Both the position numbers and the translations under genes were made by a program. From positions 49,910,001 to 49,974,000 of the forward strand of contig OX597835.1 of assembly GCA_951406725.2 (NCBI GenBank): DNA of 64,000 nucleotides, in the 5' to 3' direction. The DNA comes from Octopus vulgaris. Taxonomy: Eukaryota. Under the pieces are notes generated by a model that was given only the letters and a program-made list of their open reading frames with translations, was not told the origin of the DNA and did no database searches. This document shows positions 1 to 64,000 of the stretch, one piece after another; position 1 is the stretch's first letter, and each line of letters opens with the position of its first letter.

Positions 1-441
1 TGTGTTCCTCAGATAAATGTGCCCTTAACATAAGTCTCAGGCAGAAGGAGCTGACATAGTGGAACAACAGATACAATCCATCCAACCAGCTCAGAAACAG
101 ACTCTGTCTACCCATCATCATCATCACCATCACCACCACACATTGAATGCAGATAACATGCGAAGGTTCGGGAGGAACGAAGCTGGTATGTTCTGCTGGG
201 GATGCATGTGTGACAGATCATTGGTATATTGAGAGAGAAGTTGAGCATAAGAGGAATTAGATGCAATGTACAAGAGAGGAGACTGCACTGGTTTGGTGAT
301 GAAGATGATGATCATGATGGTAATGAGGACAATGATGATGATGTTGAAAACAATGGTAACAAAGTTTCCAAGATGAAATTGAAAATGATCACCCACATGG
401 ATGCACACAAACTTTGCAAAGACAAGATTTGCATACAAGAC

Positions 442-478
<37 letters not shown>

Positions 479-555
479 GACAAAAACTTTAAAGGTACCA
501 TTGAGTTTGCAGAATGTATAGAAAGTGTTTAGAGTGTATAGTCGCGATTACATAC

Positions 556-719
556 CGGGATGCTTTCACACTGCTCCAGAAGTGTGCGATAAACCGAATT
601 CCATTCAGAGTGTGTACAGACAATTTTAATGTCCATAGGGGGCAACACTACATGTTTTTCCATCAGGAGTTCCCGAGGGGCTTTCATGAGGAAACTGTAG
701 ATCTTACGGAGAAGAAAAC
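556..719 (-). CDS. EXD2: EXD2-like 3'-5' exonuclease, coding exon 2 (gene continues off the left edge)
   Basis: Acceptor TTCCAG, donor GTATGT; phase 1 joins exon 1. Reads (G)FLLRKIYSFLMKAPRELLMEKHVVLPPMDIKIVCTHSEWNSVYRTLLEQCESIP, resembling from memory the EXD2 segment just before the ExoI motif (human VVTVSQEAEWDQIEPLLRSELEDFP-VLGIDCEW). Catalytic motifs are outside the window. Confidence 0.7.
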
Positions 720-2029
720 CTGGAATTGGAAGATGAAGTAAGACAATAACAACAACAGCAACAATAAATGCAGTGTGGAAGGGAGAGGCAAGTATAATCG
801 ATTAGATTATCTTCAGTACTTAATCTGTAAAAGGTTTATTGACACCAGGACAAAAGACAAAACCAACTTTGGCAGGATTTGAACTAGGAACATAAAGGTA
901 TTTAATTACCACAAGACCTTTTTCTCTATTATTCTTATGATTCTGTTTATCAGCTGCTCTAACAACAACAACATATTAACATGTTAGCATTTAAACTGGC
1001 CTGATCCAACCTCTCACACCTACTCTACAATGTTAGTCTATAAAAATATACAGTCACATCATCGAAATCTCAAGACTACAAGATAATAGAGGATAAATTC
1101 AAATCAAATGTGAATAAGTAAAATAGTCAGAATGGGAAACGGTTAAACAGGAAAATAACTGAGAGCAGCAGAAAGTAAGATGGTAGAATGGTGCTTCCTT
1201 TTATAAGCCTGGGAAGGATGGAAAGATGAGGCTGACGAGGACAGGATTTGAACACAGAATGTAAAGGATCATTCCTCTAAAGGACATCAGACATTTTATC
1301 TGAAACTCTATTGACATTTCTCCAAAGAAGTGGAGATAAATCTATAGAATATAAGGAGGAGGAGGAAGAGGAGGAGGAGGAGGAGAGGAAGAAGAAGAAG
1401 AAGAAGAAGAAGAAGAAGAAGAAGAATCATTTCTACTATAGGCACAAGGCCTGCTCTCTCACTCAATCATAATAATAATAATAATAATGGTTTCAAATCT
1501 TTCCACAGGGGCAGCCATTTTAGGGAAGGGGATGAGTTGATTACATCAACCCTAGTATTTCACTGGTCCTTAATTTATCAGCCCCGAAAGGATGAAACGT
1601 AAAGTCAACCTTGGTGAAATAATAATAATCATGTTTTATCTTGTACTTGCTTTAATCATTAGATTGTGGCCATGCTGGAGCACCACCTTGATGACCTTTT
1701 AGTCAAATGAATGAACCCCAGGACTTTTCTACTGATTTCTTTTGCAAATTCACTAAGTTACAGGGATGTAAACGCACCAACACTGGTTCTCAAGTGGTGG
1801 TGGGGACAAACACAAACGCACACAAATATATATGACGGGCTTCTTTCAGTTTCCATCTACCAAATCCACTCATAAGGCTTTGGTCGACCTGAAGCTGTGG
1901 TTGAAGACACTTACCCAAGGTGTCACATAATGGGACTGAACCCAGAGCCTTGTGGTTGGGAAAGAGGCTTCTTACCACACAGCTACACCTGCACCTAATA
2001 ATTCTACTAGAGACACATCATCAACAATA

Positions 2030-3180
2030 TCATCATCATTTAACATCTATTGTCCATGCTGGCATGGGTTGGATGGTTTGACCAGGGCAACCTGAGGAGT
2101 TGCACCAGACTCCAGTCTGATTTGGCACAGTTACTATGACTGGATGCCTTTCCTAATGCCAACCACTCTGAGTGTGTAATGGGTGCTTTTTACATGCCAC
2201 CAGTATCTGCCACAACAACTATTTCACTTGGTTTGATGGGTCTTCTTCTCTAACATAATGCCAAAGATCTTGAGGCCCAACGCTTGAAAGGTGCTTTTTA
2301 CATGCCACTGGCATGGGTGCCGGTTACATGACTGGTCCAGCATCAGCCATGACAACAATTACACTTGGTTTGACAGGTCTTCTCAAAACATGATGTGTCA
2401 CCAAAGGTCTCAGTCACAAGTCATTGCCTCCATGAGGCCCAAAGTTCAAAGATCATGCTTCACCACCTTATCCCATGTCTTCCTGAGTCTACCTCTTCCA
2501 CAGATTCCCTCCACAGTCAGAGATCAGTACCTCTTTTCACAGCTGTCCTCGTTCATACACATCACAGGATCATACCAGCGCAGTCGACTCTTTTGCACAC
2601 CATATATGATGCCTTTTATGCCCAACTTTTCTCTCAAGATGCTTACACTTTGTCCTGCATGCACACTGACATTGCACATCCAGTGAAGCATGGTAGCTTC
2701 ATTTCTTTAAAGCCTACATATCCTCAGCTGTTTCAGCGCATGTTTCACTGCTGTGTAGTATAGCTGTTTACACACTGGTATCATACAGTCTGCCTTTCAC
2801 TCTGATGGAGAGGTCCCTTGTGGCCAGCAGAGGTAAGAGCTCTCTGAACTTTGTCCAACCTATTCTTATTCTCACAACTACGCTCTTGGAGCATCCACCT
2901 CCACTACTAACTTGGCCACCCAGATAATGGTAGCTATCTACTACCTCTAGCTTACCCAACTGGCAGTTGATGGGGTCTATTTTCTGTATATTTTCAGTAT
3001 TTAGTGCATCTTTCACACACAAAATCTATCTTCCCTGTTAACCTTCCTTTGATATTGCCACACCTCATATGTGTCCATAGCTTACACAAGGCACATCTTA
3101 TGGAGTTTCTATCTATGCCTTTCCTACAGATCAAGCAGGGTCATCTACCTGAAGGTGATTTGCCTGCTCTCCTACTTACA
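2030..3180 (-). mobile_element. Degraded RTE-clade LINE 3' fragment
   Basis: ORF 2768..3022 (LEVVDSYHYLG..RIGWTKFRELLPLL) matches the RTE copy at 36843-38567; same 3' UTR and (GAT)n tail. Confidence 0.85.
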
Positions 3181-3760
3181 CAAGGCTTGAAATTTTGGAG
3201 AAAGGGACCAGTCAATTGTATTAATCCCAGTGCTCAACTGGTACTTATTTTATCGACCCCAAAAGGATGAAAGGCAAAGTCAACCCCTGCAGAATTTCAA
3301 CTCAGAACATACAGATGGATGAAGTGCCACTAAGCATTTTGCCTAGTGTGCTAACAATTCAGCCAGCTCACCACCTTGGAAATAATAATAATAATAATAA
3401 TAATAATAACGGATTCTTCTAATTTTGGCACAAGACCAGCAAATCCTGGGGAGGGGTTAAGTCAATTACAACAACCCCAGATTACAACTGGTACTTATTT
3501 TGCAAAGGATGAGAGGCAAAGTACAGATGGACAAAATGCCACTCAGCATTTTGACCGGCATGCCCACTGCCTAAATAATAATAATTCTTTCTATTATAGG
3601 CACAAGGCCTGGAATTTTGGGGGAGGGTACTAGTCAATTACATTGACCCTAGTGCTTGACTGGTCCTTATATTATTATTCCCCCCCCCCCAAAGGATGAA
3701 AGATAAAGTTGACCTCAGTGGAATTTGAACTGCGAACATAAAAAGCTGGACAAAACACCA
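3180..3760 (-). mobile_element. Tandem copies of tRNA-headed SINE family B
   Basis: Repeated GGCACAAGGCC..ACTGGTACTTATTT..GAAAGGATGAAAGGCAAAGT..GAATTTGAACTCAGAAC units separated by (AAT)n; B-box-like GAGTTCAAAT on minus. Confidence 0.75.
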
Positions 3761-4917
3761 GAAAGCAATTGGTCCAACCTGCTCAGGACACAAAGCCAGC
3801 AGAATGGGTTTGTTGGGGAGAGAAGATTACATCAACCCCAACAGCTCAACTGGTACTTTACCAATGGAAGAGAGGGTAGTGTTGAGTTGTAGGAGTAGTG
3901 GGTTGTTACAGGTGGGTGCACACACAGTGCTTCTGGAACTCAATTTCGCTGAGGTGGGCAGGTCTTCTCAAGAACCCCATGTGGCCAGACATATTGGTCC
4001 TTTTTTGCCAACAGAGGTAATAACTCTCCAAACTTGCACCATCCTATTCTTATTCAAGCAACAATACTTTCAGAACATCCCCTGCCATTGCTAAGTTGGT
4101 CATCTGGGTAAAAGAAACTGCTACAACTTCAAGGGAGCCTCCTGAGCATTCGAGGGTTTCATTCCCATGCTTCCTTAGGGCTTATTGCGATTTGCCACAT
4201 ACAATTACCTACTTGCAGTGTCTTTGAGTTTGTCTCCCAATTCACAACTAGTGTTCACAGCCCCATAATTTAGCAGCTTGGCCATAGAGAATCTACAGCA
4301 CTAATTTGTATGAGGGAAGAATTTTGTAAACTATACTTTCTAAAGCTGAGGGCACATCATTGAATAGTGAGAAGGCAGTGCAGTGCAGCACCCCCCCTTA
4401 GCGACGGGTATGTTGGTCTGTATCTGCTGTGATTCGAAGAATCCAACTCGCCACACACAGTCTCAACACTCATTCACTTTGCAGGCGAGAAGAATACAAC
4501 ACAGTGAACAAGTTCTTCACTTTGGATAATTTTGTATACTGTTTAGCAGAAGAGCAATCTTCTATTTCACGATAGGATTTGTTTTTGTTTTGGAGGGTGA
4601 TGACTAAACGAAGGTAATTTTTTTTACTATAACACCCGTTTCACGAGACTGGTGTAATCTCTGATCGGCGGGCCTTCGGAATAGCTTTCATGGAGAAGAA
4701 GGACGGTTGATTTAGCCTGTGAAAAAATATTTTGTTTTTCATGTGCCCTTATCCGGCATTTTTTTTTACCTCTTCTTTCTCCAAGACGTAGATTCACTAT
4801 ATATCAGAATCTTCTCCACAGGGTATAAGAATTTCAGTTGCAACCGTCAGAAACAGAAACGTGTAGTATTTTGGGAATGTCATCAGGGCCCAGAACCCCA
4901 GTATGCAAATCGTAAGG

Positions 4918-5100
4918 CAATGATTCTCAAATGGGGTCCATATGGCCCTTGAAGGTCTTTATAAGATTTTATTGTTAAAATTTATGCGCATTTCTGATAT
5001 GCACAAAATATCTGAACAATTTTCTTATAAAAATTCCTAGTAAAATATAATCAAAAAATATAATAGGACTTTTTAAACATGGTATAGTTTTGAGAGACCA
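4918..5100 (-). mobile_element. Partial hAT-type MITE (same family as 18439 and 62217)
   Basis: Reverse complement of the 62217-62470 element (GGGGTCCATATGGCCC..ATAAGATTTTATTGTTAAAATTT). Confidence 0.6.
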
Positions 5101-5671
5101 TCCGAATTCTATGGGAATCAAAGGGTTCATAGTTTTAAAAATATGGTGGAGAAGCCCTGTCTTAGGGAGAAGGGTCTATGGTGAGAAAGGAAGCGAGGAA
5201 GCGAAAATGCGAGCTGGACGACATCAAAGGAAGGACCAGAAGAATCCTGGATTAATACATAATAATAGCGAATGACATGAATCGGGAGAAAGAGACGGGT
5301 TCCTGTGTTTTTGGTCCTCAACAATGAAAACGATAAGACACAGACTGGAATCACTTGCTTCATCGAACTCACTTTCTTTTACTTTTCATTTCTCCCTCTG
5401 GAATACTCAACCACATATTCTATGGTATTTAACAAGTTTAGTTTTGGTTCTTCGCCAAACCGACGCCAGATTCATTTTCTTGGAGGAATTCTGGTCGAAG
5501 GACCCCATATAAACCCTCATAACTTTTTCATTTTTTGAAGCTTTTAGAAATTTTTTTCCAATTTCTCTTCTACCGACGGGAATTCATAGGATTATGGAAA
5601 TGAATGATTTAAAGGCGATTTGGCTGTTGTTTCCAGCACACCCGTAACGCGTGTATGAAAGTGTTACTCAC

Positions 5672-5759
5672 CGACCATCTTTACCAGGAAAGCATCCAAA
5701 GGTCTGTTGAAAACCTGATTGCAGAGGTAATTGGAAGTTTGCCGGTAGAAATTGACCAT
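5672..5759 (-). CDS. EXD2: EXD2-like gene, coding exon 1
   Basis: ATG at 5759, MVNFYRQTSNYLCNQVFNRPLDAFLVKMV+G, then GTGAGT donor; 88 nt (phase 1) splices in frame to 556-719. Confidence 0.65.
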
Positions 5760-5819
5760 TGCTTCGGGAGAAACGGTTTTGTTTGTTACTCCGTGTAAAC
5801 CGACATCGCACAAAGACAG

Positions 5820-6012
5820 GGACACACGCACACACACACGCACACAGTCGTAAACACACACACACGCACGCACACACACAGTCGTAAACACACACACACA
5901 CACAGTCGTAAGCACACACGCACGCACACAGTCGTAAACACGCACACACACACAGTCGTAAGCACACACGCACGCACACGCACGCACACAGTCGTAAACA
6001 CACACGCACACA
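5820..6012. repeat. Compound (CA)n microsatellite punctuated by six CAGTCGTAA motifs, upstream of the EXD2 ATG
   Basis: CAGTCGTAA recurs at about 5845, 5879, 5903, 5929, 5953 and 5989 between CA/CG runs. Confidence 0.9.
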
Positions 6013-6613
6013 CTTGAATCATTTCATTCACGATTATCTCCCTTCCTCCATGCGTCTTCAAGAAGGACAGAGAGAGGGGGAGGCGGTGTCGGTGTAATCC
6101 ACAGTTATCTCCTCTTCCCTTCCCCTTCCTCCTCCTCTTCTCCGAAGGGATTTCCTTTTACACAAACAAAATCCCTAAGTTTTCGCCAGATTCTTTAAGA
6201 TCAAACTAAACTCTCTGCTGTACGAAACTGTTATTCATTTGATCGCATCTTAGTTTTCGATGGCAAATGCAAGCTCGACGGTGAACTCTACCATTGTCCC
6301 CTTTTTTTCTATTTCCAGTTGAGCTTTCTGCAATTAAACACAAATACGATAGGGTCACATATATGTAGTATAGTGAATGGAAAGGAAGAGAAGCCTACAT
6401 AGATTGGGGTTATCCAATTAGTAAATTCCTTCTACGGATGCTTCAAAATCTAAAAACAGTAAGCAAAGGGATATGTGTGTCTGTGTGTATTGATTTGACT
6501 GCTATTTTCTGTATCAAAATATGTTGATTCAACAGAAAAGGTCGGCTTTGTAAACTGAATTCAACAATTAAAGATGTGACTTTTTTCTATCCGTATTTTT
6601 GTTTGTTTGTTTG

Positions 6614-6668
<55 letters not shown>

Positions 6669-6749
6669 TAAAACTTATATAATCTTAGATGAAAATTGGC
6701 CCAGACCAAGTCTAACTTAAGTATCCCTCGATAGGATCTGTTAAGTCAT

Positions 6750-7480
6750 TTTCAAGTCAAGTTATATGGAATCATGGCCTCCTTTGAGTTGTTGCTGACC
6801 AGGTCTAGGCGGCTTGGTATCCGTTGAAGACATTTCTCCTGATATCGTTTGGTGGTAATGGACTCATTTGCTTCTTTGATTTGCTTTGAGATATTGTGAA
6901 ATAGAGAAGGATCTGTTGAGGGAAAGAAATTATGTTGCAGTGAATTTATGTATTGTGAGCCTGAATTGTGTAGGGGGCATATGGGCACGCGGTCCCAGCC
7001 TTGGATGAATTCTGAATTTGATGTTAAAGTCGTTTAGGCAAATGATGGAGCGCTCGCGACGGCATTGAAGAGAATAAAGTTTCGATGATTTAAGGTTGTC
7101 CCAGATAATGCTCTCTCAAGTTGCATGTTTTGTTTGGCGCGGGTATACCCCAGGGGACAGCGGTATTCTAGGTGTGGCCGTACAAAGGAGGAAAAAGGGG
7201 CAATGATGATATCTTGTTCTCTGAACCGGAAAGTTCTGAACATCTAGGAATTTATCCTGAGAGCCATATCGACTTTATTATTGATATGAGCTCTCCAGCC
7301 GAAATTGTCAACAATTACTCCTAAGTCCCTGATATTAATGGATGTTATGAGTGGTTCCACTGAAGGAAGAGAATGTGACAGTCAGAGTGCATTCTCTTTT
7401 GCGAAGGGCATCAATTCAAATTTCCCCTCATCTTACATCATATCGTTTTTGTCAGCTCATTGGCGGCTAAACGAAAGAAA
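6750..7480 (-). mobile_element. Degraded CR1/L2-like LINE 3' fragment
   Basis: FRTFRFREQDIIIAPFSSFVRPHLEY resembles the post-RT region of the CR1-like copies at 24257 and 45541. Confidence 0.65.
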
Positions 7481-8055
7481 ATATGTCGAAGGATTTGCTG
7501 AAGTTCAGAAATATGACACCAGAGTTCGAACCTGGTCCCTACATGATTGATGTGATGCAAACGCTGTGTTAGGCAGTTCCTGCTGCGGCGGCGAAAGCCA
7601 TGCTCGTTGGAGTTTAGATGATTATGATTCTCCAGGAAGCCAGTTACTTTTTAATCTCACTACCAGGAGATAAAATTAGTTGGGGTGCTGCTTCGGAAAA
7701 AAATTAGCCGTTGTTTTTATATTGTGTAAAAGGAAACAAACATATAAACAGAATATTTATACATAAACTTGATGGGTTCGTGTTTTAGCCACAGCCGGGG
7801 AGTGTGTTTAATTTGTTCACTAAACATCGCCGCGAATTCCCTCTTGTTTTTCAAAAATCCCCAATATATCACAAAATAAGATGGGGGGAAGAGAATCTGC
7901 CCTATCTTTCAAATCCTGGCAGCAACACTGAAGCTGGAAGCAGGATAATAATCTGATTCTACACTTTATCATATTCAAGAATATAAACACGTTTTTAAGC
8001 ACAACACACGCGGAGTCAAAAAGAAACACTACCTTTCACTCGGCACTGTCGTTCA

Positions 8056-8516
8056 ATGGTTTCCCTTCATGGCAGAATTAATAGTCAAGACTTTTTAAAC
8101 ATTTTATCTGACCAAATTCATCCTGTGGTTGCGGAACTGTTTCCAGAGGGAAATGCAATCATTCAGGATGATAATACACCAATTCACGCAGCTAAAGTTG
8201 TTATTTAATGGCACGAGGAACATTCTAGTGAAGTTGAACATCTTATCTGGCCACCACAGCCCCCAGATCTCAATATTATTGGACATTTATGGTGCATTTT
8301 AGAAAAACAAGTAAGGAGTCGATATCCTCCACCATCATCACTTCAAGAACTGGAGACTGTTTTAGCTGAAGAATAGACAAAAATTCTTTTGGAAACAATT
8401 CAAACTTTGTACGAGAAGAATTCAAGCTGTAATTACTGACAAAGGCGGTTTTACCCCATATTAAAATAAATTTGTTTGAAATTTTAAGGTGTTTCTATTA
8501 TTTTGTCCAACCCCTG
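8056..8516 (+). mobile_element. Tc1-type transposon, 3' half with right TIR
   Basis: Reads ..IIQDDNTPIHAAKVV*WHEEH..WPPQPPDLNIIGHLW (Tc1 QDNAP/WPxxSPDLNPIE motifs), ends KGGFTPY*, then ..GTCCAACCCCTG|TA. Confidence 0.85.
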
Positions 8517-8869
8517 TATATATTGTCTTAGCATATTTAATATTGTACGCGTCATTCGTTCAACCCCAATATAACACCACTCATTATAAATAACTTGGAG
8601 GACCTTGTTTGGCAAGCAACAAGCGGGTGGATACCCGCTTGTTGCTTGCAAAGACAGCGGGAAATTTCTTTGTCCTGTCAAAAGATTGAATGGTTCCACT
8701 TGATCCATGACCTCGCTGTGTCACGTGGGGGGTTCGAATGGACAGCAAGTGAGCTACATTAGCATAAGCTGTGCATATAATGGCATTTCCATCTTTCTTG
8801 CTGGAATGTAATTATTATAAATGCCAGCGCTCTGTAAGCGAGAAATCAGAGAGAATCTTAACCGCCACA

Positions 8870-9100
8870 CTGTGAATGAGGCAGCAGTCTGAGGAACTGA
8901 GCAGCAACAGTGGAGGTAGCAACAATGAAGGATGACTTCTTCAGTGGTGTCACCCAACAAAAAGAGAGCGGAAGCCACAGGTCACTGAAGGACAAGGCCC
9001 AGAATTTAGGAAAGACCTGGTTGGAGACCAACCCCAAAGATCTACTGACAGATGCTGCCTTCTTGAGTGAGCAAGTGTTGGTGGACTTGTTCATCCTTTC
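8870..9100 (+). mobile_element. Possible hAT transposase C-terminal remnant
   Basis: DDFFSGVTQ..WLETNPKDLLTDAAFLSEQVLVDLFI resembles the region preceding the hAT dimerisation motif; truncated before that motif. Confidence 0.4.
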
Positions 9101-9222
9101 CAAAATGCAAGAAATTTTAGACGAAATATGTTACAACCTATAGAATTTTCTCAATAAAGCCAAGAGAAAATGATGTTTTATAAACACATTCTACCAGTAT
9201 ACGAAGTTCAAAATTTTTTAGT

Positions 9223-9427
9223 TACTCTTTTACTTGTTTCAGTCATTTGACTGCGGCCATGTTGGAGCACCGCCTTTAATCGAGCAACTCGACCCCGGGA
9301 CTTATTCTTTTGTAAGCCCAGTACTTATTCTATCGGTCTCTTTTTGCCGAACCGCTAAGTGACGGGGACGTAAACACACCAGCATCGGTTGTCAAGCAAT
9401 GCTAGGGGGACAAGCACAGACACACAA

Positions 9428-9482
<55 letters not shown>

Positions 9483-9648
9483 TACGACAGGCTTCTTTCA
9501 GTTTCCGTCTACCAAATCCACTCACAAGGCATTGGTCGGCCCGGGGCTATAGCAGAAGACACTTGCCCAAGATGCCACGAAGTGGGACTGAAACCGGAAC
9601 CATGTGGTTAGTAAGCAAGCTACTTACCACACAGCTACTCCTGCGCCT
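9223..9648 (-). mobile_element. tRNA-headed SINE family A, near full length
   Basis: Head AGGCGCAGGAGTAGCTGTGTGGTAAG..GGTTTCAGTCC, core CCTTGTGAGTGGATTTGGTAGACGGAAACTGAAAGAAGCC, internal TA/TG microsatellite. Further copies near 1630, 14200, 36060, 43035, 46768, 51460 and 51940. Confidence 0.85.
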
Positions 9649-10221
9649 GAAATTATATTACAAAGTGCCGATAAGAGAGCATAAATGGGTTTTCGTCTTT
9701 TTTGAATAAGTCTAAGTCCGTTGGCTACAGTAGATGGGGTGGGACAATAGTCGTGCTGATGACGGTTACTGAGCCCGGAACACATGCAACACCGTTCTCT
9801 CGTCTCCAAACAATAAACTCGTCCGTCCTTTTCCTTGATGGTATGTTAACTTTGGAGAATTCTTCTCAAGTGGAGCTAGTTTTAATTACTATTTAGTAAT
9901 TATAATGCACCCTCGAGGGGCAGAGACGATTTTGATTAATCAATAATTAATGTTGTGTGGTCTTTTGGTATATTTGTATGTTTGTAGTTCAAATACACAC
10001 CACTGGTCATTTTGAGTTATTTCTCTTAGCTCATTTTTGCTTTTATATATAAATATACACGCACGCGCACAAACACAAACATATACACACACGTATTTAT
10101 ATTTACTAATTGAAACTATTTTGGCCGAGTAAAACTTTTGAAGACGACGCCCCAGCATAGCTGCAGTCAAAGGAAAACTTGACAAAAAAAAACTCAAAAA
10201 GGAGAAGGAAAAAATATAACG

Positions 10222-10293
10222 TTCCCATGCCGGGAATCGAACCCGGGCCGCCTGGGTGAAAGCCAGGAATCCTAACCACTAGACCACATGGGA
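10222..10293 (-). tRNA. tRNA-Glu (anticodon TTC)
   Basis: TCCCATGTGGTCTAGTGGTTAGGATTCCTGGCTTTCACCCAGGCGGCCCGGGTTCGATTCCCGGCATGGGAA: 72 nt, paired acceptor, anticodon and T stems, A/B boxes, downstream T6 Pol III terminator (about 10209-10214). Confidence 0.97.
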
Positions 10294-11995
10294 AGTCACG
10301 ACAATGACGTTTCATTAATGCTATACTTGATAGGTATTTCTAGCCTGCATTCAGTCTTCCTCGCTGCACCTTTTTTCAACTCCTACTCAGTCATGCCTTC
10401 CACAACTTCTCCTTCCGCAACTCTCCTTCATTCACCAACTCCTCCTCCTTCTCCTCACTCCCATTAGTATCTCTACCTTCTTCTTCTCTCAAATGATGTT
10501 TCAAACACTCGTCTTTTTTACTTTCTTACTCTCATTGCTTATTCTTTGCCTTTCTTCCATTCATTCCTCTCCTTCTCTCTCTCTCTCTCTCGTCTCCTCT
10601 TGTCATCATCCTCTCTTTTTTCTCGTCGTCGTCTCGTTCTCTCTCTCTTTATTTTCTCTTCTTTCTTCTTTACTCTCTCCCTCTCTTTCCTATCCAGGAC
10701 ATTTCAAAAGTGCTGTTGTTGCTGTTGCTGTCGTTATTGTTGCTGTTTTAGCGCTTGTTGCTATTAAAATAGAGATAATTTAGCAACCTTTCGATAATTA
10801 TTATTTTTTTTTACATTTTGGTCGGTGCTGATGAAACAAGACTTGAGTTCGAAGACACTCAAGTCTCGACAATCTAGTTTTTTGGGGGTTTTTTTAGAGA
10901 CGATAAAGGTTTGGTCTGGGATATATCTTGTTATTTCTAGCAGGTCGAGCGACTCGGTTGAGGACCCTTTTCTACCGAGACTTACCAGATTCTTTTCGGC
11001 TGTTTCTCCGCGACAACACGTCATTCTTTCGACAGACTACCTCTTAGTAAATATCACCCGCATGCTATAGATGGAGATAACATCGCCGAAATCTATGACC
11101 CCGCTACAGTTTCGATCCTCGGTGGTGGTGGTGGTGGTGGTGGTGGTAGTAGTAGTATGTTATCTTTTATATTTTGCTTGTTTCAATCATTAGACGGCGG
11201 CCATGCTGGGGCACCGCCTTGAGGAATTTTAGTCGAACGAATCGACTCAAGTACTTTCTTCGATTTGATTGTACTTGTAATTCAAAGCTCGACCCTTGTA
11301 ATGTAATGTCATGATTTTAGAGTTCCATTACGAATACATACCATTCGGCTTGATAGACAAAAACTGCCAAATTTCCTTCCTAGCCAATACTAAAGACCGA
11401 AAGAGAGCATCGGTTGGTTTTTAACTACAGGCCAACTCAGTGAATGTTGAACTGAGGTGAAACAAAAGCTGCATCAATCCAAAGTGCCAAAATTCGTGTA
11501 ATGGGCGGCCGTTTAGTTAACATCAAACATGATAAAGCAAATGAGCAAGTGGTCATTGCCGGGAGTGTCTTGGGTCAGATGTCCAATTGATAGCAACAAA
11601 AAACAATAACAAAAAGGGGCAAAATGCATTTATTTTTGTGAAGAGAACATTTTTCTATTTTTTTGCTCGGTGCAGCTTTCAAAAATTCCACAAGTTATAT
11701 CCAAGACGTTTTTATAACAAATTAACCAGAGTAATTAGTCTTTATAACAACTTATCTTAGTCACCATTGAAAGCAGTTAAAGGTACTTTGGATTTTGTTT
11801 TTTATCTCAAATCTAAACAAGAAAGAATGGAACTTCTTCAAACTTGCCATTTTCATTTATGCTTCTCTTCTATAGAAATGCCTTGTCACTTGGCAAAAAT
11901 TCTCCAAATTCTGAATCTTGTGTTCCTTCTATTTAAGAGTGAATTTAAAGATTCTTAATAAAATATGATAACGCCTGCATAGAGCGAGGAATCGG

Positions 11996-12189
11996 TTAAG
12001 AGAATCGGTTCCGGTGCGTTAACACTGTTACCCCAACAACAAAAGCAGTGACAACAACTGGACCAATGATGAGAGAATGGTTGAAAACTGCTTTTCTTAT
12101 TCGAACCAAGTACGATTTTATACTGTTTCCCAAACTCTTAATGATACCGGGCTTAGCCTGCGCTGCTGGTTCATCGTTGACAAGCGGAG
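11996..12189 (-). CDS. Orphan gene A, terminal coding exon (C-terminal hydrophobic anchor)
   Basis: Polypyrimidine acceptor TTTCTTTTTCCAG; phase 1; (A)PLVNDEPAAQAKPGIIKSLGNSIKSYLVRIRKAVFNHSLIIGPVVVTAFVVGVTVLTHRNRFS*. Confidence 0.75.
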
Positions 12190-13060
12190 CTGGAAAAAGA
12201 AATGGAAAAAGAGACATTGAACATGGATCACAACAAGAAATGAGGCAACAATCAAAACAGAAAACCAAATTGGATTAGATACACTTTCACTACTTACAGA
12301 AAAGGGCCAAGTTACAATTGCCAGGAGGCCAAACTGCTGCCAACCATGCCCATCACTAAGGGTGTGCACTGGACAGTACTGCTCCCCACACTCCTCCCTA
12401 TTCAATGGTGTCCCCTCAGATTTACAGTGATACACTTATTTCGAAACTCCACTTTAGCAGTATTACAAATTAATGCCCTCCGAATATTCTGAAGCATCTC
12501 CAGGCACCAAAGAATGGTAACAGGCCTGCAACATCACCTTCTCCAGGTAGTCTTGGGAGTTCCATGCCTAGTGATATGCAAAGACGTAATGAGACTGACA
12601 TTGGACAACACCCAAGGAACTCAGCCTCTGTCCTACAAACAGTTTTAGATTTCCCATTGTTATATACTCTCTTTTAACCCAATGAGAAAAACTATGTGGT
12701 TGTTCAACCTGCTAGAAATAGCAGCTGCCTTCAAATAATACTCACTCATAAAGAAAAATTTAAGAAAACAAAGACATAAACTTGGCATTATTTTTAAAAA
12801 TGGAACCCTTTTGTTACCATATTTCTGTTGAGATGTTCTGTGTTTATTTCACTTTTAAAAATAACAAAGAATTTAATAAAATAACTTTTTAAGTTTGTGT
12901 TAGGAACATAAATTACAACTAAGATTTGGTGGAATATTTTAATTCTATTTGAAAACAAGACATTTGTACAAGAGAGTCAGAGACAAGTGAGAGGTAGGTT
13001 GGTACCAAAAGGGTTAAAGAACATAAACAAGGGCAAGCGTCACAAGTGGAACACATTTGG

Positions 13061-13166
13061 TCAAACTTTTATTCACTCAGCCATAACCAAGGCTCAAACG
13101 TTTATTCACTCAGCCATAACCAACGCTCAAACGTTTATTCACTCAGCCGTAACCAAGGCTCAAACG
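13061..13166. repeat. 33-bp tandem repeat, about 3.2 copies
   Basis: Unit TCAAACGTTTATTCACTCAGCCATAACCAAGGC. Confidence 0.9.
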
Positions 13167-13459
13167 ACAATGACTTTCATTGCTTTAGTTTTTCTCAGCC
13201 TTTCTCTCTCTTTCTTTCTCTCTTTATCTCCTCTCTCTCTCTCTCTCTCATACTTATTTCTGATGTTCCTTACATTTTTATGGTATTCTATTGCTTTTTT
13301 GTGTATGGGGGGGGGAGTATATTTAATCAGTGAGTGAAGGGCAATACTTCATGGCCCTTTATTTTTCAGGACCTCTAAGACTAGTAGAGAGGAAAGGAGA
13401 AAGTTATCCTCATCTGTGTTGCATACTGAGACCATTGAGGTTCCAACTCTTACAACACA

Positions 13460-14150
13460 CCCGCCTCTTCATCCAGGTGATCCAACATAGGTTGATCAAG
13501 CCCAGGCCTCTGTCCAAAGCAACATTCTTCTGACCCCCACCAATCACCTCTTTTCAGCCAGAGCCACCTTGATGCTTTCTCTGTAGCTTTCATGTTATTT
13601 TCAACAGTTCTTCTTTTCTGCTTTTTCTTGGACAGGAGGCTCCACAGGTATGGCGGAAGCAAAGTGCCAGGAACAGGAACAGGTGAAGGTGGGCAGCTGA
13701 GAATCTGCAGATTGTTTCCTTTCTTCAGAAACCAAGAAAAGACTTCAAGAGGACAGTGTGTATCTGATGGAAAAGCTCAACAGCCTGTCTCAGACATCTT
13801 TCATTGCTGAGTCACATGCTGTAGAAAGCAAACCATTGCAGCCTTTTTTGAGTCTCTCCTTCACAAAGATGATCGTCCTGGCTGTAATGCGACCATTTTG
13901 TAGTGTAAATGATCTTTTTGTTAATAGCTTCAACAATAGTCTTAAGGACTTGGTCAAGTCCCTGGTGATAGTGTCCTTCACCTACTAAGGGAGCATGCAA
14001 GTGTTTGCACTATACTCCATATGAATTGGTCGGATGGGTTGGGGAGGACAGCATACAGCCCCTAAATGAAGAACTTGACCCACTCACACATGCCCTGCTA
14101 CATGACATGCAACTTAATCACCTGGTCTTGTGTTGTCACTCAAGTTTCAT
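13460..14150 (-). mobile_element. HERO-like (restriction-like endonuclease) non-LTR retrotransposon remnant
   Basis: DQVLKTIVEAI, RTIIFVK and ATEKASRWLWLKRGD motifs, followed by GGGCTTGATCAACC..GGATCACCTGG 3' UTR, match my recollection of HERO-clade C-termini. Confidence 0.65.
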
Positions 14151-14199
14151 GCCAATGCAATGGTGGCATAAAAGATTTTAAACTTTTAAGAGAAAAACA

Positions 14200-14598
14200 G
14201 AGGCGCAGGAGTGGCTGTGGGGTAAGTAGTCTGCTTACCAACCACATGGTTCTGGGTTCAGTCCCACTGCGTGGCACCTTGGGCAAGTATCTTCTACTAT
14301 AGCCTTGGGCTGACCAAAGCCTTGTGAGTGGATTTGGTAGACAGAAACTGAAAGAAGCCCGTCGTATATGTGTATATATATGTATGTGTGTGTGTATATG
14401 CTTGTGTGTTTGTGCCCGCAACATCGCTTGACAACCGATGCTGGTGTGTTTATGTCCCCGTAACTTAGCAGTTCGGCAAAAGAGACCAATAGAATACATA
14501 CTAGGCTTACAAAGAATAAGTCCTGTGGTCAATTTGCTCGACTAAAGGCGGTGCTCCAGCGTGGCCACAGTCAAATGACTGAAAGAAGTAAAAGAGTA
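14200..14598 (+). mobile_element. SINE family A copy
   Basis: Same head, core and tail as 9223-9648, opposite orientation. Confidence 0.85.
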
Positions 14599-16333
14599 AT
14601 GTGAAGTAATTATTTTTGGAACAGTGGATCTGTTCCAAACATCAGCTCGGGGCAATTCCCTGGCCTGCCAGCTTCTGTCAAACAGTTCAGCCTATGCCAG
14701 CATTGAAATCAGATGCTAAATAATGATGATGATGATGATGATATACATAGATATACAGGGGGGGGGGGGGGCCAAAAGTAGGTTTACAGTTATTCAACTC
14801 TTTCGTATTCATATATTAACAGTTTAGATCTTAATCTGGACATGTGTGTGATGAAGGGGACAGGAAGAAAGCAATAGACTAGGGCGGAGGGGAATCACTG
14901 AAAGAGAGATGTGGGGTGTCATTGGGGTTGGTCAGCAAAGGGAAAGATGAGAAGCAGAGGGGAGAGGGTAATGAAGGAAAGTAAGGTGGGTGGGGGCAAG
15001 AAGGAAACACTGGAGGGTACCACAAAGAAGAAAGAATAAGAGCAGAGTGTAAATGCCCTGACATACACAAGGCCTGAAATTTTGGGGCCAGTCAATTGGA
15101 TCAACCCCAGTATGCAACTGGTACTTAATTTACTAACCCCGAAAGGATGACAGGCAAAGTTGACCTCAGTGGAATTTGAACACAGAACATAAAGACAGGC
15201 GAAATACCGCTAAGCATTTCAGCCGGTGTGCTAACATTTCTTCCAGCTCACAGCTTTACACACAATATTAGCAGAATCCAAAACAACCCAACCCACTGCC
15301 TAGGAATTGAATAGAAACCATTAAATTCACATGTGAAAATAACAGGATTTGGTCAGGAACTGACATTAGCAAGCAGCAGCTAATTATCCCATTAGCATTT
15401 AAACTGACCCAAATATTCTGCTTGTTTTATGTTCAGGTCAGATAGATCTGGCTTCTCACACCTAACCTACAATGTCAGCTTAAAACTAAATCTCAAAGCT
15501 ATGAGATAACACTTGCTAAATTCAAAACAATGTGAATAAATAAGCATTTCATTGGACAGACTAATAGGAATTCTAAATGGTCAAGTCTTTGATAGACATG
15601 TTAAGAACTTCTTTTTACCAGCAAAAAACCACACAGACCTGACAGATGCTTAACTTGTCAGCATCCCAATTGCAAACAACATATTGAAATGTCATTAACA
15701 ACTTTGTCTTTGGCACCCTTTCTTTGATAGACCATTAGGTAGTTATAGATTGTAAAGCCAACTTGATGTTGGAACTTACACCACTCAACTTCAGCTGTGG
15801 AATCCAATGCCTTCAACAATCTGTAATTATTGCTGAGAGACACATCTCACACAAATTGACTCAGTGTAAATAGCTTTCATTATTGAAATGATAGTATTTC
15901 TTTTTATTAACCATAAATGAAAGTGCATGGATTAGTAGTTAGGGGTATTTGGCTGATAATCATAAGGTTGTGAGTTCGATTCCAGGCAGCTTGTTGTTCC
16001 TTTGAGCAAGACATTTTACTTTGCATTGCTCTGGTCCACTTCACTGGCAAAAATGAGTGGTACTTGTAATTCGAAGGGGTCAGCCTTGTCACATTCCGTG
16101 TCATTGCTGAACTTCCCTGAGAACTACGTCTGTGAAGTACTCAGCCACTTACACACTAATTTCATGAGCAGGCTGTTCCATTGATGGATCAGCCAGAGAC
16201 CTTCATCATCGTAACTGAACGACGGCTGACACTAACCATAAACATTTCCATATTTGGACTTCTCTCAGATTTCTGTCTTTCTCTCAACTGACAAAATCTT
16301 TTGCCCTGACCTGCATACGTAACTATAACAAAC

Positions 16334-16538
16334 CTGATGCGTTCTGGTTGGTGTCGAGCCTGATGATGTTGATGTCTGGAGTTGATGCTGTTAATGCTGC
16401 TGCTGCTGCTGCTGCTGGTGCTGCTGCTGCTGGTGATGATGATGATGGCAATAATGATGAAGCTGCTGTATCATGAGCCGTGAGAAGGTAGAATGTAGAC
16501 ATAAATAAACTGAGAAACAATACTGTGTGGAACTTCAT
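16334..16538 (-). CDS. Orphan gene A, first coding exon (signal peptide plus Ser/Ala-rich stalk); exon starts at 16611 with 5' UTR
   Basis: Acceptor TTTTCCCATTTCAG at 16612-16613; ATG 16538; MKFHTVLFLSLFMSTFYLLTAHDTAASSLLPSSSSPAAAAPAAAAAALTASTPDINIIRLDTNQNAS+G; donor GTTTGT; phase 1 matches the 12189 exon, giving 132 aa. Confidence 0.75.
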
Positions 16539-17159
16539 ATTTGTTCTTCTTCTTACTGTTGTGGCTCTTGCTGTTGTTGTTGTTGTTGCTCTAGATGTTG
16601 GTGTGTTCTATCTGAAATGGGAAAGGAGCAAAACCATTAATTGGATTCAAAAACAAACAAAAAATATAAATGTGCAGTTGCCCCTCGGTTGCCATGGTTT
16701 CCCTTTTAGAACGGATCTGGCTTTTGCCATATTAAAAAGACTTTTCCTTCTTTCTAATTTCTTTTAATTTTATTTAAATTATTTGATTTGTAGTTTATTT
16801 CTACAGAATTACCATTTCATCATTTCCGTTTCACTCTTTATATTGTCTTCTTATTTCACTCGGATAGTGATGAGTGATGAGTGACCACTTCATATACTTC
16901 GTAAATCAAGTTTCCACATTGAATAATAGAGTTTCAAATATCAAAGCTGATTTTAGAAATAATCTTCAGCTTCAAAATGGAAAAATGTCCTAAAAAAACT
17001 ACAAAAAGTTTATTGTAAAGAAAATGACTTATTCCAGTTTGCATGCAGTTTAAGGATTCGAAAAGAAAGTAAATTAACTGCAAAGGAAGGTAGATGGATC
17101 CCACAATTCCAGAAAGAGGATGAGTGAAATCCTTTAATTTTATTAACAGAACTTTCCTT

Positions 17160-17520
17160 ATGCCGTGTCTACAAGCAGCCTCCAGGTTTGTGAGCCTCTG
17201 TGGATTCTTTTGGTCTGCACCCATTGTTAGGCTGCCTTCCATGCCATACCACTCGAAACAAAATCATAAAGCATGGCATACACAGTACAAACTTCCCTTC
17301 CCAGTTCAACCCAAGGTGACAGTAAAAGTTCTTACAGTATGACAATTTTCCTGTTCCAAGGTGGTAGGCCCCTCATATGGGATGTCACACGCTGCGATAC
17401 CTTCTCCAGCAGCAACCAGGTGCGTTCAGCCACCAGCTAGGCTCCACTGCTTGTCAGGTTTATGGTCAAGCCTATGGCAGTGGAGACCTATGACATTCTT
17501 GGCTCCCAGAACATAACCCT
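17160..17520 (+). mobile_element. Remnant of a CRE/NeSL-like restriction-like-endonuclease retrotransposon
   Basis: MTIFLFQGGRPLIWDVTRCDTF..FMVKPMAVETY resembles the RPDG..W..G..LVWDVT..F.P.AVET motif. Confidence 0.5.
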
Positions 17521-18438
17521 GCTCCCCGTCATTGGGGTGGAGATGGCTATCTGCAAGTGTGAGCCCTGTTTGACAGATCCAGCACATCTCCCTCGCCATC
17601 TTCTGGGGTTAGGGTTAGGGTTTTGTCTGCTGGTACCATGAGATGGTGTGAATTACAGGTTGACAGATGAGATACAAATAATAATGGTAGCACTTCAGAA
17701 ATAGTAGCTGTCCCAGTGTCCCAGCAATGAACACCACTAAAAGAGCAATTCATTGGCTTGCACAGTGGCACATGATAACCAACACAAATTACCATATTTT
17801 CACAAGTATAAAGAACCTTCGTGTATAAGGAACCCCCTAATTTTGGAAAAAGGTTTTGTAATATTATCCATGTCTAAGAAAGTTCCATATTTTAACCTAA
17901 TTTTTGACAAAAAAGGGTTCCTTATACACGTTAAAATATGGTATATGTAAGCAGTGAATTATTCCTGCACGTCTATTAACCAATACAGAAAGAACTGATG
18001 GGAAGTGGTGGTGGTGTTCCTGTCGATTCACTAAAAATAGTAGTTTCATGATATTATCGGCAACTGCATACAAAGATTATTTTAGGCCCATAGACTCAGA
18101 TGTGCCCCGAGCAACTGCCCAATGTTGCCCATGCTTTTGTATTTTTTTTTTCTGAGACCTTAGGACTCATAACCATAGTGCATAATAGATCATGATCCCA
18201 ACACTCTCTTTGAAAGGAACGTTGATCCGTGGCAGGGTTCAAGGTCATAAATGTTGGAAGTTGATTACATCAAACCCTACTTGACAAGTACTTTATTTTG
18301 TCGACTGCAGAAGGATGAATGGTAAAGCTAACCTCGGTAGTACTTCAACTCAGAACAGAAAGAGTTACAGAACATTTTGTCTGATGTGCTAACAATTCTG
18401 ACAACTGCCATCCATGCTCAAGATGGCACTATGTAAAC

Positions 18439-18712
18439 CAGTGGTTCTCAACCATTTTTTTGGTGGGGGGGGGTCTGTGGACCTCTTTCATTCCTATTTT
18501 ACTCTACTGGATCTCCAGAGCCATTCAATGTATTAAAAAAATCCTACTGTATTTTTATAATCAAATATTATTAGGAATTGTATCTAAAAAAATCGTTAAA
18601 AAGTCTTTTGTGTATTGTAAGAGTTTTACCAATTTATTGCAGATAAAGTTTAACAACAAAAGCTTATCTGGGGCCCCAAGAGTTGTTATGCAAACCTCCG
18701 TTCACAACCCCC
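18439..18712 (+). mobile_element. hAT-type MITE copy
   Basis: Begins CAGTGGTTCTCAACC; colinear with 62217-62470; decayed right end. Confidence 0.7.
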
Positions 18713-19897
18713 TCATATTGACCATCACGAAGCTTTCCTCTCTGAACATGTCTGACTATTCACCAAACGCATTCGTTCATTACAGTATATCGTTTAACAA
18801 ATAATTACTTAATTAAAACAACGAAAGACATTTAATAGAATACTTTCAATACCAATAATTGGTGTAAATATCCCGAAGGAATTAATTCATTGCAATTAGA
18901 TCAATGCTGTTAATTATGATTTCCTCTTCGATTCTTACAGGCGTTTCCTTGTGTTTCAACCGTTTCTTCAATACGTAAACAACTTCGAAACTTATGAGTT
19001 TAACAGTAAAAGATTAAAAATTCGTTCAACTTCATTTGTTACCGGATAAAGCCGACTTTTAACTGACATCGGATGAAATAGCACACGATATCTCTTCTCA
19101 CCTACTTACATTCTGAGCTGAAGTCTTGTCCCATTTCCGAAGAAGAAAAGAAAGTGGGCCGAGACATTTCTGTTAGGCTTTGCAACCAACTGGACTGATG
19201 TCTGTAATTTGAAATAATCATAGATTTCGATTTCTCTGGGGTTTTTTAAATATTTATTTAATCAGAGAGGACGGCGCCCAATAGTAAATTTTGGGTGAAA
19301 CAGTAGAAATTGGGGAGGGGGACAAAAATGTAAAAAAATTAAGTTCTTGGGGAATAAAAAAAAATCTTTCACAGAAGGAAACAACTACCCAATTCCTTGG
19401 GGCAGGGATAGTTATTCCGAAGTCCGTCAATCAGAGTTTGAAGACAGAAGCTCCAATATTGATGAGAGGAAACGGCAAAATTATCCTCAAAGACACCAAA
19501 GATGGTTAGTGTTAAACTGGACGACGGATGAAGGCCACCACCCGACAAAACGGGAAAGACAGTTTTTATCTCTCTCTTAAAAAAAAAAAAGAGAAGTTAT
19601 ACTAAAACGCCATTGATCATACGTATTTGGTCTGACCTAGGGCTAAACCAATAACAAAAAGAAAACAATTTTGAATTATTTCAAAAGAAGTACAAATACA
19701 TTATAATCACAAATTGAAAGTGGTAAAATAGAAATTACCATAAACAATCGGTTTTGAAATTTAAAAATAAAACATATTTTGGAAAAAAAAAATTTTTAAT
19801 TTAAAATTTTTTAAAATGTTTATTCATGAACACACACACACACACACACCTATGTGTGTAGACGTATAGTTTGTGTACATTATACATACATACATAC

Positions 19898-19937
<40 letters not shown>

Positions 19938-20069
19938 GATTATTTTCACGAAGTTAGCTAAAGTGTAAATTCATTTTAAAAAATCTGTCTTTAGTAAATA
20001 TTAAAAAAATATTTACATAAATATAAAAATAAATTACTCTGTTTTTATCAGAACATTTAATGAACTTAC

Positions 20070-20270
20070 CTCAGCTTATTGTAAAATATTGTTTGAGAAA
20101 GGTGTTTAAAGTTCGAATTATCACAGAAGATAAAGGTTATATTTTCAAAATAACTTTCGTAATTTTTAAAGCTTTGTTAAAAATCGAAAGATTTTTTGCA
20201 ACCTTCTCTGTTTTGGGGGAATTTTTTTTGTTTTTTTTTTTTGTTTTATGGAGTTTCTGAGATAGAAACC
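20070..20270 (-). other. Predicted non-coding first exon of orphan gene A (5' boundary approximate)
   Basis: Donor GCTGAG|GTAAGTT; local similarity to the equivalent region of gene B at 35721. Confidence 0.5.
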
Positions 20271-20294
20271 TGCGTTTGGTGCGATTTCTTATTG

Positions 20295-20326
20295 TGACGT
20301 AGTTTTTTGATATTTCATGACGTCAT
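20295..20326. promoter_or_regulatory. Paired CRE-type sites upstream of gene A
   Basis: TGACGTAG at 20295-20302 and palindrome ATGACGTCAT at 20317-20326. Confidence 0.5.
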
Positions 20327-20763
20327 ATTCTCTTTTGGCAGCAGCAGCAGCATTTTCTGAATTCTTAATTTCAATTCTCTTAATTTTGTTCCAATTCATT
20401 TCAAACTTGGTGCATCGGTGTGCTTTTGTAAGCCAATTATGGAAAGAAAATTCGTTTTTGCCATAGATTAATGAATAAAAAGGGAATAATTTTTAAAATC
20501 TGCATATTTTGGGTAATTTTAGCAGAAAATGTCAGCTTCCAAATCCTGTATTCTAATTGGGTTGAAATAATCACATTTTAAACTTCTGTGACATTTTTCT
20601 AAAATTTTTCTGAAACAAAGGAATAACAAAACTCAGCGAGAAAAATTACATGAGTTTACCACATTTGGAAATTTTCACTTAATTTTAAAATTTCAAAAAC
20701 TGAGTCTAACAGAAAAAATCCAATTGTGATAACAGAGAGGGGGGGGGCAGCGATGGTGGTAGC

Positions 20764-20803
<40 letters not shown>

Positions 20804-21503
20804 TTGATGATAGTGGTAATGAGTGTATTTATGTGTGTGTGTGTATTTGTGCTTCTCTGTGTTGATAGATTTGTGCGTGTGTGTGCAGGTCCGTGAGTGT
20901 GTCGTTTTCTATGTGCATATGTATGTGAGTGTATATGCGCTTACTCGTTTATGTAGGTGTAGCGAACAGCTATAGTATGGCTAAGCTGAAATTCGAAACC
21001 AAACCCACATTTTTATACATTGTCAAACAATTCCTCGGTCTCTTCTCGTAGCCTTATTGCACTCAGAGATTAATGAGAAAAAGTTGACCTCTTGATCTTT
21101 CTCGTGGTCAGTTCTGATTAAGGACGAAGAACCCTGTTGTTTTAGCTGACCTTATTCAGTAACCAGAAAGTTCTAAAAAAAAAACTTTTTTTAAACTCAA
21201 GCAAACAGCTATCTTCCTCTCCTTGGTCTCTGGACTGAAAGCAACTCTGTCACCATGTAATAATGTGTGCGGAGGTAAACCTCTTTTTCCCGCTAACTAC
21301 AAACGTTCCTTTTCCTATGTCTTTCTCTCTAGCAGCCGCAGGGAATCTAATCTAACATATTCAATGAACCATGGAACCAGAAACAAATTTCTCCAGTATC
21401 TACAAACAAGATGTGTATACACAAATAAATAACTCGATAAAGCAGTAAATTTATTATATATTGTAACGACTAATATTACAATTATCTTCAACATAATAAC
21501 TGA

Positions 21504-23310
21504 CGAGGGTGGGCTGGAAAGTTCTTAGGCTGACGAAGAAGGAGTGTGAAATCATGCATGCATTCATTTCAACTCTTCTTGTTAATACTTGCATCGTTTC
21601 TTTCCAGGTCAACTGACATCTGACGGTTCAAAGAAGACTTCAAAAGTAGCGACTCCTCTTGCAAATCGACAAAATGTGGCATCGTGCTCTTATCAAATAC
21701 TTGCAGGAAAAAGGGTTTAGCCCCTAACAACATTCATACTGACATGGTACCTACATTAGGGAATAACGATCCAGCTTCATCAACAGTGCAAAAGTGGGCA
21801 GATGAATTTAGGAGGGCAAGGAGAGTCTTGATAATAACCCCAGGTTTTGATGTCCTGCAACTGCCACCAAGAGGAAAACATTGATCGTGTTCACCGCTGA
21901 TGGATGACAGGCCATTGACTATAAATCAAATCAAAAAGCCAATGTTGTTAGCATATTTTGTGAGGGAATTGAGAATATTCTGCACAATGAACTAGGATCG
22001 ACGAAGGTTTCTGCTCAGTGGGGGTCACGTTTTCTGACACCCGATCAAAAGCACACTAGGCTGACCACATCACAGGAATATATGACAGCTTTAAGTAGAT
22101 CCAGCTGGTTTCTTTGAATGTATAGAGAGAATGTTGGTAAAGGGTCACCACTTTAGTGAATGTGTTCATAGTGAGGTCCTCTAAGTGGTCTTTTGAGAAG
22201 CGTGTGTAATGAAAATATCAGAAGGTATTTTTATGCAAAATACTTTTATTTATCAAAGGATAACGAGAGCTGACAAGTAATATGAGCGTAGCCAGTGTAT
22301 GTGCGTGAGTCAGAGAAAGCTTTATGAGTAACGTTTGAAAAATGGATTCAGTTGGAAGTCGTTATAAGCTAACAGAGCTGGCGTAACGAAAACACACAGC
22401 TCATGGTATGGCCAGAGTTGTGGGCTGATGTCATTCAGAGCTAGCGGCGCAAAGTTGAAAAACAAAGGGTCTGTTCCCATGCTTGACAATTGATGTTGCT
22501 GGACTGCTGTCTCTTTGCTAACCGGTTAAAACGCCCACTTAACTCTTCTTGGGCAGAGAACTGCTTTTCGGTATTAATACGCACCCAGCCCTGATTGGTT
22601 GAGTTGCCATAGTGCGACTGTTGTACAACGGGATACTAAAAATAGCTTTTCTAACTCTCCACAGATGTTTCCGAACCCAGGACGAGTGTCTGGCTTTCAT
22701 CACTTTGAGCCAGAGACAACGAGACAATCCATGCAGTGGAAACACCTCTTCTCGTCTATTCCAAAGAAGGTTAAGATTGTTTCTTCTGCAAGGAAACTGA
22801 CGACCTCAGTCTTTTGGGATATGCAAAAGGCATTGTATTTATTGACGATCTTGCAAAGAGCCACTCTCTCAATGGAGAGTACTATGCCAACCTGCTGAGG
22901 TAGTTATGAAAGGCTGTCAAGAATAAATGCGCAGGAAAATTGACGAAAGGGGTCTTGTTTCATAAGGACAATCCTCCAGCACTCAAGTCCTTCAATACAA
23001 TGGGTGCTGTGCACGACTGTGGCTTTGAACTGGTTGATCACCCTCCCTATTCTCCTAATTTGACCTCATCAGATTATCATCTGTTCCCCAACATGAAAGA
23101 ACTCTTTGCTGGGAACCAATATCACAGTGACGATGACGTTGTGTCTGCTGATCAACAGCATGATGGCTTGTTCACCAATGGGATCCAATCATTGAAACCC
23201 TGGTAGAAGTGTGCGGACCACACGGGGGACTATGTTGGAAAATAAAACTCAAATCGTTACATTTTGTGAGAGTATCTTGGTCAGCCTATGAACTTTCCAG
23301 CCGACCCTCG
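21504..23310 (+). mobile_element. Full-length decayed mariner element
   Basis: TIRs CGAGGGTGGGCTGGAAAGTTCTTAGGCTGAC / GTCAGCCTATGAACTTTCCAGCCGACCCTCG|TA; transposase pieces TQDE..HHFEPET..QSMQWKH, GVLFHKDNPP, HPPYSPNLTSSDYHLF; frameshifted and interrupted. Confidence 0.9.
22121..22663. mobile_element. Solo-LTR-like insertion inside the mariner
   Basis: Ends TATAGAGAG...CTCTCCACA (inverted, two transitions from TGTGGAGAG), flanked by AATG/GATG; removal restores FFECFRTQDEC. Confidence 0.65.
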
Positions 23311-24056
23311 TAAATAACGAAATCGGTTTCAAACTTTGACACAATGCCAGCAAGTTTGGGGAAAGGGCTAAGTCGATTGCATCGAGCCAAAGTGCCAGAC
23401 TGGGACGTATTTTATCAACACTGAAAGGATGAAAAGCAAAATCCACTTCGGCGGAATTTCAACTCTGGATATAAAACTGGACAAAATGCAGCCAAGCATT
23501 CCGCCTGGCGTACCAACGATTCTCAAGGTTCACAACCTTCAAATGACAATATTTATAATCAATTAATCAATCGAATATTGTTCTTCCGTCGTTTCTCTGA
23601 TGCAAACTTCGTCATTAAACTGTCGTTACATTTTGATGATCCCTGATAAAAGAATGAGTCCTCTCTTCAAAATTCGTTACTTAAAAAGTATCAGACTTCT
23701 TTACAAATTGGAGCCTTCTCGTCAAAATTCGTTTCTTCCGACACAAGAATGGTAGGCCTTTTCAACCAATTGCAGTATATCATTACATTGCACTTAAAAG
23801 TGCAAAGCCTTCTTTTCAACCAAACTTTTCTTCGATCAAAGATGAACAATTTTCTGTAATTAATGACGTACCAAGGCACGATCCGTAAACTAGTAAAGGA
23901 AGTAGCAAATGCAGTCCGATCGAATTCCACGGTTTGGACAGGCCATAAATTGTGTTTTGTTTTCAAAAACAATACAGTCGACTGCAATGCACATCGCTAA
24001 AAAACCGAATTGTAACCTTGCACATTTAAACCGGCATAACGATTTCAAATCTTTAC

Positions 24057-26620
24057 AATTCAATTCAATTCAATTTTATTGGTTCAAAAAGCAAAAGCAA
24101 GGCCATGTAGGGGGACAGGGAGGGTGATCATACAAAGAGTTCAGGCCATTTCTGGTCAAGAGAGACTTTGAACAAAGCGGTCGTCGGCATCTTCACTATC
24201 TCGTCCGGCAGCTTATTCCACTGATCCGCAACCCGGACGGAGAAAGCCCCTCTCCTTCAATAGAGATGAAATCGTCGTAGATAGAGCTTTTTGGAGTGAC
24301 CCCGCAGCCCACACTCTGGAGCAGGAGTGAAGAACAGCTCTTTCGAGAGGTTACACTTTCCGCTTATGATGTTGTGAGCGAGAATGAGATCACCACGGCG
24401 TCGTCGTTTTTCGAGAGAATAAAGGTCGAGCGTCTTCAGCCTTTCTTCATAAGACAAATGCTTGAGACCAAGAACCATGCGGGTAGCCAGCTTCTGGACT
24501 CTTTCGAGATGATGTATGTCTTTGAGGAGATAAGAAGAAGAGGCTTGAATCCCGTACTCCAATATGGGTCTCACCAGCATGACATAGAGCGGTAGGAATA
24601 TGGCTGCTGTGAGCATTCCTAATGACCGTCGAATCAAAAACAGAACTCCGCGTGCTTTATTGGCAGCATGGACGCATTTGGCCGAAGGCGAAAAGGAAGA
24701 ATCCACCAAGATACCCAGGTCCTTTACTTGGTCGGTCTTCTCCAGCAGCAGACGACCCGGCTCGAAATCAAGTTGAGTTGCAGGAGAGGAGTCAACAGGC
24801 AGATGACAGCACTTTGACACGTTCAGACACAGGTCCCATTCGTTTGACCATCTCCAAACTTGGTGGAGGCATCGACGAAGATCATCTATATCACTGCGAG
24901 GAGCGACCAGTTTGACATCGTCGGCAAATAGAAGGGAGTGTTGCGTGAGGTCGTCGGGCAAGTCATTGATGAAGACTAAAAACAATAACGGCCCAAGCAC
25001 TGAACCTTGAGGCACGCCACTGCTCGCACTGGAGACGGCGGACTGCGAACCATTAACTTGGACTTGGAAGGAGCGATCTGAGAGGAAGGCACCAACCCAT
25101 CGTACAATATCCGGATGGAAACGATATGCTTGAAGCTTGAAAAGTAATAAGCGGTGGTTAACCGAGTCAAAAGCTTTGGCAAAGTCCAATAAAACAATGT
25201 CAACAGCATCACCATCATTCAGGATACGCGTCACCAATTCTTTCATTACCAGTAAGTTGGTCAAGCATGATCTCTTCGGCACAAAGCCGTGTTGGGAATC
25301 AGAGATAGAGGCTGTGTTTTGGAGGTGAAGCAACATACTTTTCTTGAGGATGGTTTCGAACATCTTGCTGATTATTGAAGTAAGGGAAACCGGTCGGTAG
25401 TTAAGCAGGTCTTCGTGGCTCCCTTTCTTGAAAATCGGGCAGATAATCGCTGTTCTCCAGTCCGCAGGTACAACACTCGTCGCCAATGACATATTGAATA
25501 GAAGTGTTAAAGGCTCGCAGATGACCGGAGCCAACGCTTTGATAACTTGTGGGTGTATGCCGTCAGGGCCGTGACCCTTGTTGACATCGAGGCCTTGAAT
25601 AACGCGTTCGACTTCGTCCCGAGTGATGACCAATCTAGGCATTGGAGGTACCGATTGTTGTTGTTATATATATATAATGTATTGAGTATTAAAGGAAGTA
25701 GTGAGTACTTAGTATGAAAGATTAAGAAAATGAGAGAGACTGAAACAACGTGTTAACGATACAAGATACTTTATTCGACTGCCGTTGTTGTACAAGTTAA
25801 TTGTTTTGGCGGGAAACAAAGTGAAAGTCCTTTTATCAAGGGAGACAATGGGCGACGTTGATTGTTCATGTTTGTTGTGATGATTATATAACACCGATCT
25901 ATCAAATGGAGGGGGTTCACGACCATCATCTTGTTTGAAAATTGTCGAAAAAGCCTCGGCAAATAACTGACTCTGCTGATAAGGGTCCTCAATCGATACG
26001 CCTGTTGAGTCTACCAACGTTGCAATTTGGTTGTTCAAGCGGGAATTCCGTCGGACATGGGCAAAGGTTTTTGGATTGCGACTGGCGTTTGCCGCGATTC
26101 TGCATTTATATCTGAAGCGTTCTTCCTTTTCAATTTTCACGGCTCGGTCTCGTTGAGTTTTGTATACCACAAAAGCTGCAGTCGAATCTTGATTTTCTAA
26201 TTCAGCCCAAGCAATATCTCTGAGTCGAATTTCTCGTTTAACCTTCTTCGTCACCCAGGGCTTGTGTTTCTTCTTCTTGGGAAGCCCAACGGGAACTGCT
26301 TGGTCAGTCAACCAGATTACATATGCTTTGAGGGACGACCATAGTTCGTCAACTGAGGACATCGTCATCAGGGATCGCCAGTCCAGAAGCGCAGAATCTT
26401 CGGTTAGAATTTCAAGATTGATTGCAGAGAAGACTCTACGTGGCAGCGAAGTAGTTGTGGGCGCAGAAAAAGTTGTGTGCATGACGAACTTCAGGACCGC
26501 CTGATCACTCTTGGCAAGAGGGGCGCACATAGATAAGCCTGACACTGATCTTGGATAGCGGGAGAATACCAGATCCAGCATAGATGACTGCTGCCCAGAC
26601 CGATGCCTTGTCGATGTTGC
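24057..26620 (-). mobile_element. CR1/L2-group LINE, 5'-truncated, nearly intact ORF2
   Basis: 461-aa ORF with GPDGIHP, NYRPVSLTS, QHGF, LDFAKAFD, GVPQGSVLGP and FADD RT motifs; upstream LDLVF endonuclease end; (ATTGA)n tail with AATAAA at the left end. Confidence 0.95.
25656..25893 (-). mobile_element. 238-bp solo-LTR-like insertion in the LINE ORF
   Basis: Perfect 5-bp TSD CCGAT (25651-55 and 25894-98); ends TGTT..TATA / TATATAACA; AATAAA on minus near 25770. Confidence 0.8.
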
Positions 26621-27695
26621 GATAGTTACTGGTATAGCGATTTCAGATTACCTCCCATTCAGATTAAACCCCGGTAACTTGAAATCGCTTTCAGATTATC
26701 CCCGGGGTAATTTGAATTCGATTTCAAGTTACCCCCCTACGGTTCCAGATTACCTCCACCTCAAATCCTTCCCAATCCTTAAATGTTCATCACAGTGATA
26801 GCAAATAGGGAGATAATGGGTGAACCCATCACATGTATGTATTGATGTTTATTACGTGTGGGTGCGTAATGTACATTCGTAAATGAAAGAGAAAGTAAGA
26901 AAGAAATAAAAGAGAAAGTAAGAAAGAAACGAAAGAGAAAGTAAGAAAGAAACGAAAGAGAAAAGCATAGCTTTCATTTAGTTGGCGTTTTCACTTAGTT
27001 ACTTAGAGCTGAAGAAATCTGAAAGAAGTCTATCCCGAGTGGCTATTTTTAGTACACAAGACAAAGATGACAACATTGATTTGATATTTGATTATGTTGT
27101 TAGCAACAAATATGGAGCTCATGTGTCCAAAAAGGAAAAGAGAAAGCAAGTAGAGTTATGACTTGCACTCGAGAGCAAACCAAACAACCAGATATGAGAA
27201 TGCGGCAAATATGCAATGGACTGGCGGTGGTATGAAAGGGTAGATGTGTAGTAAATAGTTTAATAAAGGGTGGATATGTAATAGGGTAGAGGTAATGTGA
27301 TAGTGTAATGGTGTTATAACAATTGGATTCCTTTCACGTTTTGCCACCTAAATAACAACATCAACACGAAAAGAAAACAACTTTATTTTCTTCAAAACTG
27401 TTTTGTTATTTTTTCCGATTTTCTTTAGTTATTTCCAAGATACTTTTACGAAAACAAAGTTTCCAAAACAATTTGTCTTAAGAACATTTAGAATATCTTG
27501 GTTATCGGCAAAAAAAAAAAAAAATAAATAAATGAATAGCGAAAGGTTTATTTAGAATCTAAAAATGAACAGAAGTTCTTTAAACTTCCCACTTTCAATT
27601 ATTTGTTTCTATAAAGCTTGTTTCCAGTTTATTCTTCCTTTTAAACTCTGTATTTCCTGAACCAGTTTTTGTTTTTTCTTCGACTTAAGCAAGAA

Positions 27696-28051
27696 TTAAA
27701 AATAGGATGACATCTGTAGCCCAGTGACAACAACAACAAACAATACGTATATAGAAGGGAAAATTAAGGAAGCGTTGCCCGGAGTAGCACAGGACTTTAT
27801 ATACTGGACGAATTTTGCAAACATCGTCTCTTTGTCTTCTTTTTCAGCCGTCGTCATGTTTTCTCCGTGCTTTCTATCAACCGTATTTTTGATGTCGCCC
27901 TTTACTATCGTCATGTCTTCTTTGACGTTCTCAAATATCGTCTCTTCAACATCATTGTTAAGCAACATCGGTTTCACTTCGTCTTGCAGTAGTGAAACAG
28001 TTGCTTTTGGTGGGATTATTGCGTAGCTAGAATTATCACAATTCATCGAAT
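27696..28051 (-). CDS. Orphan gene B, terminal coding exon
   Basis: Acceptor TTTTTCTTATCTCTCTTCAG; phase 1; (D)SMNCDNSS..acidic stalk..FAKFVQYIKSCATPGNASLIFPSIYVLFVVVVTGLQMSSYF*. Confidence 0.8.
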
Positions 28052-28862
28052 CTGAAGAGAGATAAGAAAAAAGGTTTATTTTAGATGAAGTATGGATGCT
28101 GGCAATATCGATGAGCTCTACAATAAGTAACAAACTATACGGAAAGCTAAATAATTAACTTGGTGGTTTCATTTGAAGCCGCCATGTAAACGTATGGACC
28201 AGTGGGGACAGACACATGCCCGTCTCTAAAGGGATGCACTAGGCGACACTGACCCCTCCCTACGATTCAATGGTGCATCCTCAGATTCAGAAAATACAGT
28301 TTACAAAAATCTTCCCGTAATACGTTTCTTGAAGTCTCGCTTACTTTTCTCCTTATACCAGGACGAAAAATAATTGTTATAATGATAAACCAGATGAACC
28401 AAAGAGACTGGTCAAAAATTCTCCAAGGAAATAAGGGAAGAAGTGATACCGAATGAAAGAAGAAAAAGCAAAAACGAAAAACGTCAACACACACACACAA
28501 TAGACTTGCTGTAATCATTTGGGATAGAGAAGAGAAACTGTGGCACAGTTGTGGAAATGAGCTGCTGCCCAGTGGATGTTAACATAAAGCTGATGATCAG
28601 TGGAAAAGAGAATACCGACGCTGAACAACTGAGAAATCTGCAGTTACTCTAGCCAGATTACAAGCTCAGGTTTATGCCTGTAATTATTGGGAAGCTGGGA
28701 TATATGTAACACTCTGCCTAAATACCAATCTTGAGAAATTAAGCTTCTCAAAACCAGAAAAAGAGAAAGCTGATTCGAAGACGACAGATCCAAGCCATCA
28801 CTTATATATTTATCATTTAAATATGTAAGAGCATGTCTAGATATGCGAGTATATGCATGAGA

Positions 28863-28901
<39 letters not shown>

Positions 28902-29137
28902 GAAATTATTGTATACAGTGCTCAGGTGCACCACAACTTGTCAGAAAGTGCATATAAAGTACATGCAGTAGTGTAGAAATGTCTGGAAAGTGAACATGCT
29001 TGTGTGTGTATGGAGGGGAGAAAATCAAGTGTAGTGTTGGCGAATCTCAGGAAGCATGGAAGTTTTGAAGGATATATATAAAACAAAACATAAATCTGCC
29101 CGTATACAAACATACATACATACATACATACATACAT

Positions 29138-29170
<33 letters not shown>

Positions 29171-29257
29171 TACATACATACATACATACATACATACATA
29201 CATACATACATACATACATACATACATACCCTGTTGTTGATGTTGAAATTCCAATTA

Positions 29258-29330
29258 AGGAGCCAATATCATGGAGAATCCTAGAAAATCCAGGCCCTAC
29301 ATAAACGGGACTAAGCGTTGTAAACTGTAG
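29258..29330 (+). mobile_element. Penelope-like GIY-YIG C-terminal remnant
   Basis: With one frameshift reads ISWRILE(K)SRPYINGTKRCKL, like the I.W.IL....PY....KRC.LC motif. Confidence 0.45.
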
Positions 29331-29626
29331 CGGAATGGGCGAGGATACGAAAGGACTCTCTCGACCCAGGAACATTCTTAACTCCAGAACGGAACTTTTT
29401 GCTGGCTTACTGGAACCCACAAAATAATAGGGTCCCTTACGATCGATAGCCGAAGGGAGACAATCCCCTGTTGTTGACATTGAGTAGCGAGGTTACTTCC
29501 TCATCCATTTTCTAGAGAGGCCATAAGCCAATAGGTTTGGGATCTGATCATATGCCGTAAAGCTAAGCGCTTTATGAACGTGAAACCCAGGGTAGTCCCA
29601 TAGACCGGCCTTATCTAACTTTATTG

Positions 29627-29662
<36 letters not shown>

Positions 29663-29856
29663 AACCACACATGCTTTACTTGGGACTTTTTTCCTTCTCT
29701 CCGGATCATGCCTCTCTCCTCCTTCTGACGAAGAGCCATGCACGAAACGTTACACACCCCACATTTTTTTCCATCTTAAACTGAGCGTAAACCTAATACA
29801 TTTACCGTGTGCATCTTTTTTGTTGTTTTCGCTTTTATTTTTATAATCGATTCGCC

Positions 29857-29897
<41 letters not shown>

Positions 29898-30540
29898 GCA
29901 CGCTGCAAATTTTGCCGTGCACCTTATATTGGAAAAACCGTCTATCATGTTGCCGATCCCTTTTGCAGCCCCCTATAACGTATGTCACCTCCCACTTCAA
30001 CGCAACGAACCCTTCCGTTAACCATTGATCAGTGTGTGGGAGCGTCTCTGTACATCATAGGACCACACACACACACACACACACACACACGGGTAAACGG
30101 AAGGAACAATGTATCATATTCAAACTCGGAACCACGGTGTTGCTGGGTTTCAATCAATGTTTTCCCTTCTGCTACTCTTTCACCACACTTTCATTCAATA
30201 ATCCAATTTTTTATCCTTCAGTTTATCTCTCACCGCATTTCCACCCCACCCACTTCTCTTCTTTTCATTTCTTTTTCCTTCTTCTTCATCTCTCATCTAG
30301 TTTCTCTTTCTAATCTCCCAATAATTTCTGTCTTGATTTCCGCATCACTTGCAGCCAATTGTTTAAAAAATCGTCGATGTAACTCTGCAGCCCTTTTCTC
30401 CACCCCACCTTTCCCCCCTTCTTATAATTTCAATCTTAGAAAGGATACTGTCCGAAACGTTGCATACGCCAATCTTCACAGCAATTTCACGGCACTCTTT
30501 CGGTCACTTTTTCCCCAAATCTAACCAAATTACAACATAC

Positions 30541-30655
30541 CTAATGCGCCCATATTGATGGTTAGATCCTTTGATTCTGTTACTGGATCCTGAGCCGCAA
30601 CAAAGTGAAGAATTGTAACGCATTGCAAAAGAAACATCAAGGAACGGTTTTTCAT
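30541..30655 (-). CDS. Orphan gene B, first coding exon (signal peptide); exon starts at 30736 with 5' UTR
   Basis: Acceptor TTTTTCATTTAAG at 30737-38; ATG 30655 (AAAATG); MKNRSLMFLLQCVTILHFVAAQDPVTESKDLTINMGAL+G; donor GTATGT; phase 1 joins 28051, giving 156 aa. Confidence 0.8.
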
Positions 30656-30823
30656 TTTTGATTTCGTAACGTCTTTCTTCTTCTCGTTATTGGTGTTGAT
30701 CTTATCGTTGCTGTCGTCTTCACTCGGAGTTTGTATCTTAAATGAAAAACAAAACAAGATAAACAAATCAAACATTATTAATTGACTCAAACGAAAAAAG
30801 TGGAAGAGATGACAGTTAAACAA

Positions 30824-30901
<78 letters not shown>

Positions 30902-30999
30902 CGTGTGTGTTTCGGCAGCGTAGCGACGGATACGACCAAGTATAAATAAATAAAAAAGAAGGGAGTAAGAAACGAAAGTGACAAGTTGATATCATGGTG

Positions 31000-31579
31000 T
31001 ATATAAGTTGTGCGAGTCTGTTTTGGCGATCTCTTTTAATATTTTGATCGTTTTTTTTTAATTACCTGCTCATTTCAGTACCTTTTATAAGCTCCTTAAT
31101 TGTCATAATAATTTTACTTGTTTCACCGTTACTTAGCCTGTCCGTAACGCTTCCATGCGATTAGTTGAAGGAGTAGGGAGGGAAGAGGGAGGTGATGGGA
31201 GGTGGGGAGGAGAGGTGGTGGTGAGTGAAATGTGTTATTTTTTTTTTAACTAAGTATTTTTACTCTGTTACTTAGCCTGTCTGTTATGCTTTCATGTAAT
31301 TAGTTGAAGGGAAAGATGAAGAGCAAAAGAAAAAAGAGAGAAAAAAGAGGGAGAGTGTTGTATATTAAGTCTATAAAATTGTGCATAAAGTATATAAAGT
31401 TCATTGAGTGATCATTGTATTCCAATTTTCTTCACATTTCAATGAATAGCGCAAATGAACGACTCTCTTTTGATACAGACATAACACAGGCTACACTTTC
31501 AGGCTTTTGGGATAAAGTTTTCAGACGCAGCCCAATGAGTTTACCATTAATTCTGTGAAATATTCACAGGTCCCGCTAG
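31000..31579 (+). mobile_element. Possible non-autonomous Helitron 3' portion (5' boundary uncertain)
   Basis: Hairpin CTGTGAA-ATA-TTCACAG (31553-69) followed by CTAG|T; internal duplication of TTACTTAGCCTGTC..TTAGTTGAAGG. Confidence 0.45.
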
Positions 31580-31743
31580 TTTACTATATTTTATTATTGC
31601 CGTTAGTTCTTAACGTTTTTCGTTTAAATCTTTTATCGATTATTTTATTGTCATTTCATTTTCTATCTTAACCCCAAAAGTGTTAAGATAGAAAATGAAA
31701 TGACAATAAAATAATCGATGAAAGATGAAATACATGCATACGT

Positions 31744-31816
<73 letters not shown>

Positions 31817-31889
31817 TGTGTGTGTCTGTGTATGTGTGCGTGTGTGTGTGTGTCTGTGTGTGTGTGCGTGCGTGTGTGTGTGTGATAGT

Positions 31890-33790
31890 GCATTTAAAGC
31901 AACTTGATGTGGTAATATACACATTATATCGCCCACCCGATATCTCAAAGCACGATGATGAAGTTGAAGGGGAAAATGTACTAAGAAAACTAGATTATTG
32001 CGTTAATGTGCTTTTGATGGGTAACTTCAACTTCGCGAACGTAAGATGGCCGGAAGGTGGCATAATCTCACGAATGACACGCAAAGAGCACAGTCAAGCA
32101 GAATCCCTGCTTGATCTCATGGAAAAGATGTCCATGAAACAAACCATCCTCTCTCCAACCAGAAAGAAAAACCATCTTAGATCTCTGCTTCACCAACAGT
32201 GGGGAATTTATCTGCGATGTGAATCTATCACCAACAATTTTCTCAGATCATAACAGAATTGAGAACGTCTATCCCGGAAGTAAAGATGTATTCCACACAA
32301 AAGACACCCAAACCCTATCCAGTTTGAATTTCTACGTGGCTGACTGGATCTCACTTGAAGAACAGGAACTCCAGCAAAACTGGTTTCAAGTCTTTCTATT
32401 CAAAACATTAATATGAAACTTAAAAGAATTCCTGTCAACGATGCGAGCCATATGCGTTAAATTTGTTCCAGAGAAGAGAGCCAATACATACAAATGCACC
32501 ATTCTCCGAAACAGGAGAGTCGTTAGGAGACGGAGAATAAAGATCTCCAATTGTTTTATAAATAGCTTAATGACAATGAGAAATTCCTCCTCAAAGGGAC
32601 ACTCTTAGATATCGAAAATAAACCCAGACATTCGCAAGGAAAAAGAAAGGGTAGGAAGAGAAACCAAGGGGCGGGGAGGATAATATAAAAGTTAATCCTA
32701 AAGTCTTCTCCAAGTCTGCGAAAGAATCTATCTCAGTGCACTCCAAGACAGGAGCCACTGTTTGAAGGAGATAATCCACTGACTGCTGACCCCCGCCCCC
32801 GGCAAGTGAAGTGCTAAATAAACAATTCCAAAGTGTCTCCACCTATTCCCTGGGGAATATGCAAATGAGCAAGCCTGGTAAGTTCTTAAACACTGCAGAT
32901 CTACATGTGAAAGAAGCAACCATCGATTATGAGCTCGAACCCAGCAACGGGCCTCGATGGATTTACAGCCGTTCTTTGAAAAAAGGTCACAAGGAAGTTC
33001 TTGCAGAACCACTTCAGATACTTTTTCAGAGTTTACTTGCATGTGGCTAACTTCCTAAAACGTTAAAAGAAGGCATAATATGCCTTATTCATAAAGGAGG
33101 AAGTAGGGCAGATGCTAAAATACACAGGCTTATCTCTCTGACAGCACATGTTTGCCATGGAACGCATTGTCAGGTGGGGGCCGAACACGTTCGTGGAAGA
33201 AAATAACCTGCTCACAGACACACAACATGGCGTCCGTCCGGGGAGAAACCGCTACTACAGTATTATGACTGGGTACTGGAACAACTCAAATGTGGATGTG
33301 ATAAGTTTCGACTTTGCCAAGGCCTTCGACAGTTGGTCATGGGATATGTCACAAACTGCGTGACGTTGGTATCATTGGAAAATTAGGGGATTGGCTGCAA
33401 AACTTTTTTTAAAAGGCAGAAGCCAATGATGCTCTCTCTGGGAAGACATCAATTTTCAGTAGAGTCCCTCAAGGAACAGTACTGGGACCACTACTGTTTG
33501 TGGTAACTCTTTCAGACATGTCCTCAGCTCTGCTAGTGATACAAAAGTATCACAGGTGGTCAACGACCCTGATGACACCCTAAAACTGCAGAAAGACCTG
33601 AACGAAATATACAAGTGGGCTGATGGAAATAACAAAGTAGTTCAATGCTGAGAAGTTTCAAGCATTCTACTGTTAGGCTTAAGTCGGAATACAGAGGACC
33701 AGGGGTAGTGTAATCCCAAAGTCAGAGTCAGGATGTGACCTGGGAAATCTACAGGAGTGATGATGCAACTTTCCATACACTTCATTTAGT
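31890..33790 (+). mobile_element. Heavily degraded CR1-like LINE
   Basis: Endonuclease LYRPPD..LLMGNFNF, then DFAKAFD and VPQGTVLGPLLF motifs with many stops and frameshifts. Confidence 0.85.
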
Positions 33791-33838
33791 CTGCGATGAT
33801 TATACTCGTGTAACGAGGCGACAACCATCGTGAACGTA

Positions 33839-33922
33839 TTGTGAGAGACCTCCTACTCTTTGTGAGAGACCTCCTACTCTTTGTGAGAGACCTCCTACTC
33901 TTTGTGAGAGACCTCCTACTCT
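33839..33922. repeat. 21-bp tandem repeat, 4 copies
   Basis: Unit TTGTGAGAGACCTCCTACTCT. Confidence 0.95.
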
Positions 33923-34679
33923 CTGTTTAGAAATCTCTCTTCAAGAGAAAAGTTTAAAAAACAAAACAAAAAACACTCGTCTCATTGCGAAGCCGCGGAT
34001 ATTTACTCTTGCTTGTTTCTGGACTATTTCACTTTGCAGATGAGTCTTAGCGATGCTGGACCTGTTGTACCTGTTGTACCTGTTGTATTGACTTCAAATT
34101 TCAGCACCGGCCGAGCTGACGACCATCGTCTTTAACATCTACAATAATTTCTATCACAGCATTACACGTTGTGAGAACGACTCAGGCTTTCGAATCCTGC
34201 CAGCGACTTTGCCAGAATTTGTTGTAGCTTTGACATTCATCCGAATTCTCTGACTGCTTGGTTGTTCCGGATTATTCTGATAATGTTCTCTGTGCACCCT
34301 CATCTACCTAGATAATCCAGAATGATTTACAGATGCTTTCTAGTGGAAAGTGCATTTGTGTTTGGCCCCCAAAATAAAGTCGTTGTAATTTGTAACAGGT
34401 CTTTCTGAGTGATTTCTGTGGTGTTTCACTAGACTTTCGCGACACACACACACTGCCCAGTCTTCTCCTTGGCCATCGTCGACAATGACAGGCGAGCTTA
34501 TGTATATATGTATGTATATAGTCATTAGGCAAGTTGAATGCATTTACATAAATACATACATATGTGTATATATACAAAGTCCACTCAAAAAGTGAATACA
34601 CACTTGTCTGAATAACTGAATAAATTTAGTATCAAAATATTTCTACGTTTTCCTTTTCTTGTAGTTTATATATATATAC

Positions 34680-34713
<34 letters not shown>

Positions 34714-35720
34714 ATAGATGTTGGCTTCAATTCCTTGACCGGGTGGTGCGTGGTGTTCTCGAGCAAAACACTTCATGTTACTCTGCGATCCCTTCCGACA
34801 CCTGACGCGTGGCACACCGTGCACCTGTTCAAGCAATGTCCATTGGATGGAGTGGGGAGGGAGCCAATGTGCGGGACATGCCACTTTCATACCGGGTATC
34901 CAACTTTCCTCCAGTTTGGTAGGGGACAAGCGTTATACTTCACTTTCCACACTCTACTTCGACTGGGAACCTGAATCTATTGAAAAGAGTTTTCTATACT
35001 GGAAACGTTGAGTTTAGTTTTCGGGAATCGTAACCCAGCGAAGATAACCTATCTGCAGATTTTCAAACTAGAGGCTTGAGTAGTCAACTGCCTTGTATTG
35101 AAGACATTTCACACTATCCTTATCCGTTAACACGATGGGAAAACTCGAATCGTTCCTCAAAATGTTTCCGAACGCCTAAGGAAGTCTAGCTTTTGCATCG
35201 ACATTTATAAGTCTCAGACACAACCTATATCTCAACAGGAAAACCAGCCTACCAATCGGATCCCTGAAAGATTTACCTGGATATTCATCTCTTTCCAAAA
35301 CAACACAGGTCACCTCATTCGATATGGTTTGACGACGTTGTGGTCAATTAGACATTCAAACGCATCGGTTTCGTCTGCTTTTGCTTCGTTAATGGCTATT
35401 AATCTGAGGTTGCTGACTCGAAGTCATACAGCAACTCACCTGACCCTGCTTCTATTTGAACCCCAGTCCATATGCATCTCATTCTCAACCAATTTTACCT
35501 ATGCCCCCACCACCACCATAACATACATGTATGAAAACATCGGCTAAAAGAACCGTTCCTTTTGGCACGAAGTCCCAGAGAAAAGTTCTCTGCCCGTGTG
35601 ACAGACACTCCTTTCTCATTGTCAGAAATGGTGTGAAACAAGGTTTTGCGCGTTGGAATCCTTTAACCAACGGCGCTTCATTTACATAAAATAAAATAAA
35701 ATTAATAGAAATCAACTTAC

Positions 35721-35915
35721 TTCAGCGAATGGGAAATATTTTCTTAGAAAAAAATTACTATGATTGAAAGTTGCAAAACATTAAAATGTATTATTTGTTT
35801 TTTAATATTCTTCCGTAATTTTTTAAAACTTGGTTAAAAAAAATGAAAGAATTTTTTCAATCTACTTTTATGAAGTTTCGAACTGGAATAAAATAAAAGG
35901 AAATTTTTTAAACGC
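35721..35915 (-). other. Predicted non-coding first exon of orphan gene B (5' boundary approximate)
   Basis: Donor GCTGAA|GTAAGTT; similar to the gene A region at 20070. Confidence 0.5.
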
Positions 35916-35942
35916 GGCGTTTTTTTTTTTGACATTTCATTG

Positions 35943-35962
35943 TGACGTCATTGATTACGTCA
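35943..35962. promoter_or_regulatory. Paired CRE-type sites upstream of gene B
   Basis: TGACGTCA at 35943-50 and TTACGTCA at 35955-62. Confidence 0.5.
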
Positions 35963-36842
35963 GACGGGAAAACCCCGTTTTGTGATAAAAACTGAAATCT
36001 GTCAGAAGTTGTCTCCCCTACAACAATAAATTACGATAAAAATATTTTTATCTTTTACTTGTTTTACGCATTAGACAATGGCCACGCTGGGGCACCGCCT
36101 CGAAGAATTTCTAGTCGAATGAATCCACTCGAGTACATAAAAAAAAACCCTGGTACTTATTCTATCAGTCATAAACATACCAACACCGTTGTCAAGCGGT
36201 GGTTAGGGACACACACACACACACAGTTATGTGTGTGTATATACGACGGGCTTCTTTCAGTGTTTCCATCTACAAAATCCACTCAAAAGGCTTTGGTCGG
36301 CCCAAGACCATAGTAGGAAACACTTGGCCAAGGTGCCATGCAGTGGAACTGAACCTGGAACCATGTGGTTGGGAAGCAAAGGGCTAATGTTGTTTATTCA
36401 TCTTCAATCCTTGGACATTACTGCCTCGAGTGCCGGGACTCGTCACCCACTTTCCGTGACGCGTAAGTAACTGAGACTGCAACATTACAGAGTCACCAGT
36501 CCGTTGCAGATGAATGGTGTGGCTCTGGGAAACGCTCAAGAACACAACCCATCACCCAGTCCGAAAATCGAAACCAAGACCTTGCAATCGGCAGAGCAAC
36601 ACTAGGCCACCTACCCTCACTCTTCCTTACCACACTAATTACTTTCAATTAAACACTTAGTTTTTATGCTCATTTATGGAAACATTAATTTAATTACTGT
36701 TTTCCATGCAGATGTCTTTTTTCTTCTTTTTTTTTTAATTGTGGGACCTCGATGAAGTGGTCGTATTTGTTGTCTTTGTAATTCCTCAAAGACCAACGAG
36801 ATTGATATCATTTAATGTTCCTCTTGACCATAGTAGGAAACA

Positions 36843-38567
36843 CCAGGGAAAAGCACCACTGATGCCATATTCCTGGTAAGACAGCTGCAGGAGAAATACC
36901 TAACCAAAGATAAGCCCCTGTGCCTGGCTTTTGTTGACATGGAGAAAGCCTTCGACAGGATCCCCTGATCCCTCATCTGGTGGTCAATGAGGAAACTAGG
37001 GATAGATGAATGGTTAGTGAGAGCTGTGCGAGCCAAGTACAGGGACGCTGCTAGTAAGGTGAGGGTTGGCGACGAGTACAGTGAAGAATTCCGGGTAGAG
37101 GTAGGGGTCCACCAAGAATCAGTCCTCAGCCCCCTCCTATTTATCATAGTCCTCCAGGCAATAATGGAGGAATTCAAGATGGGTTGCCCCTGGGAGCTCC
37201 TCTATGCTGATGACCTTGCTCTAATTGCTAAGTCACTATCAGAACTGGAGAAGTTTCAGGTGTGGAAGCAAGGATTAGAATCGAAGGGTTTTAGAATCAA
37301 CCTAGCTAAAACCAAAGTCCTAATAAGTAGGAAGGTAGATAAATCACAAACGCCTTCAGGTAGATGGCCTTGCTCAATCTGTAGAAAAGGCGTAGGTAGA
37401 AACTCTATAAGTTGCACCAAGTGTAAGCTATGGACACATAAAAGGTGCAGCAATGTCAAAGGAAGGCTAACTAGGAAAATAGTTTTTGTTTGTGGCAGAT
37501 GCTCAGGAGCAATAAACACTGAAAATGTGCAGAGACCAACTTCCGCCACATTCCAGGGAGAAAAACTAGAAATAGTTGATAGTTTCCGTTACCTAGGTGA
37601 CCAAGTCAGTAGCGGGGACGGGTGTCTGAAAGTGTAACTGCTAGAGTAAGAATAGCCTGGGCAAAGTTCAGAGAGCTCTTACCCCTGCTGGTGACAAAAG
37701 GCTTCTCGCTAAGAGTAAAAGGCAGACTGTATGACACATGTGTACGAACAGCCATGCTACATGGCAGTGAAACATGGACCGCGACTGCTGAGGATATGCG
37801 TAAATTCGCAAGAAATGAAGCCAGTATGCTCCGATGGATGTGTAATGTCAGTGTTTATACTCGACAGAGTGTAAGTACCTTGAGAGAAAAGTTGGACCTA
37901 AGAAGCATCAGTTGTGGTGTGCAAGAGAGACGTTTGCGTTGGTATGGTCATGTGGCAAGAATGGATGAAGATAGTTGTGTGAAAAAGTGCCACACCCTAG
38001 CAGTTGAGGGAACCTGTGGAAGAGGTAGACCCAGGAAAACCTGGGACGAGGTGGTGAAGCACGACCTTCGCTCTTTAGGTCTCACCGAAGAAATGACCAG
38101 AGACCGAGACCTTTGGAAGTATGCTGTGCGTGAGAAGACCCGGCAGGACAAGTGAGACCATAACCCGTGGCCTCTACCTGGGATGTAGCCAGTCCACTTA
38201 TGCATACCTTTCCTTCTTGGGACACAAATGAAAATTGTAGCTATGATACCAGTGCCAGTGACACGTAAGAGAACCATCCGAACGTGGCCGTTGCCAGCGC
38301 CACCCCGACTGGCCTCCGTGCTGGTGGCACGTAAAAAGCACCATCTGATCGTGGCCGTTTGCCAGCCTCCTCTGGCACCGGTGCCGGTGGCACATATAAA
38401 AAACCCACTACACTCACGGAGTGGTTGGCGTTAGGAAGGGCATCCAGCTGTAGAAACATTGCCAGATCAGACTGGGCCTGGTGCAGCCTTCTGACTTTCC
38501 AGACCCCAGTTGAACCATCCAACCCATGCTAGCATGGAAAGCGGATGCTAAAAGATGATGATGATGA
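36843..38567 (+). mobile_element. 5'-truncated RTE-clade LINE
   Basis: PGKSTTDAIF, FVDMEKAFD, GVHQ.SVLSP, LYADDL, Cys-rich insert, RLRWYGHV..RGRPRKTW; 3' UTR with ~63-bp repeats; (GAT)n tail. Confidence 0.95.
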
Positions 38568-38587
38568 TATATATATATATATGTGTG

Positions 38588-38654
<67 letters not shown>

Positions 38655-38656
38655 TA

Positions 38657-39814
38657 CACCCAGAATCATGCTAATAGCTCAGGGGTGAAATTAGGAATTT
38701 CTCAGGTTTTCTGTGAATCGATTTTGATAAAACTTTTCCCAGCAGCTTTGCACACTATGACAATACCATAGTCATGTTTTCGTTAATTTGTGTAACATCC
38801 TTTTTTTTTATTTATTATTTCAGATTCTTCAGTTTCTGGGTGAATCACGCTAATAGCTTTTGAATGAAATCTAGATATTTTTTGGCAGAAAATGAAGAGT
38901 AATAATATACAGGCAGCAACACCATCAACCTTTCACCGTAAAACCCTAGGAATGTTTAAGTGGTCCTAGCAGAGTGGGAGGGAGCATTGCCATGCATGAA
39001 TACAAGATTCCTTAAAAGTGACAGAAGTATGTCATCTAACCAGGGATTCAAGACCTCCTTCAGGAGATTGCAGAAGGTGGCTGCAGTCACTTTAACCCTT
39101 TCAGGCATCCTGACTGCACCAAGTCTGTCTCCAATGATACCATTCCACAACATGACTCCTCCACCGTGTTGTTGACATTGTAAACGTTGGTGACACTCCT
39201 CTCCAAAATAGACCCAACCATGTGCCCAACCGTCAGGTCCGTCATGGGTTGCCCTGGTTTCATCAGTGAATAGAACACAATGTGATGGGGCATTAAAGGA
39301 GACAGTTTCAGGGATTCTTGTACGGAAGCCATGGTTCTGAAGATGTGATTTCTGATGGTTTTCAGTATATGAGGAAGTCTGGAGGCAATGAAAATGGCTT
39401 TGATTGTTTGTCCAGGTTTCCCATGTAACTTGCGACTAATATTCTTTAAATCCCTAGCTGTCACAGTCTTGGAGGTCCCACAATCAGATCATTTCTTCTT
39501 TGGCAAAGGTCCTTCAGGAATCATCTATGTCCACATAACAACCTAGCTTCTCCACAATGACACGAAGAGAGGTGCCTTTAGCACTTTGATTAAGGCCTTT
39601 TCCATGTCCCATTGTTCTTAGAGGACACATGCTATTAGCGTGATTCATTAAAAAACTGAAGAATCTGAAATAGAGAAAAAAAAAGGACATTATGCAGAAT
39701 AACAAAAACATAACAATGGTGTTGCCATAATGTGCAAACCAGCTGGGAAAAGTTTTATCAAAATCGATTCACAGGAAAATGAGAACTCCTAAACTATTAG
39801 CATGGTTCTGGGTC
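38657..39814 (-). mobile_element. Internally deleted Tc1-type transposon with ~200-bp TIRs
   Basis: Long TIRs, each bearing two ATCAYGCTAATAG direct repeats; internal VFMHGNAPSHSA and MLWNGII transposase fragments; TA flanks. Confidence 0.85.
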
Positions 39815-41260
39815 ATATATTATTACTTATGGTGAATTAAAAACAAACCACAACTGTTAGTTGCCTCAGCTTGTTGGTTCAATACTACATACCCAGCCGA
39901 TCCTGTTGATGGAATCCCAGATTCTATTGCATCCTGCAACTGAACTATATATATATATATATATATATTATGGAGTAGGTTGAGTGTATCGTCATTGTTT
40001 CAGTGTACTCTTTTCCATACTTACATAAATCAAGTGGAATTTTGAAGTAAATTTTCTGCAATCAGAAGCCCTTCCTGTCCCCAACTCACACGTATTTCCA
40101 AACCAGGTAATACTTCACATACCTGGATGTCTTTCAAAGAAGACCTAAAATGAACAGCACTTGTTAAATGGTTATGCCTCTTTACTACCATCATGTGATG
40201 TTAGGACAAGAGTTCAAACACACACAACATATAATCTTTTATCTTTCACTTGGGCCCTGTCGATCCATACAGCATTGCCAGAGTCTAACAAGCTGCAGAA
40301 CTATGCCAGGCCCTAATCTCAGCTTTAGCTTTGTCTCTACAGCTGGATGCCCTTCCTAATGCTAAGCAATTCACTATGTACACTGGGTGCTTTTTCAAAT
40401 CACCAGCTCTAGTGAGGTCCCAAAAGACCAAGCATACCGTAATGTAGTTGGCATTAGAGAGGGCACCAAACAATTGAAACTATACCAAAATTAAGAGTGG
40501 TGCAAGACATGGTCAATAGACTTGTTGGATCCTGCCAAAACGTCTGCCTCATGTAAGCATGGAAACTGGATGAAAAGTTATATATATATCATCATTTAAC
40601 CTCTGCTTTCCATGCTGGTATGGGTTGGACGGATTCACTAAAAACCGGTAAGCTGCACCAGGCTTCAATCTGATTTGGCAAGGTTTCTACAGCTGGACGC
40701 CCTTTCTAACGCCAACTACTCCATATGGGCACTTTTTAAGTGCCATTGACATGACACCAGCACCGGCCATGACTACGACTTCACTTGGCTTGACCGGTCT
40801 ACACAAGCACGGTCCATCACCAGAGCTCTTGCTCCCCTGTCACTGCCTCCGTGAGATCCAATGCTCAAACGGCACTTTTTAAGGGCCACAACTACGATTT
40901 CACTAGGCTTGACTGGTCTTCTCAAGAAAAGCATATCGCCCCCAACGTCTGAAGGGTGCTTTCTATGTGCCAGATACGCAACACTGGCATTAGTCACAAC
41001 TACGATCTCTCTTGTCTTGACAGGTCTATACAAGCAGGGTGTATTGTCAAAGGTCTCAGTCCCCTGCCACTGCCACCATGAGGCCCAACATTTGAAGATC
41101 ATGCACCAACACCTTGTCCCATATCTTCCTGGGTGCAGCTTTTCTTTCTGCATCTGTCCTCATCCATACGCATCACATGGCCGTACAAGCACAGTCATCT
41201 CTCTTGCATACGACATCTGATACCTCTTATGCCCAACTTTTCTCTCAGGAATAGATAAAC

Positions 41261-41303
<43 letters not shown>

Positions 41304-42169
41304 TGTGTGTGTGTGTGTGTGTGTGTGTCAAAAGTCACACACCAAAACAGTTAACATTTTATTTATATTACATCATTATCATCATTGTTATTATTAATTT
41401 CATTCATCATGTACAAGTACTTGAGCATTCATCATTATTCTAATCTATCTTAGAAGCATGTCTTTGACAATTCCAGAGTATACTAAACTTATTTTGTGTG
41501 TGGACTTTTGCCCTGCCCTGTATAATTCACACACAGACACACACACACACACACACACACAAATACAGTAAAACAAAGACACAAAGGAGTTCTGAATGAA
41601 AGCCAAAATAACAAAATAAAACAAACGATATTAAACTAACCTAAGAGTAACTTTATTAGCAATTCATGTCACTATTTTTGCTGGTCCAATGTATATAATG
41701 TAACCATGTTTGTTTGCTTGTAGTTTTGGTAGTTTTTTGGGGTTTTTTTTTTTCATACAATCTGTTTCCACAATGATGGACACCACAGAGACAGACACAC
41801 AGACAGATATTGATTGATTGATTGAACAAAGGCAAATTGAACAGAAAACTGGATGTCTGTAAATAGATGTGCATGTGTGTGTGTGTGTGTGTGGATGTAT
41901 GTAGATATGTTCATATTTTGTGTAGGTAGTGAAAACAAAGAGACAGACAGACAGAGAGTTGGTGATGGCTTGGTACGATAATATACCAGATGTAAATGAA
42001 AGGGAAAGAAGTGAAACGTAAAAGAAATAACAAACGGATGCAGGCAGAGAAGGCAGGTGTATATGATGGCATGAGAAAATGATGAGGGTTTCCAAGGAAG
42101 GGGAAAGGAAAAGAAATAGAAAAAAAAAATCTTGAAATGGTGATACTTCAGAAGTTTTACATAAAGTTT

Positions 42170-42243
42170 TCACTTCTTGGTGGCACTGGCCAGAACTTCT
42201 TTGAGAATGGATGCAACATCAACTTCTGGCTCATCAGTATTAC
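42170..42243 (-). CDS. SMARCAD1: SMARCAD1 last coding exon
   Basis: TTTTCAG acceptor; (C)NTDEPEVDVASILKEVLASATKK*; phase consistent. Confidence 0.8.
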
Positions 42244-42763
42244 CTGAAAATGCAAAATATAACAAACATCCAGATTTAGACAAAAATAATGTGTTTAGAG
42301 AAAGATTAATGAGTTTAGAAAAGAATTATCAAAGGAAGAAAACTAATGTCTTCAGAGTAGAAACTGAGATATCTATGAAAAACTCAAAGCTAAATTGGAT
42401 CTGGCTTAGATCCTTAAGTCTTAACTTCCTATGCAACCCAGCAGAGCATGAGATTGCATTAGTAGACAGCCAATCCTGAGATGAAGGGGATCACAAGCCC
42501 CTTAATAACCTTGTTTACATTCATTTCAAATGAGGAAAAACTCTCAATATAGAAGGACAACCACTGATCTTTCCTTTCATTCAATTCTCTTCTGTGACAA
42601 TTATTACAGGACTGGAGTTTCTGATGCAGGAAGTTAAAAGAAAACATTCAGCAGTTAATTTCAGGAAACATTCAGGGTATAGCAAGGGGAACACTTAGTA
42701 ATTATAACAGAATAATGACTGGAAAAAGTAGAGAAAGAAAACAATATGAGAAAAAATACTCAC

Positions 42764-42879
42764 AGTTCTGGACAGAGCTCGAGGTGACATCTTTCTCTAG
42801 GCTCAGCTTCTTCTGAGCACACCGGAACATGGCTTCTTCAACAGTATTCTTACTCAGCAGTCGACATATTTTCACAGCC
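42764..42879 (-). CDS. SMARCAD1: SMARCAD1 exon
   Basis: (K)AVKICRLLSKNTVEEAMFRCAQKKLSLEKDVTSSSVQN; AG/GTGAGT. Confidence 0.9.
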
Positions 42880-44254
42880 CTGAAACCAGACAAGAGAACA
42901 TCACAAGATTTAGTCTTTATTTTTATTTTTTGAAAGAAAATTATTATGTCAACGTTCCTTTTATCTTCTCTTTGCTTTGACCACTGCCCTACCACCACCA
43001 CCACCACCACCACCACACCTCATTGTATCTTTTATCTTTTACTTGTTTCAGTCATTAGAGCCATGCTGGAGCACCACCTTGAAGGATTTTTAGTGAAGTG
43101 AATCAACCCCAGTATTGATTTTCGTTAAGCCTGGTACTTATTCTATCAGTTCCTTTGTCACAAACCACTAAGTTATGGGGACATAAACACACCGACACTG
43201 ATTGTCAAGCGATATGGGTAGACACACACACACACACATAGTTATATATATAATACAAATAAGAAAATGGAGGAACGGATTCATTTCAATCATCGACTTA
43301 CAGATATTACCAATTCATATTATTTATTAACCACAAAAATAGGAACATCCAAACCCAACAAAAGAAAACAATAAACTCATTCATTACACACACGATGGGC
43401 TTCTTTCAGTTTCCGTCTACCAAATCCACTCACAAGGCTTTGGTTGGACTGAGACTATAGTAGAAGACACCAGCTCAAGGTTTCATGCAGTGGGACTGAA
43501 CCTAAAACCATGGGGTTGGGAAGCAAGCTTCTTACCACACAACCACGCCTGCTGTAACCTCTTTCTCTCTCTCCTTTACCTCGCTTTTATTCGTTCCTGT
43601 TATAACTTTATACTCAATACACCTAACATATATACACATATACATACATCTATATATCGACTACATATGTGGAAATCTGTGAGTGTTTGTGACATTGTTA
43701 TCTAACTCCTCCAAGACCATTTTATCGATTTTGATGAAACTTTCTGGAAAACTAGTGGCATACTTAGATTGTTGAAAAAAATCTACGATAGGGCCCCTGG
43801 AAGGGATGACCATCGTCCATCTTTCTTTTCCTTCAGCACAGTCCTAAGGACTGGACATATTCTGTCTCTTTCTTCTATCTTTTCTCTTTTCAAAGAAAAT
43901 ACTTCTCCAGCGTTTGCCATTTTACTCTCATTCTTGTCTAACAACCCTCCATGTTTGTTTTCATTTGGTTTCCTTCTATGTCTCCACTGTCCTGTTATTG
44001 TTCCCAACTCTGACACTCCAGAAATCCCAAATTTTAATTTCGTACTTATGGGAGTAACTGTCCTCAAAGACTAATATTGTTGTTCAATGCTCAAAATGAA
44101 GAGGAGACAGACGGCTGACAACTGATGAAGGGTTGTTCTTTATGTTACTTGTCCTGTTGTCCATTTGTTTCTCTCGTTGTTTGCATATTGAACTCATTTG
44201 TTTTCATATTTCATGTTGTTTACTGTTGGTGACATCCTGTACCCATACATGCAT

Positions 44255-44289
<35 letters not shown>

Positions 44290-44295
44290 AATTTG

Positions 44296-44827
44296 TTTTT
44301 TCAGAATGAGATAAAAATCCAAGGCTGCGAAGATTTTAGAACATTTATAAATAGATCTTACAGCTGTTTCCAGGATATTTTTTTATATCCCTTCATTGGA
44401 GACAGTGTGAGAAAATGGTTAAGCAATAGTTAATTTAGATAAGATACGAAATAGAGGGTGAAGTGGAGGAATGAAAATAGATGTGAGATATACAGGGATA
44501 TTGCATTTGTAGATCCATTATTTAGGCTGAATGGTTTACATATAAGATTCCAATACCTTGTGAGTAAAATCCAATAGTATTTAAAATTGGTCATTCCCTA
44601 AATAATGGGTCTACAAATGCAATATCCCTACATATCTCACGTCTATTTTCATTCCTCCACTTCTCTCTCTATTTCATATCTTATCTAAATTAACTATTGC
44701 TTAACCATTTTCTTACACCGTCTCCAATGAAGGGATATAATAAATATCCTGGAAACAGCTGTAAGACCTTCTATTTATAAATGTTCTGAAATCTTCACAG
44801 CCTTGGATTTTTATCCCATCCTGAAAA
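44296..44827. repeat. Long inverted repeat (~230-bp arms, ~70-bp spacer), Penelope-terminal-repeat-like
   Basis: 44296-44526 is the near reverse complement of 44597-44827; each arm has a hammerhead-like motif. Confidence 0.9.
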
Positions 44828-45059
44828 GAAAAAAATTGTTTTATATTTATATACATGCTAATATATGACCTACATTGGACTCCTTATTTGCATAATCACT
44901 GAACCTGGAGCTTAACTATGGTCTGTCCATAGCACTTACTCAGCATTACCCGACACCTTTGGGTCTTATTGACAACATTACCTCTCATAGCCTCTAGGTA
45001 TATATATATATATATATAAAGTTGGTACATGGATACATGAGTTCCTTACAAATAGAACT

Positions 45060-45535
45060 GCACCAGGCCAGTCAGATGTGGCAGTGTTTCTACAGCTGGA
45101 TGCCCTTCCTAACGCCAACCACTCCGAGAGTGTAGTGGGTGATTTTATGTGCCACCGACACAGGTGCCAGACGAGGCTGGCAGACGGCCACGCTCGGATG
45201 GTGTTTTTTATGTGCCACCGACACAGGTGCCAGACGAGGCTGGCAGACGGCCACGCTCGGATGGTGTTTTCTTATGTGTCACCGACACAGGTGCCAGACG
45301 AGGCTGGCGGACGGCCACGCTCGGATGGTGTTTGTTACGTGCCCTCAGCACGGAGGCCAGTCATTGCGGTACTGGCTACGGTCACGTTCGGATGGTTTTC
45401 TTATGTGCCACCGGCACTGGTACCACAAGGATACAAATTCCATTGATGTTCATCTATTTTGATTTGGTTCGATTTGATTCGATACGATTCGATTCTCACT
45501 TGCCTCAACAGGTCTTCACAAGTGTCACAAGAAGG
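45060..45535 (-). mobile_element. RTE 3' UTR fragment with ~63-bp tandem repeats
   Basis: Reverse complement of the 38210-38490 type sequence; lacks the (GAT)n tail. Confidence 0.85.
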
Positions 45536-45540
45536 AATAT

Positions 45541-46718
45541 ATATAAAGTTGGTACATGGATACATGAGTTCCTTACAAATAGAACTCAAACAGTCACTGT
45601 GAATGGAACCCATTCAGCACCATCACCTGTGACCAGGTGTGTTCCTCAGGGTACAGTACTCGGCCCAATCCTGTTTCTCATCCTCATCTCTGACATAGAT
45701 GAAGATACAACCAGCAATGTCTCATCCTTTGCTGATGACACCAGGGTCATGAGACAAATCAAAGACGAGGTGGATACAGAGGCCTTACAAAAGGACCTGA
45801 CCACCATATATAAATGGCAGGAAACAAACAACATGTTGTTCAATGATAAGAAGTTTGAACTAATTCACTACGGAACAGATCAAGATCTGAAAAATACAAC
45901 AAACTACAGAAACCCATCAGGACAACAAATAATGGAAAAACAGTATGTGAAAGATTTAGGCATCCACATGGGAACCAGCCTAAAATTCAGAGAACACCTT
46001 GACTCAGTCTGTCTTACTGCAAGAAAGTACAGCGGGTGGATCTTGCGCACCTTCAAATCAAGAGATATCTCAACAATGAAAACCCTCTGGAACAGTATGA
46101 TACTTCCGAGGATTGACTACTGTTCTCAGTTGTGGTCACCAACAACAAAGGGCCAACTATTTAAGATGGAATCGCTCCAAAGAAATTTTACCTCATACTT
46201 CTCAGAAACGAGGGACCTGGACTATTGGCAAAGACTCAAAACCTTGAAGATGTACTCAATAGAAAGAAGATTTGAGCGATACCGAATTATATACATTTGG
46301 AAAATGATAGAGCAAAAGGTGCCAAACTTTGGTATCAAAACCTACCACTCACTGCGCCACGGAAGACGCTGCCAGCTACCACCAATCATCAAAAAGGCTG
46401 GCCAGGCAGCAAAAACCCTGCGAGAGTCAAGTCTGTTGGTTCGAGGAGCACAACTATTCAACTCCATTCCGGTACATGTCAGAAATCTATCAGGATGCAG
46501 TGTGGAATCATTCAAATTGCAGCTGGATAGATACTTAAGCACCATTAGAGATGAACCCCATCTCCCAGGATATACACAACGAGCACAAACTGACTCAAAC
46601 TCGCTCCTACACATGTCAAAATTAAACAGAGAATACAACCTGGCAACCACACCAGACTCTGAGGGTGGAGTCTTCGACTTGGCCTGAGCATGGACTCAAA
46701 CTCAAATGAAATGAAATG

Positions 46719-46720
<2 letters not shown>
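45541..46720 (+). mobile_element. 5'-truncated CR1-like LINE with uninterrupted RT C-terminal half
   Basis: VPQGTVLGP, FADDT, DLGI, PRIDYCSQLWSP motifs; stop at 46687; (AAATG)n tail; flanked by (TA)n. Confidence 0.92.
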
Positions 46721-46768
<48 letters not shown>

Positions 46769-47996
46769 CTGTGTATTAAGAAGTTTGCTTCCTAACCACA
46801 TGGTTCTGGGTTCAGTCCCACTGTGTGGCACCTTGGGCAAATGTTTCTACTATAGCCTCGGGCTGACCAAAGCCTTGTGAGTTGATATGGTAGATAGAAA
46901 CTGAGAGAAGCCTGTTGTATATATAAGTATTTGTGTGTGTTTGTACCTCCAGCATCAGTTGTCAACCGTGTTGGTGTGCTTACATCCCTGTAGCTTAGCG
47001 GTTTGGCAAAACAGACTGATAGAATAAGTACTAGGCTTACAAAGAATATGTGCTGTAATTGATTTGTTCAACTAAAGGCAGTGCTCCAGCATGGCTGCAG
47101 TCAAAATGACTGAAACTAGTAAAAGAATAAAAGGAAACATCTATCCAACAACCTCCGTCATCACTTGCAAGGTTTTAAGAAATTTGCCTCACAATCAGAT
47201 CCTTCAACTACAGCCCCAGGCTGACAAATACTGTGGGAGTGAATTAGGCAGATGGAAACTGCAAGGAAGCCATTGTGTGTGTTGTGTGAGTGTGTATGTG
47301 AAAGTGCATGAATGTCGATATTCCCGGTTTGTCACTGCTTGAGTAAAAGTGACAATGTTTGTATTCCTTGCTGACATCACTCTGCACTTCCTCTCTTTTT
47401 ATTTTGTCACTGCTTTCACAGATTCCCGTGACCCTCTGTCGCCATCCAATTCCATTATTATGAATTTGAACTGGAAGCTTGAGCCATAGCAAATCTTTCA
47501 TCAGCTGACTACACAACCATGGCCACCACTCCTATTGATGATCCTGACCATTCATCTTCCAAGGTTCCTCCACTCAGCATCAATATGTCAGAAGCACAGC
47601 TCAGTTCTGCCACCTCTTCACACTGCCATGCTACAGTCCCATGACTTTGCTGTATCCCTGGCAGGGTGGTTGAGTGGGTGGGTGGGTGGGTGCTGTGCTT
47701 TGCCAAAGGGCAGCTCATGACTATGCAGAGCACAGCCGTCGCCCCATGAGGTGGGCTTCTCAAAATACCCACATACCCAACTCTCTCTGAAAAACAAAGC
47801 AATGGAGACTAGGGGTCAGCATAAAAAGGCAGTAAGTGACATGAAACCAGCAATCTTCTTGTAGACAACTTGGCTTGGTACAAGCATAAAACAAATCAAA
47901 ACAATGGTATATAAGAATGCGAATAAGACAGGTGTCTGGTGAATATGTGGGGGGGGGTGAGAGGTGTAGATGTTGTGCGTAAACAGACAATGCTTA

Positions 47997-48317
<321 letters not shown>

Positions 48318-49142
48318 TCAAAACACCAGCAGAGTGCATTGGGCACATTCTACCATGGCACCAACACTAAGCAGACTGTCATGTTCTCAACAAAACCAAA
48401 AGTTCTTCTAGATTCTAAACGCTTGGGGTTCTATAGTGAACCAATATTAGACAAGCAGAGACAAAGGTTAAAAACAAAAAAAAAAGGTACATTTGATGAG
48501 TGTAATCCTAGGTATACTTTTACACAGTAGGACTCCTAACAACTGAAATATTTTTTATCATAGGGCTCTCGATAAAGAGTGAACTTAAGCTAAAGAAACA
48601 ATAACAAAAAGCAGTACAGATTAAATATAACAATAATAATAATAATCCTTTCTACTATAGGCAGAAGGCTTGATTTTGCGGGGAAAGGGGTGACTCAAAT
48701 TCATTGGTCCCTGAGCATAAATGGTCCTTTATTTTACCAACCCTGAAAGGATGAAAGATAAAGTTGACCACAGCAGAATTTGAACTCAGAACATAAAGAC
48801 AGACGAAATACCACTAAGCATTTCACCCAACATATTAATGATTCAGCCAACTCACTGCCTTAATAACAATACTTATTTCTACTATAGACACAAGGCCTGA
48901 AATTTGCGGGAAGGGGGATAGTCAATTATATCAACCCCAGCACATAACTGGTACTTATTTTATTGACCCTGAAAGGATGAAAGGTAAAGACAACCCTGGC
49001 AGAACACTGCTAGGCATTTTGCCCAGTGTGCCGACGATTCTGCCACCTTGCCGCCTTAATAATAATAACCACAACAGTACCCCAGCATGGTCACACAGTG
49101 TAAAAACAATAGTGGAGAGCTTCCTTCTTTAGTTCCACTTAC

Positions 49143-49264
49143 CTTTCTTGTACAGGAGTTTGTCCATCAAGTCTTAAATATTTCATATCTTCTTTTAATT
49201 TCAGATATTCCTCTAAAATGTCTAGTACCATTGTGAATTGACTAAAGATGAGTACACGGTCTCC
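49143..49264 (-). CDS. SMARCAD1: SMARCAD1 exon (motif IV)
   Basis: [40 protein letters not shown](R); AG/GTAAGT. Confidence 0.95.
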
Positions 49265-50627
49265 CTACAAAACGAAAAGTAAAACTACCGACATCAGAAA
49301 GTCTGACAAACACAGCAAAATCAAAATGCCTTTTACATTACTTTCAAAACGTTTATGTGTTTTCTCTTGAATGTGTGTGTGTGTGGTGTGTGTGTATATA
49401 TAATCATCGTCCATTTTCCATGCTAGCATGGGTTGGATAGTTTGATTGAAGCTAGTAAGGCCAGAGGGCCACGCCAGGCTCCATAGTCTGTTTGGCATGG
49501 TTTCTAAGACCGGATGCCCTTGCTAACACCAACCCCCCTATGAACTGTACATGATGCTTTTAACGTGGCCACAAACACCGGCATCAATTCTGCTGTGGTG
49601 GATGGGTCTTCTCAAGTAGAGCAAGGTGCCAGATATCTCAGTCCTTTGTGAGGATCAGGGGCTTCATCCCTTCTCTCTATATATTTGACACACACACACA
49701 TACATATATACAAGTGCAGGCATGGTTGTGTGGTTAAGAAGCTTGCTTCCCAACCACATGGTTTCAGGTTCAGTCCCACTGTGCAGCACCTTGAGAACCA
49801 ACTTTGAAGATATGTGCTGAGTGCCCTTCGGCTTTACACAAACCTTAAAAAATGAGTAGAAAACAGATATTTAACACAACTTTGTCAACTCCATTCAAAA
49901 TTGCGTTTTCTAAATTGACAGATGCAAAGAAATTAGACCTGATCCTCACAAATCCGATGCAGTCTACACTTTTCTCTTTTGTACACCTGAGTGAATAGAC
50001 ACTGTGTGTCTATTCAATACTGAAAATGCTTTACTACTCATAAACTGAACATACAGATGCAGCGTTTGCCCTGCAGCGAAGTATCATATCCCAATAGCAA
50101 TCAATAATAAATGGAAGAAATAAACTGAAATGGGATAAATTCAATAAATTCAATAAAAGCCTTACAGAGTAGTCTGCCCCTTGGATCTCAGACGTTAATA
50201 GACGATTGTAGAGTTGCCTCCCCTAAAAGCAAATCTTACCCATTATCACCATCTTCATTTAACGTCCACATTTCCATGCTTAGAACTTATTGAAAGAGAT
50301 TTACAACAGGACGCCATTCCTGTCACCAACCATCACTTGTTTCCAAGGTAATATTTTTGCCATGGTTTGACATGTCTTTCACAAAAGAGTGGAAACAAAC
50401 AACCTCGCTTGTATGACAATGATACTCATATACAACCATCAAGTGATGGCAAAACAAGGCTACACACACATGTAAATGATTGTGCCATACAGTGAGATGG
50501 GGAAAACAACAATAGCCACACTCTCCATTCTCAAATTTGCAAAATTGATAAAGTGGGGGAACCTACTAAATAAAAAGTTTCCAAGCAAAATGACAAAAAA
50601 AAAAGTCTTGAACAAAAAATTACTTAC

Positions 50628-50723
50628 AACTTCCCGGAAATCTGGTAGCAATTCGTCCATCTTCCGAAATTTCCCAGAATCCAAAATCACAGAAGGGTTT
50701 AAAGCATAATGTCCAAGATGTTT
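50628..50723 (-). CDS. SMARCAD1: SMARCAD1 exon
   Basis: KHLGHYALNPSVILDSGKFRKMDELLPDFREV; AG/GTAAGT. Confidence 0.92.
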
Positions 50724-51082
50724 CTGTAAAATTTTTTAAGGATTTCTTTATTCGTTACAGAGGAAAATGCAATTCATTTTGTAAAGAAATTGGAAAGACA
50801 TAACAAGGACAAAAAGTAAGAAATTATGAAATAGAAGAAACAGATTGAAGCCTTCGATAATTTGTGTAAGTATGGGAAGGGCTGTGATTCTAAGTTCAAT
50901 TTCACCATGTTATCCACCTTATGGAAATAGCAGCCAAAATTCCATCAAATCACACCTAGTCACCAGGCCTCAAAGAAGGGATGGTCACTGATGAAACAAT
51001 TGGTTATATGTCTACAGAATTAGGGAGAGTGAGTTGGGGTCAAGCAAGAAGCACAAAAAGTAAAAGAGGGACATTCACTTAC

Positions 51083-51184
51083 CTTGTACAGAAGGCAGAG
51101 TTTGTGTAATTCAAAATCAGACATAACCTCCATGTCTTGATAAATAACAGAGGGTAAAGCATTCCGATCTCGATGAGACGGTTC
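51083..51184 (-). CDS. SMARCAD1: SMARCAD1 exon
   Basis: [34 protein letters not shown] (DMEVM.DFELH is typical of SMARCAD1/Fun30); AG/GTAAGT. Confidence 0.93.
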
Positions 51185-52160
51185 CTTCAAAACGAAACAG
51201 AGGAGAAAAAACAAATGATAAAAATCCTAAACAAAACTGAGAAAATATTTCTATATGTAATAACACACATAAGTGTATGGTGGGGTTAAAAGTTCCCTTC
51301 ACAATCAGGATGTTTTGGGTTTAGTCCATCGTACAGTTCCTTTTGGATAAGTCTTAAATATTTTCAGAAACTGCTCAGTGGCACTTCACATTCTGAGTTC
51401 AAATCATGCTCAGATCAATTTTGTCCTTCAGAAAGAACATTTTCTTTCTTTCTGTTACTAGTTTCAGCCATTCGATTGTAGCCCTGATGGAGTGGGGGGG
51501 GGGCATACTACCTTGAAGGATTTTTAGTCAAACCTATCAACCCCACTACATTTTTTTATAAAAGCTGATAATTAATCGATTGGTTTCTTTTGCCGAACCA
51601 CTAAGTTACGGGGACATAAACACACCAGTGCCAGTTGTCAAGTTGTTGTAGGGGACAAATACAAACTCAAAGACACACACACACACATGCATGTATGACT
51701 GGCTTCTTTCAATTTCCATCTACTAAATCCACTCACAAGGCTTTGGGCAGCCAGAGGCTATAGTAGAAGACACTTGCTCAAAGTGCCACGCAGTGGGATT
51801 GAACCCAAGGCCAAACCCAGGAAGAAAGTTTCTTAACTACACAGCCATAGCGGCACCTGCTAAGTTACAGGTGCATAAACATAATGATACCAGTTACCAA
51901 GTGGTGGTGGTGGTGGTGGAGGTAACACACACACGTAACAGGCTTCTTTCAGTTTCTGTCTACCAAATCTATTCAGAAAGCTTTGGTCAGCCTGAGGTTA
52001 TAGATGAAAGCACATGCCCAAGGTGCCACGCAGTGGGATTGAAACCAGAACTAAATGGTTGGAAAGTAAACTTGTGAGCCCACAGCTACACACCTGCACC
52101 TAATTAGTAAAATAAGTACTTAAAGGGGGGAAAAAAACAAAGAAAATTATTTGTACATAC

Positions 52161-52397
52161 TTTGGCAATTGCTGTAGACATAGAACGTAGCAATGAATTA
52201 TTAAAGTGTCTTCTTTGCAACAACGGATGGTTTGCAAGTTTCCGCAGCTGCATCAACATGCACTGCCGTGTGTTGCCGTCAGCATTGTCAACTTCCTTAG
52301 TAAATTGGTTAATCATGTTTTCATACTGTTCCTGTTGGTCTGGAATCATCTGGCAATACAAGACCTCTTCCACTTTCGGTGGCATTTGCTTCAAAAC
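52161..52397 (-). CDS. SMARCAD1: SMARCAD1 exon
   Basis: VLKQMPPKVEEVLYC..MLMQLRKLANHPLLQRRHF..AIAK; AG/GTATGT. Confidence 0.94.
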
Positions 52398-52620
52398 CTG
52401 GCAGCAAGGAATAATGATTAACAGTTATTCATAAAATGATGACGTCAGAGGTCCATATGCTAACAAGCAACAATGACAATAAACCAATAAGAGAGCCTCT
52501 ATTCGGTTATTCAACATGCTAAAAAGAACAACTAAATCTCTTTAAAAATTACATCCTAACATTTAACAAAGCAAAAATATAAAAAAAAGAAAAAAGAAAA
52601 GAGACAAAATATAAACTTAC

Positions 52621-52719
52621 CTGAGATTTCAACCGCCGCAACATAAATGGACGCAATATCTTCTTGGCATGAGCAATACGTTCCATTTCATAATTACTTC
52701 GCTTATCATCTTGGGATTT
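52621..52719 (-). CDS. SMARCAD1: SMARCAD1 exon
   Basis: KSQDDKRSNYEMERIAHAKKILRPFMLRRLKSQ; AG/GTAAGT. Confidence 0.94.
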
Positions 52720-52927
52720 CTGAAACAGGAATATTGCTCATTACACCTTAATAACCCCATTTCTTACCATAATTATTCAACTTGTAACCTACCATAATTA
52801 CCAGTACTTTCCCCAAGTTTCATGACTTGCAAGAAATAGCAGCTAAAATATGTCTGTCTACTTTTTCATTTATTATATTTGGAATCCAAAGATAATACCA
52901 TGAGCTGACATAGACTGAACCTAATAA

Positions 52928-52958
<31 letters not shown>

Positions 52959-53099
52959 CACATGTCATCATCTCTGTTGCTTTCACATCCACTTTCCAAC
53001 CTGACATGGAGAATTCATCACAGTTTGAGTTACATTAAATAACAACTCTCCTAAAAGTATCAACGGTAGCACATCTTGCTTTTAAGAATGATTTTAAAC

Positions 53100-53910
53100 T
53101 TTGGCACAAGGCCAGAAATTCTGGGGGAGGGGATAAGTTGATTACATCAACACCAGGGCTCAACTGGTGCCTATTTCATCAATCCCATAAGGATGAAAGG
53201 CAAAGTCGACCTCAGTGGAATTTGAACTCAGAACATGAAGACATGAAATGTTGCCAAGCATTTTGCCCAGTGTCAAGGTTTATATTGATAATAAGTATTA
53301 TTCTTTCTAATTTTAAGAACAAGGTCAGAGACTTTGAGGGGAAGGGGACATTCGGTTACACCAACGCTAGTTCTTGGCTGGTGATTATTTTACTGACCCT
53401 CAAAGGGACAAAAGGCAAAGTTGATCTCAGTGGCATTTGAACACAGAATATAAAGAGACAAAAAAAAAAAAAAGCAGCTAAGCAGTTTGTCTAACTTGCG
53501 AACAACTCTGCCAGCCCTCACCATCTTTTTAAGGGGCAGCAATTTTGTTCAACTGGTACTTATTTTATCAACCCTGAAAGGATGAAAAGCAAAAATCAAC
53601 CTTGGTGAATTTGAACGCAGAATGTAGCGATGGGCAAAATACTACTAAGCATTTCATCCAGCGTGCTAACGATTCTGCTACCTCACTATTATAATCCTTT
53701 CTATACTATAGACACAAGGCCTGAAATTGGGTGGAGGTGGGGGCAGTCGATAGATCAACCCCAGTATGCAACTGGTACTTAACTTATCAACTTCGAAAGG
53801 ATGAAAGGCAAAGTTGAGCTTGGAAGAATTTCAACTCAGAACATAAAGACAGGTGAAATACCACTAAACACTTCACCCAGCGTGCTAACGATTCTGCCAG
53901 CTCACCACCT
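53100..53910 (-). mobile_element. Head-to-tail cluster of about 4 SINE family B copies
   Basis: Repeated SINE B units; similar clusters at 48648-49058 and 59250-59860. Confidence 0.8.
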
Positions 53911-54074
53911 TCTATAACAATAACAATATAGACAACTGCTAAAAAAAGAATAAGGGATCTAATGAGAGTAGTGTACCTTATATACATATGTATGTGTGTG
54001 TATATTTGTATATATATATGTATGTATAAATATGTATCTATACATGTGTGTATATATATATACAAATGTGTGTG

Positions 54075-54315
54075 TCCATGTCCCTGGGGCCTCCAGCCGT
54101 TCACTTTACTGGACAGAATTATGCGTCATTCTCCCACTGGCACCAGCTATCCTGAGGGAAACTTCAGAGGAAACCAGCAACTAGATCACTTGATTGGTCT
54201 TTCGCCCCTTCACCTTGTTCCGACAATCAATTTGCACATCAGAGGCGCTTCGGACTTCCACCAGATTTCCTCTGGCTTCGTGCCAATTGGGTGTAGATCA
54301 CATCTTTCGGGTCCC
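54075..54315 (-). pseudogene. Decayed 28S rRNA fragment
   Basis: Plus strand CACCAGCTATCCTGAGGGAAACTTC..GTCTTTCGCCCCT..CCACCAGATTTCCTCTGGCTTCG..CATCTTTCGGGTCC matches the reverse complement of a conserved LSU core, with many CpG-type substitutions. Confidence 0.9.
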
Positions 54316-55060
54316 TGGCCGCCTGCAACACCTGGGTTGGAGCAGGAATGTGACAACACACAGAAATGTGGACGTGAACATGCGGACCAGACCTGGAGAC
54401 GATGCATCGAGGTTCCACAGCGATGGCGACGTTCTCCAACATCACTGACAACCGTGCTGATGGCAGCCAATTGTTCCACGGGCAGTTATCTGCCGCTTCG
54501 TTGACACTGGATTTCCGGGGTCCCGGCATCGGACACACTTCCCCTCCAATCCCTCATCACAACCCGTTCACATCGTGCTAGTAGGTTCGTGGCATCTGCA
54601 TGTCGCATATAAGTGCCCTGCCACTGCCGGCTCCATAAAAGCGCAGGCACAGCTAACTGATGGAGACAGGTTGATGCACTAATCAACTGCACTAACCCTA
54701 ACCCTCAGCAAGCACAAAGCAGCAAGCCACACGATGGGGCTGCCCGCATACTGCCACGTTGCCACCCTCGCCAGAAGGCAAAACCGCCAGTCAATGATGA
54801 GCATCGGCAATGGCCAAAGCAAGTACCGCCTGACCAGCCCTTGTGCCAGTGGCACATAAAAAGCACCCACTACACTCTTGGAGTGGTTGGCATCAGGAAG
54901 GGCATCCAGCTGTAGAAACTCTGCCAGATCAAATTGGAGCCTGGTGCAGCCTTCTGGCTTGCTAGCCCTCAGTCAAACAGTCCAACCCATGCCAGCATGG
55001 AAAATGGACGTTAAACGACAATGATGATGATATATATGTATGTATATACATATATGTGCA

Positions 55061-55092
<32 letters not shown>

Positions 55093-55095
<3 letters not shown>

Positions 55096-55403
55096 TTATA
55101 TATATAAAACTGAGAATGTGTCTGTCTGTCTGTGTGTTTCCCTAAAACTTGAGAACTACACAACCAATTTCATTCAAATTTTACACATGCCTTACTTAGG
55201 GTCCAGGGAGTGTCATCGGTAAAAATTTTTTTAACTTTTTGCCTAGGGCGAGCCCACAGCAATATCATATCTTCTCCACTACGATTCCCTAAAACTTGAG
55301 AACTACACAACCAATTTCAGAAGAACGAATCTTCTTCCTCGATGCTCCTGGAGGTACAGGAAAAACATTTATTACAAAGCTTCTCCTAGCAGAAGTTAGG
55401 TAG
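55093..55403 (+). mobile_element. Internally deleted Helitron
   Basis: Helitron-like 5' end TCTTTATATATATAAAA; PIF1-type Walker A fragment RIFFLDAPGGTGKTFITKLLLAEVR at about 55325-55400; 33-bp internal duplication. Confidence 0.75.
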
Positions 55404-56819
55404 CATCAGGAGTGGTTGGCGTTAGGAAGGGCATCCAGCTGTAGAAATTTTGCCAGATCAAATTGAGCCTGGTGCAGCCTCTAGCTGTCATTAAACGATG
55501 ATGATTAAGATATATACATGTATATGTGTGCACAAATATATATGTGTGTATATATGTAGACATATACATACATACATGCACAGATGAGAATAAACATCAT
55601 CATTTAACATCTACTTTTCCATGCTTGCATGAGTCAGATGGATTTCATTGAGGTAAATTTCCTACACCCAGATGCCTTACTATTGCTAGCCCTTACCTGT
55701 TCCCAAGCAAAATGATACCGCTCCCACACACACACACCAGTCTGTCAAACAATGAAGAGCCCATACATAGTTACACACTGAACTGGAAACCAACTGAATC
55801 CTCGATGCTTATATGCAACAAATTATATTCAGCAGACGTTGGCACCTTTTTCAGTTCTGCTCTTAAACTTGCTGACATAAATTCAATTTCTCTCGTGTTA
55901 CAATTCTATATTTCTAAGATGAACAATTTATATTTCTGTTGTAGTGAAAAACGGTGCATCCCTTCCCACATGACAAGTGGTATTAGACAGCCTCTAGGCA
56001 GTCAGTTGCTGTAGCAAGTCAGTAGAAGTGGAGTAGTTGTACGAGTTCTCAGCTGGAGTCGGTTACATGAGATTAAGTGACCACCAAGGTGGACGTTTTA
56101 AAGTCATCAGTGATAGCACAACAGACAAGTCAAAGATATTAAGACACGGAATTCTGCCACAACATAACAATGGCAGCAAGAATATTATAGTGCCAACAAT
56201 AACATACAAGTAGACGAGGATCCACATCATAACAATTATGTACCCTCTATAAACCCAAGTCGGACTGGTGACCCCATCTTCAGCGTGACCCCATCTTCAA
56301 TGTTGCTTTCACTATGTTGCAGCTATGTATGCTCCAGTTTTCTTCAGGTGTCTTGCAATTCACCCGAGTGCTTTGGCTGGGATTGAACTCAGAAGCTCTA
56401 AGTGACTGCACTACATTAACCAATAAAGGCAGTGGTGAATGCAGTGCAGTCACCTAAAGGTCCCGAGTTCAATCCCAGGTGAGGCACAAGACACTTGAAG
56501 ACTGGAGCATATAACAGCCACACTGAAGATGAGGAGACCAGTTTGTCCAGAATTCTCTGGTGTTTTTGGTGCCACCAGAAAATATTGCCAATACATTCTG
56601 TAAAGTGGTTGGTATTAGTAGTAGGAAGGGCAGCTTGCCTTAGCAACCAAGCCAAATGGTACAAATAGCAGTCTTTAGCAGCCTCCAATGAAAAACAAAT
56701 GACTCAAACCATAGCAACCTGGCCAACCTATGCTAACATGGAAGTGAGCATTAAATAGTGATGATGATGATGATGATGACTGGTAATGTAGGCATGTAAA
56801 AAAAAAAATACAGACTTAC

Positions 56820-56957
56820 TGTAATTAAAGTAAATGTTCGTTTCAACTGCTCAGTTTTACCCACAAACATGTCAGGCATAACAAAACATAGCAAAGAGAT
56901 CAGTTCTAACAGGTTGTTCTGGAGGGGAGTGCCAGTGAGCAGTAACCTTCTCTCAGC
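56820..56957 (-). CDS. SMARCAD1: SMARCAD1 exon (motif III)
   Basis: [46 protein letters not shown]; AG/GTAAGT. Confidence 0.96.
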
Positions 56958-57849
56958 CTACAATGACAAAAAAAACCCAAAAAAACTATGAACAAAAATG
57001 AAATTTCAAAATGAGAATGAAAAAGTGAAATCAAACAAAACAGGTTTACAGAGATAAACGGTGAAGAGGGAAAAGTTATGAAGTGGAATAAATTATTTTG
57101 ATGTGAGAAGAAGGAATTTAGCTTTTCATGTGGAACCATACGCCAAGCAGAACATTTCCCTCCACTCTGGCAAAGGTTTCATTCTGCTTAAAACACAACA
57201 AAATGTTTTGCAAATATTTACTGTAAACAATATTTTCTAGCATGGCCTGCACCTTGGCGAATTTCCCAGGTGCCAATACTCAGACCTTTTCTAACAGACT
57301 AAAAACTAGAGTGGACAGAGAAACATATTACACCTACCTGTACAACACTGTATCTACAACAAGGTTTGAATCCACAGAGTCAAATTCTATCCTACATCTT
57401 TAAATCAATTAGCTTGAGGTTGTTCTTTTGAGGTTGTTCTTCAAGTAGAATCATGAAAGTGAAAAGTCATGCCAAACTCATTTGCCACAATTGTGTGTTC
57501 CAGACAAAGCTCTCAACAGAAACCCCTCTATTTGGGATATCTGTGTGTAGGTGTGTGTGTATGTATATCTGTGCATACACACACACACACAGACATGGCT
57601 TTCCAGTATGGAGTTTGCTTCCCAATCACATAGTACTGAGTCCAGTCGCACTGTATGACCCCTTGGGCAAGTGTCATAGCCCCAGGTCAACCAAGGCTTC
57701 TCAATAGGGCTCATAGATGGAAATGAAATAATCCAATTCACCCTATCCAAATTTATCAGACAAAGATCATGGAAGATGAAATGCCCAACATTAACTAAGA
57801 GATCATATAAATTGTTCACATTACTAAAACTGATTCTTCACACACAATC

Positions 57850-58410
57850 ATCATCATCATCATCATCATCACCATCGTTTAGCATCCGCTTTCCATGCTG
57901 GCATGGGTTGGACGATGCAACTGGGGTCTGGGAAGCCAGAAGGCTGCACCAGACCCAGTCTGATCTGGCAATGTTTCTACGGCTGGATGCCCTTCCTAAC
58001 GCCAGCCACTCCATGAGTGTAGTGGGTGCTTTTTACGTGCCACCTGCACAGGTGCCAGACAAGTATGGCAAATGGCTACAGTCGGATGGTGCTCTTTACG
58101 TGCCACCTGCACAGGTGCCAGACAAGTATGGCAAACGGCTACAGTCGGATGGTGCTTTTTACGTGCAACCGGCACAGAGGCCAGGCAAGGCTGGCAAACG
58201 GTCACGATCGGATGGTGCTTTTTACGTGCAACCGGCACAGGTGCCAGGCGAGGCTGGCAATGGCAACGATCGGATGGTGCTTTTTACGTGCCACCAGCAC
58301 AGAAGCCAGTCAGGGCGGCGCTGGCAACGGCCACGTTCGGATGGTTCTCTTATGTGCCACCAGCACTGATATCACAGCGACAATTTCCATTGATGTTGAT
58401 CGACTTTGAT
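57850..58410 (-). mobile_element. RTE 3' UTR/tail fragment with about five 63-bp repeats
   Basis: (CAT)n on plus, then the shared tail and tandem GTGCCACC.GCACAGGTGCCAG..GGATGGTGCTTTTTAC units. Confidence 0.85.
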
Positions 58411-58449
58411 TTTTTCGATTTTTTGATTTAATAAATAATATAAACAAAC

Positions 58450-58585
58450 CTGAATTTTCATGAGATTTTGGTACCTAAGAGATGACATATTCTTCAGCAT
58501 ATGCCCTTCGTCAAACACAGCATAATGGAACTGAGTTTTCTTAAAAAGAACTCTATCTTCAAGACAGCCAGTTGCCATATTGTAA
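58450..58585 (-). CDS. SMARCAD1: SMARCAD1 exon (DEGH box)
   Basis: [45 protein letters not shown]; AG/GTTTGT. Confidence 0.96.
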
Positions 58586-60622
58586 CTTTGAAAAGATTAT
58601 GAAACATGAGACATTTTAATAAAAAAAAAAAGACAAGACAGTTAAAATATAAAAAAAAAAAAACTTAAAAGATAAAATCGAAAACTTAAGATATTTCTCA
58701 AATCAGATCTCAACCACATCAGAGAAGAAATGACACCAATATACAACTGGTATTAGTTTTATTGTCACTATCAGGATTTCAACCCAGAACATAAAGGGTC
58801 ATTACTAAAGAGTGCTGAACACTTAGTTTAGCACTGAGTCCAGTGACAGCCGACACACAAGAGTCACTCGTCACCATTGATTGTGTGTCAGTCGTGGTGG
58901 ATGCACTTCCTATCAAACATGATTTTACATTAACGATCAAATAGATGTGTCTGTGGAACATCTAAAGGATTCCCTCTGATCTGTATCAGTGGTTGATACT
59001 TCTAAGTTACCATTTTCCAGACAGGTTCCCTTTCATTTTCAATTATTTTTTTAAGTAAGATTTTCCATGGCTGAGCACACTTCCATTTTACAGCCACCAC
59101 TTTACAACCTCTCCAAAACGGTAAACTGCCACCTAAAAGGTTTTAAGAAAAAAACTAAACACACTACAACTTTAAAATAAGGTCATTCGTAACACAGGAT
59201 CAGGGCAGGCAGGACGATATCAAAAGGGCTAACAGTAATAGTAAGAATCCCTTCTACTCTAGGCACAAGGCCTGAAATTTGTGGGGAGGGGATTAGTCGA
59301 TTACATCAGCTCCAGTATTTAACTGGTACTTAATTTACCAACCATGAAAGGATGAAAGGCAACGCTGACCCCAGGGGAATTTGAACTCTGAACGTAAAGA
59401 CAGATGAAATTCCGCTAAGCATTTCGCCCGGCATTCTAAAACAATGCTACCAAATTTTAGCACAAAGCCAGAAATTTCAGAAGAAGGGACTAGTTGATTA
59501 TATCAACCCCAATGTCCAACTGGTACTTATTTTATCAACCCTGAAAGGATGAAAGGCAAAGTTGACCCCAGGGGAATTTGAACTCAGAACATAAATATGG
59601 ATGAAATGCCACGAAGCAATTTGACCAGTGTGCTAACAGTTCTGCCAGTTCACTGCCTTAAGAATAATCCTTTCTACAAAAGCACAAAACCTGAAATTTT
59701 GGGGGAGGGGATAAGTCAATTATATTGACTTCGGTACTCAACCGGCACTTAATTTACTGACTTTAGAAGGATGCAAGACAAAGTCAACCTCAGTAGAATT
59801 TGAACTCAGAATATAAGGACGGATGAAATGCCGCTAAGCTATTTGCCCAGTGTGCTAACATACGCCGCCGCTGCCGCCGTCATCATCATCATCATCATCC
59901 ATTTTAAATACCCACTTTTCCAAGCTTGAATGGGCTGAACAGAGTTCATTTCCTCTGGTCACATGCCCTTCTTGTTGCCAGCCCTCATTTGTTTCCAAGT
60001 GAAGGTAATATTTCGACAAGGCTGGACATGCTTTGATGGAAAATTGAAGACAAAACACTGCTTGTATGACAGGGATACTCGTTTACAATTATTGCATGAA
60101 GTGAAGACAAAGCAACACAAAAACACACAATCACCATCACACTCCTTTAACATCTGTTTTCCATGTTGGCATGGGTTGGACAGTTTGACCAGGACCAGTA
60201 AGGCCAGGGCCCACACCAGATTCACTTGTTTGTTCTGACATTGTTTCTATGGCTGGATGCTCTTCCTAATGCCAACCACTCCACAGAGTGTATTGGCTGC
60301 TTTTTACATGGCACCAGCACCAGTAACAATTCTACTGTGCCAGAAGGGTTTTCTCAGTATAGCACAGCGCCAGATATCTTGGTCCTTAGTCATCCCCTTC
60401 GTAAGAATCAGTGTCTTGAGATCAACCTTCAATACTTCATCCCAAGTCTTCCTGGGTCTCCCTCTTCCACAAGTTCCATCCACTTTGAATGATCAGCACT
60501 TCTGTATGCAACTATCTACATCCATACAAACACACACACACACACACATATCCTCATCCATAATTCAAACGGATTATTTTTTTTTGTTAGTGGGAAAAGA
60601 AAAAAAGAGTTTGAACACTTAC

Positions 60623-60758
60623 GTAGTGAGAACAACATTGACGTTATGATCGTCATATTTCAGATGATGCCTGGCATTTTGCCTGTCTTCTTGCGAACCA
60701 TAATACATCAAAACATTTATACTAGGGCACCATCGTTGAATTTCATTCATCCAGTTAT
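60623..60758 (-). CDS. SMARCAD1: SMARCAD1 exon
   Basis: (D)NWMNEIQRWCPSINVLMYYGSQEDRQNARHHLKYDDHNVNVVLT(T); AG/GTAAGT. Confidence 0.95.
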
Positions 60759-62216
60759 CTGCAAATGTCATTCAGTGAAATGAACAATTACTCATTTAGA
60801 AATTGAAAGAAAATATTGGTTTCAAATTTTGGCACAAGGCCAGCAATTTCAGGGGAGGGAGTAATTTGAATGTATCGAACCCAGTGCTCAGGTGGTACTA
60901 ATTCTATCGCCCCTGAAAGCTGAAAGACAAAGTTGACTTTGGAGGAATTTGAACTCAGAATGTAAAGACAGACAAAATGCCGCTAAGCATTTTGAATGGC
61001 ATGCTAACGATTCTTCCTTGAGTAGACAGGAGGAAGTTCTACAACTTGGCACCAGAACATTAGTTTCAAAAAATATATAGACATTTAATCCTCATCATTT
61101 ACGATCTGCTTTCCATGCTGGCATGGGTTGAACAGTTTGACTGAAACTGATAAGCTGAAGAATTGCACCAGATTCCAACCTGATTCGGTTTCTGTGGCTG
61201 GATGCCATTCTCAACGCCAATTAAAAAGCAGAGAAAATCATCGTTTACAATCAGCATCACTGGGAAGCAAAATGAAAATACCACTTTGCATGTTTGTCTC
61301 TTTCTGCTGTTCTAAGCGCATCATTCCCATCGAAGACATTTTACCAGAATGCTCCAACCTCAGAACACCAAACCTTTCAGCCAAGAGGACAAACGACTGC
61401 GATGCATGGTGCCTCGCTGCACTCAAGAATCACTGTCTTCCACAGCAGAAGCATTAAGGTTCCAACCTCCTCCTTGTGAAGAGGATTGGCCTACAAGAGT
61501 CCTGTACTGGTACCATATTAAAAGCATCCGTTGGCATTAGGAAGGGCGTCCAGCCATAGAAATCACTGGAACTTCGTGCAGCTCTGGTCAAACCATCCAA
61601 CACATGCCAGCATGGAAAACGGATGTTAAAGGATGATAATGATGAAGAGGAGGGGGAGGATTAAATTAACCTCAGTACTTCACAACTATTTTTTGTTTCA
61701 GTGAGCCTACAACAATGAACAGCTTAGTTAACTTGGGCAAGATTTGAACTCAGAACGTCAAAATGTAAAAGTACATGACCTAAACACCACAAAGCTTTTG
61801 TCCATTGCTTTACTGATTTTGCCAGTTGATCAGGATAAGGAGGGATATGTGAATAGTTGCACTGTGAAGGTGGAACATTCAGCTTTTGTTTGTCCATGCT
61901 TCGGCTCTTGTCCTTTGACATTTTTAACCCCCTACTTACTTTTATGACACAAAATTCCTATTTTAAAGTGATCTAAATTTAACCCCCCCCCCATCAAAAT
62001 TTCAAGTTCGTTTATGTTTGGAACATCAGTTTAATAAAGACAAAGTGATTTTAAAAAATTTTTCATTCTTTTCAAAATTAATTGAAACAAACGGCAGTGT
62101 CTTCTAATTGAAAGTGTGGAGTTGAGTTGACCTGCAGCAGTTTAAAGATCAATAGCAACAACCTCACTTGTCTCAACAGTCTGCAAGGTTCCTAATTTCA
62201 ACCCCTTCCTCAAGAC

Positions 62217-62470
62217 CAGTAGTTCTCAACCATTTTTATCCTAGGGACACCCTCTCATTCCTATTTTACTTGGCTGGACCCCCAGGGCCATTTCATGTTT
62301 AAAAGATCCTATTTTTATTATTAAATATCATGAGTAATTGTAGAAAAAGAAAATGTTAAAAAATATTTTGTGTATCATAGAAGTATAACCAATTTATTGC
62401 AGATAAATTTTAACAATAAAATCTTATTTGGAACACAAAGGGCCATATGGACCCCAGCTGAGAACCCCTG
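62217..62470 (+). mobile_element. hAT (Charlie-like) MITE, 254 bp
   Basis: TIRs CAGTAGTTCTCAAC / GCTGAGAACCCCTG; imperfect 8-bp TSD CTCAAGAC / TTCTAGAC. Confidence 0.8.
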
Positions 62471-62739
62471 TTCTAGACTCAAAAAGCAAAATGTCGGGAA
62501 AGGTTCCTTAATGTAAGGGTAGCAACATATCCAAGACCAGAGTTAGCTTCTCATTCATATGACACCACAGAAGGTGCAAACAAAATATTAAATCTATACT
62601 TTTTATGGTAATGGTCTACAAAACAAGCTTTACCATTAGAAGGCAGTGCCAGCATCATGAGCACAGCCAACGACTGGAGTGAAGAATAGGGTTCCCAAAC
62701 GGGAGAGAAAAACAGAAATACACACAGATATATACTCAC

Positions 62740-62839
62740 CAATAGTGGATGAGGGTACAATGATTACATGAGGTCCTTCTTCACCTTGCTCTAATAAATA
62801 AGCTAGAAATGCTATAGCCTGGACTGTCTTTCCAAGACC
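62740..62839 (-). CDS. SMARCAD1: SMARCAD1 exon (Walker A / motif Ia); gene continues off the right edge
   Basis: [33 protein letters not shown]; AG/GTGAGT. Confidence 0.96.
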
Positions 62840-63059
62840 CTATTAATAGAAACATGAGTGGTGATGGTCATTTCTGTTGATTTTGACATCTATGAGTGTT
62901 TGAAGAAGGAGATTAAAAAAAAAAAGAAAACTTTTGAAAATAAAAGAAGTAAAGAAACTGCAAATATTTGCTATGGATGAGTGAATTGGAGTGGAGGGAT
63001 GGATTTTGGTAAGAAGTCACAATGGGGACACTGAGGATTTTGACTTTGCCTGGAATTGG

Positions 63060-64000
63060 GCAAAGGCTGGCAACGGCCACGATCGGATGGAGCTTTTATA
63101 CGTGCCACCGGCACGGAGGCCAGGCGAGGCTGACAACGGCCACGATCGGATGGTGCGTTTTACGTGCCACCGGCATGGAGGCCAGGCGAGGCTGGCAACA
63201 GTCACAATCGGATGGTGCTTTTATACGTGCCACCGGCACGGAAGCCTGTCGGGGTGGCGCTGGCAACAGCCACGTTCGGATGGTTCTCTTATGTGCCACC
63301 GGCACTGGTATCATAGCTACAATTTCCATTGATGTTGATCGATTTTGATTTTGATTTTCACTTGCCTCTAAAGGTCTTCACAAGTAGAGTTTTGTGTCCC
63401 AAGAAGGAAAGGTATGCATAAGTGGACTGAGGCTATGGGTTATGGTCTCACTTGTCCTGCCGGGTCTTCTCATGCACAGCATACTTCCAAAGGTCTCGGT
63501 CTCTAGTCATTTCCTCGGTGAGACCTAAAGTTCAAAGGTCGTGTTTCACCACCTAATCCCAGGTTTTCCTGGGGCTACCTCTTCCACAGGTCCCCTCAAC
63601 ACCTAGGGTGTGGCACTTTTTCACACAACTATCTTCATCCATTCTTGCCACATGACCATACCAGCGCAAACGTCTCTCTTGCACACCACAACTAATGCTT
63701 CTTAGGTCCAACTTTTCTCTCAAGGTACTTACACTCTGCCGAATATGAACACTGACATTACACATCCATCGGAGCATACTGGCTTCATTTCTTGCGAGCT
63801 TACGCATTTCCTCAGCAGTCACGGCCCATGTTTCACTGCCATGTAGCATGGCTGTTCGTACACATGCATCATAGTCTGCCTTTTACTCTGAGCGAGAGGC
63901 CTTTTGTCCCTAGCAGAGGTAAGAGCTCTCTGAACTTTGCCCAAGCTATTCTTACTCTAGCAGTTACACTTTCAATACACCCGCCCCACTACTGACTTGG
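63060..64000 (-). mobile_element. RTE-clade LINE 3' part, close relative of 36843-38567
   Basis: MLHGSETWAVT..RLRWYGHV..RKTWD plus repeat-bearing 3' UTR. Confidence 0.93.

Follow-up and report, generated by a model that had tools for sequence, protein, structure and literature searches.

CD24 and CD52 are small GPI glycoproteins with a signal peptide, a variable, domain-free middle, and a C-terminal anchor signal. Neuritin (CPG15), a protein of about 140 amino acids, carries a signal peptide and a GPI signal, is CRE regulated, and has a conserved multicysteine fold. Tetherin-like proteins are doubly anchored, with an uncleaved N-terminal transmembrane (TM) segment, a coiled-coil ectodomain, and a GPI anchor. 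A further comparison is obimac0019980, an Octopus-specific gene published as a marker of immature octopus neurons (Songco-Casey et al., PMC9815951). [quoted passage not shown]

We analyzed a 64,000-nucleotide stretch of Octopus vulgaris contig OX597835.1 (here, the window) that contains two minus-strand genes, A and B. Their products have the CD24/CD52 plan of signal peptide, domain-free middle, and C-terminal anchor signal, but the predicted mature parts (about 85 to 110 amino acids) are far longer than those of CD24 or CD52, and the tail of A is basic. None of the six proteins searched matched a CD24 or CD52 profile in Pfam at E ≤ 0.1. Neuritin differs from the pair, since A has no cysteine, B has one conserved cysteine, and neither has a Pfam match. 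FAM174-like proteins (PF06679) also combine a signal peptide, a low-complexity ectodomain, and one TM segment; that candidate was rejected, as it scored 14.7 bits (E = 0.044; cutoff, 27.7 bits) in only one of six proteins, P0006, and A ends 7 residues past its TM segment, without the FAM174-like cytoplasmic part.

Gene structure, splicing, and existing annotation

An earlier sequence-only reading had proposed two three-exon genes, and their exon structure was confirmed. All four predicted introns (A, 3458 and 4144 nt; B, 4984 and 2489 nt) have GT..AG ends at the positions it gave, and inspection of the sequence places the coding intron of each gene in phase 1. The products have the lengths proposed, 132 amino acids for A (ATG at 16538, TAA at 11998-11996) and 156 for B (ATG at 30655, TAA at 27698-27696).

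Splicing was read from contigs of four runs, presumed by guess to be RNA, over 20 kb of the window. Three of the four introns, all inside these 20 kb, are bridged by such contigs. The A junction 16334>12189 is seen in all four runs, and 20070>16611 is bridged in at least one (X1) among the matches listed, where record 1 runs unbroken over 20298-20070, 16611-16461, and 12189-11531, i.e., all three A exons. The B junction 30541>28051 is bridged by record 12 of run X4, which links 30736-30541 with 28051-27719 and has 149 further, unplaced letters upstream of 30736.

Exon 1 of A (20070..20298, minus strand, as are all features below) is noncoding, contains no ATG, and has its 5′ end set by the limit of the X1 contig. 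Sequence and contigs place in exon 2 (16334..16611) a 73-nt untranslated region (UTR), the ATG, the signal peptide, and a Ser/Ala/Pro-rich stretch built of GCA/TCA triplets (22 of 68 codons). Contigs and a structural model place in exon 3 (11531..12189) a basic amphipathic helix (amino acids 83 to 104), a hydrophobic segment (108 to 125), a basic tail of 7 residues, the stop codon, and a 3′ UTR with AATAAA at 11634.

In B, a noncoding exon 1a (35721..35941, 5′ end provisional) is predicted from homology to A exon 1 and its donor site; this homology and the 149 unplaced letters lend indirect support to the candidate junction 35721>30736. Exon 2 (30541..30736, from sequence and contigs) has an 81-nt open leader, the ATG, and a signal peptide at amino acids 1 to 21. 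Exon 3 (27360..28051, from contigs and sequence, 3′ end provisional) encodes an acidic ectodomain that contains an internal repeat, now degenerate, an amphipathic helix (amino acids 114 to 126), and an invariant, uncharged C-terminal stretch of 28 residues, followed by the stop codon and a 3′ UTR whose AATAAA at 27387 is in register with that of A. An alternative exon 1b, supported by sequence and annotated isoforms, ends in four codons (35277..35288) and a GT donor; it is in frame with exon 2 and would give a 187-residue form with a hydrophilic N-terminal extension of 31 residues. The same start occurs in O. bimaculoides isoform X1 (P0007) and in O. vulgaris CAI9739164.1. When this annotated form was compared with the tetherin-like dual anchor, the low-confidence model lacked a long coiled coil.

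The genes had been called unrecognised. That holds for their domains, none being recognisable, but not for their existence, because RefSeq and GenBank models are already present; they are thus annotated but uncharacterised rather than undiscovered. The database entries, named uncharacterised or hypothetical, are LOC118767532 and LOC118767561 (O. sinensis), LOC106878720 and LOC106878719 (O. bimaculoides, which carries orthologues of both), and CAI9739163.1 and CAI9739164.1 (O. vulgaris). A is identical, letter for letter, to CAI9739163.1, and B matches LOC118767561 at 153 of 156 residues. CAI9739164.1 leaves B exon 3 early and splices into A exon 1, with loss of the anchor, and the contigs disagree with it. 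The B model of the sequence-only reading is the better one, agreeing with both the O. sinensis RefSeq entry and the contigs. A literature search with six gene and protein identifiers and six further accessions returned no mention, several supplementary tables lying outside its range; identifiers sharing a prefix with them belong to other genes in the published papers examined.

Paralogy and candidate promoter motifs

Paired CRE-like motifs lie at the apparent transcription start of A (20294..20325, with a perfect TGACGTCA at 20318-20325) and upstream of B (35942..35962, with a perfect TGACGTCA at 35943-35950), and their promoter function is putative. The paired pattern was found in 0 of 100 shuffles, a figure that overstates the case, since the pattern was fitted after both sites had been seen. 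Single CRE motifs number 3 versus 0.67 expected, a count reached in 5 of 100 shuffles. CREB/ATF-type factors would drive A and B through the paired motifs.

Judged from their sequences, A and B are tandem paralogues of one duplicated gene, a relationship that is clear in DNA and weak in protein. The sequence-only reading had argued for it from aligned C termini; the DNA bears it out, while the protein alignment of the C termini is marginal when taken by itself, its score being reached by 62 of 5000 shuffles. blastp found no match between A and B at E < 10, and hhalign gave a probability of 1.6%, confined to the signal peptide. By comparison, the 3′ UTRs align above all 300 of 300 shuffles (z = 13.9) and agree in 175 of 286 aligned columns. 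The two genes are also alike in exon 1 (z = 6.6), the exon 2 UTR (z = 4.5), and the exon 2 coding sequence (z = 4.2), and intron interiors are not (z = −0.8 to 0.9), with the exception of the sequence adjoining the first donor. Paralogy is thus read from the 3′ UTR, exon 1, the homologous phase-1 intron, and the paired CRE-like motifs rather than from the protein alignment. After duplication, the ectodomains would have diverged by triplet-repeat expansion in A exon 2 and internal duplication in B exon 3. Neither tblastn nor blastn found further paralogues within the 64-kb window.

Taxonomic range and selection

The proposal of a diverged, lineage-restricted pair with signal peptides and C-terminal anchors is supported, a cell surface location being predicted. 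Searches of 1.84 billion proteins, of Pfam, and of PDB found no relatives beyond three Octopus species and one further record. P0009 (E = 5e-24) was rejected as a relative; it is a tandem repeat of 1218 residues, and its score adds up 13 weak stretches that fall on the signal peptide part. A metagenome scan gave 107 pattern matches, with 0 confirmed; a PDB sequence search with alignment A1 gave a best E of 0.65; Foldseek with the low-confidence A model gave 0 matches at E ≤ 0.001; and in the ESM Atlas, A had no usable feature match and all B matches were below 0.9. Of the neighbors named earlier, SMARCAD1 is supported on the right (best PDB match, 9jao_C, E = 2.4e-27, with Fun30/Fft3 next), while the EXD2 label on the left is unconfirmed, with no match.

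Selection was assessed by comparing the window with O. bimaculoides and counting changes against an assumed neutral divergence. The anchor ends are unchanged in both proteins (28 of 28 residues in B, 27 of 27 in A). B amino acids 129 to 156 show 0 changes in 28 residues where 4.2 to 6.4 are expected under neutrality (P = 0.010 to 0.001), and A amino acids 69 to 132 show 3 in 64 where 9.7 to 14.8 are expected (P ≤ 0.007). On these counts, both anchor ends are under purifying selection. The last 28 residues of B are invariant in all four sequences, including P0004, in which only 39 of 71 ectodomain residues are kept. The conserved ends could also be mere processing signals, which would count against the explanation preferred below.

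The B ectodomain (amino acids 22 to 128) appears to evolve at a roughly neutral rate, with 27 changes in 107 residues versus 25.8 expected at a divergence of 0.12, a value based on an autosomal dS of 0.123 (PMC10925132). A lower divergence figure, about 8%, has also been reported (PMC6472339); at 0.07 to 0.077, change in the ectodomain exceeds the neutral rate (P about 0.008), a pattern that would suggest a binding surface under selection. Positive selection on B is not claimed, as the outcome hangs on the neutral rate assumed. The A ectodomain is not fast evolving (39 of 45 residues kept), so that a role as passive spacer fits it less well.

The UTR blocks being the clearest homology between A and B, the RNA might be the conserved element and the proteins by-products; the A 3′ UTR also differs at only 11 of 357 letters in X8, versus about 7% in flanking noncoding rows. 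Against this, no reading frame is broken in the three named species, where indels preserve the frame, and the C termini show purifying selection. UTR structure is not unusual (z = 0.79 and −0.12), and there is no Rfam match. The RNA-only reading is largely refuted, and we consider it very improbable.

Protein anatomy and membrane anchors

Signal peptides and topology were assigned from hydropathy and sequence pattern. In B, hydrophobic residues 5 to 21 follow basic residues, and 20 of the 21 signal peptide residues are kept between P0001 and P0002. In the A protein of the window, the hydrophobic moment peaks at amino acids 84 to 101 (0.58); P0001 and P0004 peak at the homologous stretch, and P0002 peaks elsewhere, at amino acids 76 to 94. 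AlphaFold places helices at the high-moment stretch and at both protein ends with low confidence (pLDDT, 38.9 and 52.5), so the apparent disorder may be no more than a product of alignments with three sequences.

The cationic character of A amino acids 84 to 101, which follow a Pro/Ala-rich stretch and include one RK pair, would suit a membrane-tethered precursor from which the basic helix (amino acids 83 to 104) is released as an antimicrobial, venom-like, or signaling peptide. Contig depth over A also varies by thousands from run to run (3 to 24 versus over 12,000), depth being a poor measure of expression. We regard release as quite improbable, because the RK lies inside the helix, with neither a flanking dibasic pair nor an amidation Gly, and the homologous helix of B is not cationic. 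Most defense peptides vary between species, unlike the A helix, which is unchanged across three. The O. bimaculoides identifiers had no match in 9 supplementary files from a study of octopod venom.

The anchors of A and B probably differ, to judge from hydropathy and residue patterns, B being GPI-like and A a single-pass protein whose tail is basic. B lacks charged residues beyond K124 and has a 17-residue hydrophobic run. The GPI pattern consists of a small omega residue, a non-Pro omega+1, and a small omega+2 (PMC10491789); B shows it at G130-N131-A132 and N131-A132-S133, invariant in four of four sequences, and S125 and C126 are also possible. A spacer of 8 to 12 hydrophilic residues, then 15 to 20 hydrophobic ones and no charged tail, is also expected; the uncharged end and hydrophobic run of B agree with this, but the sequence from N131 is already hydrophobic and from S125 the spacer has only 6 residues. 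A departs from the same rule, since its hydrophobic run begins 3 residues after N105 and is followed by Arg128 and Arg130. Its features are those of a predicted type I single-pass protein, with a signal peptide, a single TM segment (the Kyte-Doolittle maximum over 19 residues is 2.43, at amino acids 108 to 126; the segment is short, 18 residues), and positive charges on the C-terminal side.

TM segments this short favor early secretory compartments, and at 17 to 18 residues those of A and B might mark small proteins that span the membrane once and reside in the ER, the Golgi, or secretory vesicles, such as accessory subunits or cargo adaptors, rather than surface proteins. Invariant C-terminal tails are also expected of sorting signals. 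A KKxx motif is absent, though, as is homology to any secretory pathway component, and disordered, sequon-bearing ectodomains like these are commoner among surface proteins; we hold this placement to be rather unlikely.

A stronger contender, though still unlikely, is that both proteins are GPI-anchored glycopeptides resembling CD24 and CD52, whose ends serve only for export and anchoring and whose variable, glycosylated ectodomain would be the part that acts in cell recognition, perhaps on immature neurons. The aligned N-x-S-L-I motif is kept in both paralogues just upstream of the hydrophobic segment, its sole change, A N105 to S in P0006, being permitted at omega though the sequon is lost. 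The hydrophobicity is borderline, the best 17-mer scoring about 0 to +0.6, and the B N-glycan sequons at 45 and 131 are kept in three of three orthologues. In feature space, the neighbors of B are C1orf54, LLCFC1, and CD24 clusters at 0.78 to 0.82 (CD24, 0.78), below the bar, and obimac0019980 is described with similar anatomy. Against such a role for A are the two Arg residues after its hydrophobic segment, the stretch before N105, which is helical and basic where a polar linker would be expected, and the lack of a hydrophilic spacer; charged helix residues lower GPI transfer (PMC10491789). The same paper describes GPI signals as lacking a sequence consensus, yet the last 28 residues of B are invariant in four of four sequences. 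There is also no CD24 or CD52 sequence match in Pfam.

Discussion

The explanation that we prefer, tentatively and at somewhat less than an even chance, is that A and B are small exported Octopus proteins whose conserved helix and anchor act at the predicted cell surface, the middle, predicted to be disordered, serving as a loose spacer. Under this explanation, B is likely GPI anchored and A single-pass, as their C-terminal residues suggest. The leader would be cleaved after residue 21. B would be cut near G130/N131 and receive a GPI anchor, or else stay single-pass, and A would stop transfer at its Arg-containing tail. The amphipathic helix would then lie on the outer leaflet or pack against another membrane protein as its partner, and would thereby modulate adhesion, a receptor, or a channel.

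B resembles obimac0019980 in anatomy and E value, the comparison being with the description in PMC9815951 and not with its sequence, and a search for an identifier mapping between the two found none. The E value given there against the O. sinensis orthologue is about 3e-88; for the pair of B orthologues, E ranges from 4e-90 to 6e-86 with the size of the database, and the A pair, at about e-47, does not fit. It is tempting to suppose that B is obimac0019980 and that the pair forms a CREB-driven, octopus-born surface family that took up a CD24/neuritin role by convergence, with a second promoter yielding the extended B; we consider this combination distinctly unlikely. If it were true, the second promoter would make an N-terminally extended, possibly doubly anchored B. 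If B did prove to be the marker of immature neurons, young neurons could be sorted by a protein on their surface, and one could test whether surface proteins specific to a lineage contribute to building the octopus brain. Failing that, A and B are an ordinary annotated pair of orphan membrane proteins.

Octopus genomes hold many taxon-restricted genes, few of which have been dissected, and a corrected gene model for O. vulgaris B is gained here. The pair shows how a family can diverge past recognition at the protein level, while its ancestry is still visible in UTRs, intron position, and promoter motifs.

Structure and annotation of genes A and B

The minus-strand genes A and B are a real, annotated yet undescribed, octopus-restricted paralogue pair. 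Their proposed three-exon plan held on recomputation: GT..AG ends and polypyrimidine tracts are present at each of the four predicted introns, the spliced frames (132 aa from the ATG at 16538 for A, 156 aa from the ATG at 30655 for B) each close with a TAA stop, and the coding-region intron is phase 1 in both. Splicing was checked with contigs of four sequencing runs, presumed to be RNA, against positions 11500 to 31400. The 12189/16334 joint of A is present in all four runs, and record positions of X1 record 1 are consecutive over 20298-20070, 16611-16461, and 12189-11531, so that this record carries all three A exons and the 20070/16611 junction. Exon 2 of B is joined to exon 3, as predicted, in record 12 of run X4, which extends 149 letters upstream of exon 2, beyond the stretch compared; a loose end of run X8 at 28055 goes on into exon 2-like sequence.

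An alternative first exon of B (minus strand, four codons and then a GT donor, ending at 35277) reads in frame into exon 2; the resulting 187-aa protein corresponds to Octopus bimaculoides isoform X1. The GenBank model CAI9739164.1 starts from this exon, splices out of exon 3 from a donor inside it (near 27804), and lands in exon 1 of A near 20173, with loss of the B anchor. This B-to-A join is an annotation error or a minor read-through, because both X4 record 12 and X8 record 24 cross the donor unspliced.

Homologues in octopuses

Homology searches retrieved orthologues of A in O. sinensis (LOC118767532), O. bimaculoides (LOC106878720), and O. vulgaris (CAI9739163.1, identical to A of the window), and of B in O. 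sinensis (LOC118767561, 156 aa, differing from B of the window at 3 positions), O. bimaculoides (LOC106878719; X2, 156 aa; X1, 188 aa), and O. vulgaris (CAI9739164.1), along with one Logan record, P0004, related to B. Accession numbers of A and B are adjacent in O. bimaculoides and in O. vulgaris. Every model is named “uncharacterized” or “hypothetical”; the genes called unrecognised in the sequence-only reading are undescribed but already annotated in all three species. No relatives above threshold were found in Pfam, PDB sequences, Foldseek (with the model of A), or the ESM Atlas. A six-sequence profile had four matches among 1.84 billion representatives; three belong to the family, and the fourth, a tandem repeat, was rejected as spurious. 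A second profile search (8,000 candidates scored) recovered the six input sequences alone, although at these database sizes an orthologue from squid or cuttlefish could escape if short and diverged. The suggested lineage restriction stands in these searches, with members in the three Octopus species and P0004.

A literature search, including the readable supplements, found no mention of the A and B identifiers. According to the accessible text of Songco-Casey et al. (PMC9815951), the octopus-specific gene obimac0019980 marks all nine immature-neuron clusters and encodes a mostly disordered protein with a signal peptide, a TM-like segment, and two helices, with an O. sinensis orthologue at an E value of about 3e-88 and a weak Sepia match. 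The orthologue pair of B scores 4e-90 to 6e-86, depending on database size, and that of A about e-47. The anatomy and E value are compatible with B, but this comparison by description identifies nothing, and a link between B and the marker is doubtful.

Paralogy of A and B

At the protein level the two are barely a match. Blastp between them found none, hhalign gave a probability of 1.6%, and the whole-protein score of the pair P0008/P0001 was reached by 73 of 2,000 shuffles (1, 12, and 124 for three other pairs). The C-terminal alignment on which relatedness had been proposed is marginal (62 of 5,000 shuffles); the relatedness itself is borne out in DNA, where the case for paralogy is strong. 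The 3′ UTRs (z 13.9; 61% identity across 286 columns, AATAAA in register) and exon 1 taken together with the sequence upstream of it (z 6.6) each beat 300/300 shuffles, and these blocks have no other match of comparable length within the window. Scores are lower for the exon 2 leader (z 4.5) and coding part (z 4.2) and weak for the exon 3 coding sequence (z 1.4; 2.4 for the last 120 nt), while three of four pairs of intron ends align no better than chance. Since O. bimaculoides has both genes, the duplication is older than that species split, placed at 13 to 34 million years from O. sinensis in the available part of PMC10925132.

Each apparent start site has two CRE-like motifs. Perfect TGACGTCA sites number three in the window (0.67 expected; a count reached in 5 of 100 shuffles), two of them at these starts; the pattern of paired motifs was fitted post hoc.

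Across the coding end and 3′ UTR of A (11670-12026, minus strand), X8 differs at about 3% of positions, whereas non-coding rows close by reach about 7%; together with the UTR still being alignable with that of B, this suggests regulatory elements. No unusual RNA fold was seen in this stretch, and a function of A and B in RNA only is highly improbable.

Genomic neighborhood

Pfam and PDB comparison confirmed the right neighbor as SMARCAD1-like; a 140-nt 28S rRNA fragment lies inside its region (54174-54313, minus strand). The EXD2 label on the left neighbor found no such support at its probable coding exon (556-719, minus strand). Downstream of A are a tRNA-Glu (TTC) gene (10221-10293, minus strand) and a CpG-rich stretch (about 10986-11120, minus strand) that closes with a good donor, CTG|GTAAG, and may be a non-coding exon 1 belonging to the gene that follows on the left. 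About 1 kb below the B stop lies a LINE (24257-26647, minus strand) whose reverse-transcriptase frame (PF00078) is 468 aa long. X8 record 24 joins 27262 directly to 23800, and X8 depth over the LINE is almost nil, so the element may be a young insertion in the transcribed region downstream of B. The same record passes over 21744-23576. An apparent transposon remnant at about 21560-23310 (plus strand), without a Pfam match, we take from resemblance to be mariner-like.

Protein anatomy, selection, and anchoring

Both proteins have an architecture of a familiar kind, with a predicted signal peptide, a domain-free middle, and a predicted C-terminal anchor: a 21-residue hydrophobic leader and, after the middle, an amphipathic helix and a hydrophobic segment of 17 to 18 residues (structure models are of low confidence). 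GCA/TCA triplets make up the middle of A (22 of 68 exon 2 codons), and that of B holds a degenerate 15-nt internal repeat with one mismatch. That such proteins are tethered peptide precursors seems quite unlikely; residence in the secretory pathway is unlikely too.

Compared with its O. bimaculoides orthologue, B has changed at 2/21 leader residues, 27/107 residues from 22 to 128, and 0/28 C-terminal residues (middle versus ends, Fisher P 0.0015), and A at 3/64 exon 3 residues. Neutral simulation predicts 4.2 to 6.4 changes for the B C terminus and 9.7 to 14.8 for A exon 3; both are therefore under purifying selection. For the B middle it predicts 17.1 at a divergence of 0.077 (P 0.008) and 25.8 at 0.12 (P 0.43). 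Published values, from the portions available, of about 8% genome-wide (PMC6472339) and an autosomal dS of 0.123 (PMC10925132) bracket this range, so the B ectodomain is close to unconstrained, possibly faster; positive selection is not claimed.

The proposed C-terminal anchoring fits the hydrophobic segment in both proteins, but the predicted anchors probably differ. By the GPI omega-site pattern in the accessible part of PMC10491789, B has candidates at G130/N131 or S125/C126, with an atypical spacer, and its last 32 residues are uncharged; B is likely GPI-anchored. In A, N105 aligns with the B candidate and is S in O. bimaculoides, the polar spacer is absent, and the hydrophobic run is followed by two Arg, which suits stop-transfer; A is likely a single-pass membrane protein. 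The full invariance of the last 28 residues of B in all four sequences exceeds what a GPI signal needs, and the segment may persist as a working helix. That both are CD24-like GPI glycopeptides is conceivable, if rather less than probable.

Everything past gene structure, homology, and conservation we infer. We tentatively favor a CRE-driven pair of surface proteins: the CRE motifs would drive expression of A and B, the conserved helix and anchor on the membrane side would interact with the membrane or with a protein partner, and the middle region would serve as a spacer.

What the first reader, a model, noticed from the sequence alone, without database searches (positions are those of the whole stretch)
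20064..35962. Both orphan paralogues keep paired CRE-type sites at the same distance from a homologous first exon
Seen (plus strand): A 'AACTTAC CTCAGCTTATTGTAAAATATTGTTTGAGAAA' vs B 'AACTTAC TTCAGCGAATGGGAAATATTTTCTTAGAAA'. About 225 bp (A) and 222 bp (B) further is ATTGTGACGT, followed by a second site (A: ATGACGTCAT; B: TTACGTCA). Each promoter holds one perfect TGACGTCA. Established: TGACGTCA is the CREB/ATF site, and tandem proximal CREs typify cAMP/Ca2+-inducible genes. Inference: regulation is better conserved than the proteins, suggesting stimulus- or neuronal-activity-induced surface proteins. Caveat: a lone TGACGTCA also occurs at 52440 in an intron, so the octamer alone is not proof.
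Basis: partly seen in the sequence, partly recalled or inferred. Interest (0 to 1): 0.7.

Follow-up and report, generated by a model that had tools for sequence, protein, structure and literature searches.

The report
Duplicated octopus promoters keep a CRE
Two neighbouring octopus-only genes for small, predicted cell-surface proteins share a homologous first-exon region with a perfect CREB-type DNA site, likely inherited from a gene duplication and likely driving everyday expression; induction by nerve activity is untested.

Summary
The motifs are real and at the stated places. A and B are tandem Octopus paralogues (identical or near-identical to O. vulgaris, O. sinensis and O. bimaculoides records; no relatives found elsewhere). 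Their exon 1, exon 2 and 3' UTR align far above chance; coding exon 3 does not align. A's first donor is spliced to exon 2 in 3 of 4 laid runs, and the block is not a dispersed repeat. The sites are not one conserved pair: spacing is 23 bp in A and 12 bp in B, and B's second site is a local 12-bp duplication. The two perfect octamers sit 74 and 77 bp from a second conserved 14-mer holding CATAAAA. The equal distance to the donor is probably a by-product of an A-rich insertion in A. The start site is unresolved: two contigs end about 30 nt past CATAAAA, two run into or through the CREs. There is no consensus TATA. A's body is CpG-depleted, the pattern of broadly expressed octopus genes. Best reading: an ordinary ATF/CREB-type proximal promoter kept after duplication. 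Inducibility and conservation in other species are untested.

The parts
20070..20331 (-). Gene A non-coding exon 1; 5' end variable or unresolved (about 20216-20223 in two runs, 20298 and 20331 in two others)
   Evidence: contigs of X1, X13, X17 leave at 20070 into exon-2 letters (checked); X6 piece also stops at 20070
20064..20069 (-). Gene A exon-1 splice donor GTAAGT
20244..20257 (-).
   Evidence: 13 of 14 identical to B; 20 of 1000 shuffles give such a match
20291..20302 (.). A proximal CRE half-site (ATTGTGACGTAG)
20317..20326 (.). A distal perfect CRE (ATGACGTCAT); likely the homologue of B's perfect CRE
20369..20702 (.). Old dispersed repeat bounding A's promoter upstream
   Evidence: many contigs under 90% alike in all 4 runs
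16334..16611 (-). Gene A exon 2 (5' UTR, ATG at 16538, predicted signal peptide, Ala/Ser/Pro-rich part)
11996..12189 (-). Gene A exon 3, coding part (C-terminal hydrophobic segment, 7-residue tail); 3' UTR continues below
35721..35866 (-). Gene B block homologous to A exon 1, ending at a GTAAGT donor (35720-35715); use not tested with reads
   Evidence: 66% over 157 nt
35866..35879 (-). B copy of the 14-mer, GAAACTTCATAAAA; initiator-like TCATT about 28 nt downstream
35939..35951 (.). B perfect CRE within ATTGTGACGTCAT
35955..35962 (.). B second site TTACGTCA, part of a 12-bp tandem duplication (35937-35962)
35277..35288 (-). 3' end of an alternative upstream exon of B that adds an N-terminal extension (starts MNIQ)
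   Evidence: used by O. bimaculoides isoform X1 and by O. vulgaris CAI9739164.1
30541..30736 (-). Gene B exon 2 (ATG at 30655, predicted signal peptide)
27696..28051 (-). Gene B exon 3, coding part (acidic ectodomain, C-terminal hydrophobic segment)
36036..36380 (.). Dispersed SINE-like repeat bounding B's promoter upstream
   Evidence: 14 further matches in the window
52440..52447 (.). Lone TGACGTCA in an intron of the SNF2-family helicase gene; chance level, not part of the system

Best explanation
A and B are tandem octopus paralogues whose 5' ends share a perfect CRE and a CATAAAA-containing 14-mer at nearly the same spacing, likely a compact promoter inherited from their common ancestor in which an ATF/CREB-family factor would support basal transcription. 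Shown: homology of exon 1, exon 2 and 3' UTR; splicing of A's first donor; octamer-to-14-mer spacing of 74 bp (A) and 77 bp (B); repeats bounding both promoters within about 45-75 bp above the sites. Inferred: the ancestor had one CRE unit about 75 bp above the CATAAAA element; short local duplications gave the extra sites (12 bp in B, a more decayed unit of about 23 bp in A); an A-rich insertion of about 30 bp in A's leader makes A's half-site fall at B's distance from the donor. Inferred: the sites are unmethylated (CpG observed/expected 1.0 and 1.7) and so bindable; one start lies about 30 nt past CATAAAA and others lie upstream, within or above the CREs. The products are predicted signal-peptide proteins with an unstructured ectodomain and a C-terminal membrane segment (A type I; B type I or GPI-anchored).
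For: Exon-1 block score 89 vs shuffle maximum 65.5; exon 2 score 79 vs maximum 41, 3' UTR 101.5 vs maximum 52, exon-3 coding 27 vs mean 25. Same three-exon layout with a phase-1 intron. Adjacent gene numbers in O. bimaculoides (LOC106878719/720) and adjacent accessions in O. vulgaris. A's distal unit matches B's CRE unit at 23 of 24 bases with one 3-base gap (score 36, against 23.5 for A's proximal unit). Octamer-to-octamer register wins under 3 of 4 scoring schemes. B's pair is a period-12 tandem repeat. Half-site pairs with a full octamer: 2 seen, shuffle mean 0.05. X13 and X6 contigs (two studies, two organism labels) end about 34 and 27 nt past CATAAAA. A's body has CpG o/e 0.24-0.31 while its first 1.5 kb is near 1; gene-body methylation marks constitutively expressed genes in O. 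bimaculoides (PMC9476566, passages). [quoted passage not shown]
Against: No binding, reporter or expression data exist here. Contigs cannot place a start: X1 and X17 run to 20298 and 20331, so the CREs are inside some transcripts, and the X13/X6 ends lie beside a homopolymer run that can cut contigs. B's body is not CpG-depleted (o/e 0.72), which fits tissue-restricted or inducible expression. Half-site pairs in general are also commoner than the shuffles predict (9 seen vs mean 1.64), so that null is lenient, and the two promoters are not independent. No orthologous promoter was reached.
Confidence: 0.55

Rival explanations
1. One reading: multiple proximal CREs plus a TATA-like box make both genes cAMP/Ca2+- or activity-induced effector genes for surface proteins.
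For: Two CRE-type sites per promoter and a conserved CATAAAA 74-77 bp downstream. CRE/TATA promoters are the activity-induced class in mouse neurons (PMC5740062, passages). creb and egr1 rise after training in O. bimaculoides (10.1101/2025.10.16.682951, part 1 of 4 read). B's body is unmethylated-type and its 3' region has 6 ATTTA in 1 kb.
Against: No TATAWAW within 300 nt in either gene. A's body is CpG-depleted and its 3' region has 1 ATTTA in 1 kb. Most CREB-bound genes are not induced. No tissue or stimulus data were found.
Confidence: 0.2
2. Neutral leftovers: the motifs persist only because the duplicate is not old enough to have erased them, and have no function now.
For: Exon 1, signal-peptide DNA and 3' UTR all keep about 65-70% identity, so some exact short matches are expected. 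Octamers occur by chance 0.67 times per 64 kb.
Against: Introns and coding exon 3 have diverged beyond alignment, yet a CpG-containing octamer survives in both at matched spacing to a second block, at A's transcribed 5' end.
Confidence: 0.15
3. The conserved letters work in the RNA: when transcription starts upstream, they give two short upstream reading frames (3 and 9 codons in A, 4 and 10 in B) that tune translation.
For: X17's spliced contig (depth 105) includes both A sites; both genes have the two upstream AUG frames in the same order.
Against: ATGACGTCA contains AUG by construction; the first AUG would lie only 5-10 nt from the longest 5' end seen; two runs end well downstream of the sites.
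Confidence: 0.08
4. The two regions are copies of a dispersed repeat rather than paralogous exons.
For: Both regions are flanked upstream by repeats.
Against: Over 20085-20196 each of the 4 runs lays at one flat depth, a single contig, while the repeat next door draws many. The only match in the window is the other gene. Exon 2 and 3' UTR are homologous too. A genome-wide count was not possible.
Confidence: 0.02

Closest known systems
Mammalian CRE/TATA activity-induced promoters (c-fos, Nr4a1, Dusp1, Ptgs2; PMC5740062, passages)
   Same: Full and half CRE sites near the start site, more than one per promoter, with a TATA-like element within 300 bp downstream.
   Different: No consensus TATA, only CATAAAA (the beta-globin form of the box, recalled). 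Binding and induction untested. The genes are octopus-restricted predicted surface proteins, not transcription factors.
Constitutively CREB-bound promoters (PMC3671974, passages; PMC1831778, passages)
   Same: A full CRE in an unmethylated-type stretch close to the start; CREB sites are over five times enriched in the 50 bp nearest annotated starts in mouse and human.
   Different: Mollusc; no ChIP data; here the site can be followed across a duplication whose coding exon 3 no longer aligns.
Uncharacterised Octopus RefSeq genes LOC118767532/LOC118767561 (O. sinensis) and LOC106878720/LOC106878719 (O. bimaculoides); O. vulgaris CAI9739163.1/CAI9739164.1
   Same: The same genes: A is identical to CAI9739163.1; B matches the O. 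sinensis protein at 153 of 156 residues.
   Different: The records give no function, do not link the two as paralogues, and CAI9739164.1 splices B exon 3 into A exon 1, losing B's hydrophobic tail.
Small mucin-like surface proteins (FAM174-like, C1orf54, CD24)
   Same: Signal peptide, low-complexity ectodomain, C-terminal hydrophobic segment.
   Different: Only sub-threshold hits: Pfam DUF1180 E 0.044, 14.7 bits against a cut-off of 27.7; Atlas feature scores 0.78-0.82, which shuffled proteins often reach. Likeness of build, not membership.

Membership tests
cAMP/activity-inducible CRE/TATA promoter | Full CRE TGACGTCA present | tested here: met
   20318 and 35943
cAMP/activity-inducible CRE/TATA promoter | CRE within -500 to +300 bp of the start site | tested here: inconclusive
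   A: all 4 contig ends lie within about 110 nt of the octamer, but contigs cannot show a start; B: no reads laid
cAMP/activity-inducible CRE/TATA promoter | [quoted passage not shown] | tested here: not met
   0 TATAWAW in either gene; a one-mismatch CATAAAA is conserved in both
cAMP/activity-inducible CRE/TATA promoter | Site conserved in orthologous promoters | not testable with these tools
   No genome held; contigs of organisms C and D stop short of the sites; metagenome scan found nothing
cAMP/activity-inducible CRE/TATA promoter | CREB/CRTC occupancy and induction by cAMP or Ca2+ | not testable with these tools
   No such data found
Tandem paralogues | Collinear homology of several exons and same intron phase | tested here: met
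   protein global score reached by 0-2 of 2000 full shuffles and 0-13 of 2000 block shuffles; BLASTP and hhalign alone are not significant
Dispersed repeat | Many diverged copies | tested here: not met
   One contig per run over the exon in 4 of 4 runs; one other copy in the window; whole genome not available
FAM174-like membrane proteins (PF06679) | Score above the Pfam gathering cut-off | tested here: not met
   14.7 bits vs 27.7, in 1 of 6 proteins
GPI-anchored protein (gene B) | Signal peptide, small-residue omega site, hydrophobic tail to the C-terminus with no basic cytoplasmic tail | tested here: inconclusive
   Hydropathy peaks at residues 5-21 and 131-156; no GPI predictor available; the tail is 40-42 of 44 identical between orthologues, which suits a sequence-specific membrane helix at least as well

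The most novel reading that the evidence does not exclude
An octopus-only pair of surface proteins whose ectodomains diverged beyond recognition while a CRE-CATAAAA promoter was kept, each copy separately doubling its CRE by a short duplication; B at least is a CREB-driven, activity-induced effector gene, a lineage-specific late-response marker for octopus learning circuits.
Probability: 0.12. Interest if true: 0.6.

Novelty: new member of a known kind. Interest (0 to 1): 0.27.

Why it matters
CRE-bearing promoters and promoter retention after duplication are well known, so the feature itself is ordinary. It has modest value. No octopus CRE turned up in the library, and the one study read tests only creb and egr1 as candidates, so two compact promoters with defined sites are ready reporter substrates. 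If B proved inducible it would be a lineage-specific CREB effector. The paralogy, invisible to BLASTP, and a likely faulty public gene model are useful annotation notes.

Tried and rejected
Own genome not held, so no genome-wide motif or repeat count. Sequencing-run search: no listed holder is on record as RNA; 'RNA' rests on the tool's guess plus the spliced ends seen. Relatives outside Octopus: none in three word-index searches of near-length proteins (longer and shorter forms not searched) or in a full HMMER scan with a mixed A+B profile (its fourth hit P0013 is a repetitive unrelated sequence). P0007 is an unnamed relative at 68%. Metagenome scan: 212 pattern matches, 0 confirmed. AlphaFold model of B: mean pLDDT 38.9, unusable, so no fold search. 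Atlas: no usable hit. Rfam: only a tRNA and an rRNA fragment. Literature: 0 papers for 5 gene or protein ids, for octopus + TGACGTCA, and for one search's terms; searches listed nothing on these genes (listings only). Supplements of PMC9712504, PMC13230822, PMC11202624 and PMC9476566 gave 0 hits, but the brain-atlas data archive was too large to read, one annotation table is cut, and the methylation and tissue tables use ids I could not map; these unseen files may hold the expression answer. The near-diagonal test used mis-set offsets and was redone. The idea that the 52440 octamer is a branch point was dropped: it lies 48 nt above the acceptor and a closer candidate exists. The B-to-A read-through junction was not seen in 0-of-4 terms: no contig break at 20171 in any run, though contigs drop rare forms. 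Earlier findings of the scan: none.
Full report
Setting. The window is octopus DNA. Both lie on the minus strand below a SNF2-family helicase gene (Pfam SNF2 and Helicase_C hits; the name SMARCAD1 is recalled). Each has a non-coding exon 1, an exon 2 with a predicted signal peptide, a phase-1 intron, and an exon 3 ending in a hydrophobic segment. No relative outside Octopus was named in four protein searches; one unnamed relative of B is 68% identical. No Pfam family passes its cut-off.

Observation. Every quoted string is at its place. The 150 nt above the two donors align with score 89; 0 of 1000 shuffles reach it, and each block is the other's best match in the window. The 10-mer ACGTCACAAT lies 222 and 219 bp from the donors; 6 of 3000 shuffles give such a match near the diagonal, and 11 of 300 give one anywhere in the two stretches. 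Three octamers in 64 kb are mildly above chance (5 of 100 shuffles), so the lone one at 52440 needs no explanation. Pairs of half-sites that include a full octamer occur twice, at A and B, against a shuffle mean of 0.05. That null is lenient, since all half-site pairs number 9 against 1.64, and the two promoters share descent.

Paralogy. BLASTP and profile comparison do not link the proteins. DNA does: exon 2 scores 79 (shuffle maximum 41) and the 3' UTR 101.5 (maximum 52), while exon-3 coding sequence scores 27 (mean 25). Between orthologues the C-terminal part is the most conserved: B 40-42 of 44 residues against 39-50 of 71 or 65 of 90 in the ectodomain; A 51 of 52 against 48 of 56.

The geometry is not a conserved pair. 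The sites are 23 bp apart in A and 12 bp apart in B; the perfect octamer is distal in A and proximal in B. B's pair is a period-12 tandem repeat. A's distal unit matches B's CRE unit at 23 of 24 bases with one gap, better than A's proximal unit does. A second conserved block, the 14-mer GAAACTYCATAAAA, lies 175 and 146 bp from the donors, but 74 and 77 bp from the perfect octamers; 20 of 1000 shuffles give such a block. A carries an A-rich insert of about 30 bp below it. I infer one ancestral CRE about 75 bp above a CATAAAA element, with extra sites from local duplications, and an equal donor distance that is probably coincidence. Which second site is ancestral needs an outgroup.

Reads. I laid 4 of 24 listed runs on A's 5' end; none is on record as RNA. 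Contigs of X1, X13 and X17 leave at 20070 into the first letters of exon 2 (checked), and the X6 piece stops at the same base, so the donor is used. Each run gives one contig over the exon, whereas 20369-20702 draws many diverged contigs: the exon is not a dispersed repeat, its upstream neighbour is. B's promoter is likewise bounded by a repeat from about 36036. Organisms C and D are about 96% identical over 128 nt of exon 1 but do not reach the CREs, so conservation of the sites is untested. The 5' ends disagree. X13 and X6 end near 20216 and 20223, 27-34 nt past CATAAAA, as a TATA-like box would predict, but beside a homopolymer run. X1 (depth 3.6) reaches 20298 and X17 (depth 105) reaches 20331, through both sites. 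Contigs cannot show a start; the fair reading is a start region that overlaps the CREs.

Inducible or basal. In mouse neurons induction goes with proximal CRE/TATA promoters, and CREB binds without activity (PMC5740062, passages). In mouse liver 6,018 of 6,624 CREB sites were at genes that did not change, and the TATA link was weak (PMC3671974, passages). CREB sites crowd the 50 bp nearest mammalian starts (PMC1831778, passages). Here neither gene has TATAWAW within 300 nt. Both promoters are CpG-rich (o/e 1.03 and 1.70). A's body is depleted (0.24-0.31) like the helicase gene (0.36); B's is not (0.72). In O. bimaculoides gene-body methylation goes with constitutive expression, and unmethylated genes include surface and neuronal functions (PMC9476566, passages). 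So A looks broadly expressed and B could be restricted or inducible: a sign of regulatory divergence rather than conservation, though CpG depletion is an indirect measure. creb and egr1 rise after training in octopus (10.1101/2025.10.16.682951, part 1 of 4), so the pathway is plausible, but nothing ties these genes to it. That TTACGTCA is the PEPCK form of the CRE and CATAAAA the beta-globin box is recalled, not checked.

Side result. O. vulgaris CAI9739164.1 joins an internal donor in B exon 3 (27805) to an acceptor inside A exon 1 (20171) and ends at A's donor, replacing B's hydrophobic tail. The O. sinensis, O. bimaculoides and unnamed proteins keep the normal tail, and no contig in 4 runs breaks at 20171. 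A published O. vulgaris annotation merges transcript and ab initio evidence (PMC10700109, passages); that this record stems from it is my inference. The model is likely a mis-join or a rare read-through.

Verdict. A real, above-chance feature with a corrected geometry: a compact ATF/CREB-type promoter likely inherited through tandem duplication (confidence 0.55). Activity induction is possible (0.2), more for B than for A, and untested. No paper names these genes or an octopus CRE in the searches run; unread supplements may hold expression data. New member of a known kind; interest 0.27.

Noticed in passing
window 27805 to 20171 (minus): Public model CAI9739164.1 splices B exon 3 into an acceptor inside A exon 1; B has an acceptor-like site at the homologous place (about 35828). 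Not seen in 4 laid runs.
   Followed up: partly
window 35277-35288 (minus): Alternative upstream exon of B adds a 31-32 residue N-terminal extension in O. vulgaris and O. bimaculoides models; no good acceptor lies above it, so it may be a second first exon or an extended exon 1.
   Followed up: partly
window 11600-11870 and 27350-27620 (minus): 3' UTRs of A and B align over about 280 nt (score 101.5 vs shuffle maximum 52) although the coding exon above them does not; possible conserved RNA elements.
   Followed up: no
window 12000-18500 vs 27000-36000: Sharp CpG contrast between paralogues: A body o/e about 0.25, B body about 0.7, suggesting different germ-line methylation.
   Followed up: partly
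window 20326, 20318, 35951, 35940 (minus): The CRE units carry homologous short upstream reading frames in both genes.
   Followed up: partly
window 10221-10293 (minus): tRNA-Glu(TTC) gene below gene A.
   Followed up: no
window 42100-52450 (minus): Exons of a SNF2-family helicase gene (Pfam SNF2 and Helicase_C), CpG-depleted, upstream of B.
   Followed up: partly
window 54174-54313 (minus): 140-nt fragment of eukaryotic large-subunit rRNA (Rfam E 2.5e-21).
   Followed up: no
window 24257-26647, 22500-23200, 36800-38200, 45400-46700: Long open frames that read like reverse-transcriptase (LINE) and mariner-type transposase remnants; names from recall, not scanned.
   Followed up: no
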